From NCBI GenBank assembly GCA_031550185.1, contig JAVBOU010000008.1:1-57382 (forward strand): a stretch of DNA of 57,382 bases. Direction: 5' to 3'. Shown here in pieces: positions 1-57,382 of this stretch (the stretch's first letter is position 1; each line of letters starts with the position of its first letter). The stretch is from Kiritimatiellia bacterium (GTDB lineage Bacteria; Verrucomicrobiota; Kiritimatiellia; RFP12; JAVBOU01). Under the pieces are notes generated by a model. The model was given only the letters and a program-made list of their open reading frames with translations, did no database searches and was not told the DNA's origin. A program made the position numbers and the translations under genes.

Positions 1-101
1 AACTCTGGCCGGCCCATTTTTGTTTTTTCTTTATCTGTTCGCCTGTGCGGGTGGGTGGTGTGTCATTACTTTTCCCCCCCCACGAAAAGGTTTTACCTGC
101 G

Positions 102-2767
<2,666 letters not shown>

Positions 2768-2840
2768 GATGCAAACCCTTTGGTTTTGTGGTGAAAATGG
2801 CCAAAAATTATAAAGGGTTTGGTTGCACTTGGCAACGTTT

Positions 2841-2877
2841 TCTTGTGGCGTGGCAGAGGTTCTGCCACGCCACAAGA
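2841..2877. repeat. GC-rich palindromic element, copy 1
   Basis: CTTGTGGCGTGGCAGA-GGT-TCTGCCACGCCACAAG, a 16-17 bp perfect stem. It lies 12 nt after the stop of the 2890 gene and 73 nt before the pfp start. Confidence 0.9.
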
Positions 2878-2889
2878 AGGTTATTTGTT

Positions 2890-5523
2890 TTAGCGGATCA
2901 GAAAGAGTGAGCCGCTGTTTTTGCTGAGCCAGATTTCGGTGTTGTTCTTTACCTTGGCAATATGCCATTTTGCGTGAAGTTCGGGCGGAAGGAGGTAATC
3001 ACCGGTGATGTTGGAGGCGGTCAGCAGATGGCAACGCGTTATCTCCTCTGGGATGTCATCGAGCAAGGTCACGTTTACGGTGCCCACGGCGTTGAACGCG
3101 TTGTCCACAATCAACGGAGCAATGAGTGACGCGGCAAAGCCGGCCTCGTTATCCAACATGACGCTGTTTTTCACGTTGCCGCTGCCGCCAATGAAAGCCT
3201 GCGGGGCGACAGTGACCGCGCTGATGACGACGCCATTGGTCGTCAAAAGAAGGGTGCCTTCTTCGATGGTTGTGTCGCCGGTATAAGTGTTGACACCACC
3301 GAGCATCCAAATGCCGGTTCCTGTTTTCAGCAGCGATGTCGGATAAACGGTGGATTTGTCGATGCGGTTGGGAATGACGCCGAGCACCGCGTTGCCGAGC
3401 GTGTTGGTGCCGGCGAGGGTGAGGGTTTTGGCTCCGTTGACAGTGACGGTGAAATTGGATTCAAAAACAACCGCACCGGATCCAGACGCGTCGAGCGTTG
3501 CGCCGCCCGTGGTTCCGGCCAGGTTGATCACGCGGTCGGTAGATTCGCCGGAGCCGAGATAACGGAGCGTGCCGGTGGTGGTGCTACTACCGATCTCAAT
3601 TGTCCCGTTTGCGACAGTGACAGGGCGTCCAAGGCTGCTTGAACTTCGGGGATTGACGACACGATTCAAAACGTACGCCTCTAAAATGCCGTTGTAAATA
3701 TAGGTTTTCAAGGTGTACGTGCTTTCGTCGCCACGCAGTGTAAAAACGCCGGCTCCTGTTTTGGCAATGCCGCCGTTGTCCGCAATGATGCCGTCAAAGA
3801 TCGAGTTCGAATCCCGATGGCCGATGGTAAACACGCTGCTTCGAAGCAGGAACAGCGTGCCGCCGCCGAACATGGTGTTTACATGATACGCTCCGCTGTG
3901 CGTCTCAATACGCCCGTAGTTGTAGATGTCACCTTCCCGATCTCCATACGGCAACACGTTGCAATTGGCTCCCAAGTCAATGCGTCCGAACAAGTAAATG
4001 TCCCCGGTCACCGTATGGTCGGAGCCTGAGATACCGACGCTTGAGCCTGACGATCCGGTGACTGGAAGCTCTGTGGTCATCTGGTAAAAGACAATACCGC
4101 AATCGCCGCTTATACCCCTGGTGATAGTGCTTCCCTTGCCTCGCCACGACGCAATGACACCTTGCACGCCGGTGAAATCCAACGGCGCGTTGATGGACAT
4201 TGAGGCATTGCTACGTAGCATGACGAGGCCGCTTTTGACATGAAGTTTATTCGTGCTGGTGATGTTGGACACCGAGGCAAGATAGGCTGACATGATGGAG
4301 TTGACAACACCCTCTTCTGTGAATGTCACCGCTGTGCCCGACGGCATGTAGACATTTTCGACGTTTCCCAGCACAGGGCCATTGTAACCATTGGCATAAG
4401 TCCGAAATTCGGTGACGAGATCCAGTGGCCTGACGCCTTTTTCGGTGTCATAGGTGAGGACGAGCGAATTGCCGTCTGTATACATCCAGGGAATGATTTG
4501 TACGGACGGCGTTCCGGGTAGTCCGTTCGCGTCGCCAAACAGCTCCGGTGGATTGTCAATGAAGACATTGCCGACATTGGATGCAGGAGCGTTTCCAAGC
4601 ACCGCGTCATTTCCGCCAACTGCAATTCGCGTGGGCGAAAAATTTTGCCGGGTAATTTCACCAATGGAAAACACGGTTTCACGGTTTGCCTTCGGATAGA
4701 GCAGGAACGAGTTGATGCCGCCCTTTTTGTTTGTGTCGATGACCAGGCTCTCAATCCGGTTTGTGGAGTTTGCCGTCCCGTTGCCGCTCGCTCGCAGAAA
4801 AGCAGTGCGAAGGGCGATGGTGTCCGCGCGGACGGCGCCATTGCCGCGATCGGAGTTGAATTCAACGGAGGTGCGGTTGTCGATGGTTATTTCGGCGTTG
4901 GGTTGCGACATGTCGTTGCCATCAAAATAAAGTGTGCCGCCACCGGTGATCAGCAACGAGTCCATGTTTTGCATGGCGTTGCGGATTCGTATGGTACCGG
5001 TTTCAATGCTGAACGTACGCGGTACGCCACCCAAATCAAGATTCAACGATTGGTTTTCAGTACCCTGATTTCCAATCCAAAACGACCTGTTGACTTTGTT
5101 GGTGATGTTGCCATTCAGCGTTAGCGTCCGGCGCGCGCCACTGCCGCGCAGATAGATGTCACCCGACGCTGTCCCATGCTCAATGGTGATGCCATTCAGG
5201 AAACTCGTGTCCCTTGAGGTGTCAATATACTGCGCACCGCGGACAATCAAGCTTTGGCCCCACAAGCCGTTGATGACTCCGTCCGCCCAGTTGGAGAGAT
5301 CGTTCATGTCGTATGTGCCGGCGGCATCCCGTATCCAGCCGGAGGCAGGAGTGGTGCGCAAGGATGCGGTTGATGTCCAGACCGTCTGTTCGGCGGTTTG
5401 GACGACCGCGCGGACAACATAATCTTTTGAAGGGTCAAGACTGTGCAATGTATATGAAAACACCTTGGGTGACGCCTCGATATTTGACGCGGAAAGAACC
5501 GCGGAATATTCCCATGCGGCCAC
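2890..5523 (-). CDS. PATR beta-helix surface protein, C-terminal part of a gene split by an in-frame TAG at 5530-5532
   Basis: Open frame with PATR-type repeats (LLKTGTGIWMLGGVNTYTGDTTIEEGTLLL) and the conserved C-terminal module ending NNTEIWLSKNSGSLFLIR. It has no signal peptide or plausible native start of its own (tool start is a GTG 6 nt after the TAG). It is in the same frame as 5530..6618. Confidence 0.7.
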   Translation of the reverse strand: MAAWEYSAVLSASNIEASPKVFSYTLHSLDPSKDYVVRAVVQTAEQTVWTSTASLRTTPASGWIRDAAGTYDMNDLSNWADGVINGLWGQSLIVRGAQYIDTSRDTSFLNGITIEHGTASGDIYLRGSGARRTLTLNGNITNKVNRSFWIGNQGTENQSLNLDLGGVPRTFSIETGTIRIRNAMQNMDSLLITGGGTLYFDGNDMSQPNAEITIDNRTSVEFNSDRGNGAVRADTIALRTAFLRASGNGTANSTNRIESLVIDTNKKGGINSFLLYPKANRETVFSIGEITRQNFSPTRIAVGGNDAVLGNAPASNVGNVFIDNPPELFGDANGLPGTPSVQIIPWMYTDGNSLVLTYDTEKGVRPLDLVTEFRTYANGYNGPVLGNVENVYMPSGTAVTFTEEGVVNSIMSAYLASVSNITSTNKLHVKSGLVMLRSNASMSINAPLDFTGVQGVIASWRGKGSTITRGISGDCGIVFYQMTTELPVTGSSGSSVGISGSDHTVTGDIYLFGRIDLGANCNVLPYGDREGDIYNYGRIETHSGAYHVNTMFGGGTLFLLRSSVFTIGHRDSNSIFDGIIADNGGIAKTGAGVFTLRGDESTYTLKTYIYNGILEAYVLNRVVNPRSSSSLGRPVTVANGTIEIGSSTTTGTLRYLGSGESTDRVINLAGTTGGATLDASGSGAVVFESNFTVTVNGAKTLTLAGTNTLGNAVLGVIPNRIDKSTVYPTSLLKTGTGIWMLGGVNTYTGDTTIEEGTLLLTTNGVVISAVTVAPQAFIGGSGNVKNSVMLDNEAGFAASLIAPLIVDNAFNAVGTVNVTLLDDIPEEITRCHLLTASNITGDYLLPPELHAKWHIAKVKNNTEIWLSKNSGSLFLIR

Positions 5524-5529
5524 ATCTTC

Positions 5530-6618
5530 CTAGCCATCCAATGTTCCCCAGCACACCGTCACCGTACCGGCGTCATGACGCAGCATTGGCGCACGTCCGG
5601 TGACAGTCACATTGGCAGGGGAAAAAAGCGTGTTGGCAATGGGATCCAACTCGATAGCCGGAACCGTGGTAAAAGACATTGTGGAAGACCAAGCTTCCTC
5701 TTCGCCCGCCGTCGCCATAACCCAGACAAAATATTCACGGCCGTATTCAATGTTGTCGAACAAACATGAGACATTTGCCGGTTCTCCGGCTGTGCTGATG
5801 ATAGGCTGTGTGGTGAAATATTCCCAGTTTGCGCTGTCTTCGCCCTGATTCGTTGTACCCCAGAAAATCGTTGCCATTCCATCGGCGGGCAAAAGCGCCA
5901 CCTGCGCATTGACAACCGCAACGGAGGGATCCACACGTGTTCCAAGCGGGTAAAGCAAAACCGAAAACTCTTCCACTTCCTCGTTTGTAAACGCGTAGAC
6001 ATGGAGCGGATTGGTGCTGTTTTGGGCGGTGTGCTTCAGCGAGAGTGTGCCATCCGCGCCTGCAATGTAGCGGTATGCGAGGACGCGGTCACTCTTGGCT
6101 CCGTCGCAATTAAAGGTAAATGATTCACTTGTGATTTCATCGCCTCCGTTCGGGCTGGCGACAAAATCCACAAACCTGTTGCCGTTCACGGTCCACACCC
6201 GGTTGTAAAAGCGCGCTTCATAGCAGACGCCGGGCGTGAGTCCTGTAAATTTCATGGTGCCGCTGGATGTCCCGGCGTTGCACGCTTTCAATAACTGATA
6301 CACATCCTCCGCGGCCGGTGTGGCGATGCTGGCGTAAGTGGTTGAGCCATTGTTCATGGTTCCTGGAAGTCCGGAAAAATTGCTTCCGGAAGTTCCGGTT
6401 GTACTCGTGAACTGGACACCGTTAAGAATTGCATTTTGCGTTAAGGTTGAAAAATTGCCCGTCGCAAAATCCAGTGCATGTGTGTAGGTTTTTGTTGACG
6501 TCACACCAGTCTGTGCGTCGCCTTTAAACGCAAAAACCTTGGTGTTGGGTGATGGATTGTCGGCATGTTCCGCCATGACGAAAAACGCTGAAAGGGCGAA
6601 TAGAAGGAGTTTGTTCAT
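5530..6618 (-). CDS. N-terminal part (signal peptide, CBM-like N-domain, Fn3-like units) of the TAG-interrupted giant protein
   Basis: ATG at 6618 preceded by GGAGATCATT. Signal peptide MNKLLLFALSAFFVMAEHA. The N-domain is homologous to the N-termini of 12137..17062 and 39981..43892 (TKTYTHALDF ... HVYAFTNEE). It ends at a TAG inside a conserved Fn3-like unit. Confidence 0.7.
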   Translation of the reverse strand: MNKLLLFALSAFFVMAEHADNPSPNTKVFAFKGDAQTGVTSTKTYTHALDFATGNFSTLTQNAILNGVQFTSTTGTSGSNFSGLPGTMNNGSTTYASIATPAAEDVYQLLKACNAGTSSGTMKFTGLTPGVCYEARFYNRVWTVNGNRFVDFVASPNGGDEITSESFTFNCDGAKSDRVLAYRYIAGADGTLSLKHTAQNSTNPLHVYAFTNEEVEEFSVLLYPLGTRVDPSVAVVNAQVALLPADGMATIFWGTTNQGEDSANWEYFTTQPIISTAGEPANVSCLFDNIEYGREYFVWVMATAGEEEAWSSTMSFTTVPAIELDPIANTLFSPANVTVTGRAPMLRHDAGTVTVCWGTLDG

Positions 6619-6642
6619 AATGATCTCCGTGATCTGTTTGTT

Positions 6643-8196
6643 TTAGCGAACGCGTTCGCTGTCGAATTTTGCGCCGCGCAAGGCGGAGCGGACAAAGGAA
6701 CCCCAATAGGGCGTGGGCGTGAAATTCCAGTCTGAAATGACGCAGGGCGAGGCGTCGATGTGGAAGCTCCAGGCGCTCCAGTTGAGCTTGTATTTTTGGA
6801 TGAAGGCCAGCATGTCGGGCGCCCACTGGTAAGGGTCGACAATGACTTTTTCAAACTCCATCGCCTTGGGCTGGCAGCCGACTTCGCCGACAAAAATGGG
6901 ATGTTTTTCGGCGACGGCCAACACCTTGCCGGCCCAATCCGTCTTCCACGGGTAAATGTGCGTGGCGTACATGATGCCGTTGCCGCCTTTCTCCGTGAGC
7001 GAGAAGCCATTGGCCACGCCGCTCAAGTCATACGCCCAGTCGAGTCCGCCCGCGATGACGATGTTTTTCGCGCCGGTTGCACGGATGACCTCGAGCAATT
7101 TTTGCATGCCGATCGACGCGCCAAGCTCCTTGCCCTCGGTGGTTTCGGCAATGGCGCCGTCGCGTTTTTCACCCGCGAGCTTTCCGCCATCGCGCCACTC
7201 CTCCCACGAGATGTCGTACGGCTCGTTGATCATGTCGAACAGCACCGCGGGATGATTCGCGTAGCGCTTCGCCGCATCGCTCCAAAACGCCGCGTGCTCC
7301 TGCGTTGGCGCGCGGTATTCGTGCAAATCCAGGACGATGTAGCAACCGTGCTTCGCGGCGTACTCAATCATTTCGTCGACCAGTTTGCGGTACGCCTGCG
7401 CGCCGTCCGGCCCCTGCTTTGGATCGCGGCCAAACCAGAAGCGCGTTTTCACCGCGAAACGAATCACGTTCACATTCCAGTCCTGCAACGCCGCGGCGAA
7501 CGACTCGCGCAAGTGATCGCCCTCGTGCCACCACTCCAGGCTCGGAATGTTCACGCCCTGCAGCCACTCCTCGCGTCCGGCCTGGTCAACAATCCGGTTG
7601 CCCTTCACGACGAGCGTCGCCTCCGGTCCCAGCGGCTTCACGTCCGCGCGCACCGGATCGACGCCGGCGAGTGACACGTCGTCAATGTCAAACGTGCCGC
7701 TTGCCGTGTTGAAATGCGTGGGCATGAACTCCAGGCTCACTGCGTCCGCCGGAACCCCGAACTTGTGCGCGATCCAGCGCCAGTCCGACGTCCCCGTAAA
7801 ACCCACGGGTGGCGCACCGGTTTTTTTGCCGTCCTGGTCGATGAAGTTCATGATGATCCGCGCGTCGTTCCACTTCTCTTTGCCGTGCTGGACATTTTCA
7901 TAACGCGTGCGAAACTTCAATTCCAGATTCTCAAAACCCTTTGGCACGTCGACTTTCACGTAAAAGAAATTCACCATCTCGTCCGCGCCCCGCGACGTCA
8001 ACCGTAGAAAGTGATTGCCATTTTCCGCGGCATACTCCGCGTCGCCAGCCGGCCAATGCTTCGGCCAGTTGTTTTCAGATTCCTCAAAGTCTCCATTTTG
8101 AAAAATCGAAACCGGAATCGGAGTTGTCAGCGGAACCGCCGCGTGCAGAACAGTTGCGGTAAACGCGCAGGCAAAAAAAGTGTGTGCGTGCATCAT
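6643..8196 (-). CDS. secreted CBM4_9-like + GH5 glycoside hydrolase (cellulase superfamily)
   Basis: Start is the ATG at 8196, overlapping the upstream stop as ATGA. Signal peptide [19 protein letters not shown]. CBM-type opening [11 protein letters not shown]. GH5 motifs LDLHEY, MINEPY (acid/base Glu) and FVGEVGCQP (nucleophile Glu). Confidence 0.85.
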   Translation of the reverse strand: [517 protein letters not shown]

Positions 8197-9314
8197 GAGG
8201 TTTTCTTTCGTAATTCGTCGACAGGCGCGAGCGCGAGATCGACGCGGTTGTGGACGGTTGTGGTGTAACAGATGTAACGATCGTCGCAGCAAAATTGAGG
8301 ATGCGGATGGAGATGTCCGCATTGCGTCAGGCGACGATCAAGCGGCGGGTGGTTGACGATCTCAACCTCTTTGCCAGTGCGCAGGTTGCGAAAAATCACG
8401 CGGCAATCCGGGGCGTGCGGATGCCCCATCGCGTCGGCCACGAGCAGGCTGCCGTCGCACGACGAATGGGCGTGCGCAAGGTGGCCGGGCCAGAGATTTT
8501 CGTCGCGACCTGTGGCCACGTCGACACGCTTGACACCCACGCCGTAGTGAACATACCACACATGTTTCCCGTCCGCGTCCCACCACTCATGGCCGCTGTG
8601 CGAAACCGGCGCGGGGAGAATGGGGCGCGCTGTTTCGCCGCGGCGGATGATCCACAGCCGGTGATACGGACGCGCTTCGGGTTCAAAAGGTTCGTCGATA
8701 TGCTCCTGCCAAAATTCGTGCGCAAACATCATCACGCCGGGTTCGGTCGGACTGGTCAGCGCGTGGTCATAATAACGGTTAAACGTTTGCCAAACGCGCG
8801 CGGGACCGCCGTCGATCGGCATGTCACCGAGGAACATCTCTTCGCCGAAGATGGCGTCGAAGTTGATCGACTTGCGGTTCGCGGTGAAATTCGGATGCGT
8901 GGCCATGCGGAGCGGCGCGCGGCGTTTGGCCTGCTCCGCCAGGAAGGAATTGACTTTTCGCGGTTCCGCGCCGGGTTGTGGTCCGCACGCCCAAAGGTCG
9001 AGATTGTTAAACCAATAAATGTCGCCATTTTCCTCGTCCACGAACGGCGTGTGCGAAGGCTGTATGTCCAGCCGCACGCGAAACTCATCGCGTGCCAAAT
9101 CGACGACGCCCATGATGTAGACGGAGTTTGTCCCGCCCTTGGGAGGAAACATGCAAATGACCCAAAGCCATTGCCCGTCGCGCGTCATCGAGCGGTTGGT
9201 GTAATAGAAATGTTTCTGAACCGGCGCAAGGCGTTCGGTGAGAATGAAACTTTGCGCGCCGCTGACGGGATTTGTCCAAGGCGTGAAAAGGCGTGATGTG
9301 GCGGGTGTGTGCAT
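8193..9314 (-). CDS. oligogalacturonate lyase-like protein (PL22 family), no signal peptide
   Basis: 373 aa. Blocks KHFYYTNRSMTRDGQW, SGHEWWDADGKHVWYVHY, HAHSSCDGSLLVADA and HPHPQFCCDDRYICYTT parallel the conserved blocks of enterobacterial Ogl as I recall them (RNYFYQKCFTQDGKK, THEFWVPDGSALVYVSY, SHLMSNYDGTLMVGDG, HPHPSFTPDDKQVLFTSD). Confidence 0.7.
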   Translation of the reverse strand: MHTPATSRLFTPWTNPVSGAQSFILTERLAPVQKHFYYTNRSMTRDGQWLWVICMFPPKGGTNSVYIMGVVDLARDEFRVRLDIQPSHTPFVDEENGDIYWFNNLDLWACGPQPGAEPRKVNSFLAEQAKRRAPLRMATHPNFTANRKSINFDAIFGEEMFLGDMPIDGGPARVWQTFNRYYDHALTSPTEPGVMMFAHEFWQEHIDEPFEPEARPYHRLWIIRRGETARPILPAPVSHSGHEWWDADGKHVWYVHYGVGVKRVDVATGRDENLWPGHLAHAHSSCDGSLLVADAMGHPHAPDCRVIFRNLRTGKEVEIVNHPPLDRRLTQCGHLHPHPQFCCDDRYICYTTTVHNRVDLALAPVDELRKKTS

Positions 9315-9330
9315 GGTGATGATGAGACGA

Positions 9331-11982
9331 TTATTTCAGAAGCAGGAGCGTGTTGGTGATTTTTCCAGCACGAAGTTGGGTGTTGTTTTTTGTTTTGTAA
9401 ACGCGCCAACCCTTCGCGCCTGCCGTGGAAAAGTCGCCGGTGATGTCGACGGCGGTCGCGAGGAGATAATTGGTGATTCGCTCTTCCGGCGGCAACGACA
9501 GAAGATCGGGCGGCACGAGTGTCACTTCCGTTGTACCGGCGCCGGTGATCGTGCCAGTGACCGCCATGAAGTCCGGCGCAGCTTTGGACAGATCAAAAAT
9601 CATCTTCGCGCCGTTGGCAAGCGCGAGATTGTTTTCAAGCCTGAACCCGCGCGGATGCAGTGTTGCACTGGTCGCAATGTTGAGCGGGGCCTTGATTTGT
9701 CCGCGCACCGCGAGCGTTCCGGCGCGCACTTCGGAGGCAAGCGTGAAGGAGTTGGTGGGCGCGGAGAGCAACAGCGTGCCGAGGCCGGTTTTGACGAATC
9801 CACCGGGCGTGTTGGAGTCGAGGTCGGCCATTTCAAGCTGAATGGCCACGTCGTCCGCAGCCGCGCCGTCGCCAATGTTAAACGTGCGGAGTCCGGCGAG
9901 GCACATCGCGCCGGGAATGCTGGCGCCGGAAGATGCGACGGTTGCGGGGTTGTCGTTGACGTTGTTGCCGACGAAATAAAAATCGCCGAGCAGACTCATG
10001 TAGCCGATCATTTGGCGGTAGGCCGAGGAGCCGATGCTGATCGGCGCGTAGGCGCGGGCGGTGGGCGTGTTGGTGATGATGATGTCGCCGCCCGCGACCC
10101 AAATGGCGCCGGGTGTGAAACCGGGAGCGTCGTTGCTTCCGGAGAGCGTGACCCTGCCGCCGGAGAAGACCACCTGGCCGCTCGTCGTGCTGCGGCGTTT
10201 CGTCGGGATTTCCCACACGCCGCCGGCGAGAAAGGCGTTGCGGACATACGTGTTGGCGAAGTTGCCGAACGACGTGCCGTCCTGGAATGTGCCGCCGGTC
10301 ATGTAAAGATCGCGGAAGGTTTCGTTGGAGCCGTAATCGCTCAGGTTTTCGCGCTGGGCATAAATGCCGGCGTTGATGTGGACATCAGAGGTGTCGGGAA
10401 TCTGGTTGCCGGGGTTGAGCAGCGTGCCGCCGTTGACGACGAGGTCGCCGGGAACGGCAGAGTTGGGCACGGGCGAGTTGAGCCAGAGCACGCCGGCGTT
10501 CACGCGTGTGGGGCCGGTGTAGCCGTGCAACGGGGAGGCGAGCCGCGCGGTCCTGTTGTTGAGGCCGACAAAAGTGACGCCCTTGCCTGCGTCGTTGGTG
10601 ATGCACGTGGCAAAGGTCAGCGGCGCGCCCTCCAATCCCTTGTTGGTGGCGGTCAGACTGAAATAAAAGATGCCCTCGTTTTCGTTGAGGTCGAGGAACG
10701 CGGGCGCGATGATGGCGCGCGCGTCGTTATGCGTCCCGCCTGCACTGGTCATGTGGAGGTTGTGTAGCGCGCCGCTCGCAAGCGTCAAGGTCGAGCCGCC
10801 GGTGATTTCAAAGCCGGAGGAGAGCGTGGACGAAACCAGCATCAGCGAATTGACCGTTGTCGGCTGCGTCAACACGATCGCGCGCGGCGCGTCGTCCGCG
10901 TTGACGAGGCGCACGTTGTCGAGCGTATTTTGCCCGTCCGTCAACGCGTCGGCGTATTCGTCCGCCAACAACAGACGCACGCCGTATGTCGCGTCATACG
11001 TGGCGAACATCGTGCCGACGTCCGTGATATTGGTGTTGCCAACCATAAACGGCCAAATGGACTGCGTCGTGGAGCCAGGCGCGCCGGCGCCGCCGGCAAG
11101 CGGTGGAACCGTGTCAAATGCGAGATGCGACGTCTTAAAGGAAGCCTCTGTTGAGTCCAGTGGAATCACGCCGAGATTGATGCCGCGCGCAAGCAGCGTT
11201 GCGCCGACCGCGCGTTCGAACACAGGCGCGGTCAGGCGTTTGTTGACGGCGTTGTGCGTGTTGATGCTGATTTGCGAATGTCCCTGGCCGATGGCAAACA
11301 TTTCGGCGATCACGTCATTTTCCCACCGGTTGCTGTCGCCGGTAAGCTGCGCGGAGCCCGGCAAAAGAAAAAGATTTTTGGCCCGCGGCGTGCCTGCGGA
11401 CGGAACGCCCAAATTGATGTAAAAGTTACATCCGGCGTACATCCGCACATCCGCCTCCGAGGCATGCGTCCCACCGTAGAGCTCCAGTCCGGGGCCTTCC
11501 AAAACCGTAATGACGCCAGTGCCGAGAAACGAGCCTTTTGCCTGTTTTGTTCCGCCGCCAGCGAGCGTCAGATTGTGCCCGTTCAGATTCACGGACGGGG
11601 GAGTCAAAATTCCGCTGCGGATGTCCCACACCTGCGGACACGCGAGGGAAATCATTGTGCTCGAACTCCATGTGAAATAAATGTTACCTGTGGAAATCAT
11701 GCCCGCGCTGCCGAGCTCCAGTGTGCCGGAGTTAAATGTCTGGTGGGCGGTCGATTCCGAATGCACACCACGCCACTGCTGCACGCCGAGCGTGTATGTC
11801 CCGCCTGATTGCGGCGGAAAATACGCGATGTCATTGGGCCCCGGCACAACGCCGCCAATCCAGCTGGACGGCTGGTCGAGCGCGTCCGCGTTCGAGACAT
11901 CCTTGGTGATGACCGCGGCTGTCGCCGTGCCGCCAATCGCCGACGCCAGCAACAGCGTCGCCCGAAATATGAAGTTTCTCAT
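9331..11982 (-). CDS. large secreted PATR (autotransporter-associated beta-strand repeat) beta-helix protein with LLLLK tail
   Basis: Start trimmed to the ATG at 11982 (MRNFIFRATLLLASAIGGTATAA signal peptide). N-terminal W-x-GG-x-x-P motif (SSWIGGVVPGPNDIAYF). PATR repeats (FVKTGLGTLLLSAPTNSFTLASEVRAGTLAV). Ends KITNTLLLLK. Confidence 0.85.
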   Translation of the reverse strand: MRNFIFRATLLLASAIGGTATAAVITKDVSNADALDQPSSWIGGVVPGPNDIAYFPPQSGGTYTLGVQQWRGVHSESTAHQTFNSGTLELGSAGMISTGNIYFTWSSSTMISLACPQVWDIRSGILTPPSVNLNGHNLTLAGGGTKQAKGSFLGTGVITVLEGPGLELYGGTHASEADVRMYAGCNFYINLGVPSAGTPRAKNLFLLPGSAQLTGDSNRWENDVIAEMFAIGQGHSQISINTHNAVNKRLTAPVFERAVGATLLARGINLGVIPLDSTEASFKTSHLAFDTVPPLAGGAGAPGSTTQSIWPFMVGNTNITDVGTMFATYDATYGVRLLLADEYADALTDGQNTLDNVRLVNADDAPRAIVLTQPTTVNSLMLVSSTLSSGFEITGGSTLTLASGALHNLHMTSAGGTHNDARAIIAPAFLDLNENEGIFYFSLTATNKGLEGAPLTFATCITNDAGKGVTFVGLNNRTARLASPLHGYTGPTRVNAGVLWLNSPVPNSAVPGDLVVNGGTLLNPGNQIPDTSDVHINAGIYAQRENLSDYGSNETFRDLYMTGGTFQDGTSFGNFANTYVRNAFLAGGVWEIPTKRRSTTSGQVVFSGGRVTLSGSNDAPGFTPGAIWVAGGDIIITNTPTARAYAPISIGSSAYRQMIGYMSLLGDFYFVGNNVNDNPATVASSGASIPGAMCLAGLRTFNIGDGAAADDVAIQLEMADLDSNTPGGFVKTGLGTLLLSAPTNSFTLASEVRAGTLAVRGQIKAPLNIATSATLHPRGFRLENNLALANGAKMIFDLSKAAPDFMAVTGTITGAGTTEVTLVPPDLLSLPPEERITNYLLATAVDITGDFSTAGAKGWRVYKTKNNTQLRAGKITNTLLLLK

Positions 11983-12093
11983 GTGCATTCTCCTTGTGTG
12001 ATTGTGCAATGGCGCGAAGCGGTTATTTTGTGTTATGCGCTCCGCCGATGATAGTCAGCATTATACGTCGCATGTTGAGGATGTGCAATTTGA

Positions 12094-12130
12094 ATCCGTG
12101 GCGTGGCAGGAGTTCTGCCACGCCACGGAT
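12094..12130. repeat. GC-rich palindromic element, copy 2
   Basis: ATCCGTGGCGTGGCAG-GAGTT-CTGCCACGCCACGGAT, a 16-bp perfect stem, 6 nt after the stop of 12137..17062. Confidence 0.9.
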
Positions 12131-12136
12131 TGTTTA

Positions 12137-15100
12137 TCACCGGATCATGAAAAGCCCGGCGGCCATAGTGTGAAGGCCAGTGAGGCGGATTTGTTTATTC
12201 TCGGCGTCGAGCGTGATTTTGGCGTCGTCAGCGTAGATGTAACGCCGGGAGTCGGGATGGATCACGGGAACGAGGTTCACAGTGCTCTCAATGTTTTCGA
12301 GGTTGCCCGTCCAATCCATCAGCACGTAGGTCTTTCCACCGACGGCTTTTCTGCCGCGCGAAAGGTCTTTGATGACAAACGTCCATGTGTTGCCGGCGTA
12401 GGGTTTGCGCAGGCTGTTGGCGATGTGGACGCGGTCGTTGTTGGCGCCGTTGATCTTGATGTCGAAGAACAAGTCCTCGAGGAGAGCGGTGTTTTCGTTG
12501 TGGCCGAAGGCGCCGCCAAAGGTGAGCGTGCCGATGGTGGCGGCATCGCCGGGCGCGACACGACTGCCGGACTTCAAGTTGGTTCCGTTCATGCTCCAAT
12601 AGCTGAATGTGCCGAATCCGCCGAGGGTCATGCCGGGTTCCGTGACGGTGGGGAAGCCGCTGTACGTGACGCCTTCGGCGACGCTGAGATTGCCACCCGA
12701 GCCGCAGAGATAGACGCCAAATGTATTGGCCGCGCCGATCATCACGGTGCCCTCGTAGAGGATCACGCTACCGCCGCGTGTGCGGGCGGGGCCGTTGAGA
12801 CGAAGCGTGCCGGAACCGTATTTGTACAGGTTGAAAGCGCCCGCAAACGGACCGTGGAAGGTGCGGTTGGAGGAACCGTCGAAGATGACCGCCGGAGCGC
12901 CGCCATTCCACACTGGGAAACAGGTGAGCGCCTCGTAGTCGCCGATGCGGTCTTCGCCGGTGAAACGGAGGTCGCCGCTGTTGTTCAAACGGGGGATGAT
13001 GATGCTCGGACGCGCGGGGGCGCCGGGATTGGACGGACTCCACGCGACAGGCGCGGCGATGTCGAGCGCGTGGCCGCCGTTGTCGCAATGGATGACGATG
13101 TCGTCGCCGCCGAAAACGAGCGCGCCGCCGCCGGTGGATTCGATGCGTTTTTCAGAGTCGCCGCACGCGATCATCGCGCCGGAGGCGATGGTGAAGTCAT
13201 GCGCGCCGAGGTCGAGCGTTTGAAGATTGGCGGTGTTCAGGCGGAGGCCGGCCACGGTGGCGGACGTGGTGAGCGTGAGTTCGGGTTGCGTCAACTGCCC
13301 GAGCGCATCCGGCGCGTTGCCGGTGGCGGCGAGCTCTGTGTAGTCGTTGTCGTTGACGGTGGTGATGAAACCCTCGCTGTCAACGGTGGTGTAATGGTTG
13401 TAGAACATCATCCACGGCTGCCAGATGGGGCCGTACTGATTGTGCGCATCGCGAACGGAAAAGCGGGCGTTGTGGTTGAACGTAAGCGTGACGCACGCGC
13501 CGGCATCGCGCCGGATCTCATCGAAGTGAAGCGTCGTCAGGGGGCCGGCGTTCACGCCGTTGACCGTCATGTTCAAACGGCCGCCCTGGAGATCAAGCAA
13601 CGAAATATCCTCGCGTACCGGGACGTCGCTGTTGCCGTGATAGGTGAAGCTGCCGCTGCCGTGATGCACGCCGAGGGTGACGCCGGGGGCGAAGCGGTTG
13701 CTGCGCGGCGTGCTGTTGTAGAGGTTCAGCGTGGTTTCGGATCCATTGTGATACGCCCATCCGGCGATATAGACGCCGGCGGAGTTGGTGATGGAAAAGT
13801 CGTTGTCAAGCGCGGTACTCATGTTTTGAATGTAGAGATTGCCGGTGGTGTTCCACGGGCCGCGCAGATTGGCGTTATTGTTTTGGTTGCCGGTGGTGTA
13901 GATGGTGGCACCGATGTCGTAATCGGAGACCGGGCCGCTGACGGTGATTGATCCGCCCCATGAGTCGTTCGACTGCCAGTTGGACGAACGTCCGAGAAAG
14001 AGAGGCACGGTGATGATGTGGCCGTTGCCGCCGCCAATGTAGCTGTTGAGCAACGTGAGCGAGGCGTCGTCGGCGTTGGGCGCGAGGGCGGTGTTGGCGT
14101 CAAACACGAGGTCGCCGATGACAAACGGCCCGTCCACAAAAATAACACGCGCCTCTTCGGACAAATTGGCAGTCGTGATGCGAACGCGGTTGTACGGCCC
14201 GGGAATGGCGCCGGTGTCCCAGTTGAGCGGATTGCCCCACCGTTGGTCGCCGCCATTGCCCGTCCACGTCACGGTGCCGTTCGGCAAGCCGTGGGCGGCG
14301 ATGGTGACGGCTTTCGCGGGCGTCTCGACCATGCGGATGACGCCGGGCGCATCGGGCATTTCCGTCTCCGCGCGGAACGCGAAGTAGTGCGTCGTGCCAT
14401 TTGCAAGTTTGTTGATGATGTGCGCGAAATGCGTAACGGTGTTCACGGCGGGCCACGTCCTCACCGGTGCGAGCGAGTCGGCGGATCCGCCCAACAAAAG
14501 CGTCACCGTGGAGGTTCCCGCGCCGGCATCGGCAAGGCTCGCGCTGAAGTAGCAACTTTCCGAATACGGCACCGTGAGCAGGTCGGCGAATGATGGCAAA
14601 CCGGTGGTTATGAAGTTAACCGACGCGGGCGCCCACGCGGTTTCCATTCCGTTGTTGATGCGGTGGCGGTAATAGTAGGTTGTCGCGTTCTTAAGGCCGG
14701 TGAGCGCGTGCGATACATTGCCGAGCACCTGTGCGCCGAGGCTGACGGAATGTTCCCACGCCGCCGCGTTGTCCCCTCCGTCGGTCTCGCCCCAGAACAT
14801 ATCCACCGTGGCGCCGGTGGTGACGCCGGGCGCGATGTAGTCCACCCAGGCCATGGCCGTTGCGGCGGCGCTTGTGATGTTTTCGGCGGCGCGCGAATAG
14901 ATCGCCGGCGACGTGCTTCGCGTTGTGAACGTGCGGGACGCGGAGGCAACAAGGTTGAAGCTGTTGTCGAGCACAAAACGGTACGCGTACGTCGCCCCGA
15001 TCGCCAGCGAACCCGTCGGGAGCGTGACGGAAAACGCGCCGTCTTCGGTGAGTACGCCCTCGACCGCGTACGTGGCAACGCCCGAGCTCTGCCACGAGGC

Positions 15101-17062
15101 TTCGTCAAACGCGCCGTCATCCACCTTGACTTGTGTCACGACTCTGGTGCGCATGCCGCCGGTGAAAATGGTTCCGTTGAGCGTCGCGAACGTGTCGGCC
15201 ACCGACGTTTCGGAGACGGCGAGCAGGCTGCCGACAAGCTCGTTGCTCAAGCCGTAGCAATGGTACGTCGCTCCGGAGACGAGTCCCTTGTAATTGATGT
15301 TCAGCGCGCCGGAGGCATCCGCGACGTAGATGAACGAAAGAAATGTGTCCTGCGCGTATGCGTCCGGATCGAACGGGATATCCCCCAGTGTCTCGGCATC
15401 GGTTGAAAATGTGAACGTACATGTGCGCGGGCCGCCCCATTTGCGCTGGTAAAAGCGAATCTCATACAAGCGTCCTTCGGTCAGCCCGCCGATTCGCGCG
15501 GTGCCGTTCGCGGTGTCGTAAAAAAAGTCGTTGAGCACGTGATAAATCCCCTGGTCGCTCCCGGATGTGATGATGCCGCCCGCAGTGCCGTTGCCGTATG
15601 CTTTCGCCGGAAATCCGCTCCATGTGAAGGTTGTGCCGGGAATCGTTCCGGCGTTGGCCGCCGTACTGAGAAATGGAACATTGTTGACAATGGGGTGGTC
15701 GATCACACCGCCGAAGTCCAGCGCATGCGTGTAGGTCTTGGCGGATGAAATCCCGGACGCCGCGTCGCCTGAAAACAGGACGATGCGCGGATTGGCGAGG
15801 CTCGTCAGCCGGACCATGAACTTGACGCTCTCGGACGCCCACGCGCTCTCGTCGCCATAGCTGATGCGATGGCGATAAAAATACATCACGCCGTTGTCAA
15901 ATCCGTCGAGTACGTGTGAAACCGCGCCGAGGGCTTGTTCGCCGAGGCTGACGACGCTTTGCCACGCGGCGGCGTCCGTGCCGCCGTCGGTCTCGCCCCA
16001 GAAAAGTTCGACCGTGGCGCCGGTGTCGATGCCGGATGCGATGAAATCAATGAACGCCGTTGTTGTGGCGGAGTCGTCGACAATGGCTGCCGGCTTGAGC
16101 GAGCGGATCACCGGCGCTGACGTGTACGTGGTGAACACGCGTGCGGGCGATGCGACGACCTCGACGTCGTTGCTGAGCGTGAAGCGGTACGCGTAGCTCG
16201 TGCCGGCGTTGAGCGTGGCCAACGGCACGGCGATGTCGCTTTCCGTCTCGTACGCGCCCGCCGCCATCTTGGTCACGCCCGCCGCCTGCCATGCCGCTTC
16301 GGAGTAATCCGCGTCGTCCTCCTTGAACTGCAGGGTAATGGTGGCCGTGTGTCCGGCCGGGAAGACCTTCGCGTTGAGCGTGGCGTACGTGTCGCCGACC
16401 ACGCTTTCGTCCCGGGGCGTGACGCCGTACGCCTGTTCGTTGCTGAAGCCGTAGACGTGGAAGGTGTTGGCTCCGACATGCGCTTGGACATGGATCTGCA
16501 GCTCCCCGGACGCGGGCGCCACGTAGCGGTACGCGAGAACGCGGTCACCTTCCGCGGTGTCGTCCGGATTGAACGTGATGGTGTCGGAAATTTCCTCGCC
16601 CGGCTTGAACGTGAGGGTCTGCGTGCGGTTGGCGGAACCCCACGCGCGGTTGTAAAAACAAAACTCATACAAGACGCCCGGCTCGAGGCCGGTGATCGTC
16701 ATCGTGCCGTTGGCGAGGTTGTAATTGAGCGAACCGAGCAGGTCGCGGATTTTATACCCGTACCCATCGGGCGTGGAGATGGCCCCTGCGTTGCCGCTGG
16801 CCGATAAAGGCGGGAAGCCGGACCAACCATGCGTGATACCCGTGTTGGCCGCCAGCCCCGTGTTCGTGAACGTCACGCCGTTGATCTCAAACGTGCCGGA
16901 GCCGCCGCCCATGTTGTACGCGTGCGTGTACGTCTTGGCGGACGAAATGCCCGTCTCCACGTCGCTGCGGAACTTGAACAACCGCGGATTCGTCTCCGCG
17001 GCCCACAGCGTGGCGGTCGATGCGGCCAACGCGCCAAGAAACGCCATAACTTGTTTTTTCAT
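12137..17062 (-). CDS. giant (1641 aa) secreted protein: 2 x [CBM-like N-domain + Fn3-like pair] + PATR beta-helix + LFMIR tail
   Basis: ATG at 17062 with GAGGAA SD. Signal peptide MKKQVMAFLGALAASTATLWA. An internal duplication repeats residues ~24-420 at ~425-815 (SAKTYTHAYNMGG / SAKTYTHALDFGG; FHVYGFSNEQ / YHCYGLSNEL). Ends HTMAAGLFMIR. Confidence 0.88.
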   Translation of the reverse strand: MKKQVMAFLGALAASTATLWAAETNPRLFKFRSDVETGISSAKTYTHAYNMGGGSGTFEINGVTFTNTGLAANTGITHGWSGFPPLSASGNAGAISTPDGYGYKIRDLLGSLNYNLANGTMTITGLEPGVLYEFCFYNRAWGSANRTQTLTFKPGEEISDTITFNPDDTAEGDRVLAYRYVAPASGELQIHVQAHVGANTFHVYGFSNEQAYGVTPRDESVVGDTYATLNAKVFPAGHTATITLQFKEDDADYSEAAWQAAGVTKMAAGAYETESDIAVPLATLNAGTSYAYRFTLSNDVEVVASPARVFTTYTSAPVIRSLKPAAIVDDSATTTAFIDFIASGIDTGATVELFWGETDGGTDAAAWQSVVSLGEQALGAVSHVLDGFDNGVMYFYRHRISYGDESAWASESVKFMVRLTSLANPRIVLFSGDAASGISSAKTYTHALDFGGVIDHPIVNNVPFLSTAANAGTIPGTTFTWSGFPAKAYGNGTAGGIITSGSDQGIYHVLNDFFYDTANGTARIGGLTEGRLYEIRFYQRKWGGPRTCTFTFSTDAETLGDIPFDPDAYAQDTFLSFIYVADASGALNINYKGLVSGATYHCYGLSNELVGSLLAVSETSVADTFATLNGTIFTGGMRTRVVTQVKVDDGAFDEASWQSSGVATYAVEGVLTEDGAFSVTLPTGSLAIGATYAYRFVLDNSFNLVASASRTFTTRSTSPAIYSRAAENITSAAATAMAWVDYIAPGVTTGATVDMFWGETDGGDNAAAWEHSVSLGAQVLGNVSHALTGLKNATTYYYRHRINNGMETAWAPASVNFITTGLPSFADLLTVPYSESCYFSASLADAGAGTSTVTLLLGGSADSLAPVRTWPAVNTVTHFAHIINKLANGTTHYFAFRAETEMPDAPGVIRMVETPAKAVTIAAHGLPNGTVTWTGNGGDQRWGNPLNWDTGAIPGPYNRVRITTANLSEEARVIFVDGPFVIGDLVFDANTALAPNADDASLTLLNSYIGGGNGHIITVPLFLGRSSNWQSNDSWGGSITVSGPVSDYDIGATIYTTGNQNNNANLRGPWNTTGNLYIQNMSTALDNDFSITNSAGVYIAGWAYHNGSETTLNLYNSTPRSNRFAPGVTLGVHHGSGSFTYHGNSDVPVREDISLLDLQGGRLNMTVNGVNAGPLTTLHFDEIRRDAGACVTLTFNHNARFSVRDAHNQYGPIWQPWMMFYNHYTTVDSEGFITTVNDNDYTELAATGNAPDALGQLTQPELTLTTSATVAGLRLNTANLQTLDLGAHDFTIASGAMIACGDSEKRIESTGGGALVFGGDDIVIHCDNGGHALDIAAPVAWSPSNPGAPARPSIIIPRLNNSGDLRFTGEDRIGDYEALTCFPVWNGGAPAVIFDGSSNRTFHGPFAGAFNLYKYGSGTLRLNGPARTRGGSVILYEGTVMIGAANTFGVYLCGSGGNLSVAEGVTYSGFPTVTEPGMTLGGFGTFSYWSMNGTNLKSGSRVAPGDAATIGTLTFGGAFGHNENTALLEDLFFDIKINGANNDRVHIANSLRKPYAGNTWTFVIKDLSRGRKAVGGKTYVLMDWTGNLENIESTVNLVPVIHPDSRRYIYADDAKITLDAENKQIRLTGLHTMAAGLFMIR

Positions 17063-17100
17063 CGTGTTCCTCGTTGTTCAAAGGTTATTGGTTTTGACTG

Positions 17101-17128
17101 GCGTGGCAGAGGTCGGTCTCTGCCACGC
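17101..17128. repeat. GC-rich palindromic element, copy 3
   Basis: GCGTGGCAGAG-GTCGGT-CTCTGCCACGC. It lies 13 nt after the stop at 17142 and 38 nt before the start at 17062. Identical 28/28 to copy 4. Confidence 0.9.
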
Positions 17129-17141
17129 AGAGGTTTTTGAG

Positions 17142-20100
17142 TTACCGCACCATGAAGAGGGAACGGTTGTAATGCGTGGTCAGCGTGATGTCGTTGCCAT
17201 CGCCGCCAGTGATTGAAACCCTGAAGCGGAAGAAGTCACCGACGGAGATGTTGTTGAACGCATCCAAACCCGTGAAAGCGCCTTGGACGGAATTCGCGCC
17301 CTGGTTGTCGACAATGGTAAAGACAGTCCCTTCCGGCGGACGGAAGCCATCCAACAGGTGCACGTCAATTCCCGTGTTCTCGACGGAAACAACCGCGTTC
17401 GGATTGGTCAGCACGATTTGATCGTGGTTGACACCGGCTTCGGTTCCGGCAAGCTCGATGTGCAATTTGGCGGGCATGCCTTCGTTGCCGGTAAGCGTGA
17501 GATTTCCGCCAAGTGTGAGTTGTCCGGGGCCGAACGCGCCGGGCGCAAGTGTGCCGCCAATCACGGAGACGTGGCCCGCGATGCGGCCTGTGCCGCCGAG
17601 CGTGGTGTAGGCGGTGACCGCGCCACCCGATGCGAGCGCGCCGTTAACGAGCAAGGTTCCGGCGTTGACAACGATGGGGCCGCTGTTGTTGCTGTTGGGG
17701 TGCGTGAGTACGAGCGAACCGTCGCCATCCTTGGTGATGGCTTGATTCCAGTCATACCAAAGGCGCGGCGCGAATATGAAGTCCACCAGACCGCCGCCGG
17801 GGTTGATGATGAAGGTGCGCGAACCGCCAAACAAGATGACGCAGTTGTCCGCGACGCCTTCAATGGAGGAGAACGTGGCGTTGGTGTTCGCGGGGTTGCC
17901 ATGGTAGATGAAGTCGCCGTTTTGTTGCCAGCGCGACCATCTGTTTCCGGCTCCAGCATTGATGTGAAGGAGGGTTGAAACACCTTCGTCTGATTGATAA
18001 AAAACTAGGCCGGCGGCGCCGACGGTCATGCCGCATTCGCCGTTGCCGTCCCAGTTGCCGACGCTCACGCTGCGCGCGTCCGGCCGCCCCCAGATTTCAA
18101 GCAAGCCGGTACTCCAAAATGCGTTTTTACCCCACGCGGCAAGCGTGCCGTTGCTGACAATGGTCCGCTCCTGCACGGCCACGCTTGACCCGCCGTGACT
18201 GCCGCTGCCAATGTATGCGGATGAGGCGGAACCCAGGATGAAAAAGTTTGAAACGGTTTCGCTTGTTCCTTGCTGCCACTCGTTGTCGGAAAGCGCGAAT
18301 TGCCCGCGCTGAATGGTGATAGTGGCGTTGGGATTGATCTGGTTACGGATGGCGTGCTGGTTGATGTTGCCACCGTTGAGGAGAAGGTCGCCAGCAAGCG
18401 CGGGGACATCATAATTTTTCCGTAGGTAAAGGGTGCCGGAACGGATTTCGGTGACACCCTGAAAGGTGTTGGGTGCGTTGTCGTCATAGCCACCGCCAAG
18501 TGTGAGGCTGTTGCCGGTGAAAACGATGCTGCCGGATCCAGAGATCGCGCCGGAGAGCGTGTAGTTGCCTGCGCCAATGTTGAGGCCGTCCGCATGGATC
18601 GTGAGGTTGCCGGAGAGGTTGTTGTTTCCTGTTGTGATGAGGTTGCCGTTGTCAAAAGTAAGCGGTGTGCCAAGCGGCGAGGTGGCGATGTTCAGCGTGG
18701 CGTCGTCCGTGACGATAATGCGCGGCCAGTTGCCTGGGACACCGAGCGTGGCGTCCGCGATGGCGGTGCCGGACGCGATGAGGCCGGTGTCGCCGCCGTT
18801 GACGGGTACGCCAAGGGGAGACCAGTTGTTCATGTCGCTCCAATTACCGGACGCGCTGTTCCACACGTAATCCGCGGATTCGATCGAGGCAAGTTCCAAC
18901 TCAACGCGGTTGTCGGTCGCGCCGACAATGTACGCGCCGGGTTCAAGCGTGATGACGACATCTTTCGCAACGTCGAAATTGAGCGGCGTCAAGGGCGAAA
19001 CCGTGATGACCGCATCGGTCTCTCCGGCTGCAATGACCAGCTTGCCACTCGCGGGGGACGCGGCGTAATTCACGTCGCGGATCGCGTCGCCGGAAAGCGA
19101 ATAGTACACCACCACTGGCGCCGCAACGCATGACAAAGGACGCGACACCACAACTTCCGTCGTGTCGGCAACGCCGCTGCCAAACTCCGTCTTGACGGCG
19201 GAAAGCGTAAGCGGCGCATTGATGAAATAGGACGCTATTGACGCGGAACCAGTGCCGGCCGCATTTTGCGCGGCGAAGGTGTAGAAATACTCCGGTTCTG
19301 TGAGGCCGGTGGCGTGAAACGAAACCGTCGCGCCATCCACCCACGGCCCTCCGGAAATGGTGTCGACGTTGGGCCACGCGCCACGCGCGGACTCATCCGC
19401 CGGACCCCACAGCACGGAGACGGTGGCGGGCTGCGAGCCGTTCATGACCAGCAGTCCGTTGAATGTCGCGGAGCCCTGCGTAACAGAGCTGGCGTCGAGG
19501 TTTGCGATGGCTGGACTCACGTCCTCGGGATCGCCGTACGCTGTGAAAACGGTGTTGCTGCCCTGGCTCATGAAATCCGCCCACACCCAGTCTTTTCCGC
19601 GCGCGCGTTTCGTGACGCGCAGTTCGTCGAGGTAGTCGGCGAATTTTTGCGTTCCGCCTTGGTAGAACCCGAGCGCGTAGATGGATTCCGTGGACTGATA
19701 GTTACCGACACCGAGCAGCGCGCCATCGACGTAACACGCCGTCTGCCCACCTGCGGCAACCACGGTGATCTGCCGCCAGCCAGCGAAGTCAGGCGGGAGC
19801 TCCGCCCCGCCGGCCTGGACGAAACCGCCGATGTAGGCACCCAGCGCGTTGCTGTCGTCCTTGATGATGATCTGGTGGTTGCCCGACGGACCGCGCGCGA
19901 GTGTCCGCCAGTCGCCGCTCCGCTGAAGGTCTTTGAACCACGTGCTGAGCGTCCACGCGTTGCCAATTTCAAGGTTCGCGTCCATGAACATGCCGCTGTT
20001 GCGGCCTGTCGAAAGATATGCGGCGCGTCCGACCATGCCCCCGTCCGCATAACCGTAAGCGTTCTGGAATTTTGCCGTGCGGTTTGCGGCCGTGGCGTCG

Positions 20101-20561
20101 GTGACGATGTTGCCATCCTCCTTCGCGTAATGTTGCACAAGCGCGAAGCCGTCCGCCCAAACCGCGCCGTTCGTGGTGCAGGGGAGTTGCCCGAATGAGG
20201 GAACGCCCCACACCGCGCGGATGTGCGTGGAGCCGTCGGGATTGACCTCTGGAACCTTCACCCAGACATGTACCGCGTTGGGTGGATCAAACGTGTCGAT
20301 TTCGTAGTCCAGCGGCGTGTTGTTCGCATCGAAAAACCGAAGGTCATATCCTTGCGGATGCGCGAACGGATGTTGCGCGAAGGTGAACGAGCTCCCGCCA
20401 ATGTTGTTGGTGAATGAGACCCGTGCGGGAAAGTTTTCAAGCGTCTCCAAGCGTCCGGCGTAACCGGGGAAGGCGATGCGCATTTGAAACGCGTTTTGCG
20501 CGTTCGAGGCGAATGCGGCGAGCATGAGGCTCACGCATATCCATGCCTGTTGTTTTCTCAT
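17142..20561 (-). CDS. secreted DUF2341/LamG-like + Calx-beta-like + PATR beta-helix protein with LFMVR tail
   Basis: Start set to the ATG at 20561, preceded by AAGGAGAATCGTC. Signal peptide MRKQQAWICVSLMLAAFASNA. DUF2341-like GYDLRFFDANNTPLDYEIDTFDPPNAVHVWVKVP. Calx-beta-like VVYYSLSGDAIRDVNYAASPASGKLVIAAGETDAVITV. Ends THYNRSLFMVR. The first ~90 codons of the tracked ORF are read-through of the palindrome. Confidence 0.85.
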   Translation of the reverse strand: MRKQQAWICVSLMLAAFASNAQNAFQMRIAFPGYAGRLETLENFPARVSFTNNIGGSSFTFAQHPFAHPQGYDLRFFDANNTPLDYEIDTFDPPNAVHVWVKVPEVNPDGSTHIRAVWGVPSFGQLPCTTNGAVWADGFALVQHYAKEDGNIVTDATAANRTAKFQNAYGYADGGMVGRAAYLSTGRNSGMFMDANLEIGNAWTLSTWFKDLQRSGDWRTLARGPSGNHQIIIKDDSNALGAYIGGFVQAGGAELPPDFAGWRQITVVAAGGQTACYVDGALLGVGNYQSTESIYALGFYQGGTQKFADYLDELRVTKRARGKDWVWADFMSQGSNTVFTAYGDPEDVSPAIANLDASSVTQGSATFNGLLVMNGSQPATVSVLWGPADESARGAWPNVDTISGGPWVDGATVSFHATGLTEPEYFYTFAAQNAAGTGSASIASYFINAPLTLSAVKTEFGSGVADTTEVVVSRPLSCVAAPVVVYYSLSGDAIRDVNYAASPASGKLVIAAGETDAVITVSPLTPLNFDVAKDVVITLEPGAYIVGATDNRVELELASIESADYVWNSASGNWSDMNNWSPLGVPVNGGDTGLIASGTAIADATLGVPGNWPRIIVTDDATLNIATSPLGTPLTFDNGNLITTGNNNLSGNLTIHADGLNIGAGNYTLSGAISGSGSIVFTGNSLTLGGGYDDNAPNTFQGVTEIRSGTLYLRKNYDVPALAGDLLLNGGNINQHAIRNQINPNATITIQRGQFALSDNEWQQGTSETVSNFFILGSASSAYIGSGSHGGSSVAVQERTIVSNGTLAAWGKNAFWSTGLLEIWGRPDARSVSVGNWDGNGECGMTVGAAGLVFYQSDEGVSTLLHINAGAGNRWSRWQQNGDFIYHGNPANTNATFSSIEGVADNCVILFGGSRTFIINPGGGLVDFIFAPRLWYDWNQAITKDGDGSLVLTHPNSNNSGPIVVNAGTLLVNGALASGGAVTAYTTLGGTGRIAGHVSVIGGTLAPGAFGPGQLTLGGNLTLTGNEGMPAKLHIELAGTEAGVNHDQIVLTNPNAVVSVENTGIDVHLLDGFRPPEGTVFTIVDNQGANSVQGAFTGLDAFNNISVGDFFRFRVSITGGDGNDITLTTHYNRSLFMVR

Positions 20562-20578
20562 GACGATTCTCCTTAATG

Positions 20579-22789
20579 TCATGTGGGTTGTTGTGCGTGG
20601 CAGAGGTCGGTCTCTGCCACGCGGAGATTTTGTTGTTGGTGGTACAGATCGGTTTCCGCTGGTGTCAGGCGAAGGGTGGTGCGGCCGCCGTTGAGGAGCC
20701 GGCCTGTGTAAAGACCGCGCCATTCGCCAGGTGGCAGGGTGAGTTCGAGCTCGGCCGGCGTGTCGCCAAGTTGACGGATGAAAATAAAGTGGTCGCCCAG
20801 GCGTTCGACACGCGCGCGTCCGGAGAGACATTTGGGATTTCCGAATTTGGTGATGCCGGCTTCGGTCGCAGCGTCTTCAGTCACCGACATGAAGCCGTCC
20901 CAAAGGGCGTCGTCAACGGCACCGGGATTGGTGGCGAAATAAAACACGGACCCCTTGCCAATTTTTTTGCGCACCGCGCACGGTTCGTCGTATCCGGGGA
21001 AACGGGCGATTTCGGCGTCAAAGGTTCCGGCGATTCCGGCGTAGCGGTCAAAGCCGGCAATGCGGTTGCCGGCCGGCGTGACCATTGAAAACAACGGACG
21101 CGAAACGCGTTTGTTTTGAAGGGCTTTGCGCACGTCGTCGTTGGCGATGTCCGGCGCTGCGTCGGGTGCGTCGTCGTGTTGCGCGAGATGGATTGCGGCG
21201 CAGCTTTCGACTTCGCGAAAGCCCCAGCGTTCGGCCAATCCGGAGCCGGGAATGACGGCGGCATGGCGTCCGGTGTCGGGCGAATAACCCGCGAGGTGGG
21301 CTTCGCAAATCGCCACGCCGCCCGCATTGATCCATTCATTCAACGCGTCGGCTTCGGCGGCGTCGAGGTAATAGGGACTCGGCAGGATGAGCAAACGGAG
21401 GCCGTCCAGGCGGCGCGTTTTCAGCATGTCCGAATCAATGAAACGAAACGTGAAGTTGGCGGCATAAAGACGGTTCGCGTAGTTGGCGTAACTTTTGTGC
21501 AGCAATTCCATGCGGTCGATCGCGGCATGGAAGAGCTCGTTGCGGCGGCTTTTCCAGATGCCGATATCGGCGGCGGCGGGTTGCGCGCGCAGGAGTTCGT
21601 CGCGATGCGGCATGATCCTCGCGGTAAATTCGCGGATGCCGGCGGTGACGCGGCGCTCGCTCCCATCGGCGTTGATCACGCCCCAGGCCGGCGCCTCGCG
21701 TCCGAGCGACTCGGGGCGGAACTGCCAGAAGAGGAACCCTTTGACGCCCATGGCGAGTTGCGGCAGCAAATCGTTGCGCACGTCCTCGGCGTCAAGGTGG
21801 CGCGGGTGGAGGGACGTGTCGCCAAAGTTGATGTGGCTTTCGACGTTGTAACAAACCTTGCCGTTTGCGGCGGAAAGTGTCACGGGCGCCATCAACGTCC
21901 CGCCGGTCATGGTCGACGCGAAAACATCGCACTCCTGCGCCAGCGCGAAGTCATCCGAGCCACATGTGACGGGGTTCCACACGGCGAGGTCGTTGGGCAC
22001 GACATGGAGGTAGGCGGCGTGTTGCGGCGAGAACTCACGCGTCATGGCCAGGCGCCAGCGCGCCTCGCTGGTCATGGTGTCGATGAAAAACTCGCGCCAG
22101 TCGATGAAGTCGTTGAGGGTTGACGCCGCATACGGCAACTCGATGTTTTCCCAGTCGAGATAACAACGCCCCCACACGTCGTTGAGGCGTTCAATGGCGC
22201 CGTATTTGTGCTTCAGCCAGTTGTTGAATTTCTCACGACAGGACGGACAGTAACAGGCGAGCTTGTCCATGCGGACCGGTCCGCGTTGTGGAAAGCACAA
22301 CTCAGGTTCGTTCCACACGTCCCACATCGAAAGCGCGGGATGGCGGGCAAAATGTTTCAGCGCCGCCTCCATGAAACGTTGGCGAAAAGCCAGCGCGTCC
22401 GGATGGTTGTAACACGGGCCGGGATGACCGCCCAACTGGCGATGTCCCACGCCGTAAGGCTCGACAATCGTCCCGTCGGCCATGATCATTTTCGCGTCGG
22501 GGCATTGCGTGTAGAGCCAGAACGGCGCGACGTCAAAGATGGTGTTCAACGTCACCGCGAGATGGTTGCGCGCGGCGAGATCCATCAACGCGTCGAGGTC
22601 GTCAAAACAAAACTCGCCCGGACGCCGCTCGCTCCATCGCCATTGCACCCAAAATTTGACGTGATTGAAGCCAAGGTCACGCATGTGCCGCAGGTCGCGT
22701 TCCCAAAGCGAACGATCCGGCGTTGGCGCGCGGTAATATTGCGCGCCCCAAATGAACGGTGTGGTTGCTGCTGCTCGCGAATTCGTCAT
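20579..22789 (-). CDS. beta-galactosidase, GH42 family (no signal peptide)
   Basis: GAQYYRAPTPDRSLWERDLRHMRDLGFNHVKFWVQW and WDVWNEPE are present, together with the GH42 Zn-type Cys cluster CYCPSCREKF. The start is uncertain: ATG at 22789 or TTG at 22804. The last ~15 codons (RVAETDLCHAQQPT) are encoded by palindrome copy 4. Confidence 0.85.
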   Translation of the reverse strand: MTNSRAAATTPFIWGAQYYRAPTPDRSLWERDLRHMRDLGFNHVKFWVQWRWSERRPGEFCFDDLDALMDLAARNHLAVTLNTIFDVAPFWLYTQCPDAKMIMADGTIVEPYGVGHRQLGGHPGPCYNHPDALAFRQRFMEAALKHFARHPALSMWDVWNEPELCFPQRGPVRMDKLACYCPSCREKFNNWLKHKYGAIERLNDVWGRCYLDWENIELPYAASTLNDFIDWREFFIDTMTSEARWRLAMTREFSPQHAAYLHVVPNDLAVWNPVTCGSDDFALAQECDVFASTMTGGTLMAPVTLSAANGKVCYNVESHINFGDTSLHPRHLDAEDVRNDLLPQLAMGVKGFLFWQFRPESLGREAPAWGVINADGSERRVTAGIREFTARIMPHRDELLRAQPAAADIGIWKSRRNELFHAAIDRMELLHKSYANYANRLYAANFTFRFIDSDMLKTRRLDGLRLLILPSPYYLDAAEADALNEWINAGGVAICEAHLAGYSPDTGRHAAVIPGSGLAERWGFREVESCAAIHLAQHDDAPDAAPDIANDDVRKALQNKRVSRPLFSMVTPAGNRIAGFDRYAGIAGTFDAEIARFPGYDEPCAVRKKIGKGSVFYFATNPGAVDDALWDGFMSVTEDAATEAGITKFGNPKCLSGRARVERLGDHFIFIRQLGDTPAELELTLPPGEWRGLYTGRLLNGGRTTLRLTPAETDLYHQQQNLRVAETDLCHAQQPT
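20595..20622. repeat. GC-rich palindromic element, copy 4 (inside the 3' end of the GH42 ORF)
   Basis: GCGTGGCAGAG-GTCGGT-CTCTGCCACGC, 33 nt upstream of the start at 20561. Confidence 0.9.
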
Positions 22790-22861
22790 GGGGTCGTCTT
22801 TCAAAGGAAAGTTGTTGTTTCAAATTGTCATCTTTGACCATGCGCGGCAAAGGATGGGGGT

Positions 22862-22889
22862 GCGTGGCAGAGCCCGGCCTCTGCCACGC
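22862..22889. repeat. GC-rich palindromic element, copy 5
   Basis: GCGTGGCAGAG-CCCGGC-CTCTGCCACGC, 7 nt after the stop at 22897. Confidence 0.9.
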
Positions 22890-22896
22890 GGAGGTT

Positions 22897-25101
22897 TTAG
22901 CGCAAGAAGAAGAGAGAGCGCGGCGGAAGGTATTTGACGAAGAGGGTGTTGTTTTCAACAAAATATTTCCAGCGTTCGCGCTGGTTGTGCGGCGCATCCA
23001 TCGTGATGTTGTCCGGCTCCGATGAGGAGACCGCGCCGATGATGCCGCCGGTGGCGGTGAGTACAGCATGGACGCCGGGTTCGGCGTTTTTGTCGGCGTT
23101 GAGTTGGAGAATAGTTCCGGGATTGAATGTGGCTTTTCCGGCGATGACGGCGGTTTCAAAGGCGCCCTTCTCTTGCAACTCGATGGCGAGAATGTTGCCG
23201 GTGTTGACGGTGAGGCTTCCGGCATTGAACCGGCCGCCCGCAAGCAGGAGCTTGTTGCCGATGGTGGCGGCGGTTCGACCGATGGTCAGGCTGCCAGCCA
23301 TGCTGAACGCGCTAGCTTTCGCGACGTGCAGGACGTTGGAGTCGCCGTTGCTGTAGCCCACATCGGAGGCGCCCGTGCCAGTCAGCTCGATGACGCCGCC
23401 ATCCATGGCTTTGAGAAGCCCCCAATTCCCACTTTGCCCCATTCGCAAACCGGTGCTGCCCTGAGCCCGGAAACAGGCATTGCTCACAAACACCGCGTTG
23501 AAATTGGCACCCGCTCCATCGTGGCCGATGTAAAGGCAGTTCCGGTTCGTGACGACCGCGCCGTCCACAATCCAGACTTGATTGGATGTACCGTACCTGC
23601 CCACAATCATGGATTGGCAATTGAGCGAAGCATTGCGGATGGTCAGCACGTTGTCTTTGCTGCTCGTGGAGTTATCGGGTGCAACCTCGACATCACCGTT
23701 CACGCCGTTTGCGTTGTTCAGAATCACGGAGCTGCCGTTTGCAATTTCAAAGTGGTTGGAATGCGCGCCTCCCGTGCCGAGACGGAGCTGACCGCCGGAG
23801 GCCGTGACGGTGCTGCCATCAAACAGGACACTGGAATTTCGTGAGTCTTGAACAGTCAAATTTCCGCTCACATTCATCGTTGAGCCAATCAATTTGAACG
23901 CGTTGTGATACCCATCGCCGTTCAGGGTGATGCCGTTGCGCACGGTGAGCGTCGCGCCACTCTCCAAGGTCAACTGGGCGTTGCGGTAACAACTCAGCGT
24001 CTGGATGAACGATTCGCCGCCGATGATGCGCATGGGAGAGGACAAGCCGACTTTCGCCGGCTCACCGGTGCCGACCACGCGCAGCATGTTCAAGTCAAGC
24101 GGCCTGGCACTGTTTGCGATGGTCAACAGGTTTGTGCCCTGTTTGTAAACCGCGGTGCCACTCGCGCCGGCCAGGGTTCCGCTGTATGTGACGGGCGCGC
24201 CTGGTGGCCGGATAACAAATCCTCCTTCTTGTGCGACCAAATTGCCACCCGGCAGTTCGTCGTAATCGAAATACAAATTGGAAGCTCCGAACTTGTAAAT
24301 CGGGCCGGTTCCACGGAAAGGAACCTGAATGCTTTGGTTTTGCTCCAAATAGACGTAGAGCGTGTTTGCACCGTAATCGACTTTTCCGCCGGATCCGCCT
24401 TGCTCATAAATGGACATGCGCGCGTCGCGACCTTGCAGGATGCCCGCCGTACCGTCGCTCCCGCCGAGGTAAAGCGTGTGCCCGTTGAGGTTCAGCGACT
24501 GGCGTTGCTCAATGGCCTTCGCGTATGAATCGCCCTGCAAAACCGTAAACCCCGGTCCCGGCACCAGCACGACATCATCCGGCGTCGATGCCGCGAAATC
24601 CGTGAGCGCCGGCGTGGCACGGACGACACCTTCCGTCAGGTCGTATGTCGCGTAACTAGCGCCGCTGTCACCGATGACAAACCACGGCGGTAAAATTCCC
24701 TGCGGCGGATTTGTCAGGAAGAGACGCTCGGCGGCGCGGTTGGCGCGCAGCGTGAGCGTGCCGCCGGGAGTTTGCACGATGCCGCCGAATGTCGCCGAGA
24801 GGCCGGTGTTCGCGGTGTCGTTGAAGGTGAGACGCGCGGTGTTCATCCCGCCGCCGGCGACAAGATTTCCCGGCGTGGAAACCGACGCCATCGCCTGCGT
24901 GGGGGTCAGCGTGAGATTCGCGTTTGCCGTGGACGGATTCGTGTTGTCCCCGAGGATCACGGAGTCTGCTCCAAACACGCCGGAGTTCTGCCCAATTTGG
25001 AGTGTCACATTGCCTTGAGTCAGGGTGTAGCCCTGTACAAGGAGAGGCGGTGTCGATGTCAGGAAAACGAGCATCGCCGTGAAGGTGTGATGACATTTCA
25101 T
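22897..25101 (-). CDS. secreted beta-helix/PATR-like surface protein with LFFLR tail
   Basis: ATG at 25101 with AAGGAAAAGTT SD. Signal peptide MKCHHTFTAMLVFLTSTPPLLVQG. Repetitive G/N/T-rich beta-helix-type sequence. Ends KYLPPRSLFFLR. Confidence 0.8.
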   Translation of the reverse strand: MKCHHTFTAMLVFLTSTPPLLVQGYTLTQGNVTLQIGQNSGVFGADSVILGDNTNPSTANANLTLTPTQAMASVSTPGNLVAGGGMNTARLTFNDTANTGLSATFGGIVQTPGGTLTLRANRAAERLFLTNPPQGILPPWFVIGDSGASYATYDLTEGVVRATPALTDFAASTPDDVVLVPGPGFTVLQGDSYAKAIEQRQSLNLNGHTLYLGGSDGTAGILQGRDARMSIYEQGGSGGKVDYGANTLYVYLEQNQSIQVPFRGTGPIYKFGASNLYFDYDELPGGNLVAQEGGFVIRPPGAPVTYSGTLAGASGTAVYKQGTNLLTIANSARPLDLNMLRVVGTGEPAKVGLSSPMRIIGGESFIQTLSCYRNAQLTLESGATLTVRNGITLNGDGYHNAFKLIGSTMNVSGNLTVQDSRNSSVLFDGSTVTASGGQLRLGTGGAHSNHFEIANGSSVILNNANGVNGDVEVAPDNSTSSKDNVLTIRNASLNCQSMIVGRYGTSNQVWIVDGAVVTNRNCLYIGHDGAGANFNAVFVSNACFRAQGSTGLRMGQSGNWGLLKAMDGGVIELTGTGASDVGYSNGDSNVLHVAKASAFSMAGSLTIGRTAATIGNKLLLAGGRFNAGSLTVNTGNILAIELQEKGAFETAVIAGKATFNPGTILQLNADKNAEPGVHAVLTATGGIIGAVSSSEPDNITMDAPHNQRERWKYFVENNTLFVKYLPPRSLFFLR

Positions 25102-25172
25102 AACTTTTCCTTGGTGTGCGGGCGTTCATCGTCCGCAGTGATTGGTGTTCGCGCGTTCCGTTTGCCGATCGT

Positions 25173-26882
25173 TCAGCGCATTTTTTTCATTTCAAACTTT
25201 TCGCCCTTGAGCGCGCGCAGGACGGGTTCGCCCCAGTAAGGCGTGGGCGTGTAATCCCAGTCGAGCAGAAGGCACGGCGAAGAGCGCGGATGGAAGCACC
25301 ATGCGGTCCAGTTGAGGCGGTGCTTTTGGATGCAGCCGATCATGTCGGCGCCCCAGGTCAACGGGTCTTCGGTCTTTCCATTTTGCCACGGCATGGGTGT
25401 GGGCTGGCAACCGACTTCGCCAACCAGAATCGGGTACTTTTCGGCGGCGTCGAGGAAACGTTTTTGCCAGTTACCCTTCCACGGATAGACGTGTGTCTCG
25501 TACATGATGCCCTGGCCGTCCGGCGTGTCGTCAAGCGCGTAACCGTTGAGGACGCCGCCGAGATCATAGGCCCAGTCGAGTCCGCCGGCGGAGACGAGAT
25601 TGCGCGCGCCGGTTTTGCGGACGGTGTCAACGAGCGCCTGCATGCCGACGGAGCGGACAGCGTCCTGGCTCGCCTTGTTCTCCGCGGCGACGCCTTCTTT
25701 TTCTTCGCCTTTTTTGGCAACGTCGCCGCCGTTGCGCCACTCCTCCCAGGAGATGCCGTGGGGTTCGTTGAGCAGGCCGAAAATCACGCCGGGATGGTTG
25801 GCGTAACGCGTCGCGGCGTCCTGCCAGAAATCGGCGTGCGCGGAAGTGGCAGCGCGGTATTCATGAAGGTCGAGCACGAGATAGGCGTTGTTCTGCTGGC
25901 AAAAGGTTGCCACCTGGTCGACGAGTTCGCGATACTTCACGCCGCCATCCTTTTGATATTTGCCGTGACCAAACCAGAAGGGCGATTTGACCGCGAGGCG
26001 AATGACGTTGGCGTTCCAAACCTTGATCGCCTTCTCGACCGACTCCATGATGTGCTCGCCGCCTTCGGTCCATTCCATGGAGGCGACGGCGACGCCTTGC
26101 AACCAGACTTCCTGGCCGTCTTTCATGGAGACGAGGCGGTTGCCTTTCACCTTGAGCGGCGCGCTGGTGACGCCTTCGGGAAGAGGCATGGCCTTGCTGC
26201 GCACGAGTTGCGGCGGCGGTGGCACGGGCTTGGGTTCAGGCTTCGGAATGGCGCTGGCCTTGATGGGCGTGAGTACCATGTCGTCAATGTCCATCGTTCC
26301 TTTTTTCGCCTGGAAAAGGCTGGGCATGAACGCGAGATACGTCGCGCCGCCGGGGACGACGAAGTTAAGCTCTCGCGTCTGCCAGCCGTCGGACGTGCCC
26401 TTGAAATTCGGGTTCGGCGGCTTCGGGTTGACTGTCTGATGGCTGGCGTTTTTAAACTCCATCATCATCCGCGCGTCGTACCAGCTTTGCGCGCCGACTT
26501 CGACATCCTGCCAGCGCACGCGAAAGGTCATCTTGAGCGCCTCCGTGCCGTTCGGCACTTGCACCGGATGATAAATCATCACATGCTTGCCGGGCTCGGT
26601 GGAGGTGATGCGCAAAAAGCGGTTTCCGTCTTCAACCGGATAACTGATGCCGGCCTTTACCTCCGGCCATTGCGCGGCGGCGCCTTGTTCGCTAACCTTT
26701 TGAAAATCCCCGTTGGCGATCAAGTTTTCGTCCGCGGCGTGGCAGAGCCCCTGCCATGCCACGCAGACGGCGAGCATCAATGCAAATGCGGGGCGTTGTT
26801 TCAAGGTGTGTTCTGTTCGAGTCACTGGAATCTCCGGTTGGTTGTTGGTTTGGCATGAGACGTTTTCCATTGCGGTTCCCAT
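25173..26882 (-). CDS. secreted CBM4_9-like + GH5 glycoside hydrolase
   Basis: GH5 motifs LDLHEY, LLNEPHG and [9 protein letters not shown]. CBM opening [10 protein letters not shown]. Signal peptide ...[22 protein letters not shown]. The start is uncertain: ATG at 26882, or TTG at 26804 giving MKQRPAFAL... Confidence 0.82.
   Translation of the reverse strand: [569 protein letters not shown]
26738..26764. repeat. GC-rich palindromic element, copy 6 (inside GH5 signal-peptide codons)
   Basis: GCGTGGCA-GAGCCCCTGCCA-TGCCACGC. On the minus strand it encodes VAWQGLCHA. Confidence 0.85.
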
Positions 26883-26892
26883 GCCAGGTGGT

Positions 26893-29547
26893 TTAGCGGA
26901 TTAAGAAAAGCGTGGAAGTATTTTTGAGGAGCCAAAGCTCGGTGTTGTTTTTAACTTTGGCGACATGCCAGCGCGCCTGCAATTCCGGGCTGAGGGAAAA
27001 TTCGCCTGAAATGGCGGCGGCGGTGGCAAGTTGAAAATGGGCTTCATTTTCAGGAATCGCGTCAAGCAACGTGACATTCACAACGCCGGCGGCAGTGACG
27101 TCGCCCTCCACCACGAGCGGCGATGCGATGGAGAGCGCAAGCCCCGCGTTGTCGGCGAGCGTGATGTCGCCTTGCACCGCTCCATTGCCGCCGAATAACG
27201 CGCCGCCAGAAACCTCAACGGAAGCGGTGATGCAACCGGCGTCGTTGAGGAACAAGCGGCCTTCTTCGACCGACGTTGCAAGGGTGCAGGAATTGGTTTG
27301 GGTGAGTTCGAGCGTACCCGTGCCGCGCTTGATGAGCGCGCCGGGCGTGGTGTCATCGTCGGAGATGTTCGCATTGATGCGCAGGTCGATTTCCGCCGCG
27401 CCGTCGTCGATCTCGAAAGGATACGCGCCGTTCAACAGGATGGCGCCGCGCTTGGCCACAGTGGCGACGGGAAGGTCGGCCGTAATGAGCACGGTATTGT
27501 CATTCTCCGCGTTGCCGACGCAAAAGAAGCCCGCCGCCGGATTTTTCAGAATGATGTACGGTTCGTTTTGCGGGTTCGTGTGGGCGCCGAACAAGACGGG
27601 TTGATACACGCCGTGTAAGATGTTCGTGATGATGAGGCGTCCGGACACCTCGAAGACCGCACCGGCGCGCTTGTTGTTGGCATCGCCTCCTTTGGCGTTC
27701 AGCACGGCGCCGGACAAAACGGCGTCTTGGAGGACACGAACCGTGTCGGAACGGTCAATGTTCCATGTTCCACCGGACGCCCAGGCGTTTGTCATGACAA
27801 CGGTGGCGGCGTTGCCGTTGCACGAGTAGGTTCCGCCGGCCAAGCGGAGCGTGTTGAAGGTTTCGCCCGTGCTGTAGTGGTCGCAATCACCGCCATTGAC
27901 CATCATGTCCGCCCAATCCGGGAGACACCCGTTAACTTGAAGCGTGCCGCCGTTGACAATCACACTGCCCGGAATTTCCCCGATAAAACGGACGAGTCCT
28001 CCGCTGATTATGGTGGGGCCTGTGTAGGCGCTTGCACTACCGTTAAAATGCGTGGCACCGTTGTTGGGGCCCGTGAATACCACGCCCAAACCGCCGTCAT
28101 TGAAAATTTCGCCGGCCATCTCAAGGAGTCCGTTGCCACTGCCACCGCTCATTCCGCCGGTTGTTTTGCCGTGAACCACAAGCCCTTGTTGGCCGTTAAG
28201 GTCAATCGGCGCGCGCAGATACACCATGCTGGATTTATCACTGGACGGCGAGTTGACCGCGAGCGAGGCGAAAATCACACCGCTTTCGATTTTCAAGGCG
28301 GCGTTCGGTTCCGCATCAATCACGATGCCACCATTCGCCCCCGTGCCGGAGGTGACGAGGGAGAGCGAATTGACCGCCGTGTCCTGCAAGATGGTTGTCG
28401 TTCTCGTGGCGCTTCCGGCCACCGCGACATTGGTGATCCGCACATTGTTTCCAGCGTCCTCGCCATCGACAATGCCGGACGTGTATTCCGTGTTGAAATC
28501 AAGCAGACGGACGCCTTTCACGGCGTCGTATGTGGCGAGCCCAATACCGGCGTTGTCCGCGGTGTTGGTGCTGGCCACCATGCCGCGGATTAATCCAATG
28601 GACGGGGTACCGGGGGCTCCGCTTCCGAAAAGCGCGGGTGGCGTGTCGAACATCACATTAACGGAAGCAGGCGTCAATGCGGCGGGATCATGCCATCCCA
28701 GCATGTTGCCGCGAACCCAAAGCGCGGCCGCGCCGGAGGCGCGGTAAAAGGCGCCTGAGTTGAACACCGTCCGGTAGTTTGATTGCGCCTGCACCTTGAC
28801 CCATGGGAATGCGATCCCTCCGCCGGGATCCGAATGGACGCCAAAAAACGTGGTGTTTGTAATTGTCGGATGATTCTTCGAGGAACTCGTAATGTCGACC
28901 GTGCTGCCGGCGCTTAACGCCAGGCTGTTCATCAGCGGCAATGTTTGAGCGGCAACCACATCTTTGTCAACGGTAAAGTTTCCGTTTTTGAGAATGACAT
29001 CCACATTCGACATCTTCGTCCCTTGGTTGGTGAGTTTCATCGAGGAGGATTCGACAGAAACAGTGCCATTGCCGTTGAAACTCCCCTTGAACTGCTTGCC
29101 CGTGCCGGCCAACGTCAACGTGTTCCCGTTCATGTTGACTTGATTGTTAACGATGAAGTTGCTGCAAAGGGTGTCCCAAATTTGGTTTGTCGCCAGCGAT
29201 ATCAGGCAGTTGATGTCGAACTGGCGGTTCGCACCGCCAATACGGTTAATGAAAATACCGTCCTTTCCCAGCGTGAGTGTGTTGTTCCGGATGGACGTGT
29301 TGGCAACGTTGAAGTTTGTAAACGCGATGCCTGAAAAGGACACGTCACCTCCTGTGTCGTAAATTCCCGCTGTCTGCCCCCAGAGGGCCAAATCGCCGGG
29401 GCCGGGCACAATGCCGCCAACCCATGAGTCGGGCGAGTTTAACGGTTCGGTATTGTCCGCTTTTTCAATGATGGCGGCCGAGGCGGCTGTTGCCGCGACA
29501 ATGAACACAGTGATCAATATCTGGAGGATTTTCACTGTTGTTTTCAT
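26893..29547 (-). CDS. large secreted PATR beta-helix protein with LFLIR tail
   Basis: ATG at 29547 with AAGGAGCAATC SD. Signal peptide MKTTVKILQILITVFIVAATAASA. DSWVGGIVPGPGDLALW motif. The C-terminal module is homologous to those of 2890.. and 32655... Ends NNTELWLLKNTSTLFLIR. Confidence 0.88.
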   Translation of the reverse strand: MKTTVKILQILITVFIVAATAASAAIIEKADNTEPLNSPDSWVGGIVPGPGDLALWGQTAGIYDTGGDVSFSGIAFTNFNVANTSIRNNTLTLGKDGIFINRIGGANRQFDINCLISLATNQIWDTLCSNFIVNNQVNMNGNTLTLAGTGKQFKGSFNGNGTVSVESSSMKLTNQGTKMSNVDVILKNGNFTVDKDVVAAQTLPLMNSLALSAGSTVDITSSSKNHPTITNTTFFGVHSDPGGGIAFPWVKVQAQSNYRTVFNSGAFYRASGAAALWVRGNMLGWHDPAALTPASVNVMFDTPPALFGSGAPGTPSIGLIRGMVASTNTADNAGIGLATYDAVKGVRLLDFNTEYTSGIVDGEDAGNNVRITNVAVAGSATRTTTILQDTAVNSLSLVTSGTGANGGIVIDAEPNAALKIESGVIFASLAVNSPSSDKSSMVYLRAPIDLNGQQGLVVHGKTTGGMSGGSGNGLLEMAGEIFNDGGLGVVFTGPNNGATHFNGSASAYTGPTIISGGLVRFIGEIPGSVIVNGGTLQVNGCLPDWADMMVNGGDCDHYSTGETFNTLRLAGGTYSCNGNAATVVMTNAWASGGTWNIDRSDTVRVLQDAVLSGAVLNAKGGDANNKRAGAVFEVSGRLIITNILHGVYQPVLFGAHTNPQNEPYIILKNPAAGFFCVGNAENDNTVLITADLPVATVAKRGAILLNGAYPFEIDDGAAEIDLRINANISDDDTTPGALIKRGTGTLELTQTNSCTLATSVEEGRLFLNDAGCITASVEVSGGALFGGNGAVQGDITLADNAGLALSIASPLVVEGDVTAAGVVNVTLLDAIPENEAHFQLATAAAISGEFSLSPELQARWHVAKVKNNTELWLLKNTSTLFLIR

Positions 29548-29585
29548 GATTGCTCCTTGTATGTGGGTTTGTGTTGTTGGTGGGG

Positions 29586-31247
29586 TTATCGCATTTTCTT
29601 CATCTCAAACTGTTCGCCCTTGAGGGCGCGCAGGACAGGTTCGCCCCAGTAGGGCGTGGGGGTGTAATCCCAGTCAAGCAGGAGGTTGGGCGTGGCGGTG
29701 GGATGAAACGCAAACGCGGTGTAGTGGAGGCGGTGTTTTTGCACGCAACCGAGCATGTCCGGCGCCCAGGTGTCGGGCATTTCATGGCGCTCCGACGGAA
29801 TGAAGGACATGCGCGTCGGCCAGCAGCCGAACTCGCCGAGAAAAACCGGAACCTTCTCCGCGGCGTCAAGGAAATGGTGTTGCCACCGGTCTTTCCACAC
29901 GTAGACGTGCGCCTCATACATGATGCCCTGGCCGTCCGGCGTGTCGGTGAGCGCGTGGCCGTTGAGGACGCCGGTCAGGTCGTAGGCCCAGTCAAGACCG
30001 CCCGCAGAAAGCAGGTTGCGCGCGCCAGTTTTGCGGATGGTGTCGACAAGGTATTGCATGCCGACGGATTCGACTGCGCCGAGGTCGTGGAGGTTTTCGG
30101 CAAAGACGCCCTCCTTTTCGCGTAATTTTTCCGCGATGTCGCCACCGTTTCGCCATTCCTCCCAGGTGATGCCGTGAGGCTCGTTGAAGAGGTCGAAGAT
30201 GACGCCGGGGTGATTCGCATAACGCGTGGCAGCGTCCTTCCAAAAGAGAGCGTTCATGCCGGTCGGCGCGCGATACTCGTGAAGGTCGATGACGACGTAA
30301 ACGCCTTGTTGCTGGCAGACGGCGACGACCTGGTCGAAGATGGCGCGGTAGTGGCGGCCCTCGTCGTTTTGCCACGGGCCGGCGCCAAACCAGAACGACG
30401 TCAGCGCGCGGATGCGGATGACGTTGACGCCCCAGACGCGGATGGCATGATCAACGGACTTGTCGATGTTTTCGCCCGTCGCGGTCCATTCGAGCGAGGG
30501 AATGTCCACGCCCTGCAACCACACCTCCTCGCCCGCTTTTATTTGCGCGGGCTTGCCCCAAATTCGCGCCGCGCCGTCCCGCATCGCGACCAGGCGGTTG
30601 CCCTGCACCTTGAGAGGCGGAATGACCAGGCCTTCCGGAACGGGCATGGATTCGCTCCACATGTAGCGTTCGGACTGCACGGTTTTCCAGCCCTCGGCGT
30701 CGAATGCGGTGATGACCCAGTCATCGAGATCCATCACGCCGCTTTTCGCCTGGAAGAGGCTCGGCATGAGCGCGAGCAACGCCGTGCCTTCGGGAATCGC
30801 GAACCTCATCTCACGCGTCTGCCAGTCGCCGCTGCCTTTGAAATTCGGCGATTCCGGCGGCGTCGCGCCCGCGAGGTCGTGATGGTTGGCGTCCTTGAAC
30901 ATCATCATGATCCGCGCGTCAAACCAGTCGTTCACGCCGTGCTCAACATCCTTCCATCGCACGCGGAACGACATCTTCACACCCGCTGTTCCCTTGGGAG
31001 TCGCGACCGCGTGGTACGCCATCACATGCTTTCCCGGCTCCGTCTGCGTGATGCGCAGGAAGCGGTTGCCGTCCTCAACCGGATAACTGACGCCGTTCTT
31101 CGCCTCCGGCCATTGGCCCATTTCGCCGGCCTCCTGGAAATCGCCGTTGGCGACCAGGTTGTCCGTGGCGTGGCAAAGCCCCTGCCACGCCACACAGGCG
31201 GCGAAAACCAGTGCGAATGAGAGGTGAAGATGGTGAGTTCTTTTCAC
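29586..31247 (-). CDS. secreted CBM4_9-like + GH5 glycoside hydrolase
   Basis: GH5 motifs IDLHEY, LFNEPHG and [9 protein letters not shown]. CBM opening [10 protein letters not shown]. The likely start is the GTG at 31247, overlapping the GH28 stop as GTGA and giving [27 protein letters not shown]. The tracked ATG at 31328 would overlap GH28 by 85 nt. Confidence 0.8.
   Translation of the reverse strand: [553 protein letters not shown]
31165..31193. repeat. GC-rich palindromic element, copy 7 (inside GH5 signal-peptide codons)
   Basis: GTGGCGTGGCA-AAGCCCC-TGCCACGCCAC, an 11-bp perfect stem. It encodes VAWQGLCHA. Confidence 0.88.
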
Positions 31248-32593
31248 TGCGGGTTTGCGTCGGATTGGGGGTTCGAATAAATTTGGACAATGAGCGGCGC
31301 ATCGTCTTTGGGCAGTTTGGAACCGCACTCGCGGATTTCAACACGCTCCCCGTTTTCGACTTGGAAAGCCGGCCCCGCGTGATTCGTGATGGTGACCCGG
31401 TTGAATGTCATATCCCGCACATTGCCACAGAAAAATCCGCGTTGCTTCATCGGCTCAATGCCGGCCATCATGGCCGGCATCCCAGGCTCAGCATCTTCTG
31501 CCATGTGAATTGAAATGTCGGTGAAGGTGATTTCCTCCACACACATTTCCGGCAGGCCGTACACGAATCCGGCGGACGCGCTGACCTCGCGCGCCGTGAT
31601 GTGATGAAAATGAATCCGCCGAAAAGCCGGGGTTTTATCCGTGACCGGATGCGGGTTTTTATCCCACACGTCTTTGTCGGTTCCCCGCGGCTCGCAAAAA
31701 TAATAGAGGTTGATGATGAAGGGGCAAATCACCTTTGTCATCACGATGTTGGAGACCCGCACATCTTCGACCACGCCGCCGCGACCTCTGCGTGACTTGA
31801 AGCGGATGCCGCGATCCGTACCCTCAAACACGCAGCTGCAGATCGTCACATTGCGAATGCCGCCGCTCATCTCACTGCCAAAGACCACGCCGCCGTGACC
31901 GTGAATCATCGTGCAATTCGTGATCGTGATATTTTCGCAGGGAATGCGGTCGCTCGATTCCTCGGTTCCCGCCTTGAGCGCGATGCAGTCGTCACCCACG
32001 TCGATGTGACAGTTGGAAATGCGCACGTTTCGACAGGACTCCGGATTGATGCCGTCCGTGTTCGGCGAGTCACTGGGATTGCAAATGCTCACATTGTGGA
32101 TTGTGATGTTGTCACTGCGAACCGGATGAATGGTCCAGCTTGGCGAATTGATCATCTTCACGTCGGCAACCAGGACATCCTTGCACGACTCAAAACTGAC
32201 CAGCTTGGGTCGTGAGTGAAGACCGCATTTGGAACGGTGACGTTCCCACCAGACCCGTCCGTTGCCGTCCAGAGTGCCGCGTCCGGTGATGGACACATTC
32301 TGAATGCGTTCGCCGTAAATGCAAGACGCGTAAACATCGCGGTTAACGCCTTCCCAGCGCGAATTGACAACCGGATATTCCGCGACATCATCCGTGAAGA
32401 CAAGCACCGCGCCCGCCTCCAGATGGAGATTGATATTGCTTTTCAAAAAAATGGCGCCGGTCAGAAAACGTCCCGCCGGAACATAAACCGTTCCGCCACC
32501 CGCTCGATGGCAGGCCTCCACCGCGGCATGAATGGCACCCGTGTTCAGGGTTTTCCCGTCCGCGATTGCGCCGTAATCACAAATATCAAACAT
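31244..32593 (-). CDS. polygalacturonase-type GH28 glycoside hydrolase (no signal peptide)
   Basis: All four canonical GH28 blocks are present: NTDGINPESC, GDDCIALKAG, GHGGVVFGSE and RGIRFKS. N-terminus MFDICDYGAIADGKTLNTGAIHAAV. Confidence 0.9.
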   Translation of the reverse strand: MFDICDYGAIADGKTLNTGAIHAAVEACHRAGGGTVYVPAGRFLTGAIFLKSNINLHLEAGAVLVFTDDVAEYPVVNSRWEGVNRDVYASCIYGERIQNVSITGRGTLDGNGRVWWERHRSKCGLHSRPKLVSFESCKDVLVADVKMINSPSWTIHPVRSDNITIHNVSICNPSDSPNTDGINPESCRNVRISNCHIDVGDDCIALKAGTEESSDRIPCENITITNCTMIHGHGGVVFGSEMSGGIRNVTICSCVFEGTDRGIRFKSRRGRGGVVEDVRVSNIVMTKVICPFIINLYYFCEPRGTDKDVWDKNPHPVTDKTPAFRRIHFHHITAREVSASAGFVYGLPEMCVEEITFTDISIHMAEDAEPGMPAMMAGIEPMKQRGFFCGNVRDMTFNRVTITNHAGPAFQVENGERVEIRECGSKLPKDDAPLIVQIYSNPQSDANPQ

Positions 32594-32654
32594 GGCGTGG
32601 TGGTGTTCGAGTCGGGGAGCGCCGGTGAAGGCCGGACGCTCCCGGTTGATTTTG

Positions 32655-35369
32655 TTAACGTATCAGCAATAGGCTGCCCGTGTTCTTCGAAAGCCAGAGC
32701 CCGGTGTTTGTTTTGGCGATATGCCAGCGCGCGCGATGTTCCGGTGCAAGAACGAAGTCACCGGCGATTGAGGCGGCGCTGGCGAGAAGAAAGATGTTTC
32801 CAGTTTCGGGGATGGCGTCAAGCAACGCGACGCCGGCAGTGCCGTTGGCGGCAATGTCGCCTTCGACCACGAGCGGCGACTCGATGGAAAACGCGAGCCC
32901 CGCGTTGTCCTCCAGTATGACGTTGTTTTGGACAAGTCCGTTGCCGCCAAACACCGCGTCGGCGGAAACCTCGACCGCGCAAGCGATGGCGCCGTCCTCC
33001 AGCAGCAACCGACCCGCCTCGACAGATGTCCCGCCGGTGTAAGTATTCTCGCCCGAAAGCGCGAGCGTACCCGCACCTTGTTTGATGAGTGCGCCGGATA
33101 CAAATGGATTTGCCTGGTGGTCGGCAATTGTTGCGGTGACGCGCAAATCAACAACCGCCGGGCCGTCGCCAATGTCGAATGTTTGCCCGCCAACAAGTTC
33201 TATTCGACCGTTCACTACGCCAGCATTTGAGTTGATGATCGCTGTGTTGGGGTTTTCTGGATTTCCGATGAAAGCAATAGAAGGCACTTCGTTAGCCCGC
33301 AACACAAGGCGGGCGGGATTTCTGTCCGCAGTGGCATGTCCGATGTTGATAGGGATGTATTCGGTATTGGAGGGAAATCCAACGGGTGAATTGGTGATGG
33401 TGATGGTGCCGTTGTTCATCCACAGAGTGCCGAAGCGATTATCGCCATTGTCGCTGTTATTAAAAATGAGGCTTGCCGTGCCGGACAAAAAGATGTCGCC
33501 GTTGATGTTTGAGTTATGGCCCCGGGTAACCACGAGAGTGCCGCCGGTCAAATAAGCATTACTAAATGTGGTCGAACCGGAGGATGTCCCACCTATGCCC
33601 ATGTTGTACGAACCTCCGGTCATGTAAAGGTCATTAAAAGTTTCGCTCGCGCCGGCGCCGTTGTTTGTATTTTGGCTCTGCTGGCGCAGCAGGCCGCCGT
33701 TGATTTCAATGTCGGCGTTGTCCGCGATGCGGTTGCCGCGGTTTTGCAACATGCCGCCGTTGAGCACAAGTTTTGTCAACACAGCATCGGCTGCGCCGTC
33801 AAATCGAACCGTGCCACTGCTGATGATGAGCGGACCTGTGAACAAATGTGGCTCTGAGTTCAATACATGCGTCGTTCCCGCGCCGGCGAAGACAACGCCT
33901 TTGCCGCCGTCATTCGCCAGCGGGCTGAAAAACCGGAGTATTCCGTTCCCAGTCGCGTCGGAGGCGTTATCGGTTCTGGAATTGATGACCAATCCTTGCT
34001 GGCCGTTGAAGTCAAGCGGCGTTCTGATGTCGATCATGCTGGTGAGATTGGCGCTAGGCGAAGCGACCGCCTGACATGTGAACATCACGCCGCTTTCAAT
34101 AGTCAATGCGGCGTTTTCCTCCGCCTCCAACACAATGCCGCCGTTTGCTCCTGTGCCCGATGTGGCCAGTGAAAGCGAGTTGACCGTAGTGTTTTCAGTG
34201 AGGGTGAATGTTTTGACGGCGCTGCTGGCTCCCGCGACATTTGCGATACGCACATTGTTGCCATCGTCCTCGCCGTCGGCGAGCGTTTCGGTATATTCCG
34301 TCACCCAATCAAGCGGTCGAACGCCTTTCACAAGATCGTATGTCGCGAGGCAGACATCAATGTTCGCATTGCCGTTGGTACTGACGACCACGCCGGGAAT
34401 GATGCTGATGGTGGTGGTGTCCGCCGCACCGCCGCGGCCGGAGAGGTCGGGCGCATTGTTAAAGAGCACATTTACCGAGTTGGCAACGCCGTCGGCAGGG
34501 TCGTACATCCCAAGCCTCCATCCACGGATGTAAACCGAACCGGCGTCGTTGGTGCGCACGAATCTGTCAGAAACGAAAGAGGTTTGGTAATTCGCCTTGG
34601 AAGAGATCACGATGGTGGATTGTCCGCCAGGATGCACCGTCAAGTCTCCGGCGTTGGAAAGGATTGCATGCCGCGTGGTGGAGCCGTGCAGGTTGAGTGT
34701 TGCGGAGTCAAAAAGCGACAGGCTGTGGCTGAACGGTTGCGACTGGTTGGCGACGCCGTTCTCAGGCAGATATAAAGTAGCGGAACTTTGCAAGACCAAA
34801 TCCGCGTCCGGAGCCAGCGAGTTGACGTTTAACAATATAAAGTTGTTCGCTGTATTGATGACTCGCCCGGGGCCGTGGATTTTGTTCCTGAATTCCTTCG
34901 TCATACCCCCGGTGAGTGTGAGCGTGTATCCGTTCAACGTGACACCATTGACGGCGTTGACTTTGCCGCGTCCCACATGCCATGTCTGGTTCGTCGCCAA
35001 AATGAGCGGCGTGTTAAATGTGTAGTCAGGGCCGTTCGAACCGCCGTTCACGAGCACCCACATTCCTTCGGCACCGAGTGTGAGGGTGTTGGCGGCGGGA
35101 TTGAAATTGTAATGGCCGTTGTTGACATCATCCGTGACACGCAATCCCAACCAAGCCAACTTTTCACCGAGCGTGAAGTTGCGGTTTGCGGCGAAGGAAC
35201 GGAATGACGCGACATCGTCAGCCGTGGGCACGACGCCCCCGACCCATGCGGCACCGGAATTCAACGGCACGGTATTGGGCATGTCGGCTTTTTCGATGAC
35301 GGCGGCGTGTAATGCCGCGGATGTGGCGAAAAGCGCGAATGCGGCCGCACAATGTGACATATTTTTCAT
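32655..35369 (-). CDS. large secreted PATR beta-helix protein with LLLIR tail
   Basis: Start set to the ATG at 35369, preceded by AAGGAGTCATCC. Signal peptide MKNMSHCAAAFALFATSAALHA. AAWVGGVVPTADDVASF motif. PATR repeat LIKQGAGTLALSGENTYTGGTSVEAGRLLL. Ends TGLWLSKNTGSLLLIR. Confidence 0.88.
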   Translation of the reverse strand: MKNMSHCAAAFALFATSAALHAAVIEKADMPNTVPLNSGAAWVGGVVPTADDVASFRSFAANRNFTLGEKLAWLGLRVTDDVNNGHYNFNPAANTLTLGAEGMWVLVNGGSNGPDYTFNTPLILATNQTWHVGRGKVNAVNGVTLNGYTLTLTGGMTKEFRNKIHGPGRVINTANNFILLNVNSLAPDADLVLQSSATLYLPENGVANQSQPFSHSLSLFDSATLNLHGSTTRHAILSNAGDLTVHPGGQSTIVISSKANYQTSFVSDRFVRTNDAGSVYIRGWRLGMYDPADGVANSVNVLFNNAPDLSGRGGAADTTTISIIPGVVVSTNGNANIDVCLATYDLVKGVRPLDWVTEYTETLADGEDDGNNVRIANVAGASSAVKTFTLTENTTVNSLSLATSGTGANGGIVLEAEENAALTIESGVMFTCQAVASPSANLTSMIDIRTPLDFNGQQGLVINSRTDNASDATGNGILRFFSPLANDGGKGVVFAGAGTTHVLNSEPHLFTGPLIISSGTVRFDGAADAVLTKLVLNGGMLQNRGNRIADNADIEINGGLLRQQSQNTNNGAGASETFNDLYMTGGSYNMGIGGTSSGSTTFSNAYLTGGTLVVTRGHNSNINGDIFLSGTASLIFNNSDNGDNRFGTLWMNNGTITITNSPVGFPSNTEYIPINIGHATADRNPARLVLRANEVPSIAFIGNPENPNTAIINSNAGVVNGRIELVGGQTFDIGDGPAVVDLRVTATIADHQANPFVSGALIKQGAGTLALSGENTYTGGTSVEAGRLLLEDGAIACAVEVSADAVFGGNGLVQNNVILEDNAGLAFSIESPLVVEGDIAANGTAGVALLDAIPETGNIFLLASAASIAGDFVLAPEHRARWHIAKTNTGLWLSKNTGSLLLIR

Positions 35370-35400
35370 GGATGACTCCTTTCCTGGGTTGCGGGTTGTT

Positions 35401-35428
35401 GCGTGGCAGAGGTGGGGCTCTGCCACAC
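35401..35428. repeat. GC-rich palindromic element, copy 8
   Basis: GCGTGGCAGAG-GTGGGG-CTCTGCCACAC (one arm mismatch), 31 nt upstream of the start at 35369. Confidence 0.85.
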
Positions 35429-35531
35429 AGCGGATTTTTGTCATATTTTCACTCACGTGGTGAAAGATTACTGTTTTTGTCTCATGTGCGGCGCATCGTC
35501 CTTTGAGAACCATACGCCGCACGTCATTGTT

Positions 35532-38198
35532 TTAACGCACGAGAAGCAACGTGCTGGGAGGCTTGCCGATCCAAACCTCCTTGCCATTGTTGCGCCGATA
35601 AATCCAGTAGTTATTGACCGCCGACACGAGGTTGGGCTCGATTTTGCTGTCGGAAAGGATGACGCTCGACTTGGCCTCGAGCATTTCTTCCGTCGGAACA
35701 AAGTCAACCCAAACTGTCGCGTCCGCACCTGTTATCGATGAGGCCTTGAGGACGCCGTTGACATCGATTCTGAGATTCGCGCCGTCTTCCAACTCCAGCC
35801 CGCCGTCAAGTTGCGTGGTGGTATACGATTGAAACGTGGCGCCGGATTGAACTGTGACACGTGCTGTCTGGCTGTTCAAAAGTCCCGTGATGCCGAGCGT
35901 CCCCTGTTCGATACGGATGCCGCCGGTTAGCGTGTTGGTCGAAACGGAAAGGAGCAACATGCCTTCGCCGCGTTTGACGAGCATGCCGGCGTTGGTGCTG
36001 TTTGCCAAAATGGCTTGAATATCGAGATCAACATCAGCCGCGCCATCAATGATGTTAAAGGGGATCTCACCTTCAAGCTGAACCTGTCCAAGCATTGTTT
36101 TGGGATCGGTGCTTTCCGTGATGGTGATTTTGGCGGTGTTTGTATTGACGGTATTTCCTACAAACGTGAAGTCGCCCAGCAATGCAATGGCACACGGCAG
36201 CCTATAATAGGAATACCCCAGTACAATCGGGACAAACTCTACGTTGTCAAATGTATTTGAAATGGTTGTTGCTCCGAACACACGCACGGTGGAACCGCTA
36301 CGGGAGCTGTCCGAATTAGACCTCACCGTCATCTGCCCGCCGGATATCATTAAATTTTCAGGGACATCCAAGCTGGTTGAACGATATTGCGACACGGCGC
36401 CGCCATGTATCCAGATGTTGCTGATGGTTGAAACGCCACCCCCACCGTCGCCACCAAGACTGAATGTACCGCCGTTCAGGGTTAGCGAACCAAACGAATC
36501 GGCACCGCCATTGCCGGAATTTGTCGCGCCGGATTTGACCATAAGCGTACCGGAGTTAATTGTCACATGGGCATCATCGGCGATCTGGTGGTTGACCTGA
36601 CAACTCCCGCCGTTAAGAATCAATGTTCCCAGCACGGCGGTATTGGCAGGGGTTCGCGCAAACCGCGCCCAAACGCCGCTATTGAGGGTGATTGTGCCCT
36701 TATATGTGTTGGGAACATCACCATTCATATACAGATAAGCCGCTGTTGGCGAGTAAAACGATACGCCGTTTTCCGAGACATTGGTGAATGAGCTTTGCAG
36801 GTTGAATGCCGGGGTCAAGGAACCGTTGCTGTTACCTATCATCATGCCAAGAAAAATTTTGCCATCATGTCCATTGAAGTCAAGGTTCGGCACTGCGATC
36901 GTCTGGTTGTCGTCCGTGGTTCGCGTGGCGGCGAGATTGTGCTGGATAAACATCATGCCGCTGTCGAGGCGCAGGGTGGTGTCAGGTTCGCCAAGGATCG
37001 AGACACCGGCGGCTCCGGACACGCCGGCGAGGTTAATCGACAACGAGTTGATTGTGGTCAGCGGCTCCGTCAAGGTGATTTCAACGGGTCCGGCGAGCGT
37101 GTTGGTGAAAAGCACGTTACTGAGTTCTGTCTGCCCATCGACGATCGTGTGGGCATATTCTGTTGCAGGGTCAAGCAACCGCAGACCATACATGGGATCG
37201 TATGTGGAAAAACCTTCCCCGTACGTGGAGGAAGACGTTGTCCGGTGCAAGATGACATCTTTCACAATCGGCGTCTCAACGCCTGTTCCAAATGGATTGC
37301 CCAGCATTTCGGGTGTTTCCCGAAATAAAACATTGACTCTGGCAACAGCATCTCCCATGTAATCTATCGGATATTCGCCGATCGCCGTGCCGCGAATGAT
37401 CGCCATTCCTGAGACGGGATCAAACCGGTTTGCCAATATGGTGGATGATGACGCCGCGCTTTTCCAAAAGCTCATCTGCGGCACGTCGCCATTGATTGTG
37501 ATGTTTCCTTCAATCTCCGTTATACTGGGTGTGGTGAGCGTACATGAGGAGAGAAGCGTGGCGGAATTCTGGATTTCCACGCTTTTCGCCCTGTTGGTTG
37601 GCGAGGAATTGTAGAATCGGAGCGTCCCTGCTTCCACAATCAAGTCTGTATCAAGTGCGCCTTTGTTGGCCGCGAAAGACGTCAGCCCCCCATTAACGAT
37701 CGTTCCGGGGCCGATAACGGATTCCGAAAAGTTTTTGGGATAGTCTGTCGAGGTGGTTCCTGCTATGGTCAGTACATGGCCATTGAGAAACGTGTTGAAC
37801 GTGGAATAAAAAGTGAGGCCTCGCCGACAATCCCACGTTTGATCGTGCTGAAGATGCACGGGAATATTAAAATGGATATTTCCAATTGTCTGTTGAATGC
37901 CATTTTTCCCCAAGTGTAATTTTGCATTGTTGGAGCGCCTGAAATAAATCGATGCGCCATAATCGACTTGTATGCCGCTCCATGCGGTGTCTTCGGTGAT
38001 CGTCCATGTCAAATTTGTGGCAACATCCGTCGAGACAAAACAGACGATGTCATCCGCTCCCGGGACAATGCCACCAGCCCAGCTGTTTGCAGAATTCAGC
38101 GTGGCGCCGTTTAGTAAATTCGTTATTGTTGCCGCTTGGCAATTCATTACGGTTATCGCAAGAACCGCGACAACCCAACATTGTTTTGTTGTTTTCAC
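35532..38198 (-). CDS. large secreted PATR beta-helix protein with LLLVR tail
   Basis: The likely start is the GTG at 38198, preceded by AAGGAAAAATCAG, giving VKTTKQCWVVAVLAITVMNCQA. NSWAGGIVPGADDIVCF motif. Ends GKEVWIGKPPSTLLLVR. Confidence 0.85.
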   Translation of the reverse strand: MKTTKQCWVVAVLAITVMNCQAATITNLLNGATLNSANSWAGGIVPGADDIVCFVSTDVATNLTWTITEDTAWSGIQVDYGASIYFRRSNNAKLHLGKNGIQQTIGNIHFNIPVHLQHDQTWDCRRGLTFYSTFNTFLNGHVLTIAGTTSTDYPKNFSESVIGPGTIVNGGLTSFAANKGALDTDLIVEAGTLRFYNSSPTNRAKSVEIQNSATLLSSCTLTTPSITEIEGNITINGDVPQMSFWKSAASSSTILANRFDPVSGMAIIRGTAIGEYPIDYMGDAVARVNVLFRETPEMLGNPFGTGVETPIVKDVILHRTTSSSTYGEGFSTYDPMYGLRLLDPATEYAHTIVDGQTELSNVLFTNTLAGPVEITLTEPLTTINSLSINLAGVSGAAGVSILGEPDTTLRLDSGMMFIQHNLAATRTTDDNQTIAVPNLDFNGHDGKIFLGMMIGNSNGSLTPAFNLQSSFTNVSENGVSFYSPTAAYLYMNGDVPNTYKGTITLNSGVWARFARTPANTAVLGTLILNGGSCQVNHQIADDAHVTINSGTLMVKSGATNSGNGGADSFGSLTLNGGTFSLGGDGGGGVSTISNIWIHGGAVSQYRSTSLDVPENLMISGGQMTVRSNSDSSRSGSTVRVFGATTISNTFDNVEFVPIVLGYSYYRLPCAIALLGDFTFVGNTVNTNTAKITITESTDPKTMLGQVQLEGEIPFNIIDGAADVDLDIQAILANSTNAGMLVKRGEGMLLLSVSTNTLTGGIRIEQGTLGITGLLNSQTARVTVQSGATFQSYTTTQLDGGLELEDGANLRIDVNGVLKASSITGADATVWVDFVPTEEMLEAKSSVILSDSKIEPNLVSAVNNYWIYRRNNGKEVWIGKPPSTLLLVR

Positions 38199-38268
38199 CT
38201 GATTTTTCCTTAGTTGCGTATCCTTTGGATCGGACACAATGTTTGTGTTGTTGTTGATTTTACATGTT

Positions 38269-38296
38269 GCGTGGCAGAGGTGGGGCTCTGCCACGC
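38269..38296. repeat. GC-rich palindromic element, copy 9
   Basis: GCGTGGCAGAG-GTGGGG-CTCTGCCACGC, 9 nt after the GH5 stop at 38306. It has the same loop as copy 8. Confidence 0.9.
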
Positions 38297-38305
38297 GGAA
38301 GTTTT

Positions 38306-39958
38306 TCAACGCATTGTCTTCATCTCAAACTTTTCGCCCTTGAGGGTGCGCATGACCGGTTCGCCCCAGTAGGGCGTGGGGGTGTAGTTCCAGTCGGAAA
38401 TCAGGCACGGCGAGGATTTGGGGTGGAAGCACCAGGCGGTCCAGTTGAGGCGGTATTTCTGGATGCAGCCGAGCATGTCGGGCGCCCAGGTGTCGGGCAT
38501 TTCGTGATTTTCGGGCGGGATGAAGGACATGCGTTCGGGTTGGCAGCCGACTTCGCCGACGAGGATGGGATATTTGGCCGCGGCGTCGAGGAAGGATTTT
38601 TGCCAGTTGCTTTTCCAGACGTACACGTGGGTTTCGTACATAATGCCCTGGCCGTCCTTGGTGTCGGTGAGTGCGTAGCCGTTCAGGATGCCGCTCAAAT
38701 CGTACGCCCAGTCGAGTCCGCCCGCGGAAAGGAGATTTTTGGCGCCGGTCTTGCGGACCGTGTCGACGAGGTATTGCATGCCGACGGATTCGACGGCGCC
38801 GAGGTTCTCCTGGTTTTCCGCAATGACGCCGGCCTTGCCGCGCGCTTCGTCGAGGTTGCCGCCGTTGCGCCACTCCTCCCAGGAGATGCCGTGGGGTTCG
38901 TTGAGCAAACCGAAGATGACGCCGGGATGGTTGTTGTAACGCGTGGCGACGTCCTTCCAAAAGTGGGCGTGCTGGCCGTTCGCGGCGCGGTACTCGTGCA
39001 GGTCGATGACGAGGTAAACGCCGTTTTGCTGGCAGGTCGCGGCGACTTTGTCGACGAGCTCGCGGTAAGCTTTGCCCTTGTCGTTTTGCCACGGGCCGGT
39101 GCCAAACCAGAAGGGCGATTTCACGGCGAGGCGGATGACGTTCACGCCCCACACCTTGATGCACTGGTCGACGGATTCGAGAATGTGTTCGCCCGCGGCG
39201 GTCCATTCCATGGAGGCCAGGGCAACGCCCTGCAACCAGACTTCCTTGCCATCCTTCGTTGAAACGAGGCGGTTGCCCTGGACTTTCAGCGGGACGGTTT
39301 TTGTGTCCTGCGGAACGGGCAACGTGGTACTCCAAACGTAGCCCGCGTATTCCGCGGCGGCCTTGGCCTGCGCGGCGGCGAGCGTCTCGGCCTTCCACTC
39401 CGCGGCGTTGTAACCGGTGATGACCCAGTCGTCGAGATCCAGCGTGCCGCTCTTTGCCTGGAAGAGGCTCGGCATCAGCGCGAGGAAGACGGCACCATCC
39501 GGAACCGCGAACATCAATTCGCGCGTTTGCCAGCCGTCGGAGGTGCCGCGGAAATTCGGCGCGCCCGGCCCGCCCTTGACCGTCGTGTGGTTGGCGTCCT
39601 TGAACTCCATCATGATGCGCGCGTCAAACCAGTTTTGCGCGCCGACCGCGACATCCTGCCAGCGCGCGCGGAAGGTCATCTTGACGCCTGCCACGCCCTG
39701 CACATTCACAGGATGGTAGATCATCACATGCTTGCCCGGCTCGAACTGCGTGATGCGCAAAAAGCGGTTGCCGTCCTCGACCGGATAGCTGATGCCGTCC
39801 TTGGGTTCCTGCCATGCCTCGGCGCCGTTGCTGGCGGTGGTTTTTTGGAAGTCGCCGTTGGCGAGCAGGTTTTTTTCCGCGGCGTGGCAGAGGCTGTGCC
39901 ATGCCACGCAGGCGGCGAGCGCGAGGGCGAAGCGAAGTGGTTTTCCGGGTTTGTGCAT
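38306..39958 (-). CDS. secreted CBM4_9-like + GH5 glycoside hydrolase
   Basis: Start set to the ATG at 39958 ([26 protein letters not shown] signal peptide). CBM opening [10 protein letters not shown]. GH5 motifs IDLHEY, LLNEPHG and LVGEVGCQP. Confidence 0.85.
   Translation of the reverse strand: [550 protein letters not shown]
39882..39909. repeat. GC-rich palindromic element, copy 10 (inside GH5 signal-peptide codons)
   Basis: GCGTGGCA-GAGGCTGTGCCA-TGCCACGC. It encodes VAWHSLCHA. Confidence 0.85.
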
Positions 39959-39980
39959 GGGTGGTGTGTTCCTTTCGGGG

Positions 39981-42900
39981 TTACTTGAGGATGAAGAGAG
40001 TGGGCTGGGGTTTGTACTTGATGTAAAGGTCGTTGCCGTCAACCCAGCAGGACCATTGGTTGAGCTGCCGAGTCGGCAAATCCAGGGGAAGCTCGCCGTC
40101 GGCGATGGTGATGCCGCCACTGGCGGTCAGCACTTTGTAGGTTCCGTACGCGTCCTTGACGGTTGTGCGGGGGCGCAGGAAGGAGCGGGTTGCGAAATTC
40201 GCGCGGCCGCTGAACGTGGCGGGCGTCAATCCATTGGCCTGGATTTCAATCGCGAAACCGTTGTCGGAATTGACTTGAAGATTCACCGCGCTGACTTCGC
40301 CACCGGCGAGCTGGAGGACGTTGCCGAAAGGATCGTTGTTCATCCCCATGCTGATGTTGCCCGAGAGCGTGACGGTTGCGCCGGTGTTCACGCGCATGGT
40401 GTTGCCGCTGCCAAGATAGCCGACATTGCAGTGGGCGGCGTTGACCCGCGCACCATCAAGAAACTCAATGATATTGCCCGTGTTAACGGCATGATACCCC
40501 GTGCGAAGCGTGCCGCCGGGCATGTTGAGGCTGCTGTCGCCCACCCAAAGTGTGTTGGAGGAGGAACCCCAGTCGTTGCCGACAACCACATAATTGGCGG
40601 TAACGTTCGCGGCGCCGCAAATGCGGCCTTCGTTGAGCGAACCCTGCCCGCCGATGACCAAGTGGTTGATGCTCGCGGTGGCGTTGCTGATGACCAGCCG
40701 GTTGGCGTTGCCGCGGCCGCCGAGCTTGATTTCAGCGGTCGCCATGTCAACAACGGCGTTGTTGAAAATGTCGAGATGGTTGTCCGAACCCTGGTCGCCG
40801 ACGGTGATATAGCCGTTGGGCAATCCTGTCAGGCGTCCACCATTGACCACGAGTTTTGTGCCGCCGGTGTTGTTGCCCATGTTGATGGCTGCGGCAACCA
40901 GATGGCCGTTTGGCTGCACCAGAATTTTGCCGCGCGCGCCGTTGTGGCCGGTCGAGGAATATGCGTTGACGGTCAGCTTCGCGTTGTCAATTTCGAGGAT
41001 GGCGTCGGTGTTGATCGCGAAGCCGCCAACGATGACGGACTCGCCCTCCATGAAGCGAATCGCGCCGCTGTTGACGGTCAGGTTGCCAATGCTCATGGGT
41101 GCATTGTTGCCGGTAAACGTCATGACGCCAGGGTTGTTTTTGACCAGCGAACCCGTACCCCAGATTTTACCGTTATACGTGAACGAAACACCTTGCGCCA
41201 GTTCAAGGGTTCCCTGTTGCACCGTCATCTGCGCGGGGAGCGACGGCGAAGTCATGCGCAATGTGCCCGCGCCGAATTTTCGGAACACACCAGAACCGTC
41301 GACCGGTGTGTGGATCACCGCGGTGTCCTGTCCGGCATACACATACAGGTCGTTCGCGGCCATGTTAATCCGTCCTGACGCGACGGCGTTGGTAATGCTC
41401 GAGGACGCACGCATGAGCAGCCCGCCCGCGCCATTTGCGCCGAGATTGAGCGCGCTGCCGCCGAGGTTCAACGCGGATTGCAAAAGCAGGGCCGTCGCGT
41501 TGACCGGTGCAAAGAGAGTTTCATTGGAGGCGAGCCGCGCGTATGGCGCGTTGAGTCCGGCGGGCAGGTTCGTTACGGTGACACCGCGAATGTCGTCATG
41601 CGCCGCATATTCGCCGCCGTTCTTTTCAATCACAAACCACGGTGGCAACAGGCCGGAGGAATGGCCGTCGAAAACCAGACGTTCGTTGGCGCCGGGATTC
41701 GTCGCCGCGTTGTGTTTGACGGCGAGTGTCATCGCGCCGCCTTCTCCGTGGAGCAGACTGCCAAATCGCGCGGTAAGCGTGGCCGCGTCATCCGCGCCCG
41801 CGTCCAAAATCAAGCGGCCGGTGTTGAACCCGCCCGTGGCGGAGAGCGCGGTCGCGCCACGAAGCGCAAGTTCGTCACCGGCGGATTTGGACAATGTCAA
41901 CTGAGCGATTTTGGGAACCGGTCGCGCGGCGCCAAGCGCGACATCACCCGCGCCAAGTGTCGCGTCCGCCCCGGCCGCAATGCTGGCTGCAAGCTCGCCG
42001 TAGGTCAGGCTCAAGCCGCCAGTGAACGTGTGCTTCGCGGCGCCGAATTCGCCATGCGCGCCGCCCAGCGAGACCGAGCCGCGCCCCGCGAGCACCGGGC
42101 CAAGGATGCGCATTGGCGTGTAGCCGCCGTTTGGCCCGTTCAGGCGCATCGCATCGTAAAGCGTCAGCGTCCTATCCGTGCCGTGCAGTTCCCACCCCGT
42201 CCAGTCCGTGGTGAGTGTGACCGTTACCGCGCCGACATCGATGTCCTGCGTCAGTTCTGGTGAGGAGGTGCCATTGAAAATGACGCTGTCGCCCGATGCA
42301 AAGGTGGCCGCCGCGCCGTTCTCGCGCCAGTTCGCCGTGACTGTATCCCACACCGGATTGTTTGCCGGGTTGATCCACATCAGCACGCGGCTTGAAAATG
42401 TGGCGCTGTTCGTCGCGCTCCACACCTCGCGCGTTTCAAACGTGTCGGGCATCGTGTTCACCGCGCTGAACGCGTAATAAAATTCCGGCAAGTCATCGAT
42501 ATCAAGGCTGAACGTGCGCGGCATGAAAGCCGCCGGCCATGTGTGGCGCGAGGTCAATGCGTCTGGCGACGTCCCAACCCAGCATGTGACTGTTGTTTCA
42601 GCCGCGCCGATGTCCACAAGCGGAATGTTGAGTACCACCAGCGCCGGCATGTCGATGCTGGACGGCACGCCCAGCACCGCCTCGCCGCCTGTGCGGAATT
42701 TTAAGACATCGGACCATGCTTCATATGTATCGGTCGTCGCGCGGAAGGCACAATAATAATCCGTCGCGTACAGCAACGTTGCCATCGTCCCCGCCAGCGC
42801 GCCCGCCTCTTTTACGCCAAGCTCCAACTGCCCTGTCCATGCGTTGGACGTCGTCCCCCAAAACAGCGTCACATCCACAAATCCCGTCGCGCCGGCGTAC

Positions 42901-43892
42901 AACACATCACCCGACACATCGGCGCGGTCAAAGCTAATTTCCCCGATTTTCGGAACCGCCAGCACGGGCGTCTGTCCGCGCGTTTCAAACGTCGATGCCT
43001 TTGTCGCCATCACGCCGTTATTCGTCACAAAACGAAAGGCGTAAATTGTCTGCGGTTCCAGCGTGTCAATGGGCAGCGAAAACGATCCGCTCGTCGTGAA
43101 CGTCCCGACCGTGGCAGAAGGCGCGCCCTGCCACGACGCCTCGGAATCATCGCCGTCATCGACCTTCCATTGCGCCACGATTGTCGTCGACTTGCCCGGC
43201 GTGATGAGGCGGCCGTTGAGCGTCGCATAGGTGTCGCCCGCCAGCGTCGCCGGCTGCGCCGTCATCTCCCACACCTTTTCGTTGCTGAAACCGTAGACAT
43301 GGTACGTGCCGCCGCCAAGCTGGGTAAGTTGAATGGCGAGCTCTCCGGACTCCTGCGCGGTGTAGCGGTACACCAAAATTTGGTCGGTCACCGGAGTGGC
43401 GTCAGGGTTGAATTCGATGGCATCCGCGGTCGTGCCATTCGGGCGAAATGTGATGCGCTGGTTGCGATTGTAACCGGCTTCCCACGCACGGTTGTAAAAG
43501 CGGATTTCGTGCAGGACGCCTGCCTCGAGTCCGGTGATGTACATCGTGCCGGAGGAAATGCCGTAATTGAGCGAGTTCAGCAACGTGCGGATTTGATTTC
43601 CCGTCGGCGTGACAATGTTGTTGTTATTGTTCGCCGTTGAACCCGGAAAGCTCCGCCAGCCATATTGCTGGTCGACAGAGGAGGCCGTGGCCGTCGTGTT
43701 GGTGAAGGTGACGCCGTTGATCACCAGTGTGCCGGAGGCAACGCCAAAGTTGTGCGCGTGCGTGTACAACTTGTTGGTGGAGATGCCCGTCGTCGCGTCG
43801 CTGTTAAAGGCAATGAGGCGTGGGTTTTCCTGTGCGTTGAGCAGTGCGGTGACGCAGAGAAGCAGGCACGTTGTGAACGGATGTTTTTTCAT
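39981..43892 (-). CDS. giant (1303 aa) secreted protein: CBM-like N-domain + Fn3-like units + PATR beta-helix + LFILK tail
   Basis: Start set to the ATG at 43892 (MKKHPFTTCLLLCVTALLNA signal peptide). The N-domain is homologous to 12137.. and 5530.. (TNKLYTHAHNFG ... YHVYGFSNEK). Ends DLYIKYKPQPTLFILK. Confidence 0.87.
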   Translation of the reverse strand: MKKHPFTTCLLLCVTALLNAQENPRLIAFNSDATTGISTNKLYTHAHNFGVASGTLVINGVTFTNTTATASSVDQQYGWRSFPGSTANNNNNIVTPTGNQIRTLLNSLNYGISSGTMYITGLEAGVLHEIRFYNRAWEAGYNRNQRITFRPNGTTADAIEFNPDATPVTDQILVYRYTAQESGELAIQLTQLGGGTYHVYGFSNEKVWEMTAQPATLAGDTYATLNGRLITPGKSTTIVAQWKVDDGDDSEASWQGAPSATVGTFTTSGSFSLPIDTLEPQTIYAFRFVTNNGVMATKASTFETRGQTPVLAVPKIGEISFDRADVSGDVLYAGATGFVDVTLFWGTTSNAWTGQLELGVKEAGALAGTMATLLYATDYYCAFRATTDTYEAWSDVLKFRTGGEAVLGVPSSIDMPALVVLNIPLVDIGAAETTVTCWVGTSPDALTSRHTWPAAFMPRTFSLDIDDLPEFYYAFSAVNTMPDTFETREVWSATNSATFSSRVLMWINPANNPVWDTVTANWRENGAAATFASGDSVIFNGTSSPELTQDIDVGAVTVTLTTDWTGWELHGTDRTLTLYDAMRLNGPNGGYTPMRILGPVLAGRGSVSLGGAHGEFGAAKHTFTGGLSLTYGELAASIAAGADATLGAGDVALGAARPVPKIAQLTLSKSAGDELALRGATALSATGGFNTGRLILDAGADDAATLTARFGSLLHGEGGAMTLAVKHNAATNPGANERLVFDGHSSGLLPPWFVIEKNGGEYAAHDDIRGVTVTNLPAGLNAPYARLASNETLFAPVNATALLLQSALNLGGSALNLGANGAGGLLMRASSSITNAVASGRINMAANDLYVYAGQDTAVIHTPVDGSGVFRKFGAGTLRMTSPSLPAQMTVQQGTLELAQGVSFTYNGKIWGTGSLVKNNPGVMTFTGNNAPMSIGNLTVNSGAIRFMEGESVIVGGFAINTDAILEIDNAKLTVNAYSSTGHNGARGKILVQPNGHLVAAAINMGNNTGGTKLVVNGGRLTGLPNGYITVGDQGSDNHLDIFNNAVVDMATAEIKLGGRGNANRLVISNATASINHLVIGGQGSLNEGRICGAANVTANYVVVGNDWGSSSNTLWVGDSSLNMPGGTLRTGYHAVNTGNIIEFLDGARVNAAHCNVGYLGSGNTMRVNTGATVTLSGNISMGMNNDPFGNVLQLAGGEVSAVNLQVNSDNGFAIEIQANGLTPATFSGRANFATRSFLRPRTTVKDAYGTYKVLTASGGITIADGELPLDLPTRQLNQWSCWVDGNDLYIKYKPQPTLFILK

Positions 43893-43925
43893 CGTGTGGC
43901 TCGTGGTCAGGAGGTGTTGCGTGGC

Positions 43926-43949
43926 GTGGCAAAGGTACCCCTCTGCCAC
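43926..43949. repeat. GC-rich palindromic element, copy 11 (degenerate)
   Basis: GTGGCAAAGG-TACC-CCTCTGCCAC, one mismatch. It lies 10 nt after the stop at 43960 and 33 nt before the start at 43892. Confidence 0.7.
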
Positions 43950-43959
43950 AAAAATGTAG

Positions 43960-44973
43960 TCAGCGGTTTTTTTTCATTTCAAATTGCGCGCCTTTCAACG
44001 CGCGCAGAACGGGTTCGCCCCAGTAGGGTGTGGGCGTGAAATTCCAGTCGGCAAGCAGGCAGGGCGAGTGGCGCGGGTGGAAGCACCAGGCGGTCCAGTT
44101 GAGGCGGTATTTTTGAATGCAACCGATCATGTCCGGCGCCCAGGTCTCGGGCGCTTCGTGGCGTTCGGGCGGAAGGAACGGCATGGGATCGGGCTGGCAA
44201 CCGACTTCGCCGACCAGCAACGGGTATTTCGCGGCGGCGTTGATAAAACACTCCTGCCAACCGCTTTTCCACGGATAGACGTGCGTTTCGTACATGATGC
44301 CGAGACCTTCGGGCACATCGACCAGCGCATGGCCGTTCAAGATGCCGCTCAAATCATACGCCCAGTCCAATCCGCCCGCACTGATCAAATTCATCGCGCC
44401 GGTCTTGCGGATCGCCTCCACCAGCGGTTGAAATCCGACGGAGCGAAACGCGACAACCGGCTCGGTGTTCTCGGCAAAAACACCGTCCTTTTGCTTTGGG
44501 TCGTCCGTAACATCGCCGCCGTTTCGCCATACCTCCCATGAAATCGTATGCGCCTCATTCAAGAGGCCGAAGATCACGCCTGGATGATTCTTGTAGCGCA
44601 CCGCCGCGTCCTGCCAAAACCGCACATGCTGCTCCGAAACCGCGCGGTACTCATGCAAGTCCAGCACCACATAAACCCCGCGCGCCTGGCACGTTGTGAT
44701 CACGTCATCCACGCGCTTCCGGTACGCCGCCGCGTCCTCCGCCAGCCAGAACTTCGAATGCACCGCCAGCCGGATGATCCGCACGCCCCACACATGAATC
44801 GCCTGGTGAACGGTTTCGGGAATGTAATTTCCTTCCGGCCAACACTCCAGCGACGAAATCGACACGCCTTGCAGCCACACCTCGCGTCCGCTTTCCTTCT
44901 CCACCAGACGGTTCCCGCGCACCGTCAAAAACGGCGTCCACGCATGGGCGTTTTTCGGAATTTCAAGCGTCAT
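43960..44973 (-). CDS. GH5 glycoside hydrolase paralogue lacking signal peptide and CBM
   Basis: Start set to the ATG at 44973, overlapping the regulator stop as ATGA. It starts [27 protein letters not shown], directly at the point where the catalytic domain begins in the paralogues. Motifs LDLHEY, LLNEAH and LVGEVGCQP. Confidence 0.8.
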   Translation of the reverse strand: [337 protein letters not shown]

Positions 44974-46076
44974 ATTGTCTTCCTTGCCTTTGCCAGCGAA
45001 CCACGTTCGATCAACTCCACCGGCAACGCGTGATGCCCCTGCGCCGCACCCTCCGCGCCAGTCAACTGCGCCTCCAGCAACCGCACCGCCGTGGCGCCGA
45101 TCTCCGCAAACGGCTGCCGCACCGTCGTCAACCCCGGCGTCAGCCACTCCGCCATCGGGTCGTCGTCAAACCCCACCACACCCACATCCTCCGGAATCAG
45201 CAACCCCCGTTCCCCGCAAAACCGGTAGCACATCCGCGCCACCGCGTCACAACTGCAAAACACCGCCGTCGGCCTTCCCCGGCCCGTCAGCAACCCCTCG
45301 CAAGCCTCCCGCACCGCTTCCCCCCAATCCGCAAACGGATCCTCCACCACAATGTCCCGCACCAAACTTCGCGGCAACGCCACCCCAAACTCCGCCAGCC
45401 CGTCCCGAAATCCCGCCAGCCGGTCCGCCACCGTCGACGACGCCGTATCCCCGATAAACCCCACCCGCTCGTGGCCCAGCTCGCCCATCCGCGTCCCCGT
45501 CAAAAACCCGCCCCGGTAATTGTCCGCCGCCACCGACGTCATCCCCGCCTCCTCCCCGCAATGCGCGTCCACCATCACAAACGCAAACCCCTCCGCCCTC
45601 AACCGCGCCACCGCCGCCCGGAATCCCGCCGTGTGCAACGCCACAATCACCGCCCCGCGCGCGCCGTTCTCCGTCAGCCTCCCCACGCTCTCCATGTCCT
45701 CCGTCACATCCCCGTGCGCGTCGCACACCTGCACCTCATACCCCCGTTCCCGCGCCACCTGTTGCGCGCCCCGCACGATCCGTATCGACGGTTCCCACGC
45801 CAGATTTCCCACCATGATCTTCAACATCCCCGCCGTCCTCGACTTCTCCCGCACATACAAACCCTTCCCCGGCCTGCGCTCCAGCAACCCCTCCGCCACC
45901 AGCAACTCCGTCGCCTTCCGCACCGTCACCCGCGCCAGACCATGCTGCCGCGACAGCTCATGCTCCGACGCCACCCGCTCCCCCGGCGCATAATGTCCCT
46001 TCGCGATTGACGCCTTCAACTTCAACGCCAGTGTTCGATAAACCGGAGAACCGGTGTGCATACCAGTACTATTCAT
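44970..46076 (-). CDS. AraR-like transcriptional regulator (GntR-type wHTH N-terminus + LacI/GalR-type sugar-binding domain)
   Basis: The N-terminus PVYRTLALKLKASIAKGHYAPGERVASEHELSRQHGLARVTVRKATELLVAEGLLERRPGKGLYV is a GntR-type HTH. The remainder (KIMVGNLAWEPSIRIVRGAQQVARERGYEVQVCDAHGD ... VGFDD) is a periplasmic-binding-protein-like LacI effector domain. The start is ambiguous among ATGs at 46136, 46076 and 46061. Confidence 0.8.
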   Translation of the reverse strand: MNSTGMHTGSPVYRTLALKLKASIAKGHYAPGERVASEHELSRQHGLARVTVRKATELLVAEGLLERRPGKGLYVREKSRTAGMLKIMVGNLAWEPSIRIVRGAQQVARERGYEVQVCDAHGDVTEDMESVGRLTENGARGAVIVALHTAGFRAAVARLRAEGFAFVMVDAHCGEEAGMTSVAADNYRGGFLTGTRMGELGHERVGFIGDTASSTVADRLAGFRDGLAEFGVALPRSLVRDIVVEDPFADWGEAVREACEGLLTGRGRPTAVFCSCDAVARMCYRFCGERGLLIPEDVGVVGFDDDPMAEWLTPGLTTVRQPFAEIGATAVRLLEAQLTGAEGAAQGHHALPVELIERGSLAKARKTI

Positions 46077-46186
46077 GCTTCCAAAATACCACGACAATCC
46101 GTTTCCTGTCAACCTATGAATACCGCACACCGGCATTAGAGAAGTTGTGTTATAAGTTTGGTAAATCGTCGCGTATAGAACGCTCC

Positions 46187-46470
46187 TTCAGAACCCGGCG
46201 GCCAACAAATTGAACTGATCGTCGATTTTCGCCAGCCGGTTGCGGTAAATCCCTGCCACCTCGGCGTACTGCTTCATCTCACCGATGCTGTGTTCAACCA
46301 CCACGCGTAAATTCGACAAAAGGGTGTTTTAGTGGCGTTGCGAGTCATCAAGACGCTTTGATCGGCAGGCATACCCTGGGATGTCGCGCACCTTGGAAAC
46401 CACGGTCTGGCAGAATGGTCATCGTCGCCGGGATGTTCGGCCATAATCTGACGTTGATCCCACACGCGGT
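46187..46470 (-). mobile_element. remnant of an IS5-like/DDE_Tnp_4-type transposase gene (C-terminal third only, frame-disrupted)
   Basis: My minus-strand translation gives ...ILPDRGFQGARHPRVCLPIKAS* and then, in another frame, LRVVVEHSIGEMKQYAEVAGIYRNRLAKIDDQFNLLAAGF*. These resemble the L-x-D-[KR]-G-[YF]-x-G and VE..IG..K......YRNR C-terminal blocks of DDE_Tnp_4/IS5-type transposases. No intact N-terminus or inverted repeats were found. Confidence 0.5.
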
Positions 46471-46531
46471 TATCATGCCGCGCGCCGCGCTTGCTCGGAA
46501 CCGGCGATGTTGCGGATGGAGACGCGAGGCG

Positions 46532-48268
46532 TCATTGCGCGCCGCTGTTTTGGCGCGTCCATGAACCATAAAGGTGCGGGTGGTCGGTGTCAACGTAGAC
46601 GCGGTGGTAGGTGCCCTCGGTGTAATCCCACAGGGGGCGGAAACTTCCGGTGTCGAGGTCCTGAGGGAAGTCGGTGACGATCTTGTATTGCAACGGATGG
46701 GTGTCGTCGCGGCGCAGTCGGCGTTGGAATTCCTCCTCGTCGCGAATGAAGAGCGGATGGGCGTATTGCGCGGGTTGCGCGAGGGTGAGCGGACCAGCGA
46801 CGACGGCGCAACGGCGCGAATGAAACGCGTCGACCGCCTCAAGCCGCGGTGTCGCGGGAAGGAGCAGTTCGACGCGGTCGCCACGGGACCACACGCGGTT
46901 GATCTCGAGCCACTGGCCGGGCGTTCCGACGACATGCTGCCCGTTCACCGTGGCGCGGCTGCCATGGCACCACGCGGGAATGCGGAAGCGCAACGCGCGT
47001 TGCCGCGGTTGCGGAACATCAATGGTGAACGCGATGGTGTCGATCGCCGGATAGTCTGTTTTTTGCGTGAGCGTGAAGCCATCCTCAATGACGCTCGACG
47101 GAAGATAAAGCGACACATGCAACGCCTCGGGTGAGGTAAAATAAATGAGGTCGTGATACGCGGCAACGGCCTGGATGTACGTGCCGCTGCAACAGGGCCA
47201 CGTCGAATGATAATAGTGGCGCGTGGAACTGGAGGGACGGTAATCCGCGTAATACGTCGTGCGTCCGTCGGGCCAGACCGGAAGCGCGGCGCCGATGCAA
47301 CTATGCAGCACGCGCTCGGCCCAGTCCATGAAGCGGCACTCGCCGGTGAGCTCGAGCAGATAACGCGACAACTTGAAGGCCGCCCACGACCCGCAACCCA
47401 CCTCCGCGTGCTCGGCGCAGATGTCGAGCGAATAACCAAGCCGCCCGTCATGAATCGGCAGCAACCGTTCGAACGGTCCGAAGCCGCCGGTGCAGAAACA
47501 CTGCGTGCCGGTCATGTAATCATGCGCGTTAACGGCCGCTTGCAAGAGCGCGGGATCGTTGTCCACCACAGCGGCCGTGACGAGGCTGCAAAAGCTGTTG
47601 ACGTGGCTGTACGCGTGCACGGTGTGGGCGTTGGACGGGCGGTTGCTGTCGCGGAACGGATCCCAAAAATATGGATAACGCCAGACGTCGCCGAACTCCT
47701 TGAAGCGAACGTCGCCGGTCTGCTCAAAGGCGCGGTAGAGGTTTTCGCCGAGCGTGTACCATTCCAGCGTGCCGTGAGGATGGCGGCCGTCCCAGTCGAT
47801 CTCACCCGCCGGCGAGCGCGTACGGTCGAACGCGTTGCCGGCAAACTCCGTCAGTCCGCCGAGAAAGCGACGGCCATCTGGATAGCGTGTGAAATGATGG
47901 AGGTCGACGATGCCGCCGACCAGTTTGTCAAAGCCATACGTGCCAAAATTATGCTGACCGTCCTTGCCGTAAATGCCGAGCAGTCCCTCGAAAAGGCGCA
48001 CCGCCTTGTCCGTCAGCGCCGCATCACCCAGCGCCGCGCCGAGTCGCGAAAAACCGCTCAGCCACTGGCCGATTACCAGCCCGCTGTCGTGCGAACACCA
48101 GCCGCCGAGCACTTTGCCGGGCGCAGGCAGATTTTTGCCTTTGCGAAACCCGTGCAGGATGTCGTCGTTGTCCACGGCAAGATACGTCTCGCGCGCGTCA
48201 AGCACTTGATCCAAGTGGCGCGACGCGAGGAGCGTGGCAGGAAGCGATTGGAGTTTGCGTTTGATCAT
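46532..48268 (-). CDS. DUF1680/GH127-like glycoside hydrolase (beta-L-arabinofuranosidase-like)
   Basis: 578 aa from the ATG at 48268, preceded by AAAGGAATGAC. HAEVGCGSWAAF (Glu-x-x-Cys) and STWPCCSGTY (Cys-Cys) resemble the Zn/Cys catalytic blocks of GH127 HypBA1. The family call is from memory and was not aligned. Confidence 0.55.
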   Translation of the reverse strand: MIKRKLQSLPATLLASRHLDQVLDARETYLAVDNDDILHGFRKGKNLPAPGKVLGGWCSHDSGLVIGQWLSGFSRLGAALGDAALTDKAVRLFEGLLGIYGKDGQHNFGTYGFDKLVGGIVDLHHFTRYPDGRRFLGGLTEFAGNAFDRTRSPAGEIDWDGRHPHGTLEWYTLGENLYRAFEQTGDVRFKEFGDVWRYPYFWDPFRDSNRPSNAHTVHAYSHVNSFCSLVTAAVVDNDPALLQAAVNAHDYMTGTQCFCTGGFGPFERLLPIHDGRLGYSLDICAEHAEVGCGSWAAFKLSRYLLELTGECRFMDWAERVLHSCIGAALPVWPDGRTTYYADYRPSSSTRHYYHSTWPCCSGTYIQAVAAYHDLIYFTSPEALHVSLYLPSSVIEDGFTLTQKTDYPAIDTIAFTIDVPQPRQRALRFRIPAWCHGSRATVNGQHVVGTPGQWLEINRVWSRGDRVELLLPATPRLEAVDAFHSRRCAVVAGPLTLAQPAQYAHPLFIRDEEEFQRRLRRDDTHPLQYKIVTDFPQDLDTGSFRPLWDYTEGTYHRVYVDTDHPHLYGSWTRQNSGAQ

Positions 48269-48483
48269 GTCATTCCTTTTCCGGGGGCGGTTCAAACTTC
48301 AGCGTCGATCGGTTTCTGCGCCCGGCGCGATGTCGAAGTCGGTGAAAAACTCCGGACAAATGATGCGCGGCGTGGCGTAAAACGTTCGGCCCAGTAAAAA
48401 CGCTCGTCGCCTCCTGGCGTGTGCGAAAGCATAAGCAAGCAGGCAATTTGCATGGTGTTGCACAAAAAGTCTTTCATAATATG

Positions 48484-48499
48484 GCTTTCACGTGTTAGC
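48484..48499 (+). promoter_or_regulatory. CACGTG-centred 16-mer GCTTTCACGTGTTAGC, copy A (candidate operator/TSS motif)
   Basis: Exact 16-nt repeat of 50613-50628, immediately preceded by the AT-rich hexamer TAATAT. Confidence 0.45.
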
Positions 48500-48727
48500 T
48501 TCAACATCAAAATGCGTGGCGCGCGAAACGCGCAACATCTTCTTTTGAGAGCGTTGGCATCCGCCAGCTGCATGCCACTAAAAAGGGTCTCTGACTTTGA
48601 GCTCGACGCAACGGGAAACCCGACATTCAAAATCGGGCCGGATCGCTCGTTGTCTGAAGAGGAAAAAGGATTCACGTTTCGTTGCCGCCGCGTCCCTGTT
48701 GATACATTGGGACTCAAATAAAACGTC

Positions 48728-48756
48728 GTGGCGTGGCAGAGGCTCTGCCACGCCAC
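48728..48756. repeat. GC-rich palindromic element, copy 12
   Basis: GTGGCGTGGCAGAG-G-CTCTGCCACGCCAC, 14-bp arms, in the divergent intergenic region between GH127-like (-) and GH29 (+). Confidence 0.9.
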
Positions 48757-48771
48757 AAGGCGACATTTGGC

Positions 48772-48817
48772 TTTCACAAATCGAAAGAAACCTCTATCAT
48801 GTGGCGCACGTGTTATC
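48772..48817 (+). promoter_or_regulatory. candidate sigma70-like promoter of the GH29 gene plus CACGTGTTATC motif
   Basis: TTTCAC-N17-TATCAT, followed 6 nt later by CACGTGTTATC (48807-48817). The start codon is at 48853. Confidence 0.35.
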
Positions 48818-48852
48818 GTTAACATGTTGATTTTTCAAACACAAGGACAGGC

Positions 48853-50535
48853 ATGAGCGCGCTTGAATCATTTTTCAACACCGGAATTCCCAACGCGGCC
48901 CTGCTGCAACGCCGCGGCCTCGACATCTACGCCATCATGCACTTCGGGCTTAACACCTACACGGGACGCGAGTGGGGGTTTGGCGATGAGTCACCGTCGC
49001 TCTTCGACCCGCCGGAGTTTGACGCGGGGCAGATCGCCGGCGCGTGCGCGGAAAGCGGCGTCCAGGGATTGATCCTCGTCTGCAAGCATCACGACGGATT
49101 CTGCCTCTGGCCCACGCGAACGACGCCGCACAACATTTCCAAGTCGCCGTTCCGAAACGGCCGCGGCGACCTTGTGCGTGAAATGTCGGACGCATGCCGC
49201 AAGGCCGGCATCAAGTTCGGCGTTTACGTCTCGCCGTGGGACCGCAACAACCCGCATTACGGCACGCCGCGTTATGTCGAGATCTACCACGAGCAGCTCC
49301 GCGAAGTGCTGACGAATTACGGTCCGGTTTTCGAGGCATGGTTCGACGGCGCGAACGGCGGCACCGGGTTTTACGGCGGCGCGAACGAGGAGCGGCGCAT
49401 CGACAAGTTCGCGTATTACGACTGGCCCGCGGTGTGGTCGATGGTGCGTCGCCTTCAGCCCGGCGCCTGCATCTTCAGCGACGTTGGCCCGGAACTGCGC
49501 TGGGCCGGCAACGAAACCGGCATCCTCGACCCGGAGTGCCGCTGTTCCTTCACGCCGTCGCTGCCGCCGGGCGTCGCCGGCTACCCCGCGCCCGGACATA
49601 TCGACCAGGCCATCCTCGGAACCGGCACGCCGCGCGGACGCTTTTGGATGCAACCGGAATGCGACTTTCCCTTGCGTCCCGGCTGGTTTTACCATGAGGC
49701 CGAGGACACGCGCCAGAAAAGTTCGCGCCATTTGCTCAACGTTTATCTGCGTTCCGTCGGTTGCGGCGGCACGATGAACATCGGCATCGCGCCCGACAAG
49801 CGCGGCTTGCTCCACGACAACGACGTGCGTGCGCTGGCCGGTTTTCATGCGCTCCGCAACCAGCTTTTCGCCGACCTTCGTGGCACGGCCGGACTTCTGC
49901 CACACGCGGCGTTTCATTTTTCCGAACCCGTCGAATTCGACACGATCGTCATGGAGGAGGACATCGCGTGCGGCGAACGCGTTGACGCCTACGAGCTTTG
50001 CGTCCTCGACAACGACGCGTGGCGTGTCGCACTCTCCGGCCACGTCATCGGACAAAAACGCATCCGCCTCATCGCGCCTGTCCGCGCCGAAGCGGTGCGT
50101 CTTGACGTCCGTGGCCACGACGTGAAACCCGTCGCACTTCGCCTCTACAAACGTCCCGCGTCAATCGACATCGCGGACGACACAACCATTGATTCCCTGG
50201 ACGCGACCATCCCCATGCAACTTGTCAACCAAACGCACGACATGCTTGTTTTCCGGTACGACGGCGCCGCACGTCTTCGCGGCTTCCGCTTCACGCCTGT
50301 TGCAAACGCCGCCGGCACGCCGCTCGCGTATGCGCTCGACGTCTCCGCCGACAACACGACCTGGCAGTCCGCGGCAAAAGGCGAGTTCTCGAACATCATG
50401 GCCAACCCCGTCGCCCAGGACATCATTCCCCCGTTGCCGATGGATGTCGTCACCTTTGTTCGACTCACCGCGCTCCGCAAATCCGATCCCGCCGCCGAGC
50501 TCGTTTTTCAAACGTTCGAAGCGTTGCCGGGCTGA
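48853..50535 (+). CDS. alpha-L-fucosidase, GH29 family, with C-terminal discoidin/F5_8-type-C-like domain
   Basis: AAGGACAGGC-ATG start. GH29 blocks FGLNTYTGREWG, LVCKHHDGFCLWPT, FGVYVSPWD and AWFDGANGG. No signal peptide. Confidence 0.9.
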   Translation: MSALESFFNTGIPNAALLQRRGLDIYAIMHFGLNTYTGREWGFGDESPSLFDPPEFDAGQIAGACAESGVQGLILVCKHHDGFCLWPTRTTPHNISKSPFRNGRGDLVREMSDACRKAGIKFGVYVSPWDRNNPHYGTPRYVEIYHEQLREVLTNYGPVFEAWFDGANGGTGFYGGANEERRIDKFAYYDWPAVWSMVRRLQPGACIFSDVGPELRWAGNETGILDPECRCSFTPSLPPGVAGYPAPGHIDQAILGTGTPRGRFWMQPECDFPLRPGWFYHEAEDTRQKSSRHLLNVYLRSVGCGGTMNIGIAPDKRGLLHDNDVRALAGFHALRNQLFADLRGTAGLLPHAAFHFSEPVEFDTIVMEEDIACGERVDAYELCVLDNDAWRVALSGHVIGQKRIRLIAPVRAEAVRLDVRGHDVKPVALRLYKRPASIDIADDTTIDSLDATIPMQLVNQTHDMLVFRYDGAARLRGFRFTPVANAAGTPLAYALDVSADNTTWQSAAKGEFSNIMANPVAQDIIPPLPMDVVTFVRLTALRKSDPAAELVFQTFEALPG

Positions 50536-50583
50536 CCCGTTTGATGTCGGAATTTTCAACCGTTTCCCGCCGGTTTTCACCGC

Positions 50584-50628
50584 TTGACCGGTTGTGACGG
50601 GTCTGATATATTGCTTTCACGTGTTAGC
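50584..50628 (+). promoter_or_regulatory. candidate sigma70-like promoter (TTGACC-N17-TATATT) plus 16-mer GCTTTCACGTGTTAGC, copy B
   Basis: Near-consensus -35/-10 with a 17-nt spacer. The conserved 16-mer starts directly after the -10, and the start codon at 50687 has an AAGGAGA SD. Confidence 0.45.
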
Positions 50629-50686
50629 ATGGTGTGTTTTTTCAAAAACTTGCCGCTAAAAAACAGCGGCGCCAAGGAGAAAAACC

Positions 50687-53560
50687 ATGGCCAAATATTT
50701 GACCAGTTTCGCCGTCATCATGGCGGTTATTGCGGGAACATCCGCATGGGCGCAGAACGCGCCGGTGACTATAGAGGCGGCAGTTACACGTATTCAAAAA
50801 AGCTCGGGTGAACATGCCCAGTTTGTCCTGAGGCGCGCGGAAATCGACGCGGACAGTGCGTGGATCGTTTTATATGAGATGAGCGGCACGGCCGTGAACG
50901 GTGTGGATTATGAGACGCTTGGCGGCACGGCCACGTTTGCGGTGAATGAAACATCCGTCAGTGTGGAGCTGATTCCGAAAGGCGAATTAAAGATTACGGA
51001 TCTAAACGTGGTGCTGACCGTAACCACGGTGAACGGCGTGCTAATGGACGCCCCGAAGCCATCCGCAAGCATTACCATCGCGCAGGAGACGAATGGATTG
51101 CGCCTGCGGATTTACAACAGTTACACCGGAAATGGCGACTTGTCTGACTTGTTAGCGCGCGCGCCGTACTCGACGCATTTGTTCCAGGGCCAGGTGTGGT
51201 TTGGCAATGATTTTGGATGGGGCCCCGTTTACAGGGGCGGGCCGATCGGCACGGAGAACTTCGCGATGCTGTGGGACGGTTTTGTGTGGCTGGACGCGGA
51301 TGAGACATACACGTTTGCGACGCACTGCGACGACCGCTCGCTCATCATGATCGACACCGGACGCGATGGGTTTGGCGACGATGACGTCGTGGTGGCACGC
51401 GGATCAACCCACGCCACGTGGAATTTCGGCCTGGCGAGTGTCCCGGAAAGCGGTTATTACCCGATTGCCATTTCGTTTGTGCAATGGGGTGGCGGTTATT
51501 TTTTCTTCACCCGCTGGGACAAAGGGAACAAAGTCGGCCATGACTTCTGGAACGCATTTGCTTACACGGTTGACACATCCATCGCGACCGCCGGCGGGCT
51601 TCCGATGTTTGAGCGCTCGGGTGCGCGGCCGGGGGCGAGCTGGTTCAGCGAACCCGCGTCGGTGAAGGCGGAGACCACGGGCATTTCGATCGCCTCGACG
51701 CTGGGACATGCGGCGGACCATCCAAAAGTGTCAGTTGTATGGGGCGCGGAACCGGGCGTTTACACGTCGACCAACAGCGTGACGGGCGGGTTTGCCAGCG
51801 GCGTCCCGTTCAGCATCACGATGTCCGAGGCGAATCCCGGCACGTACGCGTACCGCATGTTTGTGGAGGACAACGGCGTGCTGTCGCAAGCCGCGGTCAA
51901 CGGCGATCCGGGCTTTCACGTGGGGCCGCTGGCTTTTTCAACGCTTTCCAACGCGTGGGAAAAGGGCGAGATCCCGGGCGCGTTTGAGGTGCGCCGCACT
52001 GGCGCGTCCAGCCTGCCGCTGCGCGTGAATTGCACACTCTCCGGCACGGCGGAGCGCGGCGTGGACTATGTGGCCGCCGGCTTTTCAGGATTTGTCACGA
52101 TTCCGGCGGGCGAGACGGCGCTCGTGCTGCCCATCGCGCCCATCCGCAATTTTTCCAAGCTGGACGACACGGAGGTGGTCCTCACGCTGGCCGCGGGCGC
52201 GTATGTCACGAACACGCCGTCGCGTTCCACTTCGCTGGTGATTCACAATGAGGATTTGCCGGAGTCCGTGGAAGGCGAAATCCTGTGGCTTGGCCGGGTT
52301 TCAAACAACGCGTCGGAGCGCGCGAACTGGCTGGAGAACCGTCTGCCGCTTGAGACGGACACCATTGTGCTTGACGCGACCGGCACCGGCGACCTCGTCT
52401 GGGATTACGATGGGGAAAACGGTTTGCCCGCAACAGTCGCAAATTGGCGGCAAGAGGTCGACTTCACGGGCACGGTGCAATTCAACACCACCTACGGCGC
52501 GGCGTTTCCCGTGTTTACCATCACGGGCAACGCGGTTCTTGAAGGCGGCACTTGGACGCATCGCGCAAATTCCAACCTTTCCGTGTATTGGTTAAAAATT
52601 GACATTTTGGGTGATTTCACGCTGGGAAGCGGCGCATCCGTCAACGTGCAACACAAAGGATTTGCCAGATGGAATGGCCCGGGTGGATTGTGGCATATCG
52701 GCTACGAAGAATTCGGCATCTCGCACGCCGGACAGGGTAGCTGGTATCGCGTTCGCGGAAACCCCAACACATACGGCTCCGCGTTGAATCCGATGGATCT
52801 TGGTTCCGGCGCAAAAAATCACGAGGGTCCGGGCGCGATCTTTCTGCATGTGGGCGGCACGGCACTGCTCAACGGCACACTCTACGCCAACGCGCATGAC
52901 TACGAAGTCGATGACGGCGGCGCCTCCGGTGGCAGCATCAACCTGCGTGCCACGGAGATTCATCCGGCATCCACGGGACTTCTTACGGCCAACGGCGGCG
53001 GCAGCCACTGGCGCGGTGCGGGTGGCGGCGGGCGCATCGCGATCCAAAGCGGCAACGCGATTCCCCAAGGGTTGCGCTTCTCCGCACGCGGCAATTTCCA
53101 ATGGGATAACGCCTCCTCCGCCGCTGGTACGATTTACCGCGTGACTCCGTTTGAAAACCGGCTCATCGTGGACAACCAGAACATTGATACGTACTGGGGC
53201 GTACAATCTCAACGCACCGACCTCCCGGCCAAGTTGAAGCGCACCGACTCGCCCCTGCAAATATTGGGTGAGGACGCGTCCAGCGACTTTGGGCGCACCG
53301 ACGTGTCACTGGCGCCCGGCGGACACGTCACGTTGCAGTATGACTTTAAGTGCGCGTCATTTACCGTAGCGGGGTGGAATTCCTCCGTGGATCTCAACGG
53401 CAAGAAACTTCTTGTGCAGTCCTTTACCGATGCCTCCGGGACGTTTACAAAATCCGCCGACACGTACGAGCACAACGCCTCCGGCCGCTTCAACGGCGTC
53501 AACTTTAACAATGGCAAACTCGTCATTGTCAACCCGGCAACACGATTCATTTTGAAATGA
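50687..53560 (+). CDS. large secreted Calx-beta / PA14-like / Gly-rich beta-helix protein with RFILK tail
   Basis: Signal peptide MAKYLTSFAVIMAVIAGTSAWA. Calx-beta-like segments (YEMSGTAVNGVDYETLGGTATFAVNETSVSVELIP; CTLSGTAERGVDYVAAGFSGFVTIPAGETALVLPI). PA14-like segment (FAMLWDGFVWLDADETYTFATHCDDRSLIMID). Ends NNGKLVIVNPATRFILK. Confidence 0.8.
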   Translation: MAKYLTSFAVIMAVIAGTSAWAQNAPVTIEAAVTRIQKSSGEHAQFVLRRAEIDADSAWIVLYEMSGTAVNGVDYETLGGTATFAVNETSVSVELIPKGELKITDLNVVLTVTTVNGVLMDAPKPSASITIAQETNGLRLRIYNSYTGNGDLSDLLARAPYSTHLFQGQVWFGNDFGWGPVYRGGPIGTENFAMLWDGFVWLDADETYTFATHCDDRSLIMIDTGRDGFGDDDVVVARGSTHATWNFGLASVPESGYYPIAISFVQWGGGYFFFTRWDKGNKVGHDFWNAFAYTVDTSIATAGGLPMFERSGARPGASWFSEPASVKAETTGISIASTLGHAADHPKVSVVWGAEPGVYTSTNSVTGGFASGVPFSITMSEANPGTYAYRMFVEDNGVLSQAAVNGDPGFHVGPLAFSTLSNAWEKGEIPGAFEVRRTGASSLPLRVNCTLSGTAERGVDYVAAGFSGFVTIPAGETALVLPIAPIRNFSKLDDTEVVLTLAAGAYVTNTPSRSTSLVIHNEDLPESVEGEILWLGRVSNNASERANWLENRLPLETDTIVLDATGTGDLVWDYDGENGLPATVANWRQEVDFTGTVQFNTTYGAAFPVFTITGNAVLEGGTWTHRANSNLSVYWLKIDILGDFTLGSGASVNVQHKGFARWNGPGGLWHIGYEEFGISHAGQGSWYRVRGNPNTYGSALNPMDLGSGAKNHEGPGAIFLHVGGTALLNGTLYANAHDYEVDDGGASGGSINLRATEIHPASTGLLTANGGGSHWRGAGGGGRIAIQSGNAIPQGLRFSARGNFQWDNASSAAGTIYRVTPFENRLIVDNQNIDTYWGVQSQRTDLPAKLKRTDSPLQILGEDASSDFGRTDVSLAPGGHVTLQYDFKCASFTVAGWNSSVDLNGKKLLVQSFTDASGTFTKSADTYEHNASGRFNGVNFNNGKLVIVNPATRFILK

Positions 53561-53582
53561 CGAACGAAAGGAAAACCCGCCC

Positions 53583-56108
53583 GTGAAAAAAAATTGGCTT
53601 CCACTGACACTTCTCGCCACGCTGACGTTTCCGCTCATCGCGCAAACCTTCCGGCCGCCAACAGAATGGGGCGCCGCGCAAGGCAATCCGTTCAAGGAAA
53701 GCGGGCAGCCGCGCTGGCGGTTCGACCAGATCCGGCCCGCGAATCCGGAGGACGCTGACGCGTATGTGGTGATGAAATGGGACGAGGGCCGCAAGGCGTG
53801 GCACAACGTGCCGGGAAGCCAGGGCGGGCAGCCGGACGCGAAGATGGAAAACGGCAACGCGCGCATCGAAGTGCGCGCGCGCGGCGGCGGTGACTCGGAG
53901 TTTGTCAAAGGCGCGGCGCTGGTCTTCATTGCGCCGCAGGACGGCATGTACCGGTTCGCGGTGGACGCGATCGACATTCACCGTTGGGAAGGCGGCACGA
54001 CGACGTTTCTCATGGTGCTCAAACGTTTTCAAAAAAATGACGGCTGGAGCGTTGAGCCGGTTTTCAAGACCGCGTTGGAACCGAAAAACGGAAACACGCT
54101 GGAGCCGGTTGAGATGTCGCTCAAAAAAGGCGACGAGCTCGCCGTGGTGCCGTGGCACGACGGACACTGGTCCGGCGCGACCGTGACGTTTGTCAAACCT
54201 TCGGTCACGCGCACCGGCAACTTCACCGCGGTAAAATCCGCGCTTCCAGCCGCGTTGCCGTTTGAGCTGTTTGCGAAGACCACCAGCGCGGGTCGCCCGC
54301 TTCCCGCGCAAAGCGGCGTGGCCAATGTCCGCGATTACGGCGCGGCGGGTGATGGCAAAACCGATGACACGGCGGCGATTCAAAAGGCGATCACGGACAA
54401 TCGCAACCGTGGCGGACGCGTCGTTTATTTCCCCGCCGGCACGTATCTCGTGAGCGACAAGCTGACGTATGGCGACAACCTCGAGCTTGCGAAATTTCTC
54501 ACGCTGCAAGGCCAGGGCCGCGACCTCACCACGATCCGGTTGCGCGACAACTGCCCCGACTTCGACCAGCGCAAGGCGGTCGTGAGCCTGTTCGAAGGCC
54601 CGACCACCGGCATGGCGTTCAACAACAGCGTCTACGATCTGACCATCGACGTTGGCAGCGGCAACCCCGGCGCGGTCGCGCTGGAATGGATGCAGAACAA
54701 CACCGGTTCCGGCGAGCGTCTGCGTCTGCGCGCGCCTGCGGGAAGCGGCAGCGTTGGCTTTGATCTGACGCGCCACGAACCCGGCCCCGGCCTGATCCGC
54801 GACGTCATCATCGAGGGCTTCGATTATGGCGTGTTCTCCGTCCAGACGTGCTTCAGCATGACCTTTGAAAACATCCTCTTCAAGGGGCAGCGCAAGGCCG
54901 CGATCCGCAACAACACGCAGACGCTTTTTCTCCGTCGCATTCGCAGCGAAAACAACTGCCCCGCGATCATTTTCGCCGACCAGACGCCTTTTGGCGGCGT
55001 CTGCGTGATCGACTCGGAATTCATCGGCACCGGCCCCGAAGCCGCGAAAACCGCCGCGATTGTCTGCGGTCAGCCGTGGATTTTCACGCGCAACATCCGC
55101 CAGCAAGGTTACGCGAAACTGATTGATCCCGGCCTCGATGGTGCCGAAAAAAAAGGCGACTGGTGGGGCAGTGTCGGCGCGCAGGTCTCCGCCTTTCCCG
55201 GCGTCAAGCCGGCGATGTTGAACCTGCCTGTCAAGGAGTCGCCGGACATTCCGTGGGACGCGCCGGACAAATGGGCGGTTGTAAATCCGCAACGCCTCGA
55301 CGAAACTTACGACGACAGCGCCGTGATCCAGGAGGCGCTCGACTGGGCCGTGGCGAACGGCAAGACCTCACTCCTCGTTCCCGGTGGCCGCAGAGTGCTT
55401 TACGGCAGCACGATCAACGTGCCCGCAAACATCCGCCGCATTTATGGTTGCGACGCGATGTCGGGCCTCACGCCGGACATGGCGAAAAGCCGCGCGGCCG
55501 TGTGGCGTGTCACAGCCGGCGCCACGCCACTGGTCATCGAGCGCTTTTACAACGAGGATTTCGCGCGCGCGTTGCCCGTTCGAAACTGCGTCTGGATCGA
55601 GCACGCCTCACAGCGTCCGCTTCTGATGGCGCACGGCTCCTCCGCGTGCGATCCGTACCGCGGCACGCCCGCAAGCCGCAACGCCGACGTCTTTGTCGAC
55701 GACTGGGTCGGCCAATTTCAATTCAACGGGCAGAACGTCTGGATGCGCCAGTTCAACCCCGAGTCCAACGGCGAAATGCTTGTGAACGACGGCGGCACGG
55801 TCTGGATTTTCGGCAGCAAAACAGAGAGCGAAACCGGCACCTGGATCGTCACGCGCAATGGCGGCAAAACCGAACTCCTCGGCGGCTACAATTACCCAAG
55901 CTGGCGGCACCCGAAAAGTCCGGCGCCCAAGCCGCTTTTTATGGTTGAAAACGGCTCCTTTTCCGCTGTCGTCAAGGAGCAGGTCTTCCACGGATACATG
56001 GCCTATCCCGTCACGTTGCGCCACACACGCGGCGGCGTCACGAAAGACATCGGACGCGAGTGCGTCACCGGCGCATGGATCGGCAACGTGCTGGCGCTTC
56101 CGCAATGA
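53583..56108 (+). CDS. secreted right-handed beta-helix glycosidase/lyase-fold protein (Pectate_lyase_3-type domain)
   Basis: GTG start after AAAGGAAAACCCGCCC. Signal peptide (M)KKNWLPLTLLATLTFPLIAQ. The motif NVRDYGAAGDGKTDDTAAIQKAI followed by VVYFPAGTYLV is the hallmark N-terminus of Pectate_lyase_3/GH55/GH28-like beta-helix domains. Confidence 0.7.
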   Translation: MKKNWLPLTLLATLTFPLIAQTFRPPTEWGAAQGNPFKESGQPRWRFDQIRPANPEDADAYVVMKWDEGRKAWHNVPGSQGGQPDAKMENGNARIEVRARGGGDSEFVKGAALVFIAPQDGMYRFAVDAIDIHRWEGGTTTFLMVLKRFQKNDGWSVEPVFKTALEPKNGNTLEPVEMSLKKGDELAVVPWHDGHWSGATVTFVKPSVTRTGNFTAVKSALPAALPFELFAKTTSAGRPLPAQSGVANVRDYGAAGDGKTDDTAAIQKAITDNRNRGGRVVYFPAGTYLVSDKLTYGDNLELAKFLTLQGQGRDLTTIRLRDNCPDFDQRKAVVSLFEGPTTGMAFNNSVYDLTIDVGSGNPGAVALEWMQNNTGSGERLRLRAPAGSGSVGFDLTRHEPGPGLIRDVIIEGFDYGVFSVQTCFSMTFENILFKGQRKAAIRNNTQTLFLRRIRSENNCPAIIFADQTPFGGVCVIDSEFIGTGPEAAKTAAIVCGQPWIFTRNIRQQGYAKLIDPGLDGAEKKGDWWGSVGAQVSAFPGVKPAMLNLPVKESPDIPWDAPDKWAVVNPQRLDETYDDSAVIQEALDWAVANGKTSLLVPGGRRVLYGSTINVPANIRRIYGCDAMSGLTPDMAKSRAAVWRVTAGATPLVIERFYNEDFARALPVRNCVWIEHASQRPLLMAHGSSACDPYRGTPASRNADVFVDDWVGQFQFNGQNVWMRQFNPESNGEMLVNDGGTVWIFGSKTESETGTWIVTRNGGKTELLGGYNYPSWRHPKSPAPKPLFMVENGSFSAVVKEQVFHGYMAYPVTLRHTRGGVTKDIGRECVTGAWIGNVLALPQ

Positions 56109-56196
56109 ACACGCGTTTGTTTTCGTTATGGAAGGCCACGTCAACTCGACACGCCGCTTTTTCCATTTCACTGACACGCTAACTCCAACCCCACAC

Positions 56197-57180
56197 ATGA
56201 TGAACACTTTCACCAACCCGCTTCTTCCCGAAGGCCCTGATCCCTTCGCCACGTTCCACGACGGTTTTTATTACGTCATGGTCACGGAGCAAGACAAGCT
56301 CCGCATTCGCCGCACGCGCGACGTCACCGACCTGGCCAACGCCGAAAACCGCATCATCGGCACCGCGCCGTTTTCCGACGCCTGCGCCACGTCCATCTGG
56401 GCGCCGGAAATTCATCGCGTCAACGGTCGCTGGTACGTTTATTTCACCGGCACCATGCTCGACCCGGCCGACCCGAGCGGCTCCGACGTGAAGCGCCGCA
56501 TCTTTGTCATGGAATGCGACGGCGACGACGTCATCCATGACGCGTGGCACTTCCGCGGCCCGGTCAAACTTCCCGCCGATCGCTACGCCATCGACGCCAC
56601 GATTCTCCACGACCACGGCGCGACCTACATGATCTGGAGCAGCAAGCTCGACTACGACGGCGGCTGGTGGCAGCACATCATGATCGCGCGCATGGTCTCG
56701 CCTTTCGCGCTGGAGGATCGCGAGGTCATTCTTTCGCGTCCTGAATTTGAATGGGAGCGCCACCAGCAACCCACCAACGAAGGCCCGCAAATCTTCCGGC
56801 ACGGCAACGACATCTTTGTCGCTTACAGCGGCAGCGCGTTCTGGAGTCCTGAGTATGCGATCGGTTTCCTCCAAACCAAAAGCGGCGTGGATTTGCTTGA
56901 TCCCCAAAACTGGTTTAAGCATCCCGCGCCCTTTTTCAAGCAGTCGCCGGAGAACAGCGTCTACGGTTGTGGTCACAACAGTTTTGTCCCTTCCCCCGAT
57001 GGTGTGGAAATGTGGAACCTCTACCACGCCCGCAAACTTCCCGGCATGCCGCCCAACGATCCGCGATCCCCGCGAATCCAGTCGCTCACGTTCGACGCCA
57101 AAACCGGTCTTCCCGTTCTTGGCATTCCGACGGCAACCAGCGAAAAACTCCGCAAGCCCTCCGGCACCCCGGACTGCTGA
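56197..57180 (+). CDS. GH43 family glycoside hydrolase (arabinofuranosidase/arabinanase-like), no signal peptide
   Basis: Start trimmed to the ATG at 56197 (MMNTFTNPLLPEGPDPFATFHDGFYYV). GH43 catalytic blocks PDPF, WAPEIHRVNGRWYVYF, AIDATILHDHG and NEGPQIFRHGNDIFVAYSGS. Confidence 0.85.
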   Translation: MMNTFTNPLLPEGPDPFATFHDGFYYVMVTEQDKLRIRRTRDVTDLANAENRIIGTAPFSDACATSIWAPEIHRVNGRWYVYFTGTMLDPADPSGSDVKRRIFVMECDGDDVIHDAWHFRGPVKLPADRYAIDATILHDHGATYMIWSSKLDYDGGWWQHIMIARMVSPFALEDREVILSRPEFEWERHQQPTNEGPQIFRHGNDIFVAYSGSAFWSPEYAIGFLQTKSGVDLLDPQNWFKHPAPFFKQSPENSVYGCGHNSFVPSPDGVEMWNLYHARKLPGMPPNDPRSPRIQSLTFDAKTGLPVLGIPTATSEKLRKPSGTPDC

Positions 57181-57220
57181 TTTTTTTTCCACCCACGTTG
57201 ATGGCGCCCGGGGGCCGTTG

Positions 57221-57249
57221 GTGGCGGGGCAAAACCTCTGCCACGCCAC
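57221..57249 (+). terminator. degenerate palindromic element, copy 13, followed by a T-tract (candidate GH43 terminator)
   Basis: GTGGCGGGGCAAAA-C-CTCTGCCACGCCAC (imperfect arms), followed by GGCGTTTTTCG, 40 nt after the GH43 stop. Confidence 0.5.
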
Positions 57250-57382
57250 GGCGTTTTTCGCGCAACATTGCGGCATGTGCTTCAACCCCAACGGGGTTGC
57301 AGTGTAAAATTGTTGCATCAGGGTGGGGCGCGACCGCCGGGCGCGTCGGGCTTACGACAAGCTTGGATCCGCAACACAAACG

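Follow-up and report, generated by a model that had tools for sequence, protein, structure and literature searches.

What kind of element is a GC-rich palindrome that recurs 13 times along a single glycan-degradation locus, and what might it do there? In this study, we addressed this question for a stretch of 57,382 nt (the window), which is one whole contig of an uncultured PVC bacterium, probably of the phylum Kiritimatiellota; the contig carries a large glycan-degradation locus and its host is a sugar degrader. The original prediction, which listed the 13 copies, had named as candidate roles a REP-like element, an mRNA-stabilizing or processing hairpin, a U-tract-less terminator and a protein-binding palindrome that co-regulates the locus. 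The evidence presented here, which is sequence-based, favours the first of these in the broad sense of the term. With a probability of roughly 0.6, we read the hairpins as a dispersed REP-like repeat family, known here from 57 kb, whose copies have been spread or homogenized by copying.

All 13 copies were present at the coordinates first listed for them (Table 1). The family consensus is (GTGGC)GTGGCAGAG / CTCTGCCAC(GCCAC) and the elements are 24–39 bp long. Their perfect stems span 9–18 bp instead of the 10–17 bp predicted, and the description of these stems as almost pure G/C went too far, the core arm GCGTGGCAGAG being G+C at only 8 of 11 positions. The spacing between the arms ranges from 1 to 7 nt across copies, which argues that structure rather than spacing matters. 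RNA fold energies, which had been proposed as a check, were computed and lie between −18.9 and −35 kcal/mol, and the fold z-scores of the intergenic copies lie between −3 and −9.7, with the exception of copy 57221 (z −1.55). The elements are fully symmetric; since the GTGG at the head of the long variant is paired with its terminal CCAC, this variant has no unpaired tag, and a conserved unpaired GTAG or CGTC tag is absent from the copies. Short variants are flanked on the sense strand by CCTCY on the 5′ side and by A/C-rich sequence on the 3′ side. The full identity noticed earlier between copies 17101 and 20595 holds, as does the loop common to copies 35401 and 38269, which are one stem base apart. 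Two Logan contigs from this organism stop at family copies, L113 inside copy 12094 and L127 just before copy 57221; such ends fit a repeat, and they fit assembly trouble at palindromes too.

Table 1. The 13 hairpin copies in the window, named by their start positions as first listed
Copy	Coordinates	Strand	Form	Stem and loop	Site
2841	2840..2878	-	long variant	18-bp perfect stem, 3-nt loop, −34.7 kcal/mol	between PATR877 stop (2890) and PFK promoter-like site
12094	12093..12131	-	long variant	17-bp perfect stem, 5-nt loop, −35 kcal/mol	6 nt past stop of 1641-aa gene; promoter-like site next
17101	17101..17128	-	short variant	11-bp stem; sense-strand loop ACCGAC	between LamG1139 stop (17142) and 1641-aa gene start (17062)
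20595	20595..20622	-	short variant	identical 28/28 to 17101	within 3′ tail of GH42 ORF
22862	22862..22889	-	short variant		7 nt past stop of 734-aa gene; upstream of GH42
26738	26737..26764	-	in-frame		codes signal-peptide end CVAWQGLCHA, GH5 paralog A
31165	31165..31193	-	in-frame, long-variant form		codes signal-peptide end, GH5 paralog B
35401	35401..35428	-	short variant	sense-strand loop CCCCAC; one stem-base mismatch	31 nt before PATR904 start
38269	38269..38296	-	short variant	sense-strand loop CCCCAC	9 nt past stop of GH5 paralog C
39882	39882..39909	-	in-frame		codes signal-peptide end CVAWHSLCHA, GH5 paralog C
43926	43926..43949	-	partial/degenerate		10 nt past GH5_E stop; 33 nt before 1303-aa gene start
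48728	48728..48756	.	long variant	14-bp stem, 1-nt loop	divergent region, GH127 (minus strand) / fucosidase operon (plus strand)
57221	57221..57249	+	degenerate long variant		40 nt past GH43 stop (57180)

The similarity of the copies and their frequency are far above chance. Using dinucleotide-preserving shuffles of the sequence as the control, the pattern GTGGCAGAG-N3-8-CTCTGCCAC gave five matches and none in 100 shuffles, GCGTGGCA-N5-14-TGCCACGC gave 10 and none, and GTGGCA-N1-20-TGCCAC gave 16 where 0.16 were expected. For single arms there is no clear enrichment: allowing at most one mismatch, GTGGCAGAG occurs 39 times, about 24 of these within hairpins, against 10.4 expected. Among the long variants, the outer base pairs that are peculiar to each copy failed the shuffle control. 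Weak GTGGCA..TGCCAC pairs were seen at four more positions, all of them in coding sequence (15072, 43111, 49880 and 52929), and a degenerate pair lies in a spacer (26851–26886); about five degenerate copies accompany the 13 within 57 kb. All 13 are single copies, with no inverted pairs at short distance of the REPIN type (head-to-head or tail-to-tail dimers), and even adjacent copies are separated by more than 1.5 kb.

Four of the 13 copies (20595, 26738, 31165 and 39882) overlap coding sequence, which the original prediction had missed. In three GH5 paralogs (A, B and C), the hairpin codes for the end of the signal peptide with the common segment CVAW(Q/H)(G/S)LCHA, and the mature parts of these proteins are just 61–70% identical. 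Paralog C is nearer to the foreign proteins P0242 (76%) and P0243 (75%) than to A and B, and the signal peptides of these two proteins are unrelated to the segment, which is absent from the closest foreign GH5 orthologs. The mature parts have diverged from each other as much as from orthologs that have no such segment and, by this comparison, the hairpin segment has stayed near the family consensus while the rest of the genes diverged. Furthermore, in a direct comparison the coding copy 31165 and the intergenic copy 48728 agree at 26 of 29 bases. The fourth coding copy, 20595, does not follow a stop codon but encodes an extra C-terminal tail of the GH42 protein, QQQNLRVAETDLCHAQQPT, which is absent from nine homologs. 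Judged from these comparisons, the hairpin has entered coding sequence in frame in at least two events, one giving the GH42 tail and one the GH5 signal-peptide end. Recent copying or gene conversion had been suggested from the identical and loop-sharing copies, and the GH5 signal-peptide copies support it more strongly. It could be argued that the hairpins are a by-product of base composition or gene paralogy and no element of their own, as three copies sit at homologous positions of three paralogs and the weak pairs at 15072 and 43111 at homologous positions of two other paralogs. However, the segment is missing from the closest foreign GH5 orthologs, the shuffles yielded 0 to 0.16 matches against the 10 to 16 observed, and the nine intergenic copies adjoin genes that are unrelated to one another. 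We give this explanation practically no weight; in our view, the shuffle controls and the intergenic copies beside unrelated genes refute it. Since the adjoining genes are not homologous to each other, the copies were not duplicated along with genes.

The predicted non-random placement stands as far as the bias towards spacers is concerned: the minus-strand gene block has 11 copies, of which 7 fall within its 3.2% non-coding portion, an enrichment of about 20-fold. Six copies start 6–13 nt past a stop codon, and both these distances and those of 31–38 nt before the next start codon are right for the ORF ends and starts that had been named; copy 48728 is the sole one between divergent genes. 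Each of the four long copies that are intergenic is found at a transcription-unit border, and sigma70-like promoters follow copies 2841 and 12094 after 5–6 nt (11/12 and 10/12 matches, respectively) and copy 48728 after 16 nt. A T-run directly past the stem is seen only at 57221, on the sense strand, where GGCGTTTTTCG follows the copy directly, and at 48728, on the minus strand. At the other copies the T-run is antisense and begins 4–6 nt past the stem, because the sense strand of the spacers is as a rule rich in A and C (A 0.35, C 0.31, G 0.17, T 0.17). Eight sense-strand copies have no U-tract, in line with the earlier observation, and the combination of a stem-loop and an immediate U-tract on the transcribed strand that marks an intrinsic terminator is lacking in most copies. 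Copy 57221 is the only one with the placement of a classical terminator.

These features bear on the proposal that the hairpins are mainly U-tract-less terminators or attenuators, the long copies ending units and shielding the next promoter and the short copies cutting read-through. The border positions of the long copies, the promoters that soon follow three of them, the sense T-run of 57221 after the last gene of a plus-strand operon and the very high stability of the stems are all consistent with this idea, and between PFK and purB there is a perfect hairpin, unrelated in sequence, of the same layout, with an A/C-rich lead-in and without a T-run. However, terminators that arose independently would not have one common stem, let alone a pair identical at 28 of 28 bases, and neither the missing U-tracts nor the four copies within ORFs are expected of terminators. 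In addition, the short copies 31–38 nt before the next start codon leave no room for a promoter, and full termination there would therefore silence the downstream genes. Termination overlaps with the REP-like reading as a possible consequence of it and leaves the origin of the family unexplained. As the main account we consider it rather unlikely; the role is possible for the four long border copies.

Comparison with related loci shows a patchy distribution. In a syntenic relative (L131), in which the regulator, GH5_E and the big1303-like protein are 70%, 83% and 60% identical, respectively, the junction orthologous to that of copy 43926 has no hairpin, and gene order differs from the window at hairpin-bearing junctions. 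In two other relatives, L132 and L133, hairpins are found behind stop codons, within a GH5 gene and within a signal peptide; a family-like one comes straight after the stop codon of P0243, the GH5 homolog in L132, and a CGTGGCAAG..CTTGCCACG hairpin lies inside the L133 GH5 gene. The GTGGCA/TGCCAC stem base is thus common to three organisms, while the inner stems differ. In locus L135, where GH5 and PATR genes come after an orthologous regulator (58% identical), 17 kb of sequence contains no TGGCA..TGCCA pair. As read from these loci, the hairpin is present at some orthologous junctions and missing at others. Housekeeping sequence of three Kiritimatiellia relatives, about 53 kb in total, contained no such family, and a strict metagenome scan returned only 13 single copies, in unrelated contigs.

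These data also speak to the idea that the palindrome is a DNA operator at which a dimeric regulator would co-regulate the entire glycan locus, with a GntR-HTH/LacI-type sensor protein encoded at 44970–46136 as the candidate. In its favour, the inverted repeat formed by the arms is perfect, every copy falls inside or borders a single functional locus in which such a regulator is encoded, copy 48728 is in a divergent promoter region, and, measured from start points estimated from −10 hexamers, the long copies are centred about 59 bp upstream. However, an arm spacing of 1–7 nt does not agree with the one fixed geometry of a dimer, and most copies are past stop codons inside operons, with no promoter room. 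The locus with the orthologous regulator is motif-free, the syntenic relative lacks the hairpin at the orthologous junction, and single arms show no clear enrichment. This part of the original prediction is unsupported and, in our view, very unlikely to be correct.

The differing gene order might instead suggest that the hairpins are attC-like or other att-like recombination sites bounding gene cassettes, with genes exchanged between them. This would be consistent with near-identical neighbours flanking a single gene in two cases, 20595/17101 around LamG1139 and 38269/35401 around PATR925. Integron attC sites are imperfect palindromes with RYYYAAC...GTTRRRY cores and extrahelical bases, arranged in cassette arrays with intI nearby. 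However, neither these cores nor extrahelical bases were seen when the copies were read for them, the window contains no integrase or recombinase genes, half of the gene junctions have no copy, and from a count of arrangements the chance of identical short copies being neighbours is about 0.2. We regard cassette exchange as extremely improbable.

We therefore favour the REP-like reading, because the copies share a common stem, are enriched about 20-fold in spacers, are present or absent among relatives and have inserted in frame. According to this model, one stem sequence would have been copied to many gene junctions of the glycan-degradation locus, either by single-strand hairpin transposition, as in the REP/RAYT system, where REPs flank the gene of a REP-associated tyrosine transposase (RAYT, Y1 HUH), or by gene conversion. 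Transcribed within long polycistronic mRNAs, the copies would form very stable hairpins 6–13 nt past stop codons, which could block 3′-to-5′ exonucleases and/or pause or partly terminate transcription, so that the RNA of an operon would be split into segments of differing stability. From their position and stability, the hairpins probably work as barriers to RNA decay or as sites of pausing; an mRNA-stabilizing or processing role is the most plausible consequence of a REP-like family, and the four long copies at unit borders would be the best candidates for true terminators or insulators. We counted against the REP-like reading that the window has no RAYT or other transposase (a Pfam search gave no Y1 transposase family match among its proteins), that the elements are fully symmetric and have no GTAG/CGTC tag, that the outer pairs of the long variants failed the shuffle control, and that the family is not found in the relatives' housekeeping DNA and only as single copies in metagenomes. 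A more far-reaching version, which we consider unlikely, is that the hairpin is a functional, lineage-specific module of PVC glycan-degradation loci with a dedicated protein that recognizes the GTGGCA/TGCCAC base and with a co-opted signal-peptide cleavage region. If so, this protein would be an RNA-binding factor for processing or antitermination, or else a recombinase that is specific for the hairpins and shuffles genes between them, and ..AWQGLCHA|A would be a working cleavage region kept uniform across diverged paralogs.

Several known systems can be compared with this family. Like Rho-independent terminators, the hairpins are GC-rich stem-loops past stop codons, with a sense T-run at 57221 and long copies at unit borders; unlike them, they mostly have no sense U-tract, have one common stem sequence and lie in many cases inside operons. 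A functional parallel may be segmental mRNA stability. The REPs of the Escherichia coli malE-malF region (malEFG) are reported from experiments to confer segmental stability on a polycistronic mRNA. Stem-loops at 3′ ends block 3′–5′ exonucleases, and an intercistronic hairpin of the Rhodobacter capsulatus puf operon is cited as an experimentally shown case of segmental mRNA stability (PMC7509114). The window's hairpins resemble both examples in being very stable stem-loops directly past a cistron within an operon and without a U-tract, although here a protective function is deduced from position and stability. Rickettsia palindromic elements (RPE) are reportedly, after Ogata and colleagues in 2000, selfish palindromic repeats inserted in frame in Rickettsia protein genes. 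RPEs are about 100–150 bp long and lie in surface loops of proteins. As with RPEs, a palindrome is tolerated in frame and adds a short peptide (the tail of GH42 and the signal-peptide end of the GH5 paralogs), and a hairpin also lies within the L133 GH5 gene; however, the window's elements are shorter, belong to another lineage and are mostly intergenic, and their coding copies are at protein ends rather than in surface loops.

The RPEs are also mentioned in the work that offers the nearest comparison, that of Di Nocera et al. 2013 (PMC3733652), in which REP families are reported from the PVC superphylum, with REPs of the GTAG superfamily in Opitutus terrae. REPs are mostly found downstream of ORFs, between unidirectional and convergent genes, and an unpaired GTAG-like or CGTC tetranucleotide at the end of the stem-loop defines two superfamilies (PMC3733652). 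Like the O. terrae REPs, the elements described here are multi-copy palindromes of 20–40 bp that form GC-rich stem-loops, are mostly intergenic and downstream of ORFs, fall into sub-families with alternative complementary stem residues and occasionally lie in frame within genes, ORF ends included (PMC3733652). One O. terrae family has the tag GTGG, with which our long variant also starts, but here the GTGG is paired and the element fully symmetric; moreover, stems are 9–18 bp rather than mostly 6–9 bp, REPIN-type dimers are absent from the window, and none of the peptides that REPs are listed as encoding in O. terrae is related to AWQGLCHA (PMC3733652). Taken in the broad sense, a REP (repetitive extragenic palindrome) is a short (20–40 bp) palindrome that forms a stem-loop, recurs in many copies across a genome and is mainly extragenic, downstream of ORFs and between unidirectional or convergent genes; in shape and placement this holds for the family, of which 57 kb of the genome shows 13 copies. 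The hairpins of this locus are thus a fresh example of an already known kind of small palindromic repeat rather than a new kind of system.

All 13 hairpins that the original prediction had placed in the window, here called copies and named by their start coordinates (2841 to 57221), were found in the sequence, and the identity of copies 17101 and 20595 over 28 nt, the common loop of copies 35401 and 38269 and the distances from stop and start codons given for the copies proved correct as well. The motif GTGGCAGAG-N3-8-CTCTGCCAC occurs five times in the window and not once in 100 dinucleotide-preserving shuffles, GCGTGGCA-N5-14-TGCCACGC occurs ten times and is likewise missing from the shuffles, and the minimal motif GTGGCA-N1-20-TGCCAC was observed 16 times where 0.16 are expected. 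The window has 12 perfect hairpins whose stem is 9 bp or longer, and nine of these belong to the family. The RNA folding energies of the copies, which had been put forward as a check, range from -18.9 to -35 kcal/mol; the weakest fold relative to shuffles is that of the degenerate copy 57221 (z -1.55). Base composition as the source of the family is excluded, since shuffles yield 0-0.16 motifs against the 5-16 observed, and the palindromes are a real, non-random feature of this DNA.

The genes at 102-48268 all lie on the minus strand and consist of purB, PFK and then a glycan-degradation locus with five GH5 genes, GH42, GH28, GH127, an oligogalacturonate-lyase-like gene, six autotransporter-repeat (PATR) proteins, two very large proteins and a GntR-HTH/LacI-type regulator; the genes at 48853-57180 on the plus strand encode a fucosidase, a Calx-beta protein, a rhamnogalacturonase-like protein and GH43. 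Non-coding DNA makes up 3.2% of the minus-strand block yet contains 7 of its 11 copies. About half of the 21 junctions hold a copy, and these have spacers of 67-162 nt, with the GH42 junction, whose copy falls in the ORF tail, as the exception; copy-free junctions mostly have spacers of at most 71 nt or overlapping stop and start codons, three of which (see the table) suggest translational coupling. The genes adjoining the copies are mutually non-homologous and therefore the family did not arise by co-duplication of genes with their terminators. The degenerate pair between PATR884 and GH5_A may be a decayed copy. Unusually long non-coding stretches are present upstream of the regulator gene (46137-46531, 395 nt) and of GH127 (48269-48727, about 460 nt); neither matched Rfam, and at the gathering threshold no Rfam family matched anywhere in the window.

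Features of the window other than the 13 copies
Feature	Position	Strand or location	Detail
Unrelated perfect 12-bp hairpin	1487-1516	PFK/purB spacer	GGCCGCAATCGA-N6-TCGATTGCGGCC
Sigma70-like promoter	2807-2835	minus	TTGCCA-17-TATAAT, 11/12; begins 5-6 nt past copy 2841
Overlapping stop/start codons	8193-8196	lyase-like/GH5_D	
Sigma70-like promoter	12060-12087	minus	TGCACA-16-TATAAT, 10/12; begins 5-6 nt past copy 12094
Weak GTGGCA..TGCCAC hairpin	15072-15095	minus-strand gene	1641-aa giant protein, paralogous to the 1303-aa one
Gene flanked by copies 17101/20595	17142-20561		LamG1139
Degenerate pair TGGCATG...CATGCCA	26851-26886	PATR884/GH5_A spacer	7-bp stem, 22-nt loop
Overlapping stop/start codons	31244-31247	GH28/GH5_B	
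Non-family spacer hairpin	32594-32654	PATR904/GH28 spacer	GGGAGCG...CGCTCCC
Non-family spacer hairpin	35486-35522	upstream of copy 35401	GTGCGGCGCATCGTCCT/AGAACCATACGCCGCAC
Gene flanked by copies 35401/38269	about 35532-38200		PATR925
Weak GTGGCA..TGCCAC hairpin	43111-43134	minus-strand gene	1303-aa giant protein, paralogous to the 1641-aa one
Overlapping stop/start codons	44970-44973	regulator/GH5_E	
Sigma70-like promoter	48773-48800	plus	TTCACA-16-TATCAT; begins 16 nt past copy 48728
Weak GTGGCA..TGCCAC pair	49880	within plus-strand gene	
Weak GTGGCA..TGCCAC pair	52929	within plus-strand gene	

The members of the near-identical short pairs 17101/20595 and 35401/38269 are mutual nearest neighbours. 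Spread or gene conversion on a local scale would be consistent with this arrangement, which by our own count of arrangements would occur by chance with a probability of about 0.2. That the hairpins are cassette boundaries or recombination sites is suggested by one observation, namely that these near-identical neighbours flank single genes; the same chance probability and the lack of a recombinase in the window speak against it.

What the original prediction had overlooked is an overlap of four copies with coding sequence. Copy 20595 lies inside the final 19 codons of the GH42 gene, and the tail QQQNLRVAETDLCHAQQPT is missing from nine homologs, which stop at the native end. Within 20582-20659 (minus strand), the native 3' end (GCGGAAACCGATCTGTACCACCAACAACAA, peptide AETDLYHQQQ) is similar to part of the copy that comes after it, namely its loop, 3' arm and flank (GCAGAGACCGACCTCTGCCACGCACAACAA, peptide AETDLCHAQQ), with an identity of 24/36, a score equalled in 1 of 200 shuffles, and the likeness may reflect a local duplication or a homology-guided insertion. 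Copies 26738, 31165 and 39882 encode the signal-peptide end CVAW(Q/H)(G/S)LCHA of the paralogs GH5_A, GH5_B and GH5_C, directly before the conserved mature N-terminus NLxANGDF. The mature parts of the three proteins share 61-70% identity with one another, and GH5_C is nearer to the foreign proteins P0242 (76%) and P0243 (75%), grouping with P0242 in a neighbour-joining tree (bootstrap 75%). The signal peptides of P0242, P0243 and a further protein, P0245, are unrelated to those of GH5_A-C, and the DNA identity among the three genes is clearly higher over about 75 nt including the hairpin than upstream of it. Taken together, the diverged mature parts, the unrelated foreign signal peptides and the higher local identity suggest that the segment either entered each gene separately or was homogenised within this genome. 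It is also possible that it is an older insertion retained by selection, because the protein P0246 has a related version. Under every one of these scenarios the segment has the behaviour of a repeat-family member and not that of an ordinary diverging signal-peptide sequence. The GH5_B copy is of the long-variant form, and 26 of its 29 bases match the intergenic copy 48728. The weak hairpins in the two giant-protein genes occupy an equivalent position in both paralogs (EASWQ....SAT/ATY) and may represent an old in-frame copy inherited by both.

The hairpin comes in two main forms. The short form (five copies, all within operons) reads A4-5-YYTCY, GCGTGGCAGAG, a 6-nt loop and CTCTGCCACGC on the sense strand. 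The long form, found in four intergenic copies and in GH5_B, consists of GTGGCGTGGCAGA, a loop of 1-5 nt and TCTGCCACGCCAC, often with extra copy-specific outer pairs, whose covariation in the five sequences is indistinguishable from that in shuffles; in a MAFFT alignment the two variants were placed out of structural register. All four intergenic long copies lie at transcription-unit borders and, read together with the adjacent sigma70-like promoters, of which those past copies 2841 and 12094 are strong matches, the long variants look like hairpin-plus-promoter junctions that separate transcription units. Copy 57221, 3' of the last gene of the plus-strand operon, has a T-run on the sense strand. 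In the minus-strand block the T-runs beside hairpins belong to the plus strand, where they lie 3' of the stem, and the genes are on the other strand. We rejected a reading of these as antisense terminators, as they are accounted for by the general A+C richness of the sense-strand spacers (A 0.35, C 0.31, G 0.17, T 0.17 for minus-strand genes, against 0.21/0.31/0.28/0.19 in coding sequence). The Shine-Dalgarno sites are preceded by CA-rich leaders such as CCCCACCAACAACACAAACCC. The unrelated hairpin between PFK and purB follows the pattern of the family copies in that it has an A/C-rich lead-in and lacks a sense-strand T-run, and in this organism hairpins that follow genes may usually be devoid of a U-tract. 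Two further readings were set aside. The short-loop variants match the TGGCA-N8-TGC spacing of a sigma-54 promoter but those with a 6-nt loop do not, and copy 2841 lies behind a stop codon, so that this reading was dropped on the sequence; a speculative anti-Shine-Dalgarno pairing of the CCUCC just 5' of short copies with the GGAG of the next gene would involve merely 4 bp between sites about 22 nt apart.

The window is a complete contig. Its proteins are on record solely from this contig, JAVBOU010000008.1, and from two contigs of Logan run SRR23967709; Logan has no record of the purB product, and the other contigs found there fall within the window. In the protein collection nothing exceeds 76% identity to the adenylosuccinate lyase, and the best named matches are Kiritimatiellota MAGs, which points to an uncultured PVC bacterium without a close sequenced relative. 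GH5_C homologs with 67-76% identity are found on short contigs. The relative's contig L131 shows synteny with the window (regulator 70%, GH5_E 83% and a protein like big1303 60% identical), and its spacer before the big1303-like gene is the counterpart of the junction holding copy 43926; this spacer has no hairpin, though the final leader bases before the start codon align. L132, which encodes P0243, carries a -31 kcal/mol hairpin, CGTGGCAAGG...CCTCCTGCCACG, directly 3' of the GH5 stop codon. L133 has GTGGCAAGTC-GTCAT-GACTTGCCAC in the spacer of two genes and CGTGGCAAG-N8-CTTGCCACG within a GH5 gene, whose signal peptide ends in ..VAGAALCHA, encoded by GTGGCAGGCGCCGCACTTTGCCAC. The more distant locus L135 contains an orthologous regulator (58%) with GH5 and PATR genes, and no TGGCA..TGCCA pair in its 17 kb. 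Comparison of these four contigs indicates that the GTGGCA/TGCCAC base is common to a few related organisms, while the inner stems are organism-specific and copies are gained or lost at given junctions. An operator for a dimeric regulator, the palindrome being its binding site, is unlikely given that the spacing of the arms ranges from 1 to 7 nt, that the majority of copies lie inside operons and that L135 has the orthologous regulator without the motif.

Housekeeping sequence of three Kiritimatiellia relatives, about 53 kb in all, does not contain the family. In a 596-Gb genome collection, for which GCGTGGCA-N5-14-TGCCACGC is too loose a pattern, none of the matches listed (at least 116, in 112 stretches) had the GCGTGGCAGAG core and all look like chance or unrelated hairpins. 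Among the matches listed are other GCGTGGCA..TGCCACGC hairpins that are spaced in tandem in two unrelated genomes, 352 bp apart in an Akkermansia MAG (L002, 2896-3275) and every 120 bp in a Chitinophagia MAG (L082, 5334-5601). A strict metagenome scan returned 13 matches, each a single copy, on unrelated contigs with 42-70% GC; none was a multi-copy relative of the family.

Any function that we infer for the palindromes is drawn from 57 kb of one genome. The copies are located within runs of co-directional genes or at the ends of such runs, in spacers too short for promoters, and the predicted RNA hairpins begin 6-13 nt past stop codons or lie 31-38 nt ahead of the next start. In Escherichia coli, repetitive extragenic palindromes (REPs) block 3'-5' exonucleases and stabilise upstream RNA, and those close to a stop codon can also reduce translation of the upstream gene. 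Stem-loops of such a type are known to block 3'-5' exonucleases and to stabilise upstream RNA (PMC7509114). Transcribed copies would fold into very stable hairpins and, going by this established knowledge, would protect the upstream RNA segments from such exonucleases, and those long copies that stand at unit borders may serve as terminators or insulators. If the hairpins were simply independent terminators, both their common stem sequence and the coding copies would be left unexplained. Candidate routes for the spread of the copies are a hairpin-specific single-strand transposition or gene conversion.

If the reading of the family as a REP-type repeat is true, REP-type palindromic repeats reach Kiritimatiellota-like PVC bacteria, for which our literature search found no report of such repeats, and the family would be a clean example of a REP-type repeat translated as protein, which provides three secreted GH5 enzymes with the cleavage-site half of their signal peptide and GH42 with a C-terminal tail. 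The repeat-encoded signal-peptide end common to three diverged GH5 paralogs is the main point of interest, and the current understanding of how REP-type repeats work is unchanged. The palindromes would also be natural candidate points at which the RNA of a giant glycan-utilisation operon splits into segments of differing stability. In practice, they can mislead gene callers on starts and stops and they interrupt short-read assembly, with two Logan contigs of the window organism ending there, one (L113) inside copy 12094 and the other (L127) just before copy 57221.

Taken together, the findings fit a dispersed REP-type repeat. It differs from the tagged REP superfamilies in having no unpaired GTAG or CGTC tag, which places it outside these superfamilies as they have been defined (PMC3733652), and from paired REPs in that its copies are not arranged in pairs; for both reasons, and with the analysis covering 57 kb of the genome, we class it as REP-like solely in a broad sense. 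REPs are generally situated past the ends of ORFs, where the flanking genes are unidirectional or convergent (PMC3733652). A precedent is Opitutus terrae, a member of the same superphylum: it is rich in REPs, one of its families has the end tag GTGG, and the survey counted more in-frame intragenic REPs in it than anywhere else (PMC3733652).

Follow-up and report, generated by a model that had tools for sequence, protein, structure and literature searches.

Ten large exported proteins encoded within 57 kb of a Kiritimatiellia genome end in the same very short C-terminal tail, which we consider, with a probability of roughly 55%, to be the core of a label of about 10 residues that is read in trans and serves to route the proteins to the cell surface or to tether them there. 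An earlier note on this DNA had singled out the tail as a candidate sorting or anchoring tag that belongs to no described system, and this assessment still stands, the sorting or anchoring function itself being the part that we infer. In the literature on Kiritimatiellota, Lentisphaerae and PATR proteins, no description of such a tail was found.

Guts, sediments and oceans harbor abundant Kiritimatiellia, most of them uncultured, which degrade complex and sulfated polysaccharides. If, as we suggest more tentatively below, the label belongs to an undescribed sorting or tethering pathway, it would be the lineage's first known sorting tag to work without a membrane anchor and would mark the surface proteins of polysaccharide utilization operons. 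Being short and searchable, it would make whole surface proteomes predictable from MAGs and would offer a starting point for identifying its reader. It would also mean that the tripartite PEP-CTERM signal can evolve into a helix-free tag, which bears on the mechanism of exosortase systems, and it might serve as a minimal display tag.

Ten proteins of the window share a C-terminal tail

The window, that is, the whole stretch of 57,382 nucleotides that was analyzed (Kiritimatiellia bacterium, GCA_031550185.1 JAVBOU010000008.1:1-57382), is a cluster of regulators, GH5 and other CAZymes with interspersed beta-helix, passenger-like proteins; searching it against Rfam gave no match. The tail genes and their tails, given as the last seven residues, are located as follows.

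2890..5523, - strand: C-terminal part (877 aa) of an interrupted tail protein, PATR at residues 731-759; tail GSLFLIR at 2893-2913, from the ORF translation
5530..6618, - strand: N-terminal part of the same interrupted gene, with a signal peptide and a domain common to the 12137 and 39981 proteins
9331..11988, - strand: tail protein of family A, PATR beta-helix, about 885 aa; tail NTLLLLK at 9334-9354
12137..17062, - strand: tail protein, 1641 aa, FN3/PhoD_N-like repeats; tail AGLFMIR at 12140-12160
17142..20582, - strand: tail protein with DUF2341, LamG and PATR; tail RSLFMVR at 17145-17165
22897..25101, - strand: tail protein, 734 aa, C-terminal region common to the 39981 protein; tail RSLFFLR at 22900-22920
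26893..29547, - strand: tail protein of family A, 884 aa; last seven residues at 26896-26916
32655..35369, - strand: tail protein of family A; tail GSLLLIR at 32658-32678
35532..38198, - strand: tail protein of family A; tail STLLLVR, with KPP before it, at 35535-35555
39981..43892, - strand: tail protein, 1303 aa; tail PTLFILK at 39984-40004, with KPQ before it, giving P-Q-P-T-L
50687..53560, + strand: tail protein, 957 aa, Calx-beta-like N-terminus, no PATR; tail ATRFILK at 53537-53557

The C-termini quoted in the earlier note were all exact on translation of the ten ORFs, namely, SLFLIR (2890), TLLLLK (9331), GLFMIR (12137), SLFMVR (17142), SLFFLR (22897), TLFLIR (26893), SLLLIR (32655), TLLLVR (35532), TLFILK (39981) and TRFILK (end of 50687-53560, + strand), and 10 out of 10 fitted [STG][LR][FL][LMFI][ILV][RK] followed by a stop codon. 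Pfam/NCBIfam scans detected PATR/TIGR02601 repeats in seven of the ten proteins, and the 50687 protein was, as described before, encoded on the opposite strand and free of detectable PATR. Several of the mechanically called ORF starts lie too far upstream, the signal peptides starting at about 11988, 20582, 35369, 38198 and 43892. The claim that all ten proteins bear a signal peptide proved correct for nine of them and for the split gene as a whole, but not for ORF 2890-5523 taken alone. A single TAG (…CWGTLDG*EDVAAWEYS…) separates this ORF from 5530-6618, which is in the same frame, has a signal peptide and carries an N-terminal domain that is 34 to 38% identical to the N-terminal regions of 12137 and 39981; the two ORFs are a single interrupted gene.

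The ten tails are followed by TAA in eight genes and by TGA in two, and the regions 3' of these stop codons contained no hidden transmembrane or basic continuation in any frame, which rules out a PEP-CTERM concealed behind read-through or a frameshift. The codons used for the tail vary from gene to gene (Leu CTC/CTT/CTA/CTG/TTG/TTA; Arg CGC/CGG/CGT; Ser TCA/TCC/TCT/AGC), indicating that what the ten genes share is a peptide rather than recently copied DNA; recent gene conversion was ruled out by the same diversity. The statement that no CAZyme of the window bears the tail was borne out by the C-termini of GH5 (six proteins), GH28, GH42, GH127, GH29 and GH43, and a pectate-lyase-fold protein was also devoid of it.

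Extent and specificity of the motif

A logo built from 74 nonredundant tails gave the consensus [KR]-x-x-[GA]-[TS]-Φ-Φ-Φ-Φ-[RK]-COOH, in a register fixed from the C-terminus. Residue counts were K27 and R8 at position -10, G41 and A14 at -7, and T52 and S9 at -6, with the G/A-T/S pair kept in about 75 to 80% of the tails. Positions -5 to -2 were nearly all L, I, V, F or M (T at -5 in 10 of the 74), which amounts to four hydrophobic residues, or five counting Thr. At position -1, R38, K12, Q9 and Y6 were counted, R or K occupying it in 50 of the 74 tails and Q, Y, N, H, F or L in the remainder. The hexapeptide reported initially is present in all ten window proteins, but the conserved unit, with a basic residue at -10, G/A at -7 and T/S at -6, is longer.

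The full-length alignment of tail proteins contained no conserved stretch usable for locus retrieval; comparison loci were fetched through the alignment of the neighboring GH5, and the sample is skewed toward GH5 contexts. The strict motif [LIVFMT][LIVFM]3[RK]$ was found in 9 of the 27 called ORFs of the window, the tenth tail being ATRFILK and the remaining genes of the window lacking the tail, and in 0 of the 615 ORFs of 61 non-Kiritimatiellia loci (Verrucomicrobia, Planctomycetes, other PVC). Overall, 24 of about 860 called ORFs in the window and all loci carried it, and all 24 were large exported beta-helix or adhesin-type proteins or fragments of such. This count, in which the motif was absent from the unrelated and cytoplasmic ORFs sampled, upholds the view that the tail is specific to large exported proteins.

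The tail is kept at the peptide level across proteins with only 27 to 49% identity, and the orthologues P0002 to P0009 (31 to 47% identity) all end in [ST]Φ4[RK]. Homologues of the 12137 protein end in GGVFMVR (P0285) and GGMIMVR (P0286), while those of the 50687-53560 protein end in ATLLIIR, GSLLLLR, ATTVIMR, GTVITIR, GTVITIY and, for L018_1502, ATVIVVR; tails were also found on homologues of 1250 to 2200 aa with other architectures. After removal of the last 12 residues, the C-terminal regions fell into at least 4 to 5 groups without a BLASTP match between groups. By BLAST, the carrier families thus appear unrelated, although all of them may go back to one remote beta-helix ancestor. The tail is lacking in P0015, a close homologue with the C-terminus …GGTIVVVDFWE, perhaps because this sequence is truncated or because the tail can be dispensed with.

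Sorting models and predicted structure

The last 60 residues of seven tail proteins were scanned with the Pfam and NCBIfam (release 20.0) sorting models, and none matched at E ≤ 10, whereas the control proteins P0010 and P0163, which are PEP-CTERM homologues, matched TIGR02595 (18.8 and 29.5 bits; cut-off, 16) and also PF07589. The PEP-CTERM control weakly touched the MYXO-, VPLPA- and Heimdall-CTERM models as well. Pfam/NCBIfam scans were also run on whole proteins. Neither these nor the scans of the last 60 residues gave a match to the T9SS CTD models of about 80 residues (TIGR04183 or related), and the T9SS CTD, LPXTG, GlyGly-CTERM, MYXO-CTERM and PGF-CTERM were all ruled out on these grounds. 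In these scans the tail thus matched no sorting-domain model, and, as stated in the earlier note, it contains no PEP motif (Pro-Glu-Pro in 0 of the 10 window tails), LPXTG or T9SS CTD.

Like LPXTG and the GlyGly-, MYXO-, PGF- and VPLPA-CTERM signals, the tail is C-terminal, occurs in multiple copies on exported surface proteins and runs from a small polar motif through hydrophobic to basic residues, but each of those signals includes a complete transmembrane helix together with a signature motif on which an enzyme within or bound to the membrane acts. The T9SS CTD ends in a short hydrophobic strand and a terminal Lys (e.g., …VK in RgpB), and these residues are needed for export. This end resembles the ΦΦΦΦ[RK]-COOH of the tail; the T9SS signal is, however, an Ig-like folded domain about 80 residues long, whereas the tail lies outside the predicted fold. 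To our knowledge, the T9SS has been described in Bacteroidota and related FCB-group bacteria and not in PVC bacteria.

The structure of the 26893 protein, in which the linker and tail KNTSTLFLIR form residues 875 to 884, was predicted in two AlphaFold runs with 12 and 37 sequences (mean pLDDT of 83.8 and 88.8, respectively). The predicted fold is a beta-helix ending in a small sandwich. In both runs, which as single-chain predictions from shallow alignments could overlook a strand whose packing requires the native protein or an oligomer, the last strand comprises residues 870 to 875, residues 876 to 884 are coil, and the last four residues have a pLDDT of 45 to 53. The coil predicted beyond the last strand in the two models supports the view that the tail is not the last strand of a known fold.

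It is unlikely, in our judgment, that the tail is instead a structural or assembly strand, either an edge strand capping the beta-helix or a donor strand through which the proteins bind one another or a partner (e.g., the neighboring GH5) in surface arrays. Such a role would fit with the fact that one face of the tail (T at -6, Φ at -4 and Φ at -2) is the most conserved while -3 is variable, as for a beta-strand with a single packed face, and with the hairpin-like layout formed by a conserved strand (…NNTELWL…), a short turn and then the tail. Conservation of the gene order, with GH5 ahead of the tail protein, points in the same direction, but GH5 pairing is also present in lineages that have PEP-CTERM in place of the tail. 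Moreover, the tail is unpacked and of low confidence in both AlphaFold models, the PEP-CTERM homologues share the last strand but have no extra one, the linker is not of constant length and in many cases is Pro-rich, and C-terminal regions without detectable similarity all bear the tail.

The tail proteins resemble classical (type Va) autotransporters in their passenger-like body, their PATR repeats and their predicted beta-helix, for which the best PDB matches were Hbp, SepA, pertactin and Ag43, with low global TM-scores; classical autotransporters are also among their profile homologues. The type Va barrel is C-terminal and 12-stranded and ends in an aromatic residue. In the tail proteins, by contrast, about 10 flexible residues replace this barrel domain (PF03797) of roughly 250 to 300 residues. 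The reported absence of an autotransporter barrel was confirmed, since PF03797 or an OMP model was found in none of the ten window proteins and the predicted fold contains no barrel, and the proteins are therefore not expected to export or anchor themselves through a barrel of their own.

With the OMP beta-signal and with C-terminal peptides recognized through their free carboxylate (DegS/PDZ-YxF, PTS1, KDEL), the tail has in common a very short motif, a strict C-terminal register and plausible binding as an added beta-strand. We regard it as very improbable, though, that the tail is an OMP-type beta-signal (BAM/TAM), handing a passenger-like protein to the outer membrane, or a processing signal for a periplasmic PDZ protease (Prc/CtpA/DegS type), leading to trimming or degradation. 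Its extreme C-terminal position, its strand-like hydrophobic pattern and the aromatic ends found in some lineages are compatible with both, and true autotransporter homologues end in …x[FW]. Yet these proteins have no barrel of which the tail could be the last strand, the predicted fold being a beta-helix with a small sandwich; the terminal residue of most tails is Arg, Lys or Gln, predominantly Arg/Lys, rather than aromatic; their hydrophobic residues are consecutive and not alternating; and PDZ-type readers usually need a hydrophobic last residue.

Correspondence to PEP-CTERM

PEP-CTERM consists of a near-invariant Pro-Glu-Pro, a hydrophobic transmembrane helix of about 14 residues and about 5 basic residues, and it occurs on proteins with a signal peptide, with several members per genome, in outer-membrane hosts and together with an exosortase (EpsH/Xrt) (Haft et al. 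2006, PMC1569441). Three types of ends were found among the best 156 profile matches of the tail proteins, namely, the tail (about 49), PEP-CTERM (about 49) and an autotransporter-type end (about 36); PF03797 was present in 5 out of 5 tested homologues of the last type, which end in …[FW]. The window proteins align over 500 to 900 residues with short-tail proteins (L002, L003, L059, L062, L079 and others) and equally well with PEP-CTERM proteins (L011, L020, L022, L033, L039, L069) that adjoin the same GH5, as full-length homologues often do.

The tail starts exactly where Verrucomicrobia and Planctomycetes homologues start their PEP-CTERM and where others have an autotransporter barrel. In 62 PEP-CTERM homologues, 59 of which contain P-E-P, the residues following PEP are [S23 A14 G13][T33 S13][Y/L/W]A L L, and this [SAG][TS]Φ… corresponds to positions -7, -6 and -5 onward of the tail. 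In addition, P-x-P or PP stands just before [GAS][TS] in about 10 of the 74 tails, examples being KPMPATILVY, RPDPATLIFAR, KPQPTLFILK and KPPSTLLLVR. Judging from these alignments, the tail is the positional counterpart of PEP-CTERM and not unrelated to it, and it is probably a shrunken derivative reduced to four hydrophobic residues and one basic residue.

The likeness to PEP-CTERM (TIGR02595, PF07589) extends to the extreme C-terminal position on signal-peptide-bearing proteins scarcely similar to characterized ones, to the presence of many such proteins per genome in two-membrane hosts of the PVC superphylum, and to the layout itself, with the same start after the last strand, [GAS][TS] followed by hydrophobic residues and a basic end. 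In contrast to PEP-CTERM, the tail has no Pro-Glu-Pro, four hydrophobic residues instead of about 14 and hence no membrane helix, and one basic residue, or none in some lineages, instead of about 5; the PEP-CTERM HMMs do not match it. For a tail without a membrane anchor, dependence on an exosortase is mechanistically unlikely.

The correspondence could also be read as decay, the tail being a vestigial stub that was left after the exosortase was lost, the helix was trimmed and the proteins were released from the inner membrane, with no dedicated machinery and acting at most as a nonspecific sticky end on the outer membrane or LPS. We find this quite doubtful, since decay should vary length and composition, whereas across families the tail keeps one register, a count of exactly four hydrophobic residues and a defined residue at its end. 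Nonsense truncation of PEP-CTERM cannot put Arg or Lys after four hydrophobic residues in every gene, and the recurrence of the same endings within a genome suggests a specific reader. In favor of decay are the resemblance of the tail to the start of the PEP-CTERM hydrophobic segment, the P-x-P relics of some tails and the mutual exclusion of the two signals by locus (11 loci with the tail, 15 with PEP-CTERM and 0 with both). The lack of a nearby partner gene also fits with it: in the loci examined, no conserved receptor, protease or transferase candidate adjoined the tail genes, a result that tells against the trans-acting label favored here. None of the loci encoded a recognizable exosortase.

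Endings differ between lineages

All ten window tails end in R or K, as do 3 out of 3 in L087, while 3 out of 3 in L081 end in R; the tails of L082 end in K and R and those of L018 in R and K. Other genomes have alternative endings such as …ILVY and …ISFQ. L003 has Y/F ends in 4 out of 4 tails, L006 has H and Q ends, and the tails of L083 are GTLISIL and GTVISFQ. Aromatic-ended tails of some lineages include ATILVY, AQILIY, TRIQLF and GTVIMLF, and some lineages allow S, K or Q at position -3 (GTLISVY, GTIIKVF, PTRIQLF). The basic, nonaromatic end described in the earlier note is specific to certain lineages, that of the window among them; sister genomes end in Y/F, Q or L. Genome-specific endings are what would be expected of co-evolution with one reader per genome, although this argument is weakened by the fact that paralogues on one contig are not independent.

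A possible route to the surface

Four hydrophobic residues are too few to span a membrane, and the register is set from the free carboxyl group; a label acting in trans is therefore the most likely. Kiritimatiella is enclosed by two membranes, and its genome specifies Sec, Tat and type II secretion (PMC5148204). In the mechanism that we propose, the carriers, encoded in Kiritimatiellia polysaccharide utilization operons, would cross the inner membrane via Sec and the outer membrane probably via the type II system. The label, predicted to be a flexible extension after the last beta-strand of these Sec-exported beta-helix proteins, would be bound by beta-strand addition to a putative lineage-specific receptor in the periplasm or the outer membrane. 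Through this receptor the protein would reach, or be held at, the cell surface, where the tagged proteins would act beside the co-encoded GH5 enzymes. The label itself would descend from a PEP-CTERM that lost its PEP motif and whose membrane helix shrank to four residues. The surface localization, cleavage and secretion route of the tail proteins are all what we infer.

More tentatively, and with somewhat less than an even chance of being right, we suggest that Kiritimatiellia and Lentisphaerae-labeled MAGs possess an undescribed sorting or tethering pathway. In this pathway, [KR]xx[GA][TS]ΦΦΦΦ[RK]-COOH would have arisen from PEP-CTERM and replaced the exosortase route, and its reader would co-evolve with the genome-specific endings (…[RK], …[YF], …IS[FV][QY]).

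Gene neighborhood

A LysM-YkuD gene was found near the tail genes in L087. Lpp-like attachment to peptidoglycan via a C-terminal Lys was ruled out, most tails ending in Arg, Gln or Tyr. A module composed of a GntR/PBP regulator, GH5 and a beta-helix protein, joined in some loci by an ABC importer, recurred among the loci and suggests a type of polysaccharide utilization locus in which the tagged proteins would be the surface component.

A shared C-terminal tail on ten large exported proteins

Mechanical ORF calling and translation returned the ten C-termini quoted in the earlier note letter for letter, and all ten fit the pattern [STG][LR][FL][LMFI][ILV][RK]-stop. Eight of the tail genes stop at TAA and two at TGA, and no membrane-helix-like continuation follows these stops in any frame. 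The same tail residues are encoded by differing codons among the ten genes, which rules out recent DNA copying as the source of the likeness and indicates that the similarity is maintained at the peptide level. Among the called ORFs of the window, the tail is absent from every CAZyme, as had been claimed, and likewise from the housekeeping genes.

Endings of the ten tails in the window (translated ORFs)
…GSLFLIR, …NTLLLLK, …AGLFMIR, …RSLFMVR, …RSLFFLR, …STLFLIR, …GSLLLIR, …STLLLVR, …PTLFILK, …ATRFILK

The signal peptides attributed to all tail proteins were found, as clear Sec-type signals, on nine of them when the real starts were used, but not on 2890-5523 itself. This ORF shares its frame with 5530-6618, where a signal peptide is encoded; one TAG at 5527-5529 (minus strand, within 5524-5529) splits a single gene into the two ORFs. 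The in-frame TAG may mark a pseudogene, arise from a sequencing error or be read through.

The split gene
5530-6618, minus strand: signal peptide and N-terminal domain
2890-5523, minus strand: remainder of the protein and tail

Mechanical ORFs also overlapped at two places (20561-20831 with 20579-22804, and 38198-38309 with 38306-40120), because a GH42 frame crosses a palindromic element and tail-gene ORFs start upstream of their real starts; the real gene boundaries are tighter than those of the mechanical ORF list.

Shape and distribution of the motif

We built a logo from 74 non-redundant tails. The register is fixed from the C-terminus, with no residue beyond -1, the last position, in any of them.

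Composition of the tail by position (74 tails)
-10: K27, R8
-9 and -8: P enriched
-7: G41, A14
-6: T52, S9
-5: L, V, T
-4: I, L, F, V
-3: L, I, F
-2: I, V, L
-1: R38, K12, Q9, Y6

The terminal basic residue holds for all ten proteins of the window but is not universal elsewhere; endings are uniform inside a genome and different between genomes.

Endings in the window and in related loci
Window (10 tails), L087 (3), L081 (3), L082 (2), L018 (2): all R or K
L003: Y or F on four tails (ATILVY, AQILIY, TRIQLF, TRLFLY)
L083: GTLISIL, GTVISFQ
L006: H and Q

The comparison set comprised 80 PVC loci retrieved via the neighbouring GH5, plus seven contigs retrieved via homologues. Of about 860 called ORFs across all loci compared, 24 carried a strict version of the motif, [LIVFMT][LIVFM]3[RK]$, and every one of these was a large exported beta-helix or adhesin-type protein or a fragment of one; among the 615 ORFs of 61 Verrucomicrobia, Planctomycetes and other loci, it did not occur at all. 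Once their last 12 residues were removed, the ten window proteins fell into several C-terminal groups (2890/9331/26893/32655/35532; 22897/39981; 12137; 17142; 50687) with no BLASTP match between groups. In other samples, members of the 50687 and 12137/39981 families end in ATLLIIR, GSLLLLR, ATTVIMR, GTVITIR, GGVFMVR, GGMIMVR and GSLFIVR. The tail is thus a modular extension, conserved and specific to a lineage, at the very end of exported passenger-like proteins, where known anchoring and secretion modules sit.

Two homologues depart from this arrangement. In P0011, …TNGTLILIS lies internally, ahead of about 30 residues of low complexity, and P0015, of the 50687 family, ends in …GGTIVVVDFWE without a tail. 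Frameshifts or assembly errors may be the cause, or the two may be real variants with an internal tail or none.

The tail and the passenger fold

The 26893 protein was modelled twice with AlphaFold2, from 12 sequences (mean pLDDT, 83.8) and from 37 (88.8), and both models gave a long beta-helix similar to the autotransporter passengers Hbp, SepA, pertactin and Ag43. In both, the last strand is formed by residues 870-875 (TELWLL) and residues 876-884 are coil, the last four at pLDDT 45-53. PEP-CTERM homologues, which carry the exosortase-linked C-terminal domain, lack the extra segment. Together, the predicted coil and these homologues argue against a purely structural strand. An assembly or capping strand, which would pack solely within an oligomer or against a partner protein, is a rival reading that may still hold.

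Over 500-900 residues, the window proteins can be aligned to short-tail proteins of MAGs labelled Kiritimatiellae or Lentisphaerae, and equally well to PEP-CTERM proteins encoded beside the same GH5 in Opitutaceae, Terrimicrobiaceae, Verrucomicrobiia and Phycisphaerae; one homologue at 31% identity (P0010) ends in …LQLTYVVPEPASIAALLGMCASCMLIRPRRRA. Both types have a last folded strand of the form (G/N)(N/D)xΦxΦxΦ (Φ, hydrophobic), followed either by VPEP… or by a K/P-rich linker and the tail. When ends from a profile search against 1.8 billion representative proteins were sorted by regex and inspection, the best 156 sequences included about 49 with the tail, about 49 with PEP-CTERM and about 36 with autotransporter-type …x[FW] ends. 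The autotransporter barrel PF03797 was present in all five …x[FW] homologues tested; a beta-signal, or a C-terminal processing signal, is an alternative reading of the tail itself. Tail and PEP-CTERM proteins were never found together in one locus among the loci compared.

Relation to PEP-CTERM and a putative reader

In 62 PEP-CTERM homologues, the residues following PEP are [S23 A14 G13][T33 S13][Y/L/W] A L L, and this [GAS][TS]-hydrophobic start corresponds to tail positions -7, -6 and -5 onward. In addition, P-x-P or PP directly precedes about 10 of the 74 tails (e.g., KPMPATILVY, RPDPATLIFAR, KPQPTLFILK and KPPSTLLLVR). On the basis of this shared start and these proline remnants, we read the tail as a shrunken PEP-CTERM, which would have lost the PEP motif and retained four hydrophobic residues and one basic residue. 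PEP-CTERM, as defined by Haft et al. 2006 (PMC1569441), has the PEP motif, a helix of about 14 residues and a cluster of about 5 basic residues; the tail lacks all three. A vestigial PEP-CTERM stub, at most a sticky end, is a rival account of the same likeness.

The earlier note could not assign the tail to a described system, and no sorting model, TIGR02595 and PF07589 included, matched it even at E<=10; the TIGR02595/PF07589 search was positive for two PEP-CTERM homologues used as controls. NCBIfam release 20.0 holds no model for the tail, and a full-text literature search found no description of it. We regard the tail as a PEP-CTERM-related C-terminal tag, of putative function, without the membrane helix that all described tags of the class have.

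Since four hydrophobic residues are too few for a membrane span, the tail keeps a fixed register relative to the free carboxylate and the endings are genome specific, the tail is most likely bound in trans by a putative dedicated reader. Such a periplasmic or outer membrane protein would bind it as a short added beta-strand and route or tether the tail proteins at the cell surface. The Kiritimatiella envelope has two membranes, and Sec, Tat and type II secretion are all encoded (PMC5148204), which would make type II secretion the likeliest route across the outer membrane. No conserved gene near the tail proteins emerged as a reader candidate in the loci compared. In L087, three consecutive tail genes are followed, about 4 kb further downstream, by a LysM-YkuD (L,D-transpeptidase) gene at 15604-16674; Lpp-like attachment via a C-terminal Lys is contradicted by most tails ending in Arg, Gln or Tyr, and this proximity is probably coincidental.

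Gene neighborhood and the GH5 cassette

The window has a GC content of about 60%, and its nearest relatives are Kiritimatiellia MAGs. In a long minus-strand run, tail proteins alternate with GH5 (six copies), GH28 and GH42; the tenth tail protein (50687) is flanked by GH127, GH29, a pectate-lyase-fold protein and GH43.

Cassette features
44970-46136, minus strand: GntR/periplasmic-binding-type regulator, first gene of the run
43960-46136 and the whole run down to 2890, minus strand: regulator, then GH5, then beta-helix tail protein
6643-8322, 25173-26882, 29586-31328, 38306-40120, 43960-45147: five aligned GH5 paralogues, 47-68% identity

The five aligned GH5 paralogues all begin with a beta-sandwich-like domain of about 200 aa and have in common a near-invariant C-terminus, DW(N/D)(Y/F)TPTPYWGEPV…KGEKFEMKKMR, which is also kept across PVC phyla. 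The regulator/GH5/tail-protein module recurs in other Kiritimatiellia contigs (L081, L082, L085, L086, L003, L062, L068 and L070), directly followed in L085 and L086 by an ABC sugar importer (SBP, two permeases and a MalK-like ATPase), and PEP-CTERM versions of the beta-helix protein accompany this GH5 in Verrucomicrobia and Phycisphaerae. The cassette looks like a Kiritimatiellia-style polysaccharide utilization locus in which the tagged protein would be the surface component.

A palindrome between genes

A GC-rich palindrome, GTGGCAGAG-N6-CTCTGCCAC, occurs in five exact copies in the window, against none expected by chance; an extended variant reads GTGGCGTGGCAGAG.CTCTGCCACGCCAC.

Palindrome sites
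17103-17126, 20597-20620, 22864-22887, 35403-35426, 38271-38294: exact copies
Near 2858, 12100, 43934, 48743, 57236: variants
Near 26747, 31178, 39892: variants inside GH5 signal-peptide coding regions

The copies lie in short intergenic gaps: the stop of a tail gene precedes several of them by 10-20 nt, and the next start is 15-45 nt further on. As RNA, the palindrome forms a hairpin (-22.7 kcal/mol; z = -7.4) with no U-run downstream and no Rfam match. Candidate roles are those of a GntR/PBP regulator operator, a REP-like element and a hairpin for mRNA stabilization or processing. Translated, it yields a recurrent pseudo-peptide, 'VAE..LCHA', and palindrome-encoded VAWQGLCHA is found in three GH5 signal peptides.

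Follow-up and report, generated by a model that had tools for sequence, protein, structure and literature searches.

A 55-kb block of plant-sugar-cutting enzymes and giant secreted beta-helix proteins that carries a conserved regulator-GH5-giant cassette

What might giant secreted beta-helix proteins do in a bacterial cluster of glycan-degrading enzymes, and how would such a cluster supply the cell if it encodes no transporter? The window analyzed here is an entire contig of 57,382 bp, which ends at both edges of the window and whose purB shares no more than 76% identity with that of Kiritimatiellia MAGs. A gene block of ~55 kb combines enzymes that cut plant sugars with ten giant, secreted beta-helix proteins (Table 1). 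As an earlier note on this DNA had claimed, every supported gene between 48268 and 2890 lies on the minus strand according to open reading frames, Pfam and start refinement. These genes belong to a same-strand run of 23 genes, which extends past the locus through PFK (1541-2767) and purB (102-1457). Positions 2890-48268 are 96.8% coding, and minus-strand genes are spaced from overlaps up to 162 nt, except that ~455 nt separate the GH127 stop (46532) from the start of the regulator (46061 or 46076). The overlapping pairs are regulator/GH5e and GH28/GH5c, in both of which the start of the GH5 gene overlaps the stop of the gene before it, and PL22-like/GH5a. The divergent arm that the note had described was confirmed by Pfam matches of GH29 (PF01120) and GH43 (PF04616); this plus-strand arm also carries the beta-helix enzyme candidate and the tenth giant, G10.

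Table 1. Features of the 57,382-bp window, by position
Feature	Position	Strand	Evidence
S362 + G1, ~1240-aa tail-bearing giant, PATR in C-terminal part	2890..6618	-	
GH5a, signal peptide + N-terminal domain + GH5	6643..8196	-	PF00150 7.1e-27
PL22-like protein (weak), leaderless	8193..9314	-	PF14583 26.9 bits (Pfam cut-off 30)
G2, PATR beta-helix giant, tail TLLLLK	9331..11988	-	Pfam, TIGR02601
G3, 1641 aa, two S362-type N-terminal domains + FN3-like repeats, tail GLFMIR	12137..17062	-	
GC-rich palindromic hairpin, representative of 13	17102..17127	.	
G4, 1139 aa, DUF2341 + LamG + PATR, tail SLFMVR	17142..20561	-	Pfam, TIGR02601
GH42, leaderless	20579..22789	-	PF02449 2.8e-37
G5, 734 aa, secreted, tail SLFFLR	22897..25101	-	no Pfam match
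GH5b, signal peptide + N-terminal domain + GH5	25173..26825	-	PF00150 2e-29
G6, PATR beta-helix giant, tail TLFLIR	26893..29547	-	Pfam
GH5c, signal peptide + N-terminal domain + GH5	29586..31247	-	PF00150 6.2e-28
GH28, leaderless	31244..32593	-	PF00295 1.1e-49
G7, PATR beta-helix giant, 904 aa, tail SLLLIR	32655..35369	-	PATR 1.6e-11
G8, PATR beta-helix giant, tail TLLLVR	35532..38198	-	PATR match
GH5d, signal peptide + ~200-aa N-terminal domain + GH5	38306..39958	-	PF00150 6.4e-29
G9, 1303 aa, secreted, tail TLFILK	39981..43892	-	without PATR match
GH5e, catalytic domain only, without signal peptide or N-terminal domain	43960..44973	-	PF00150 9.4e-24
AraR-type regulator, GntR HTH + LacI-type sugar-binding domain	44970..46076	-	PF00392 3e-14, PF13377 1.4e-34
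Sigma-70-like promoter TTGACA-18-TATTTT (46112-46083), then operator-like motif	46050..46112	-	promoter scan
GH127-like beta-L-arabinofuranosidase, leaderless	46532..48268	-	PF07944 1.3e-22, PF20736 6.3e-20
GH29 alpha-L-fucosidase, leaderless, divergent arm	48853..50535	+	PF01120 6.1e-30
G10, 957 aa, secreted, tail-bearing, tail TRFILK	50687..53560	+	
Beta-helix enzyme candidate, 841 aa, secreted, RHGA/GH55-like	53583..56108	+	PF12708 5.7e-29
GH43, leaderless	56197..57180	+	PF04616 9.4e-44
12 further hairpins	2849, 12097, 20596, 22863, 26738, 31164, 35402, 38270, 39883, 43925, 48727, 57225		

The new element is a conserved cassette in which an AraR-like regulator, a GH5 enzyme and a tail-bearing giant are combined, with a conserved promoter/operator motif. 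The regulator joins a GntR-HTH to Peripla_BP_3 in Pfam, which is the AraR architecture that the note had recognized, and shares 49-58% identity with its counterparts at the head of the cassette in L081, L099 and L101. The cassette occurs in four other contigs, in the orders regulator-GH5-GH5-PATR-PATR-G1-like (L081), regulator-GH5-PATR909-G3-like (L099/L100) and regulator-GH5-G3-like (L101); in L098 the order is regulator-GH5-GH5. The operator-like motif, TACTGGTATGCACACCGGT at 46068-46050, overlaps the regulator start, and in L099 and L101 the orthologous regulators are preceded by promoter and motif in the same arrangement. Within the window the motif is present in a single copy, so GH127 and the plus-strand arm may have separate regulation. 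In L083, giants resembling G9 (50%), G3 (45%) and G2 (45%) adjoin GH127, indicating that the giant paralogues predate speciation.

Catalytic motifs are intact in the GH5s (NEA and GEVG in GH5e, NEP and GEVG in GH5d), and the closest PDB relatives are distant glucanase-type GH5s at ~68 bits; for GH5b, the best matches are 8bn7, 4hty and 5a8m. GH5e is 57-64% identical to GH5b-d and 51% to GH5a, which in turn shares 57% identity with the first of the L081 GH5s. The earlier description of four secreted CBM-GH5 enzymes is right about the four signal peptides, but its CBM finds no support in Pfam: the N-terminal domain of ~200 aa has no Pfam CBM match even at E<=5. GH5b has 1243 homologues across PVC phyla, and a long-type homologue in Roseimicrobium is isolated among unrelated genes, indicating that this GH5 family is not always partnered with giants.

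Nine tail-bearing giants lie on the minus strand, when 5530-6618 and 2890-5523 are taken as one split gene. The number given in the note was therefore correct, but its PATR label was too broad: PATR (TIGR02601) was found in six of the nine, and neither Pfam nor TIGR02601 detected it in the 1641-, 1303- and 734-aa giants. G8 is a full-length paralogue of G2, G6 and G7 (G6 and G7 are 42% identical over their full length), and G5 is 28% identical to residues 702-1322 of G9, its C-terminal half. An N-terminal beta-sandwich domain is common to G9, G3 and S362; these N-terminal domains match no CBM family in Pfam, and the low-confidence S362 model (pLDDT 64) gave generic beta-sandwich/FN3 matches only. 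The C-terminal part of G3 is homologous to the gene after GH5 in L101 and L099. G4 matches the concanavalin-like lectin module LamG (PF13385, 3.9e-8) and DUF2341 (PF10102, 6.3e-6), both above the Pfam cut-offs; weak matches to Calx-beta and GLEYA in G10 fall under theirs, and the homologues P0026/27 show weak PA14 matches. The short C-terminal tail occupies the place of PEP-CTERM in relatives.

An in-frame TAG (5530-5532) divides the S362 + G1 giant, with both pieces in the same frame. The alignment of this giant continues across the TAG (WGTLDG*EDVAAWEY versus WGETDGGTDAAAWQS in homologues), and the codon is also present in an independent Logan assembly, suggesting that not every giant copy is needed.

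With moderate confidence, we regard the locus as an expanded CAZyme cluster of an uncultured member of the Kiritimatiellia (PVC) that elaborates the cassette of regulator, secreted GH5 and beta-helix giant. We read the giants as surface scaffolds for glycan binding or adhesion that would act with the secreted GH5s, import being encoded elsewhere. That the giants are tied to carbohydrate use, as proposed earlier, is borne out by conserved gene order (regulator-GH5-giant, and the GH127 neighbour in L083) and by lectin-type modules in some of them. PATR (TIGR02601) and PEP-CTERM (TIGR02595) proteins are classically surface- or biofilm-associated, and in one homologous family of 63 members 23 end in PEP-CTERM and ~38 in the short tail. 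Together with the near-universal presence of the GH5 family in PVC bacteria, where it can stand among unrelated genes, and the non-CAZyme neighbours of the cassette in L101 and L099, this would suit a cassette serving the cell's own surface, whether for adhesion, for aggregation or to trim and remodel an exopolysaccharide or biofilm matrix made by the cell itself, with the exo-enzymes as mere neighbours. We consider this unlikely, because the first gene of the cassette encodes an AraR-type, sugar-sensing regulator of the sort usually found in catabolic operons, the giants of the window, L083 and L084 sit among GH127, GH95, GH32, GH28 and GH42, and the window gave no Pfam match to a glycosyltransferase, to Wzx/Wzy or to an exosortase.

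The AF2 model of G7 (pLDDT 82, pTM 0.81) folds into an all-beta helix and has a disordered tail. Its best Foldseek neighbours, all weak (E >= 3e-3, TM <= 0.36), are the passengers of Hap, Hbp, SepA, EspP and pertactin, and CBM89 (7jvi), a beta-helix xylan-binding module (PMC8810776). The giants have a passenger-like beta-helix in common with autotransporters, but are without the translocator barrel. GH28, GH55 and PL1/3/6/9 also adopt the right-handed beta-helix, the giants alternate one-to-one with known CAZymes, and a GH55 structure ranks low among the G7 matches; the giants could then themselves be undescribed beta-helix polysaccharide lyases or hydrolases, in which case the locus would be a set of enzymes, not a combination of enzymes and binding proteins. 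This is distinctly improbable, since no giant matches the Beta_helix, pectate lyase or GH28 models of Pfam/NCBIfam, whereas GH28 and the 841-aa protein match readily; moreover, the top neighbours of G7 are non-catalytic passenger stalks and CBM89, and the conserved positions of the giants are mostly Gly and Asn in turns.

Pfam matched no transporter family among the products of the 57-kb contig, and no multi-pass membrane protein was found across it, each product having at most one TM-like segment. For this contig, the earlier statement that SusC/D and any transporter are absent therefore holds. The proposed non-Sus glycan architecture is sound insofar as SusC/D is lacking here, but it is not new for the lineage: no Bacteroidetes-type TonB-dependent uptake system was detected in the Kiritimatiella glycovorans genome (PMC5148204), and the absence of the Bacteroides-style uptake pair was already known for the phylum. 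Because the window is the whole contig, nearby transporters are possible beyond either edge; among relatives, L099 has a TonB-dependent receptor 3.5 kb away from the cassette, and L101 has MFS genes no more than 10 kb away. That the giants are uptake or capture machinery, replacing SusC/D and conducting glycan to or through the outer membrane, is the strongest reading of the note; it would agree with the want of a transporter in 57 kb that encode seven leaderless enzymes dependent on imported substrate, with the giants adjoining endo-enzymes as SusC/D/E/F do, and with the absence of Sus-type systems from the phylum (PMC5148204), but is highly improbable, given that no giant has a beta-barrel, TonB box, plug or membrane segment (Pfam, NCBIfam, TM scan), that the G7 model is a soluble rod, that a transporter missing from one contig may be encoded elsewhere in the genome, and that relatives carry a TBDT or MFS genes at a distance of a few kb. 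Of the earlier suggestion that the giants replace binding or uptake components, glycan binding could stand, but uptake does not fit soluble, all-beta proteins of this kind.

As for the enzymes that would process imported sugars, GH28, GH42, GH127, GH5e, GH29 and GH43 were judged leaderless by eye. The leaderless set of the note accordingly stands for GH28, GH42, GH127 and the CBM-less GH5 (GH5e), but its PL22 is a weak, sub-cut-off match, of which the C-terminal half alone matches the oligogalacturonate lyase 3pe7 in the PDB (E 2.7e-7). The GH127 start at 48268 is preceded by a Shine-Dalgarno sequence. GH29 has a weak F5_F8_type_C match (27.5 bits, just under the Pfam cut-off of 28.2), and the 841-aa candidate matches the GH55 beta-1,3-glucanase 5m5z (E 1.2e-13). 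Pectin or arabinogalactan, named earlier as targets, is plausible from the exo-enzymes, but the five core GH5s give no assignable substrate.

If the giants are surface scaffolds, as we prefer, the GntR/LacI-hybrid regulator would bind the operator that lies directly after its own sigma-70-like promoter, and a released sugar, once sensed, would derepress a minus-strand transcription unit of ~43 kb from the regulator to G1. Gene spacing suggests a single 43-kb transcript; GH127, the first minus-strand gene, is probably its own transcription unit. Sec would export the ten giants and the four signal-peptide GH5s. Ending in a short hydrophobic tail, the giants would remain at or near the cell surface and, some with lectin-type modules, hold substrate beside the endo-acting GH5s. 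Oligosaccharides would then be imported by transporters encoded elsewhere in the genome, and breakdown would be completed in the cytoplasm by the leaderless GH5e, GH28, GH42, GH127, PL22-like, GH29 and GH43 enzymes.

An exact form of the palindrome in the 13 intercistronic hairpins, GTGGCAGAG-N2-10-CTCTGCCAC, occurs five times, versus none in shuffled sequences, and the six hairpin copies that were folded have energies of -22 to -35 kcal/mol. Lying just after many cistrons, these stable hairpins probably tune mRNA stability or read-through. A promoter-like site was found upstream of G2, and this site and the hairpins could split the 43-kb transcript.

The gene map was drawn from a six-frame ORF list, Pfam and NCBIfam scans and inspection of start codons, and the coordinates are collected in the table below. 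The inventory, coordinates and counts of the earlier note proved essentially right. Nine giant secreted proteins (G1-G9) do lie on the minus strand, but PATR (TIGR02601), which the note had assigned to all of them, was matched in only six. The four secreted enzymes that it called CBM-GH5 (GH5a-d) carry the GH5 domain, but their N-domain corresponds to no known family. The gene it called PL22 is a weak match only, sub-threshold and half-length (26.9 bits against a Pfam cut-off of 30, profile positions 180-382 only), and the PL22-like protein matched PDB 3pe7 over the same half of the profile (E 2.7e-7). The minus-strand run from 48268 to 2890 was recovered as described, but it also reaches into housekeeping genes, with PFK and purB coming next on the same strand. 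Coding sequence makes up 96.8% of 2890-48268. Window products have at most one hydrophobic segment each, always N-terminal, and neither tRNAs nor Rfam RNA families were found in the window.

Positions of genes, repeats and motifs in the window
Feature	Position	Strand	Remarks
GH127-like	48268-46532	minus	leaderless
AraR-type regulator	46076/46061-44970	minus	GntR HTH + Peripla_BP_3
Putative promoter and operator-like motif	46050-46112		over regulator start
Operator-like motif	46050-46068
GH5e	44973-43960	minus	leaderless, catalytic domain only
G9	43892-39981	minus	1303 aa
GH5d	39958-38306	minus	signal peptide
G8	38198-35532	minus	PATR
G7	35369-32655	minus	PATR
GH28	32593-31244	minus	leaderless
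GH5c	31247-29586	minus	signal peptide
G6	29547-26893	minus	PATR
GH5b	26825-25173	minus	signal peptide
G5	25101-22897	minus	734 aa
GH42	22789-20579	minus	leaderless
G4	20561-17142	minus	DUF2341, LamG, PATR
G3	17062-12137	minus	1641 aa
G2	11988-9331	minus	PATR
PL22-like	9314-8193	minus	leaderless, weak match
GH5a	8196-6643	minus	signal peptide
S362 + G1	6618-2890	minus	divided by in-frame stop
In-frame TAG	5530-5532		between S362 and G1
GH29	48853-50535	plus
G10	50687-53560	plus	tenth tail-bearing giant
RHGA/GH55-like beta-helix protein	53583-56108	plus	secreted, 841 aa
GH43	56197-57180	plus	leaderless
Giant tail sites (examples)	2890-2916, 9331-9357, 32655-32681, 53534-53560
GH5 C-terminus (example)	25173-25196
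Hairpins	2849-2869, 12097-12122, 17102-17127, 20596-20621, 22863-22888, 35402-35427, 38270-38295, 43925-43950, 48727-48752, 57225-57245
Hairpins in signal-peptide coding	26738-26758, 31164-31189, 39883-39903		in GH5b, GH5c and GH5d, respectively

The gene neighbourhoods of homologues show that the locus is an elaboration of a small conserved unit, a cassette of AraR-type regulator, GH5 and tail-bearing giant. In contigs of relatives, the regulator is accompanied by a GH5, a 909-aa PATR giant and G3-like genes (L099/L100), by a GH5 and a G3-like tail-bearing protein (L101), by two GH5s and three tail-bearing proteins (L081), or by two GH5s (L098, from Kiritimatiellaeota bacterium B1221), and the cassette regulators are 49-58% identical to that of the window. 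Another contig, L083, encodes orthologues of G9 (50%), G3 (45%) and G2 (45%) adjoining a GH127, indicating that the paralogues predate the split of these organisms and that the array has been maintained rather than recently amplified. A tandem of three tail-bearing proteins was also present in L104. Our literature search turned up no paper on the cassette or on its expansion in tandem, and nothing relevant that links PATR proteins to glycoside hydrolases or to Kiritimatiellota.

The window regulator has an N-terminal GntR winged helix (PF00392, 3e-14) and a C-terminal sugar domain (PF13377, 1.4e-34), the GntR/LacI hybrid architecture of the AraR type. Bacillus subtilis AraR combines a GntR HTH with a LacI/GalR sugar domain, autoregulates at an operator overlapping its promoter, and controls glycosidases. 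The window regulator is like it in domain architecture and in having an operator-like motif at its own promoter, and it would likewise autoregulate and control glycosidases; the motif of the window, TACnnGTATnCAnACCnGT, presumably differs from the AraR box. This motif, of which the window holds a single copy, follows a putative sigma-70-like promoter (TTGACA-18-TATTTT), and the pair occupies the same position in the window, in L099 (~8790-8860) and in L101 (~8780-8845). In addition, the regulator stop overlaps the GH5e start. The conserved promoter and motif, together with this overlap, point to an autoregulated unit beginning at the regulator; the GH127 gene and the genes of the plus arm may belong to other units. 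The cassette offers a concrete unit with a defined candidate operator, a GH5 family and candidate beta-helix binding proteins.

All five GH5s of the window are 41-69% identical to each other in all-against-all BLASTP, match PF00150 with 85-103 bits, and keep the acid/base NEP (NEA in GH5e) and the nucleophile GE(V/F)G. Their closest solved structures are 8bn7, 4hty and 5a8m, which are distant glucanase-type GH5s. The N-domains (185-193 aa), candidate carbohydrate-binding modules, had no match to any Pfam family at E<=5; the domain is conserved in more than 100 PVC homologues. For the pair of N-domain and GH5, 1,243 homologues passed E<=1e-10, spread over the PVC phyla. The C-terminus of the family is strikingly conserved: the last residue was Arg in 117 of the 120 best homologues (P0028-P0147), the C-termini inspected ending in FE(M/L)KK(M/L)R or close variants. 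Forms of ~745 aa occur in Verrucomicrobia and Planctomycetes, and the Roseimicrobium homologue is a single gene standing alone.

Among the giants, G2, G6, G7 and G8 (885-904 aa) share 29-42% identity from end to end by BLASTP, and the C-terminal 150 aa of G1 are shared with this set. G5 aligned to the C-terminal half of G9. An N-terminal domain of ~230 aa is common to G3, which has two copies, to G9 and to S362, the 362-aa ORF 5' of G1; it had no Pfam match at E<=5, CBM families included, and the S362 model (pLDDT 64) gave only generic FN3 and GH2 N-terminal structural matches. S362 and the 877-aa G1 ORF are in the same frame with one TAG between them, and homologues align without a break across this stop, indicating that the two are one gene for a ~1240-aa giant. 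The TAG is present too in an independent Logan assembly (run SRR23967709) and is taken to be either a genuine nonsense mutation or the mark of a split gene. LamG and DUF2341 in G4 exceeded the Pfam cut-offs, Calx-beta and GLEYA in G10 were weak and below them, and homologues of the giants showed weak PA14 matches.

By sequence, the giants had no matches in the PDB, nor did they match lyase or hydrolase beta-helix models, whereas GH28 and the 841-aa protein did. The AlphaFold model of G7, built with ten homologues, was all-beta (pLDDT 82, pTM 0.81), and its Foldseek neighbours were the passengers of Hap, Hbp, SepA, EspP, pertactin and Ag43, together with 7JVI (probability 0.94, E 0.046, TM 0.36); all of these neighbours score weakly, as long curved helices usually do.

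The C-termini of all ten giants conform to (G/S/T)-x-four hydrophobic residues-(R/K), as in SLFLIR, TLLLVR and TLFILK. This hydrophobic tail extends 6-8 residues past the last modelled strand, and its final four residues are disordered in the G7 model. An exhaustive profile search retrieved 2,175 proteins at E<=1e-30, and we examined the tails of the 63 proteins of 700-1100 aa among the best 150. About 38 of the 63 bore the short tail and 23 had a PEP-CTERM at the same position. Since the two alternate at one place, the short tail sits at the position of a sorting signal, and we infer that it may act as one. Such alternation within one protein family hints at a surface-sorting signal, and the tail may be an undescribed signal for sorting or anchoring.

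Of the known surface systems, PEP-CTERM/exosortase proteins come close to the giants in having homologous beta-helix bodies and a signal at the tail position. However, no giant has a PEP motif, a TIGR02595 match, a transmembrane helix or an Arg cluster, and the contig contains no exosortase. Type Va passengers (Hap, Hbp, EspP, pertactin, Ag43) share with the giants the long right-handed beta-helix stalk, PATR and the Sec signal peptide, and they are the best Foldseek neighbours; in place of their C-terminal 12-stranded barrel (PF03797), which was absent from every giant, the giants end in the short tail, and no TpsB/BamA-like partner is encoded in the window. CBM89 (PDB 7JVI) is a non-catalytic, xylan-binding right-handed beta-helix of a capybara-gut GH10 (PMC8810776). 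As is proposed for the giants, it partners an endo-glycanase, but it is fused to its enzyme, whereas the giants are separate and much longer proteins, and the structural match to G7 is weak.

We then considered the locus as a whole, which the earlier note had presented as a non-Sus architecture without a transporter. The absence holds for the contig: none of the 26 products matched TonB_dep_Rec, Plug, SusD or RagB in Pfam, no transporter family was matched among the window products, and, given the high coding share, no unannotated ORF large enough for a barrel fits. However, the window is a complete contig of 57,382 bp, as the record of its own proteins shows, so that this absence is bounded by the contig ends. 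Nor is the architecture new, because it is known for the phylum: Kiritimatiella glycovorans is reported to lack Bacteroidetes-type TonB-dependent uptake loci (PMC5148204), and for Pontiella agarivorans only a few porins and MFS sugar transporters are described, separate from its enzyme genes (PMC10880615). The contig ends and this phylum-wide lack of SusC/D temper the claim. The cassettes of relatives do have transport genes nearby, a TonB-dependent receptor at a distance of 3.5 kb in L099 and MFS genes no more than 10 kb away in L101, neither being a conserved part of the unit. Positions 1-4500 of L099, adjoining the cassette, also contain a LuxR/PAS regulator and a T2SS-like pseudopilin/ATPase cluster besides the receptor; these neighbours may give a lead to export and import around the cassette.

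With at least 12 CAZyme genes, a GntR/PBP regulator and no transporter signature, the locus falls within the dbCAN-style definition of a CAZyme gene cluster (CGC), in which CAZymes occur together with one or more signature genes for transcription factors, transporters or signalling proteins, and it resembles those of Kiritimatiellota and Verrucomicrobiota (K. glycovorans, Pontiella spp.) in its many secreted GHs. With the Sus-like PULs of Bacteroidota it shares secreted endo-glycanases, exo-glycosidases, surface non-catalytic proteins and a sugar-sensing regulator, co-localised for one glycan class. Unlike them, it has no adjacent pair of SusC-type TonB-dependent transporter and SusD-type lipoprotein, no lipoprotein signals that we could see, and neither a hybrid two-component nor an ECF/anti-sigma regulator, and its non-catalytic partners are beta-helix proteins of 730-1640 aa rather than SusD/E/F-like lipoproteins. 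A cellulosome was dismissed, as Pfam detected neither cohesin nor dockerin in the window products. Overall, the locus is a CAZyme cluster of PVC bacteria with no transport genes linked to it, and the parts of it that deserve attention are the conserved cassette and its tail-bearing beta-helix partners.

In the mechanism that we propose, the AraR-type regulator would act as a sugar-responsive repressor of a long operon, and Sec would export the four GH5s and the giants. At the surface, the giants would serve the GH5s as glycan-binding or adhesion scaffolds. Sugar products would enter through unlinked transporters, and the seven leaderless enzymes would finish them in the cytoplasm. Judged by family membership, the set of exo-enzymes (GH28, PL22-like, GH42, GH127, GH43 and GH29) may act on side chains of pectic or arabinogalactan type.

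Glycan degraders of the Kiritimatiellota, most of them uncultured, are common in guts, digesters and sediments, and their way of capturing polymers in the absence of Sus-type systems is, to our knowledge, poorly understood. A far-reaching reading, which we consider unlikely, is that Kiritimatiellia capture polysaccharides with a lineage-specific surface apparatus, in which arrays of beta-helix fibres resembling autotransporter passengers, sorted by a new short tail that replaces PEP-CTERM, operate with the PVC-wide GH5 and an AraR-type switch. On this reading the giants would be separately encoded carbohydrate-binding scaffolds, stoichiometric with the GH5s. If true, such an apparatus would be a third way of capturing glycans outside the cell, next to Sus systems and cellulosomes.

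The window also contains 13 copies of a GC-rich palindromic hairpin with the core GCGTGGCAGAG, a loop of 3-6 nt, and CTCTGCCACGC. Its exact form, GTGGCAGAG-N2-10-CTCTGCCAC, occurs in 5 copies, versus none in shuffled sequences, and six copies that were folded gave energies of -22 to -35 kcal/mol. Eight of the 13 follow a stop codon of the minus strand at 8-14 nt and lack a U-tract there, one sits between the two divergent arms, and one is 3' of GH43. The other three encode VAWQGLCHA/A in the signal peptides of GH5b-d, covering the last part of the hydrophobic core together with the cleavage region; here the repeat was apparently recruited as coding sequence or may form a 5' translational brake. 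No hairpin was found in 80 purB loci or in the homologous cassettes of relatives, and each of the 13 contigs retrieved in a metagenome scan had a single match, none being multi-copy.

REP elements are short, imperfect, extragenic palindromes dispersed genome-wide in many copies. By analogy, the hairpins look like REP-type or intercistronic stabilisers: as at E. coli malE-malF, they are GC-rich perfect palindromes in many copies, located just after stop codons in operons without a U-tract. They differ from REP in the three copies inside coding sequence and in the lack of a RAYT transposase in the contig. Canonical terminators were rejected, given that no U-tract is present on the coding strand, that several copies are terminator-like only on the antisense strand, and that the terminator-like count of the window equals the shuffled expectation. 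By inspection, wrong GG-GC spacing and varying loop length dismissed a sigma-54 promoter or regulator operator.

Regarding the origin of the contig, no record matched its purB product exactly; in a scan of genome contigs, no purB of a Kiritimatiellia MAG exceeded 76% identity to it, and synteny with the best purB relative (L001) stops at PFK-purB. Homologues of the GH5s and PATR proteins came from Kiritimatiellota, Lentisphaerae and Verrucomicrobiota. Two shorter Logan contigs from run SRR23967709 (L082 and L103) fall inside the window with identical genes. GC skew was +0.27 over purB (1-2000) and -0.29 over the regulator and GH5e (44001-46000), and mildly positive elsewhere.
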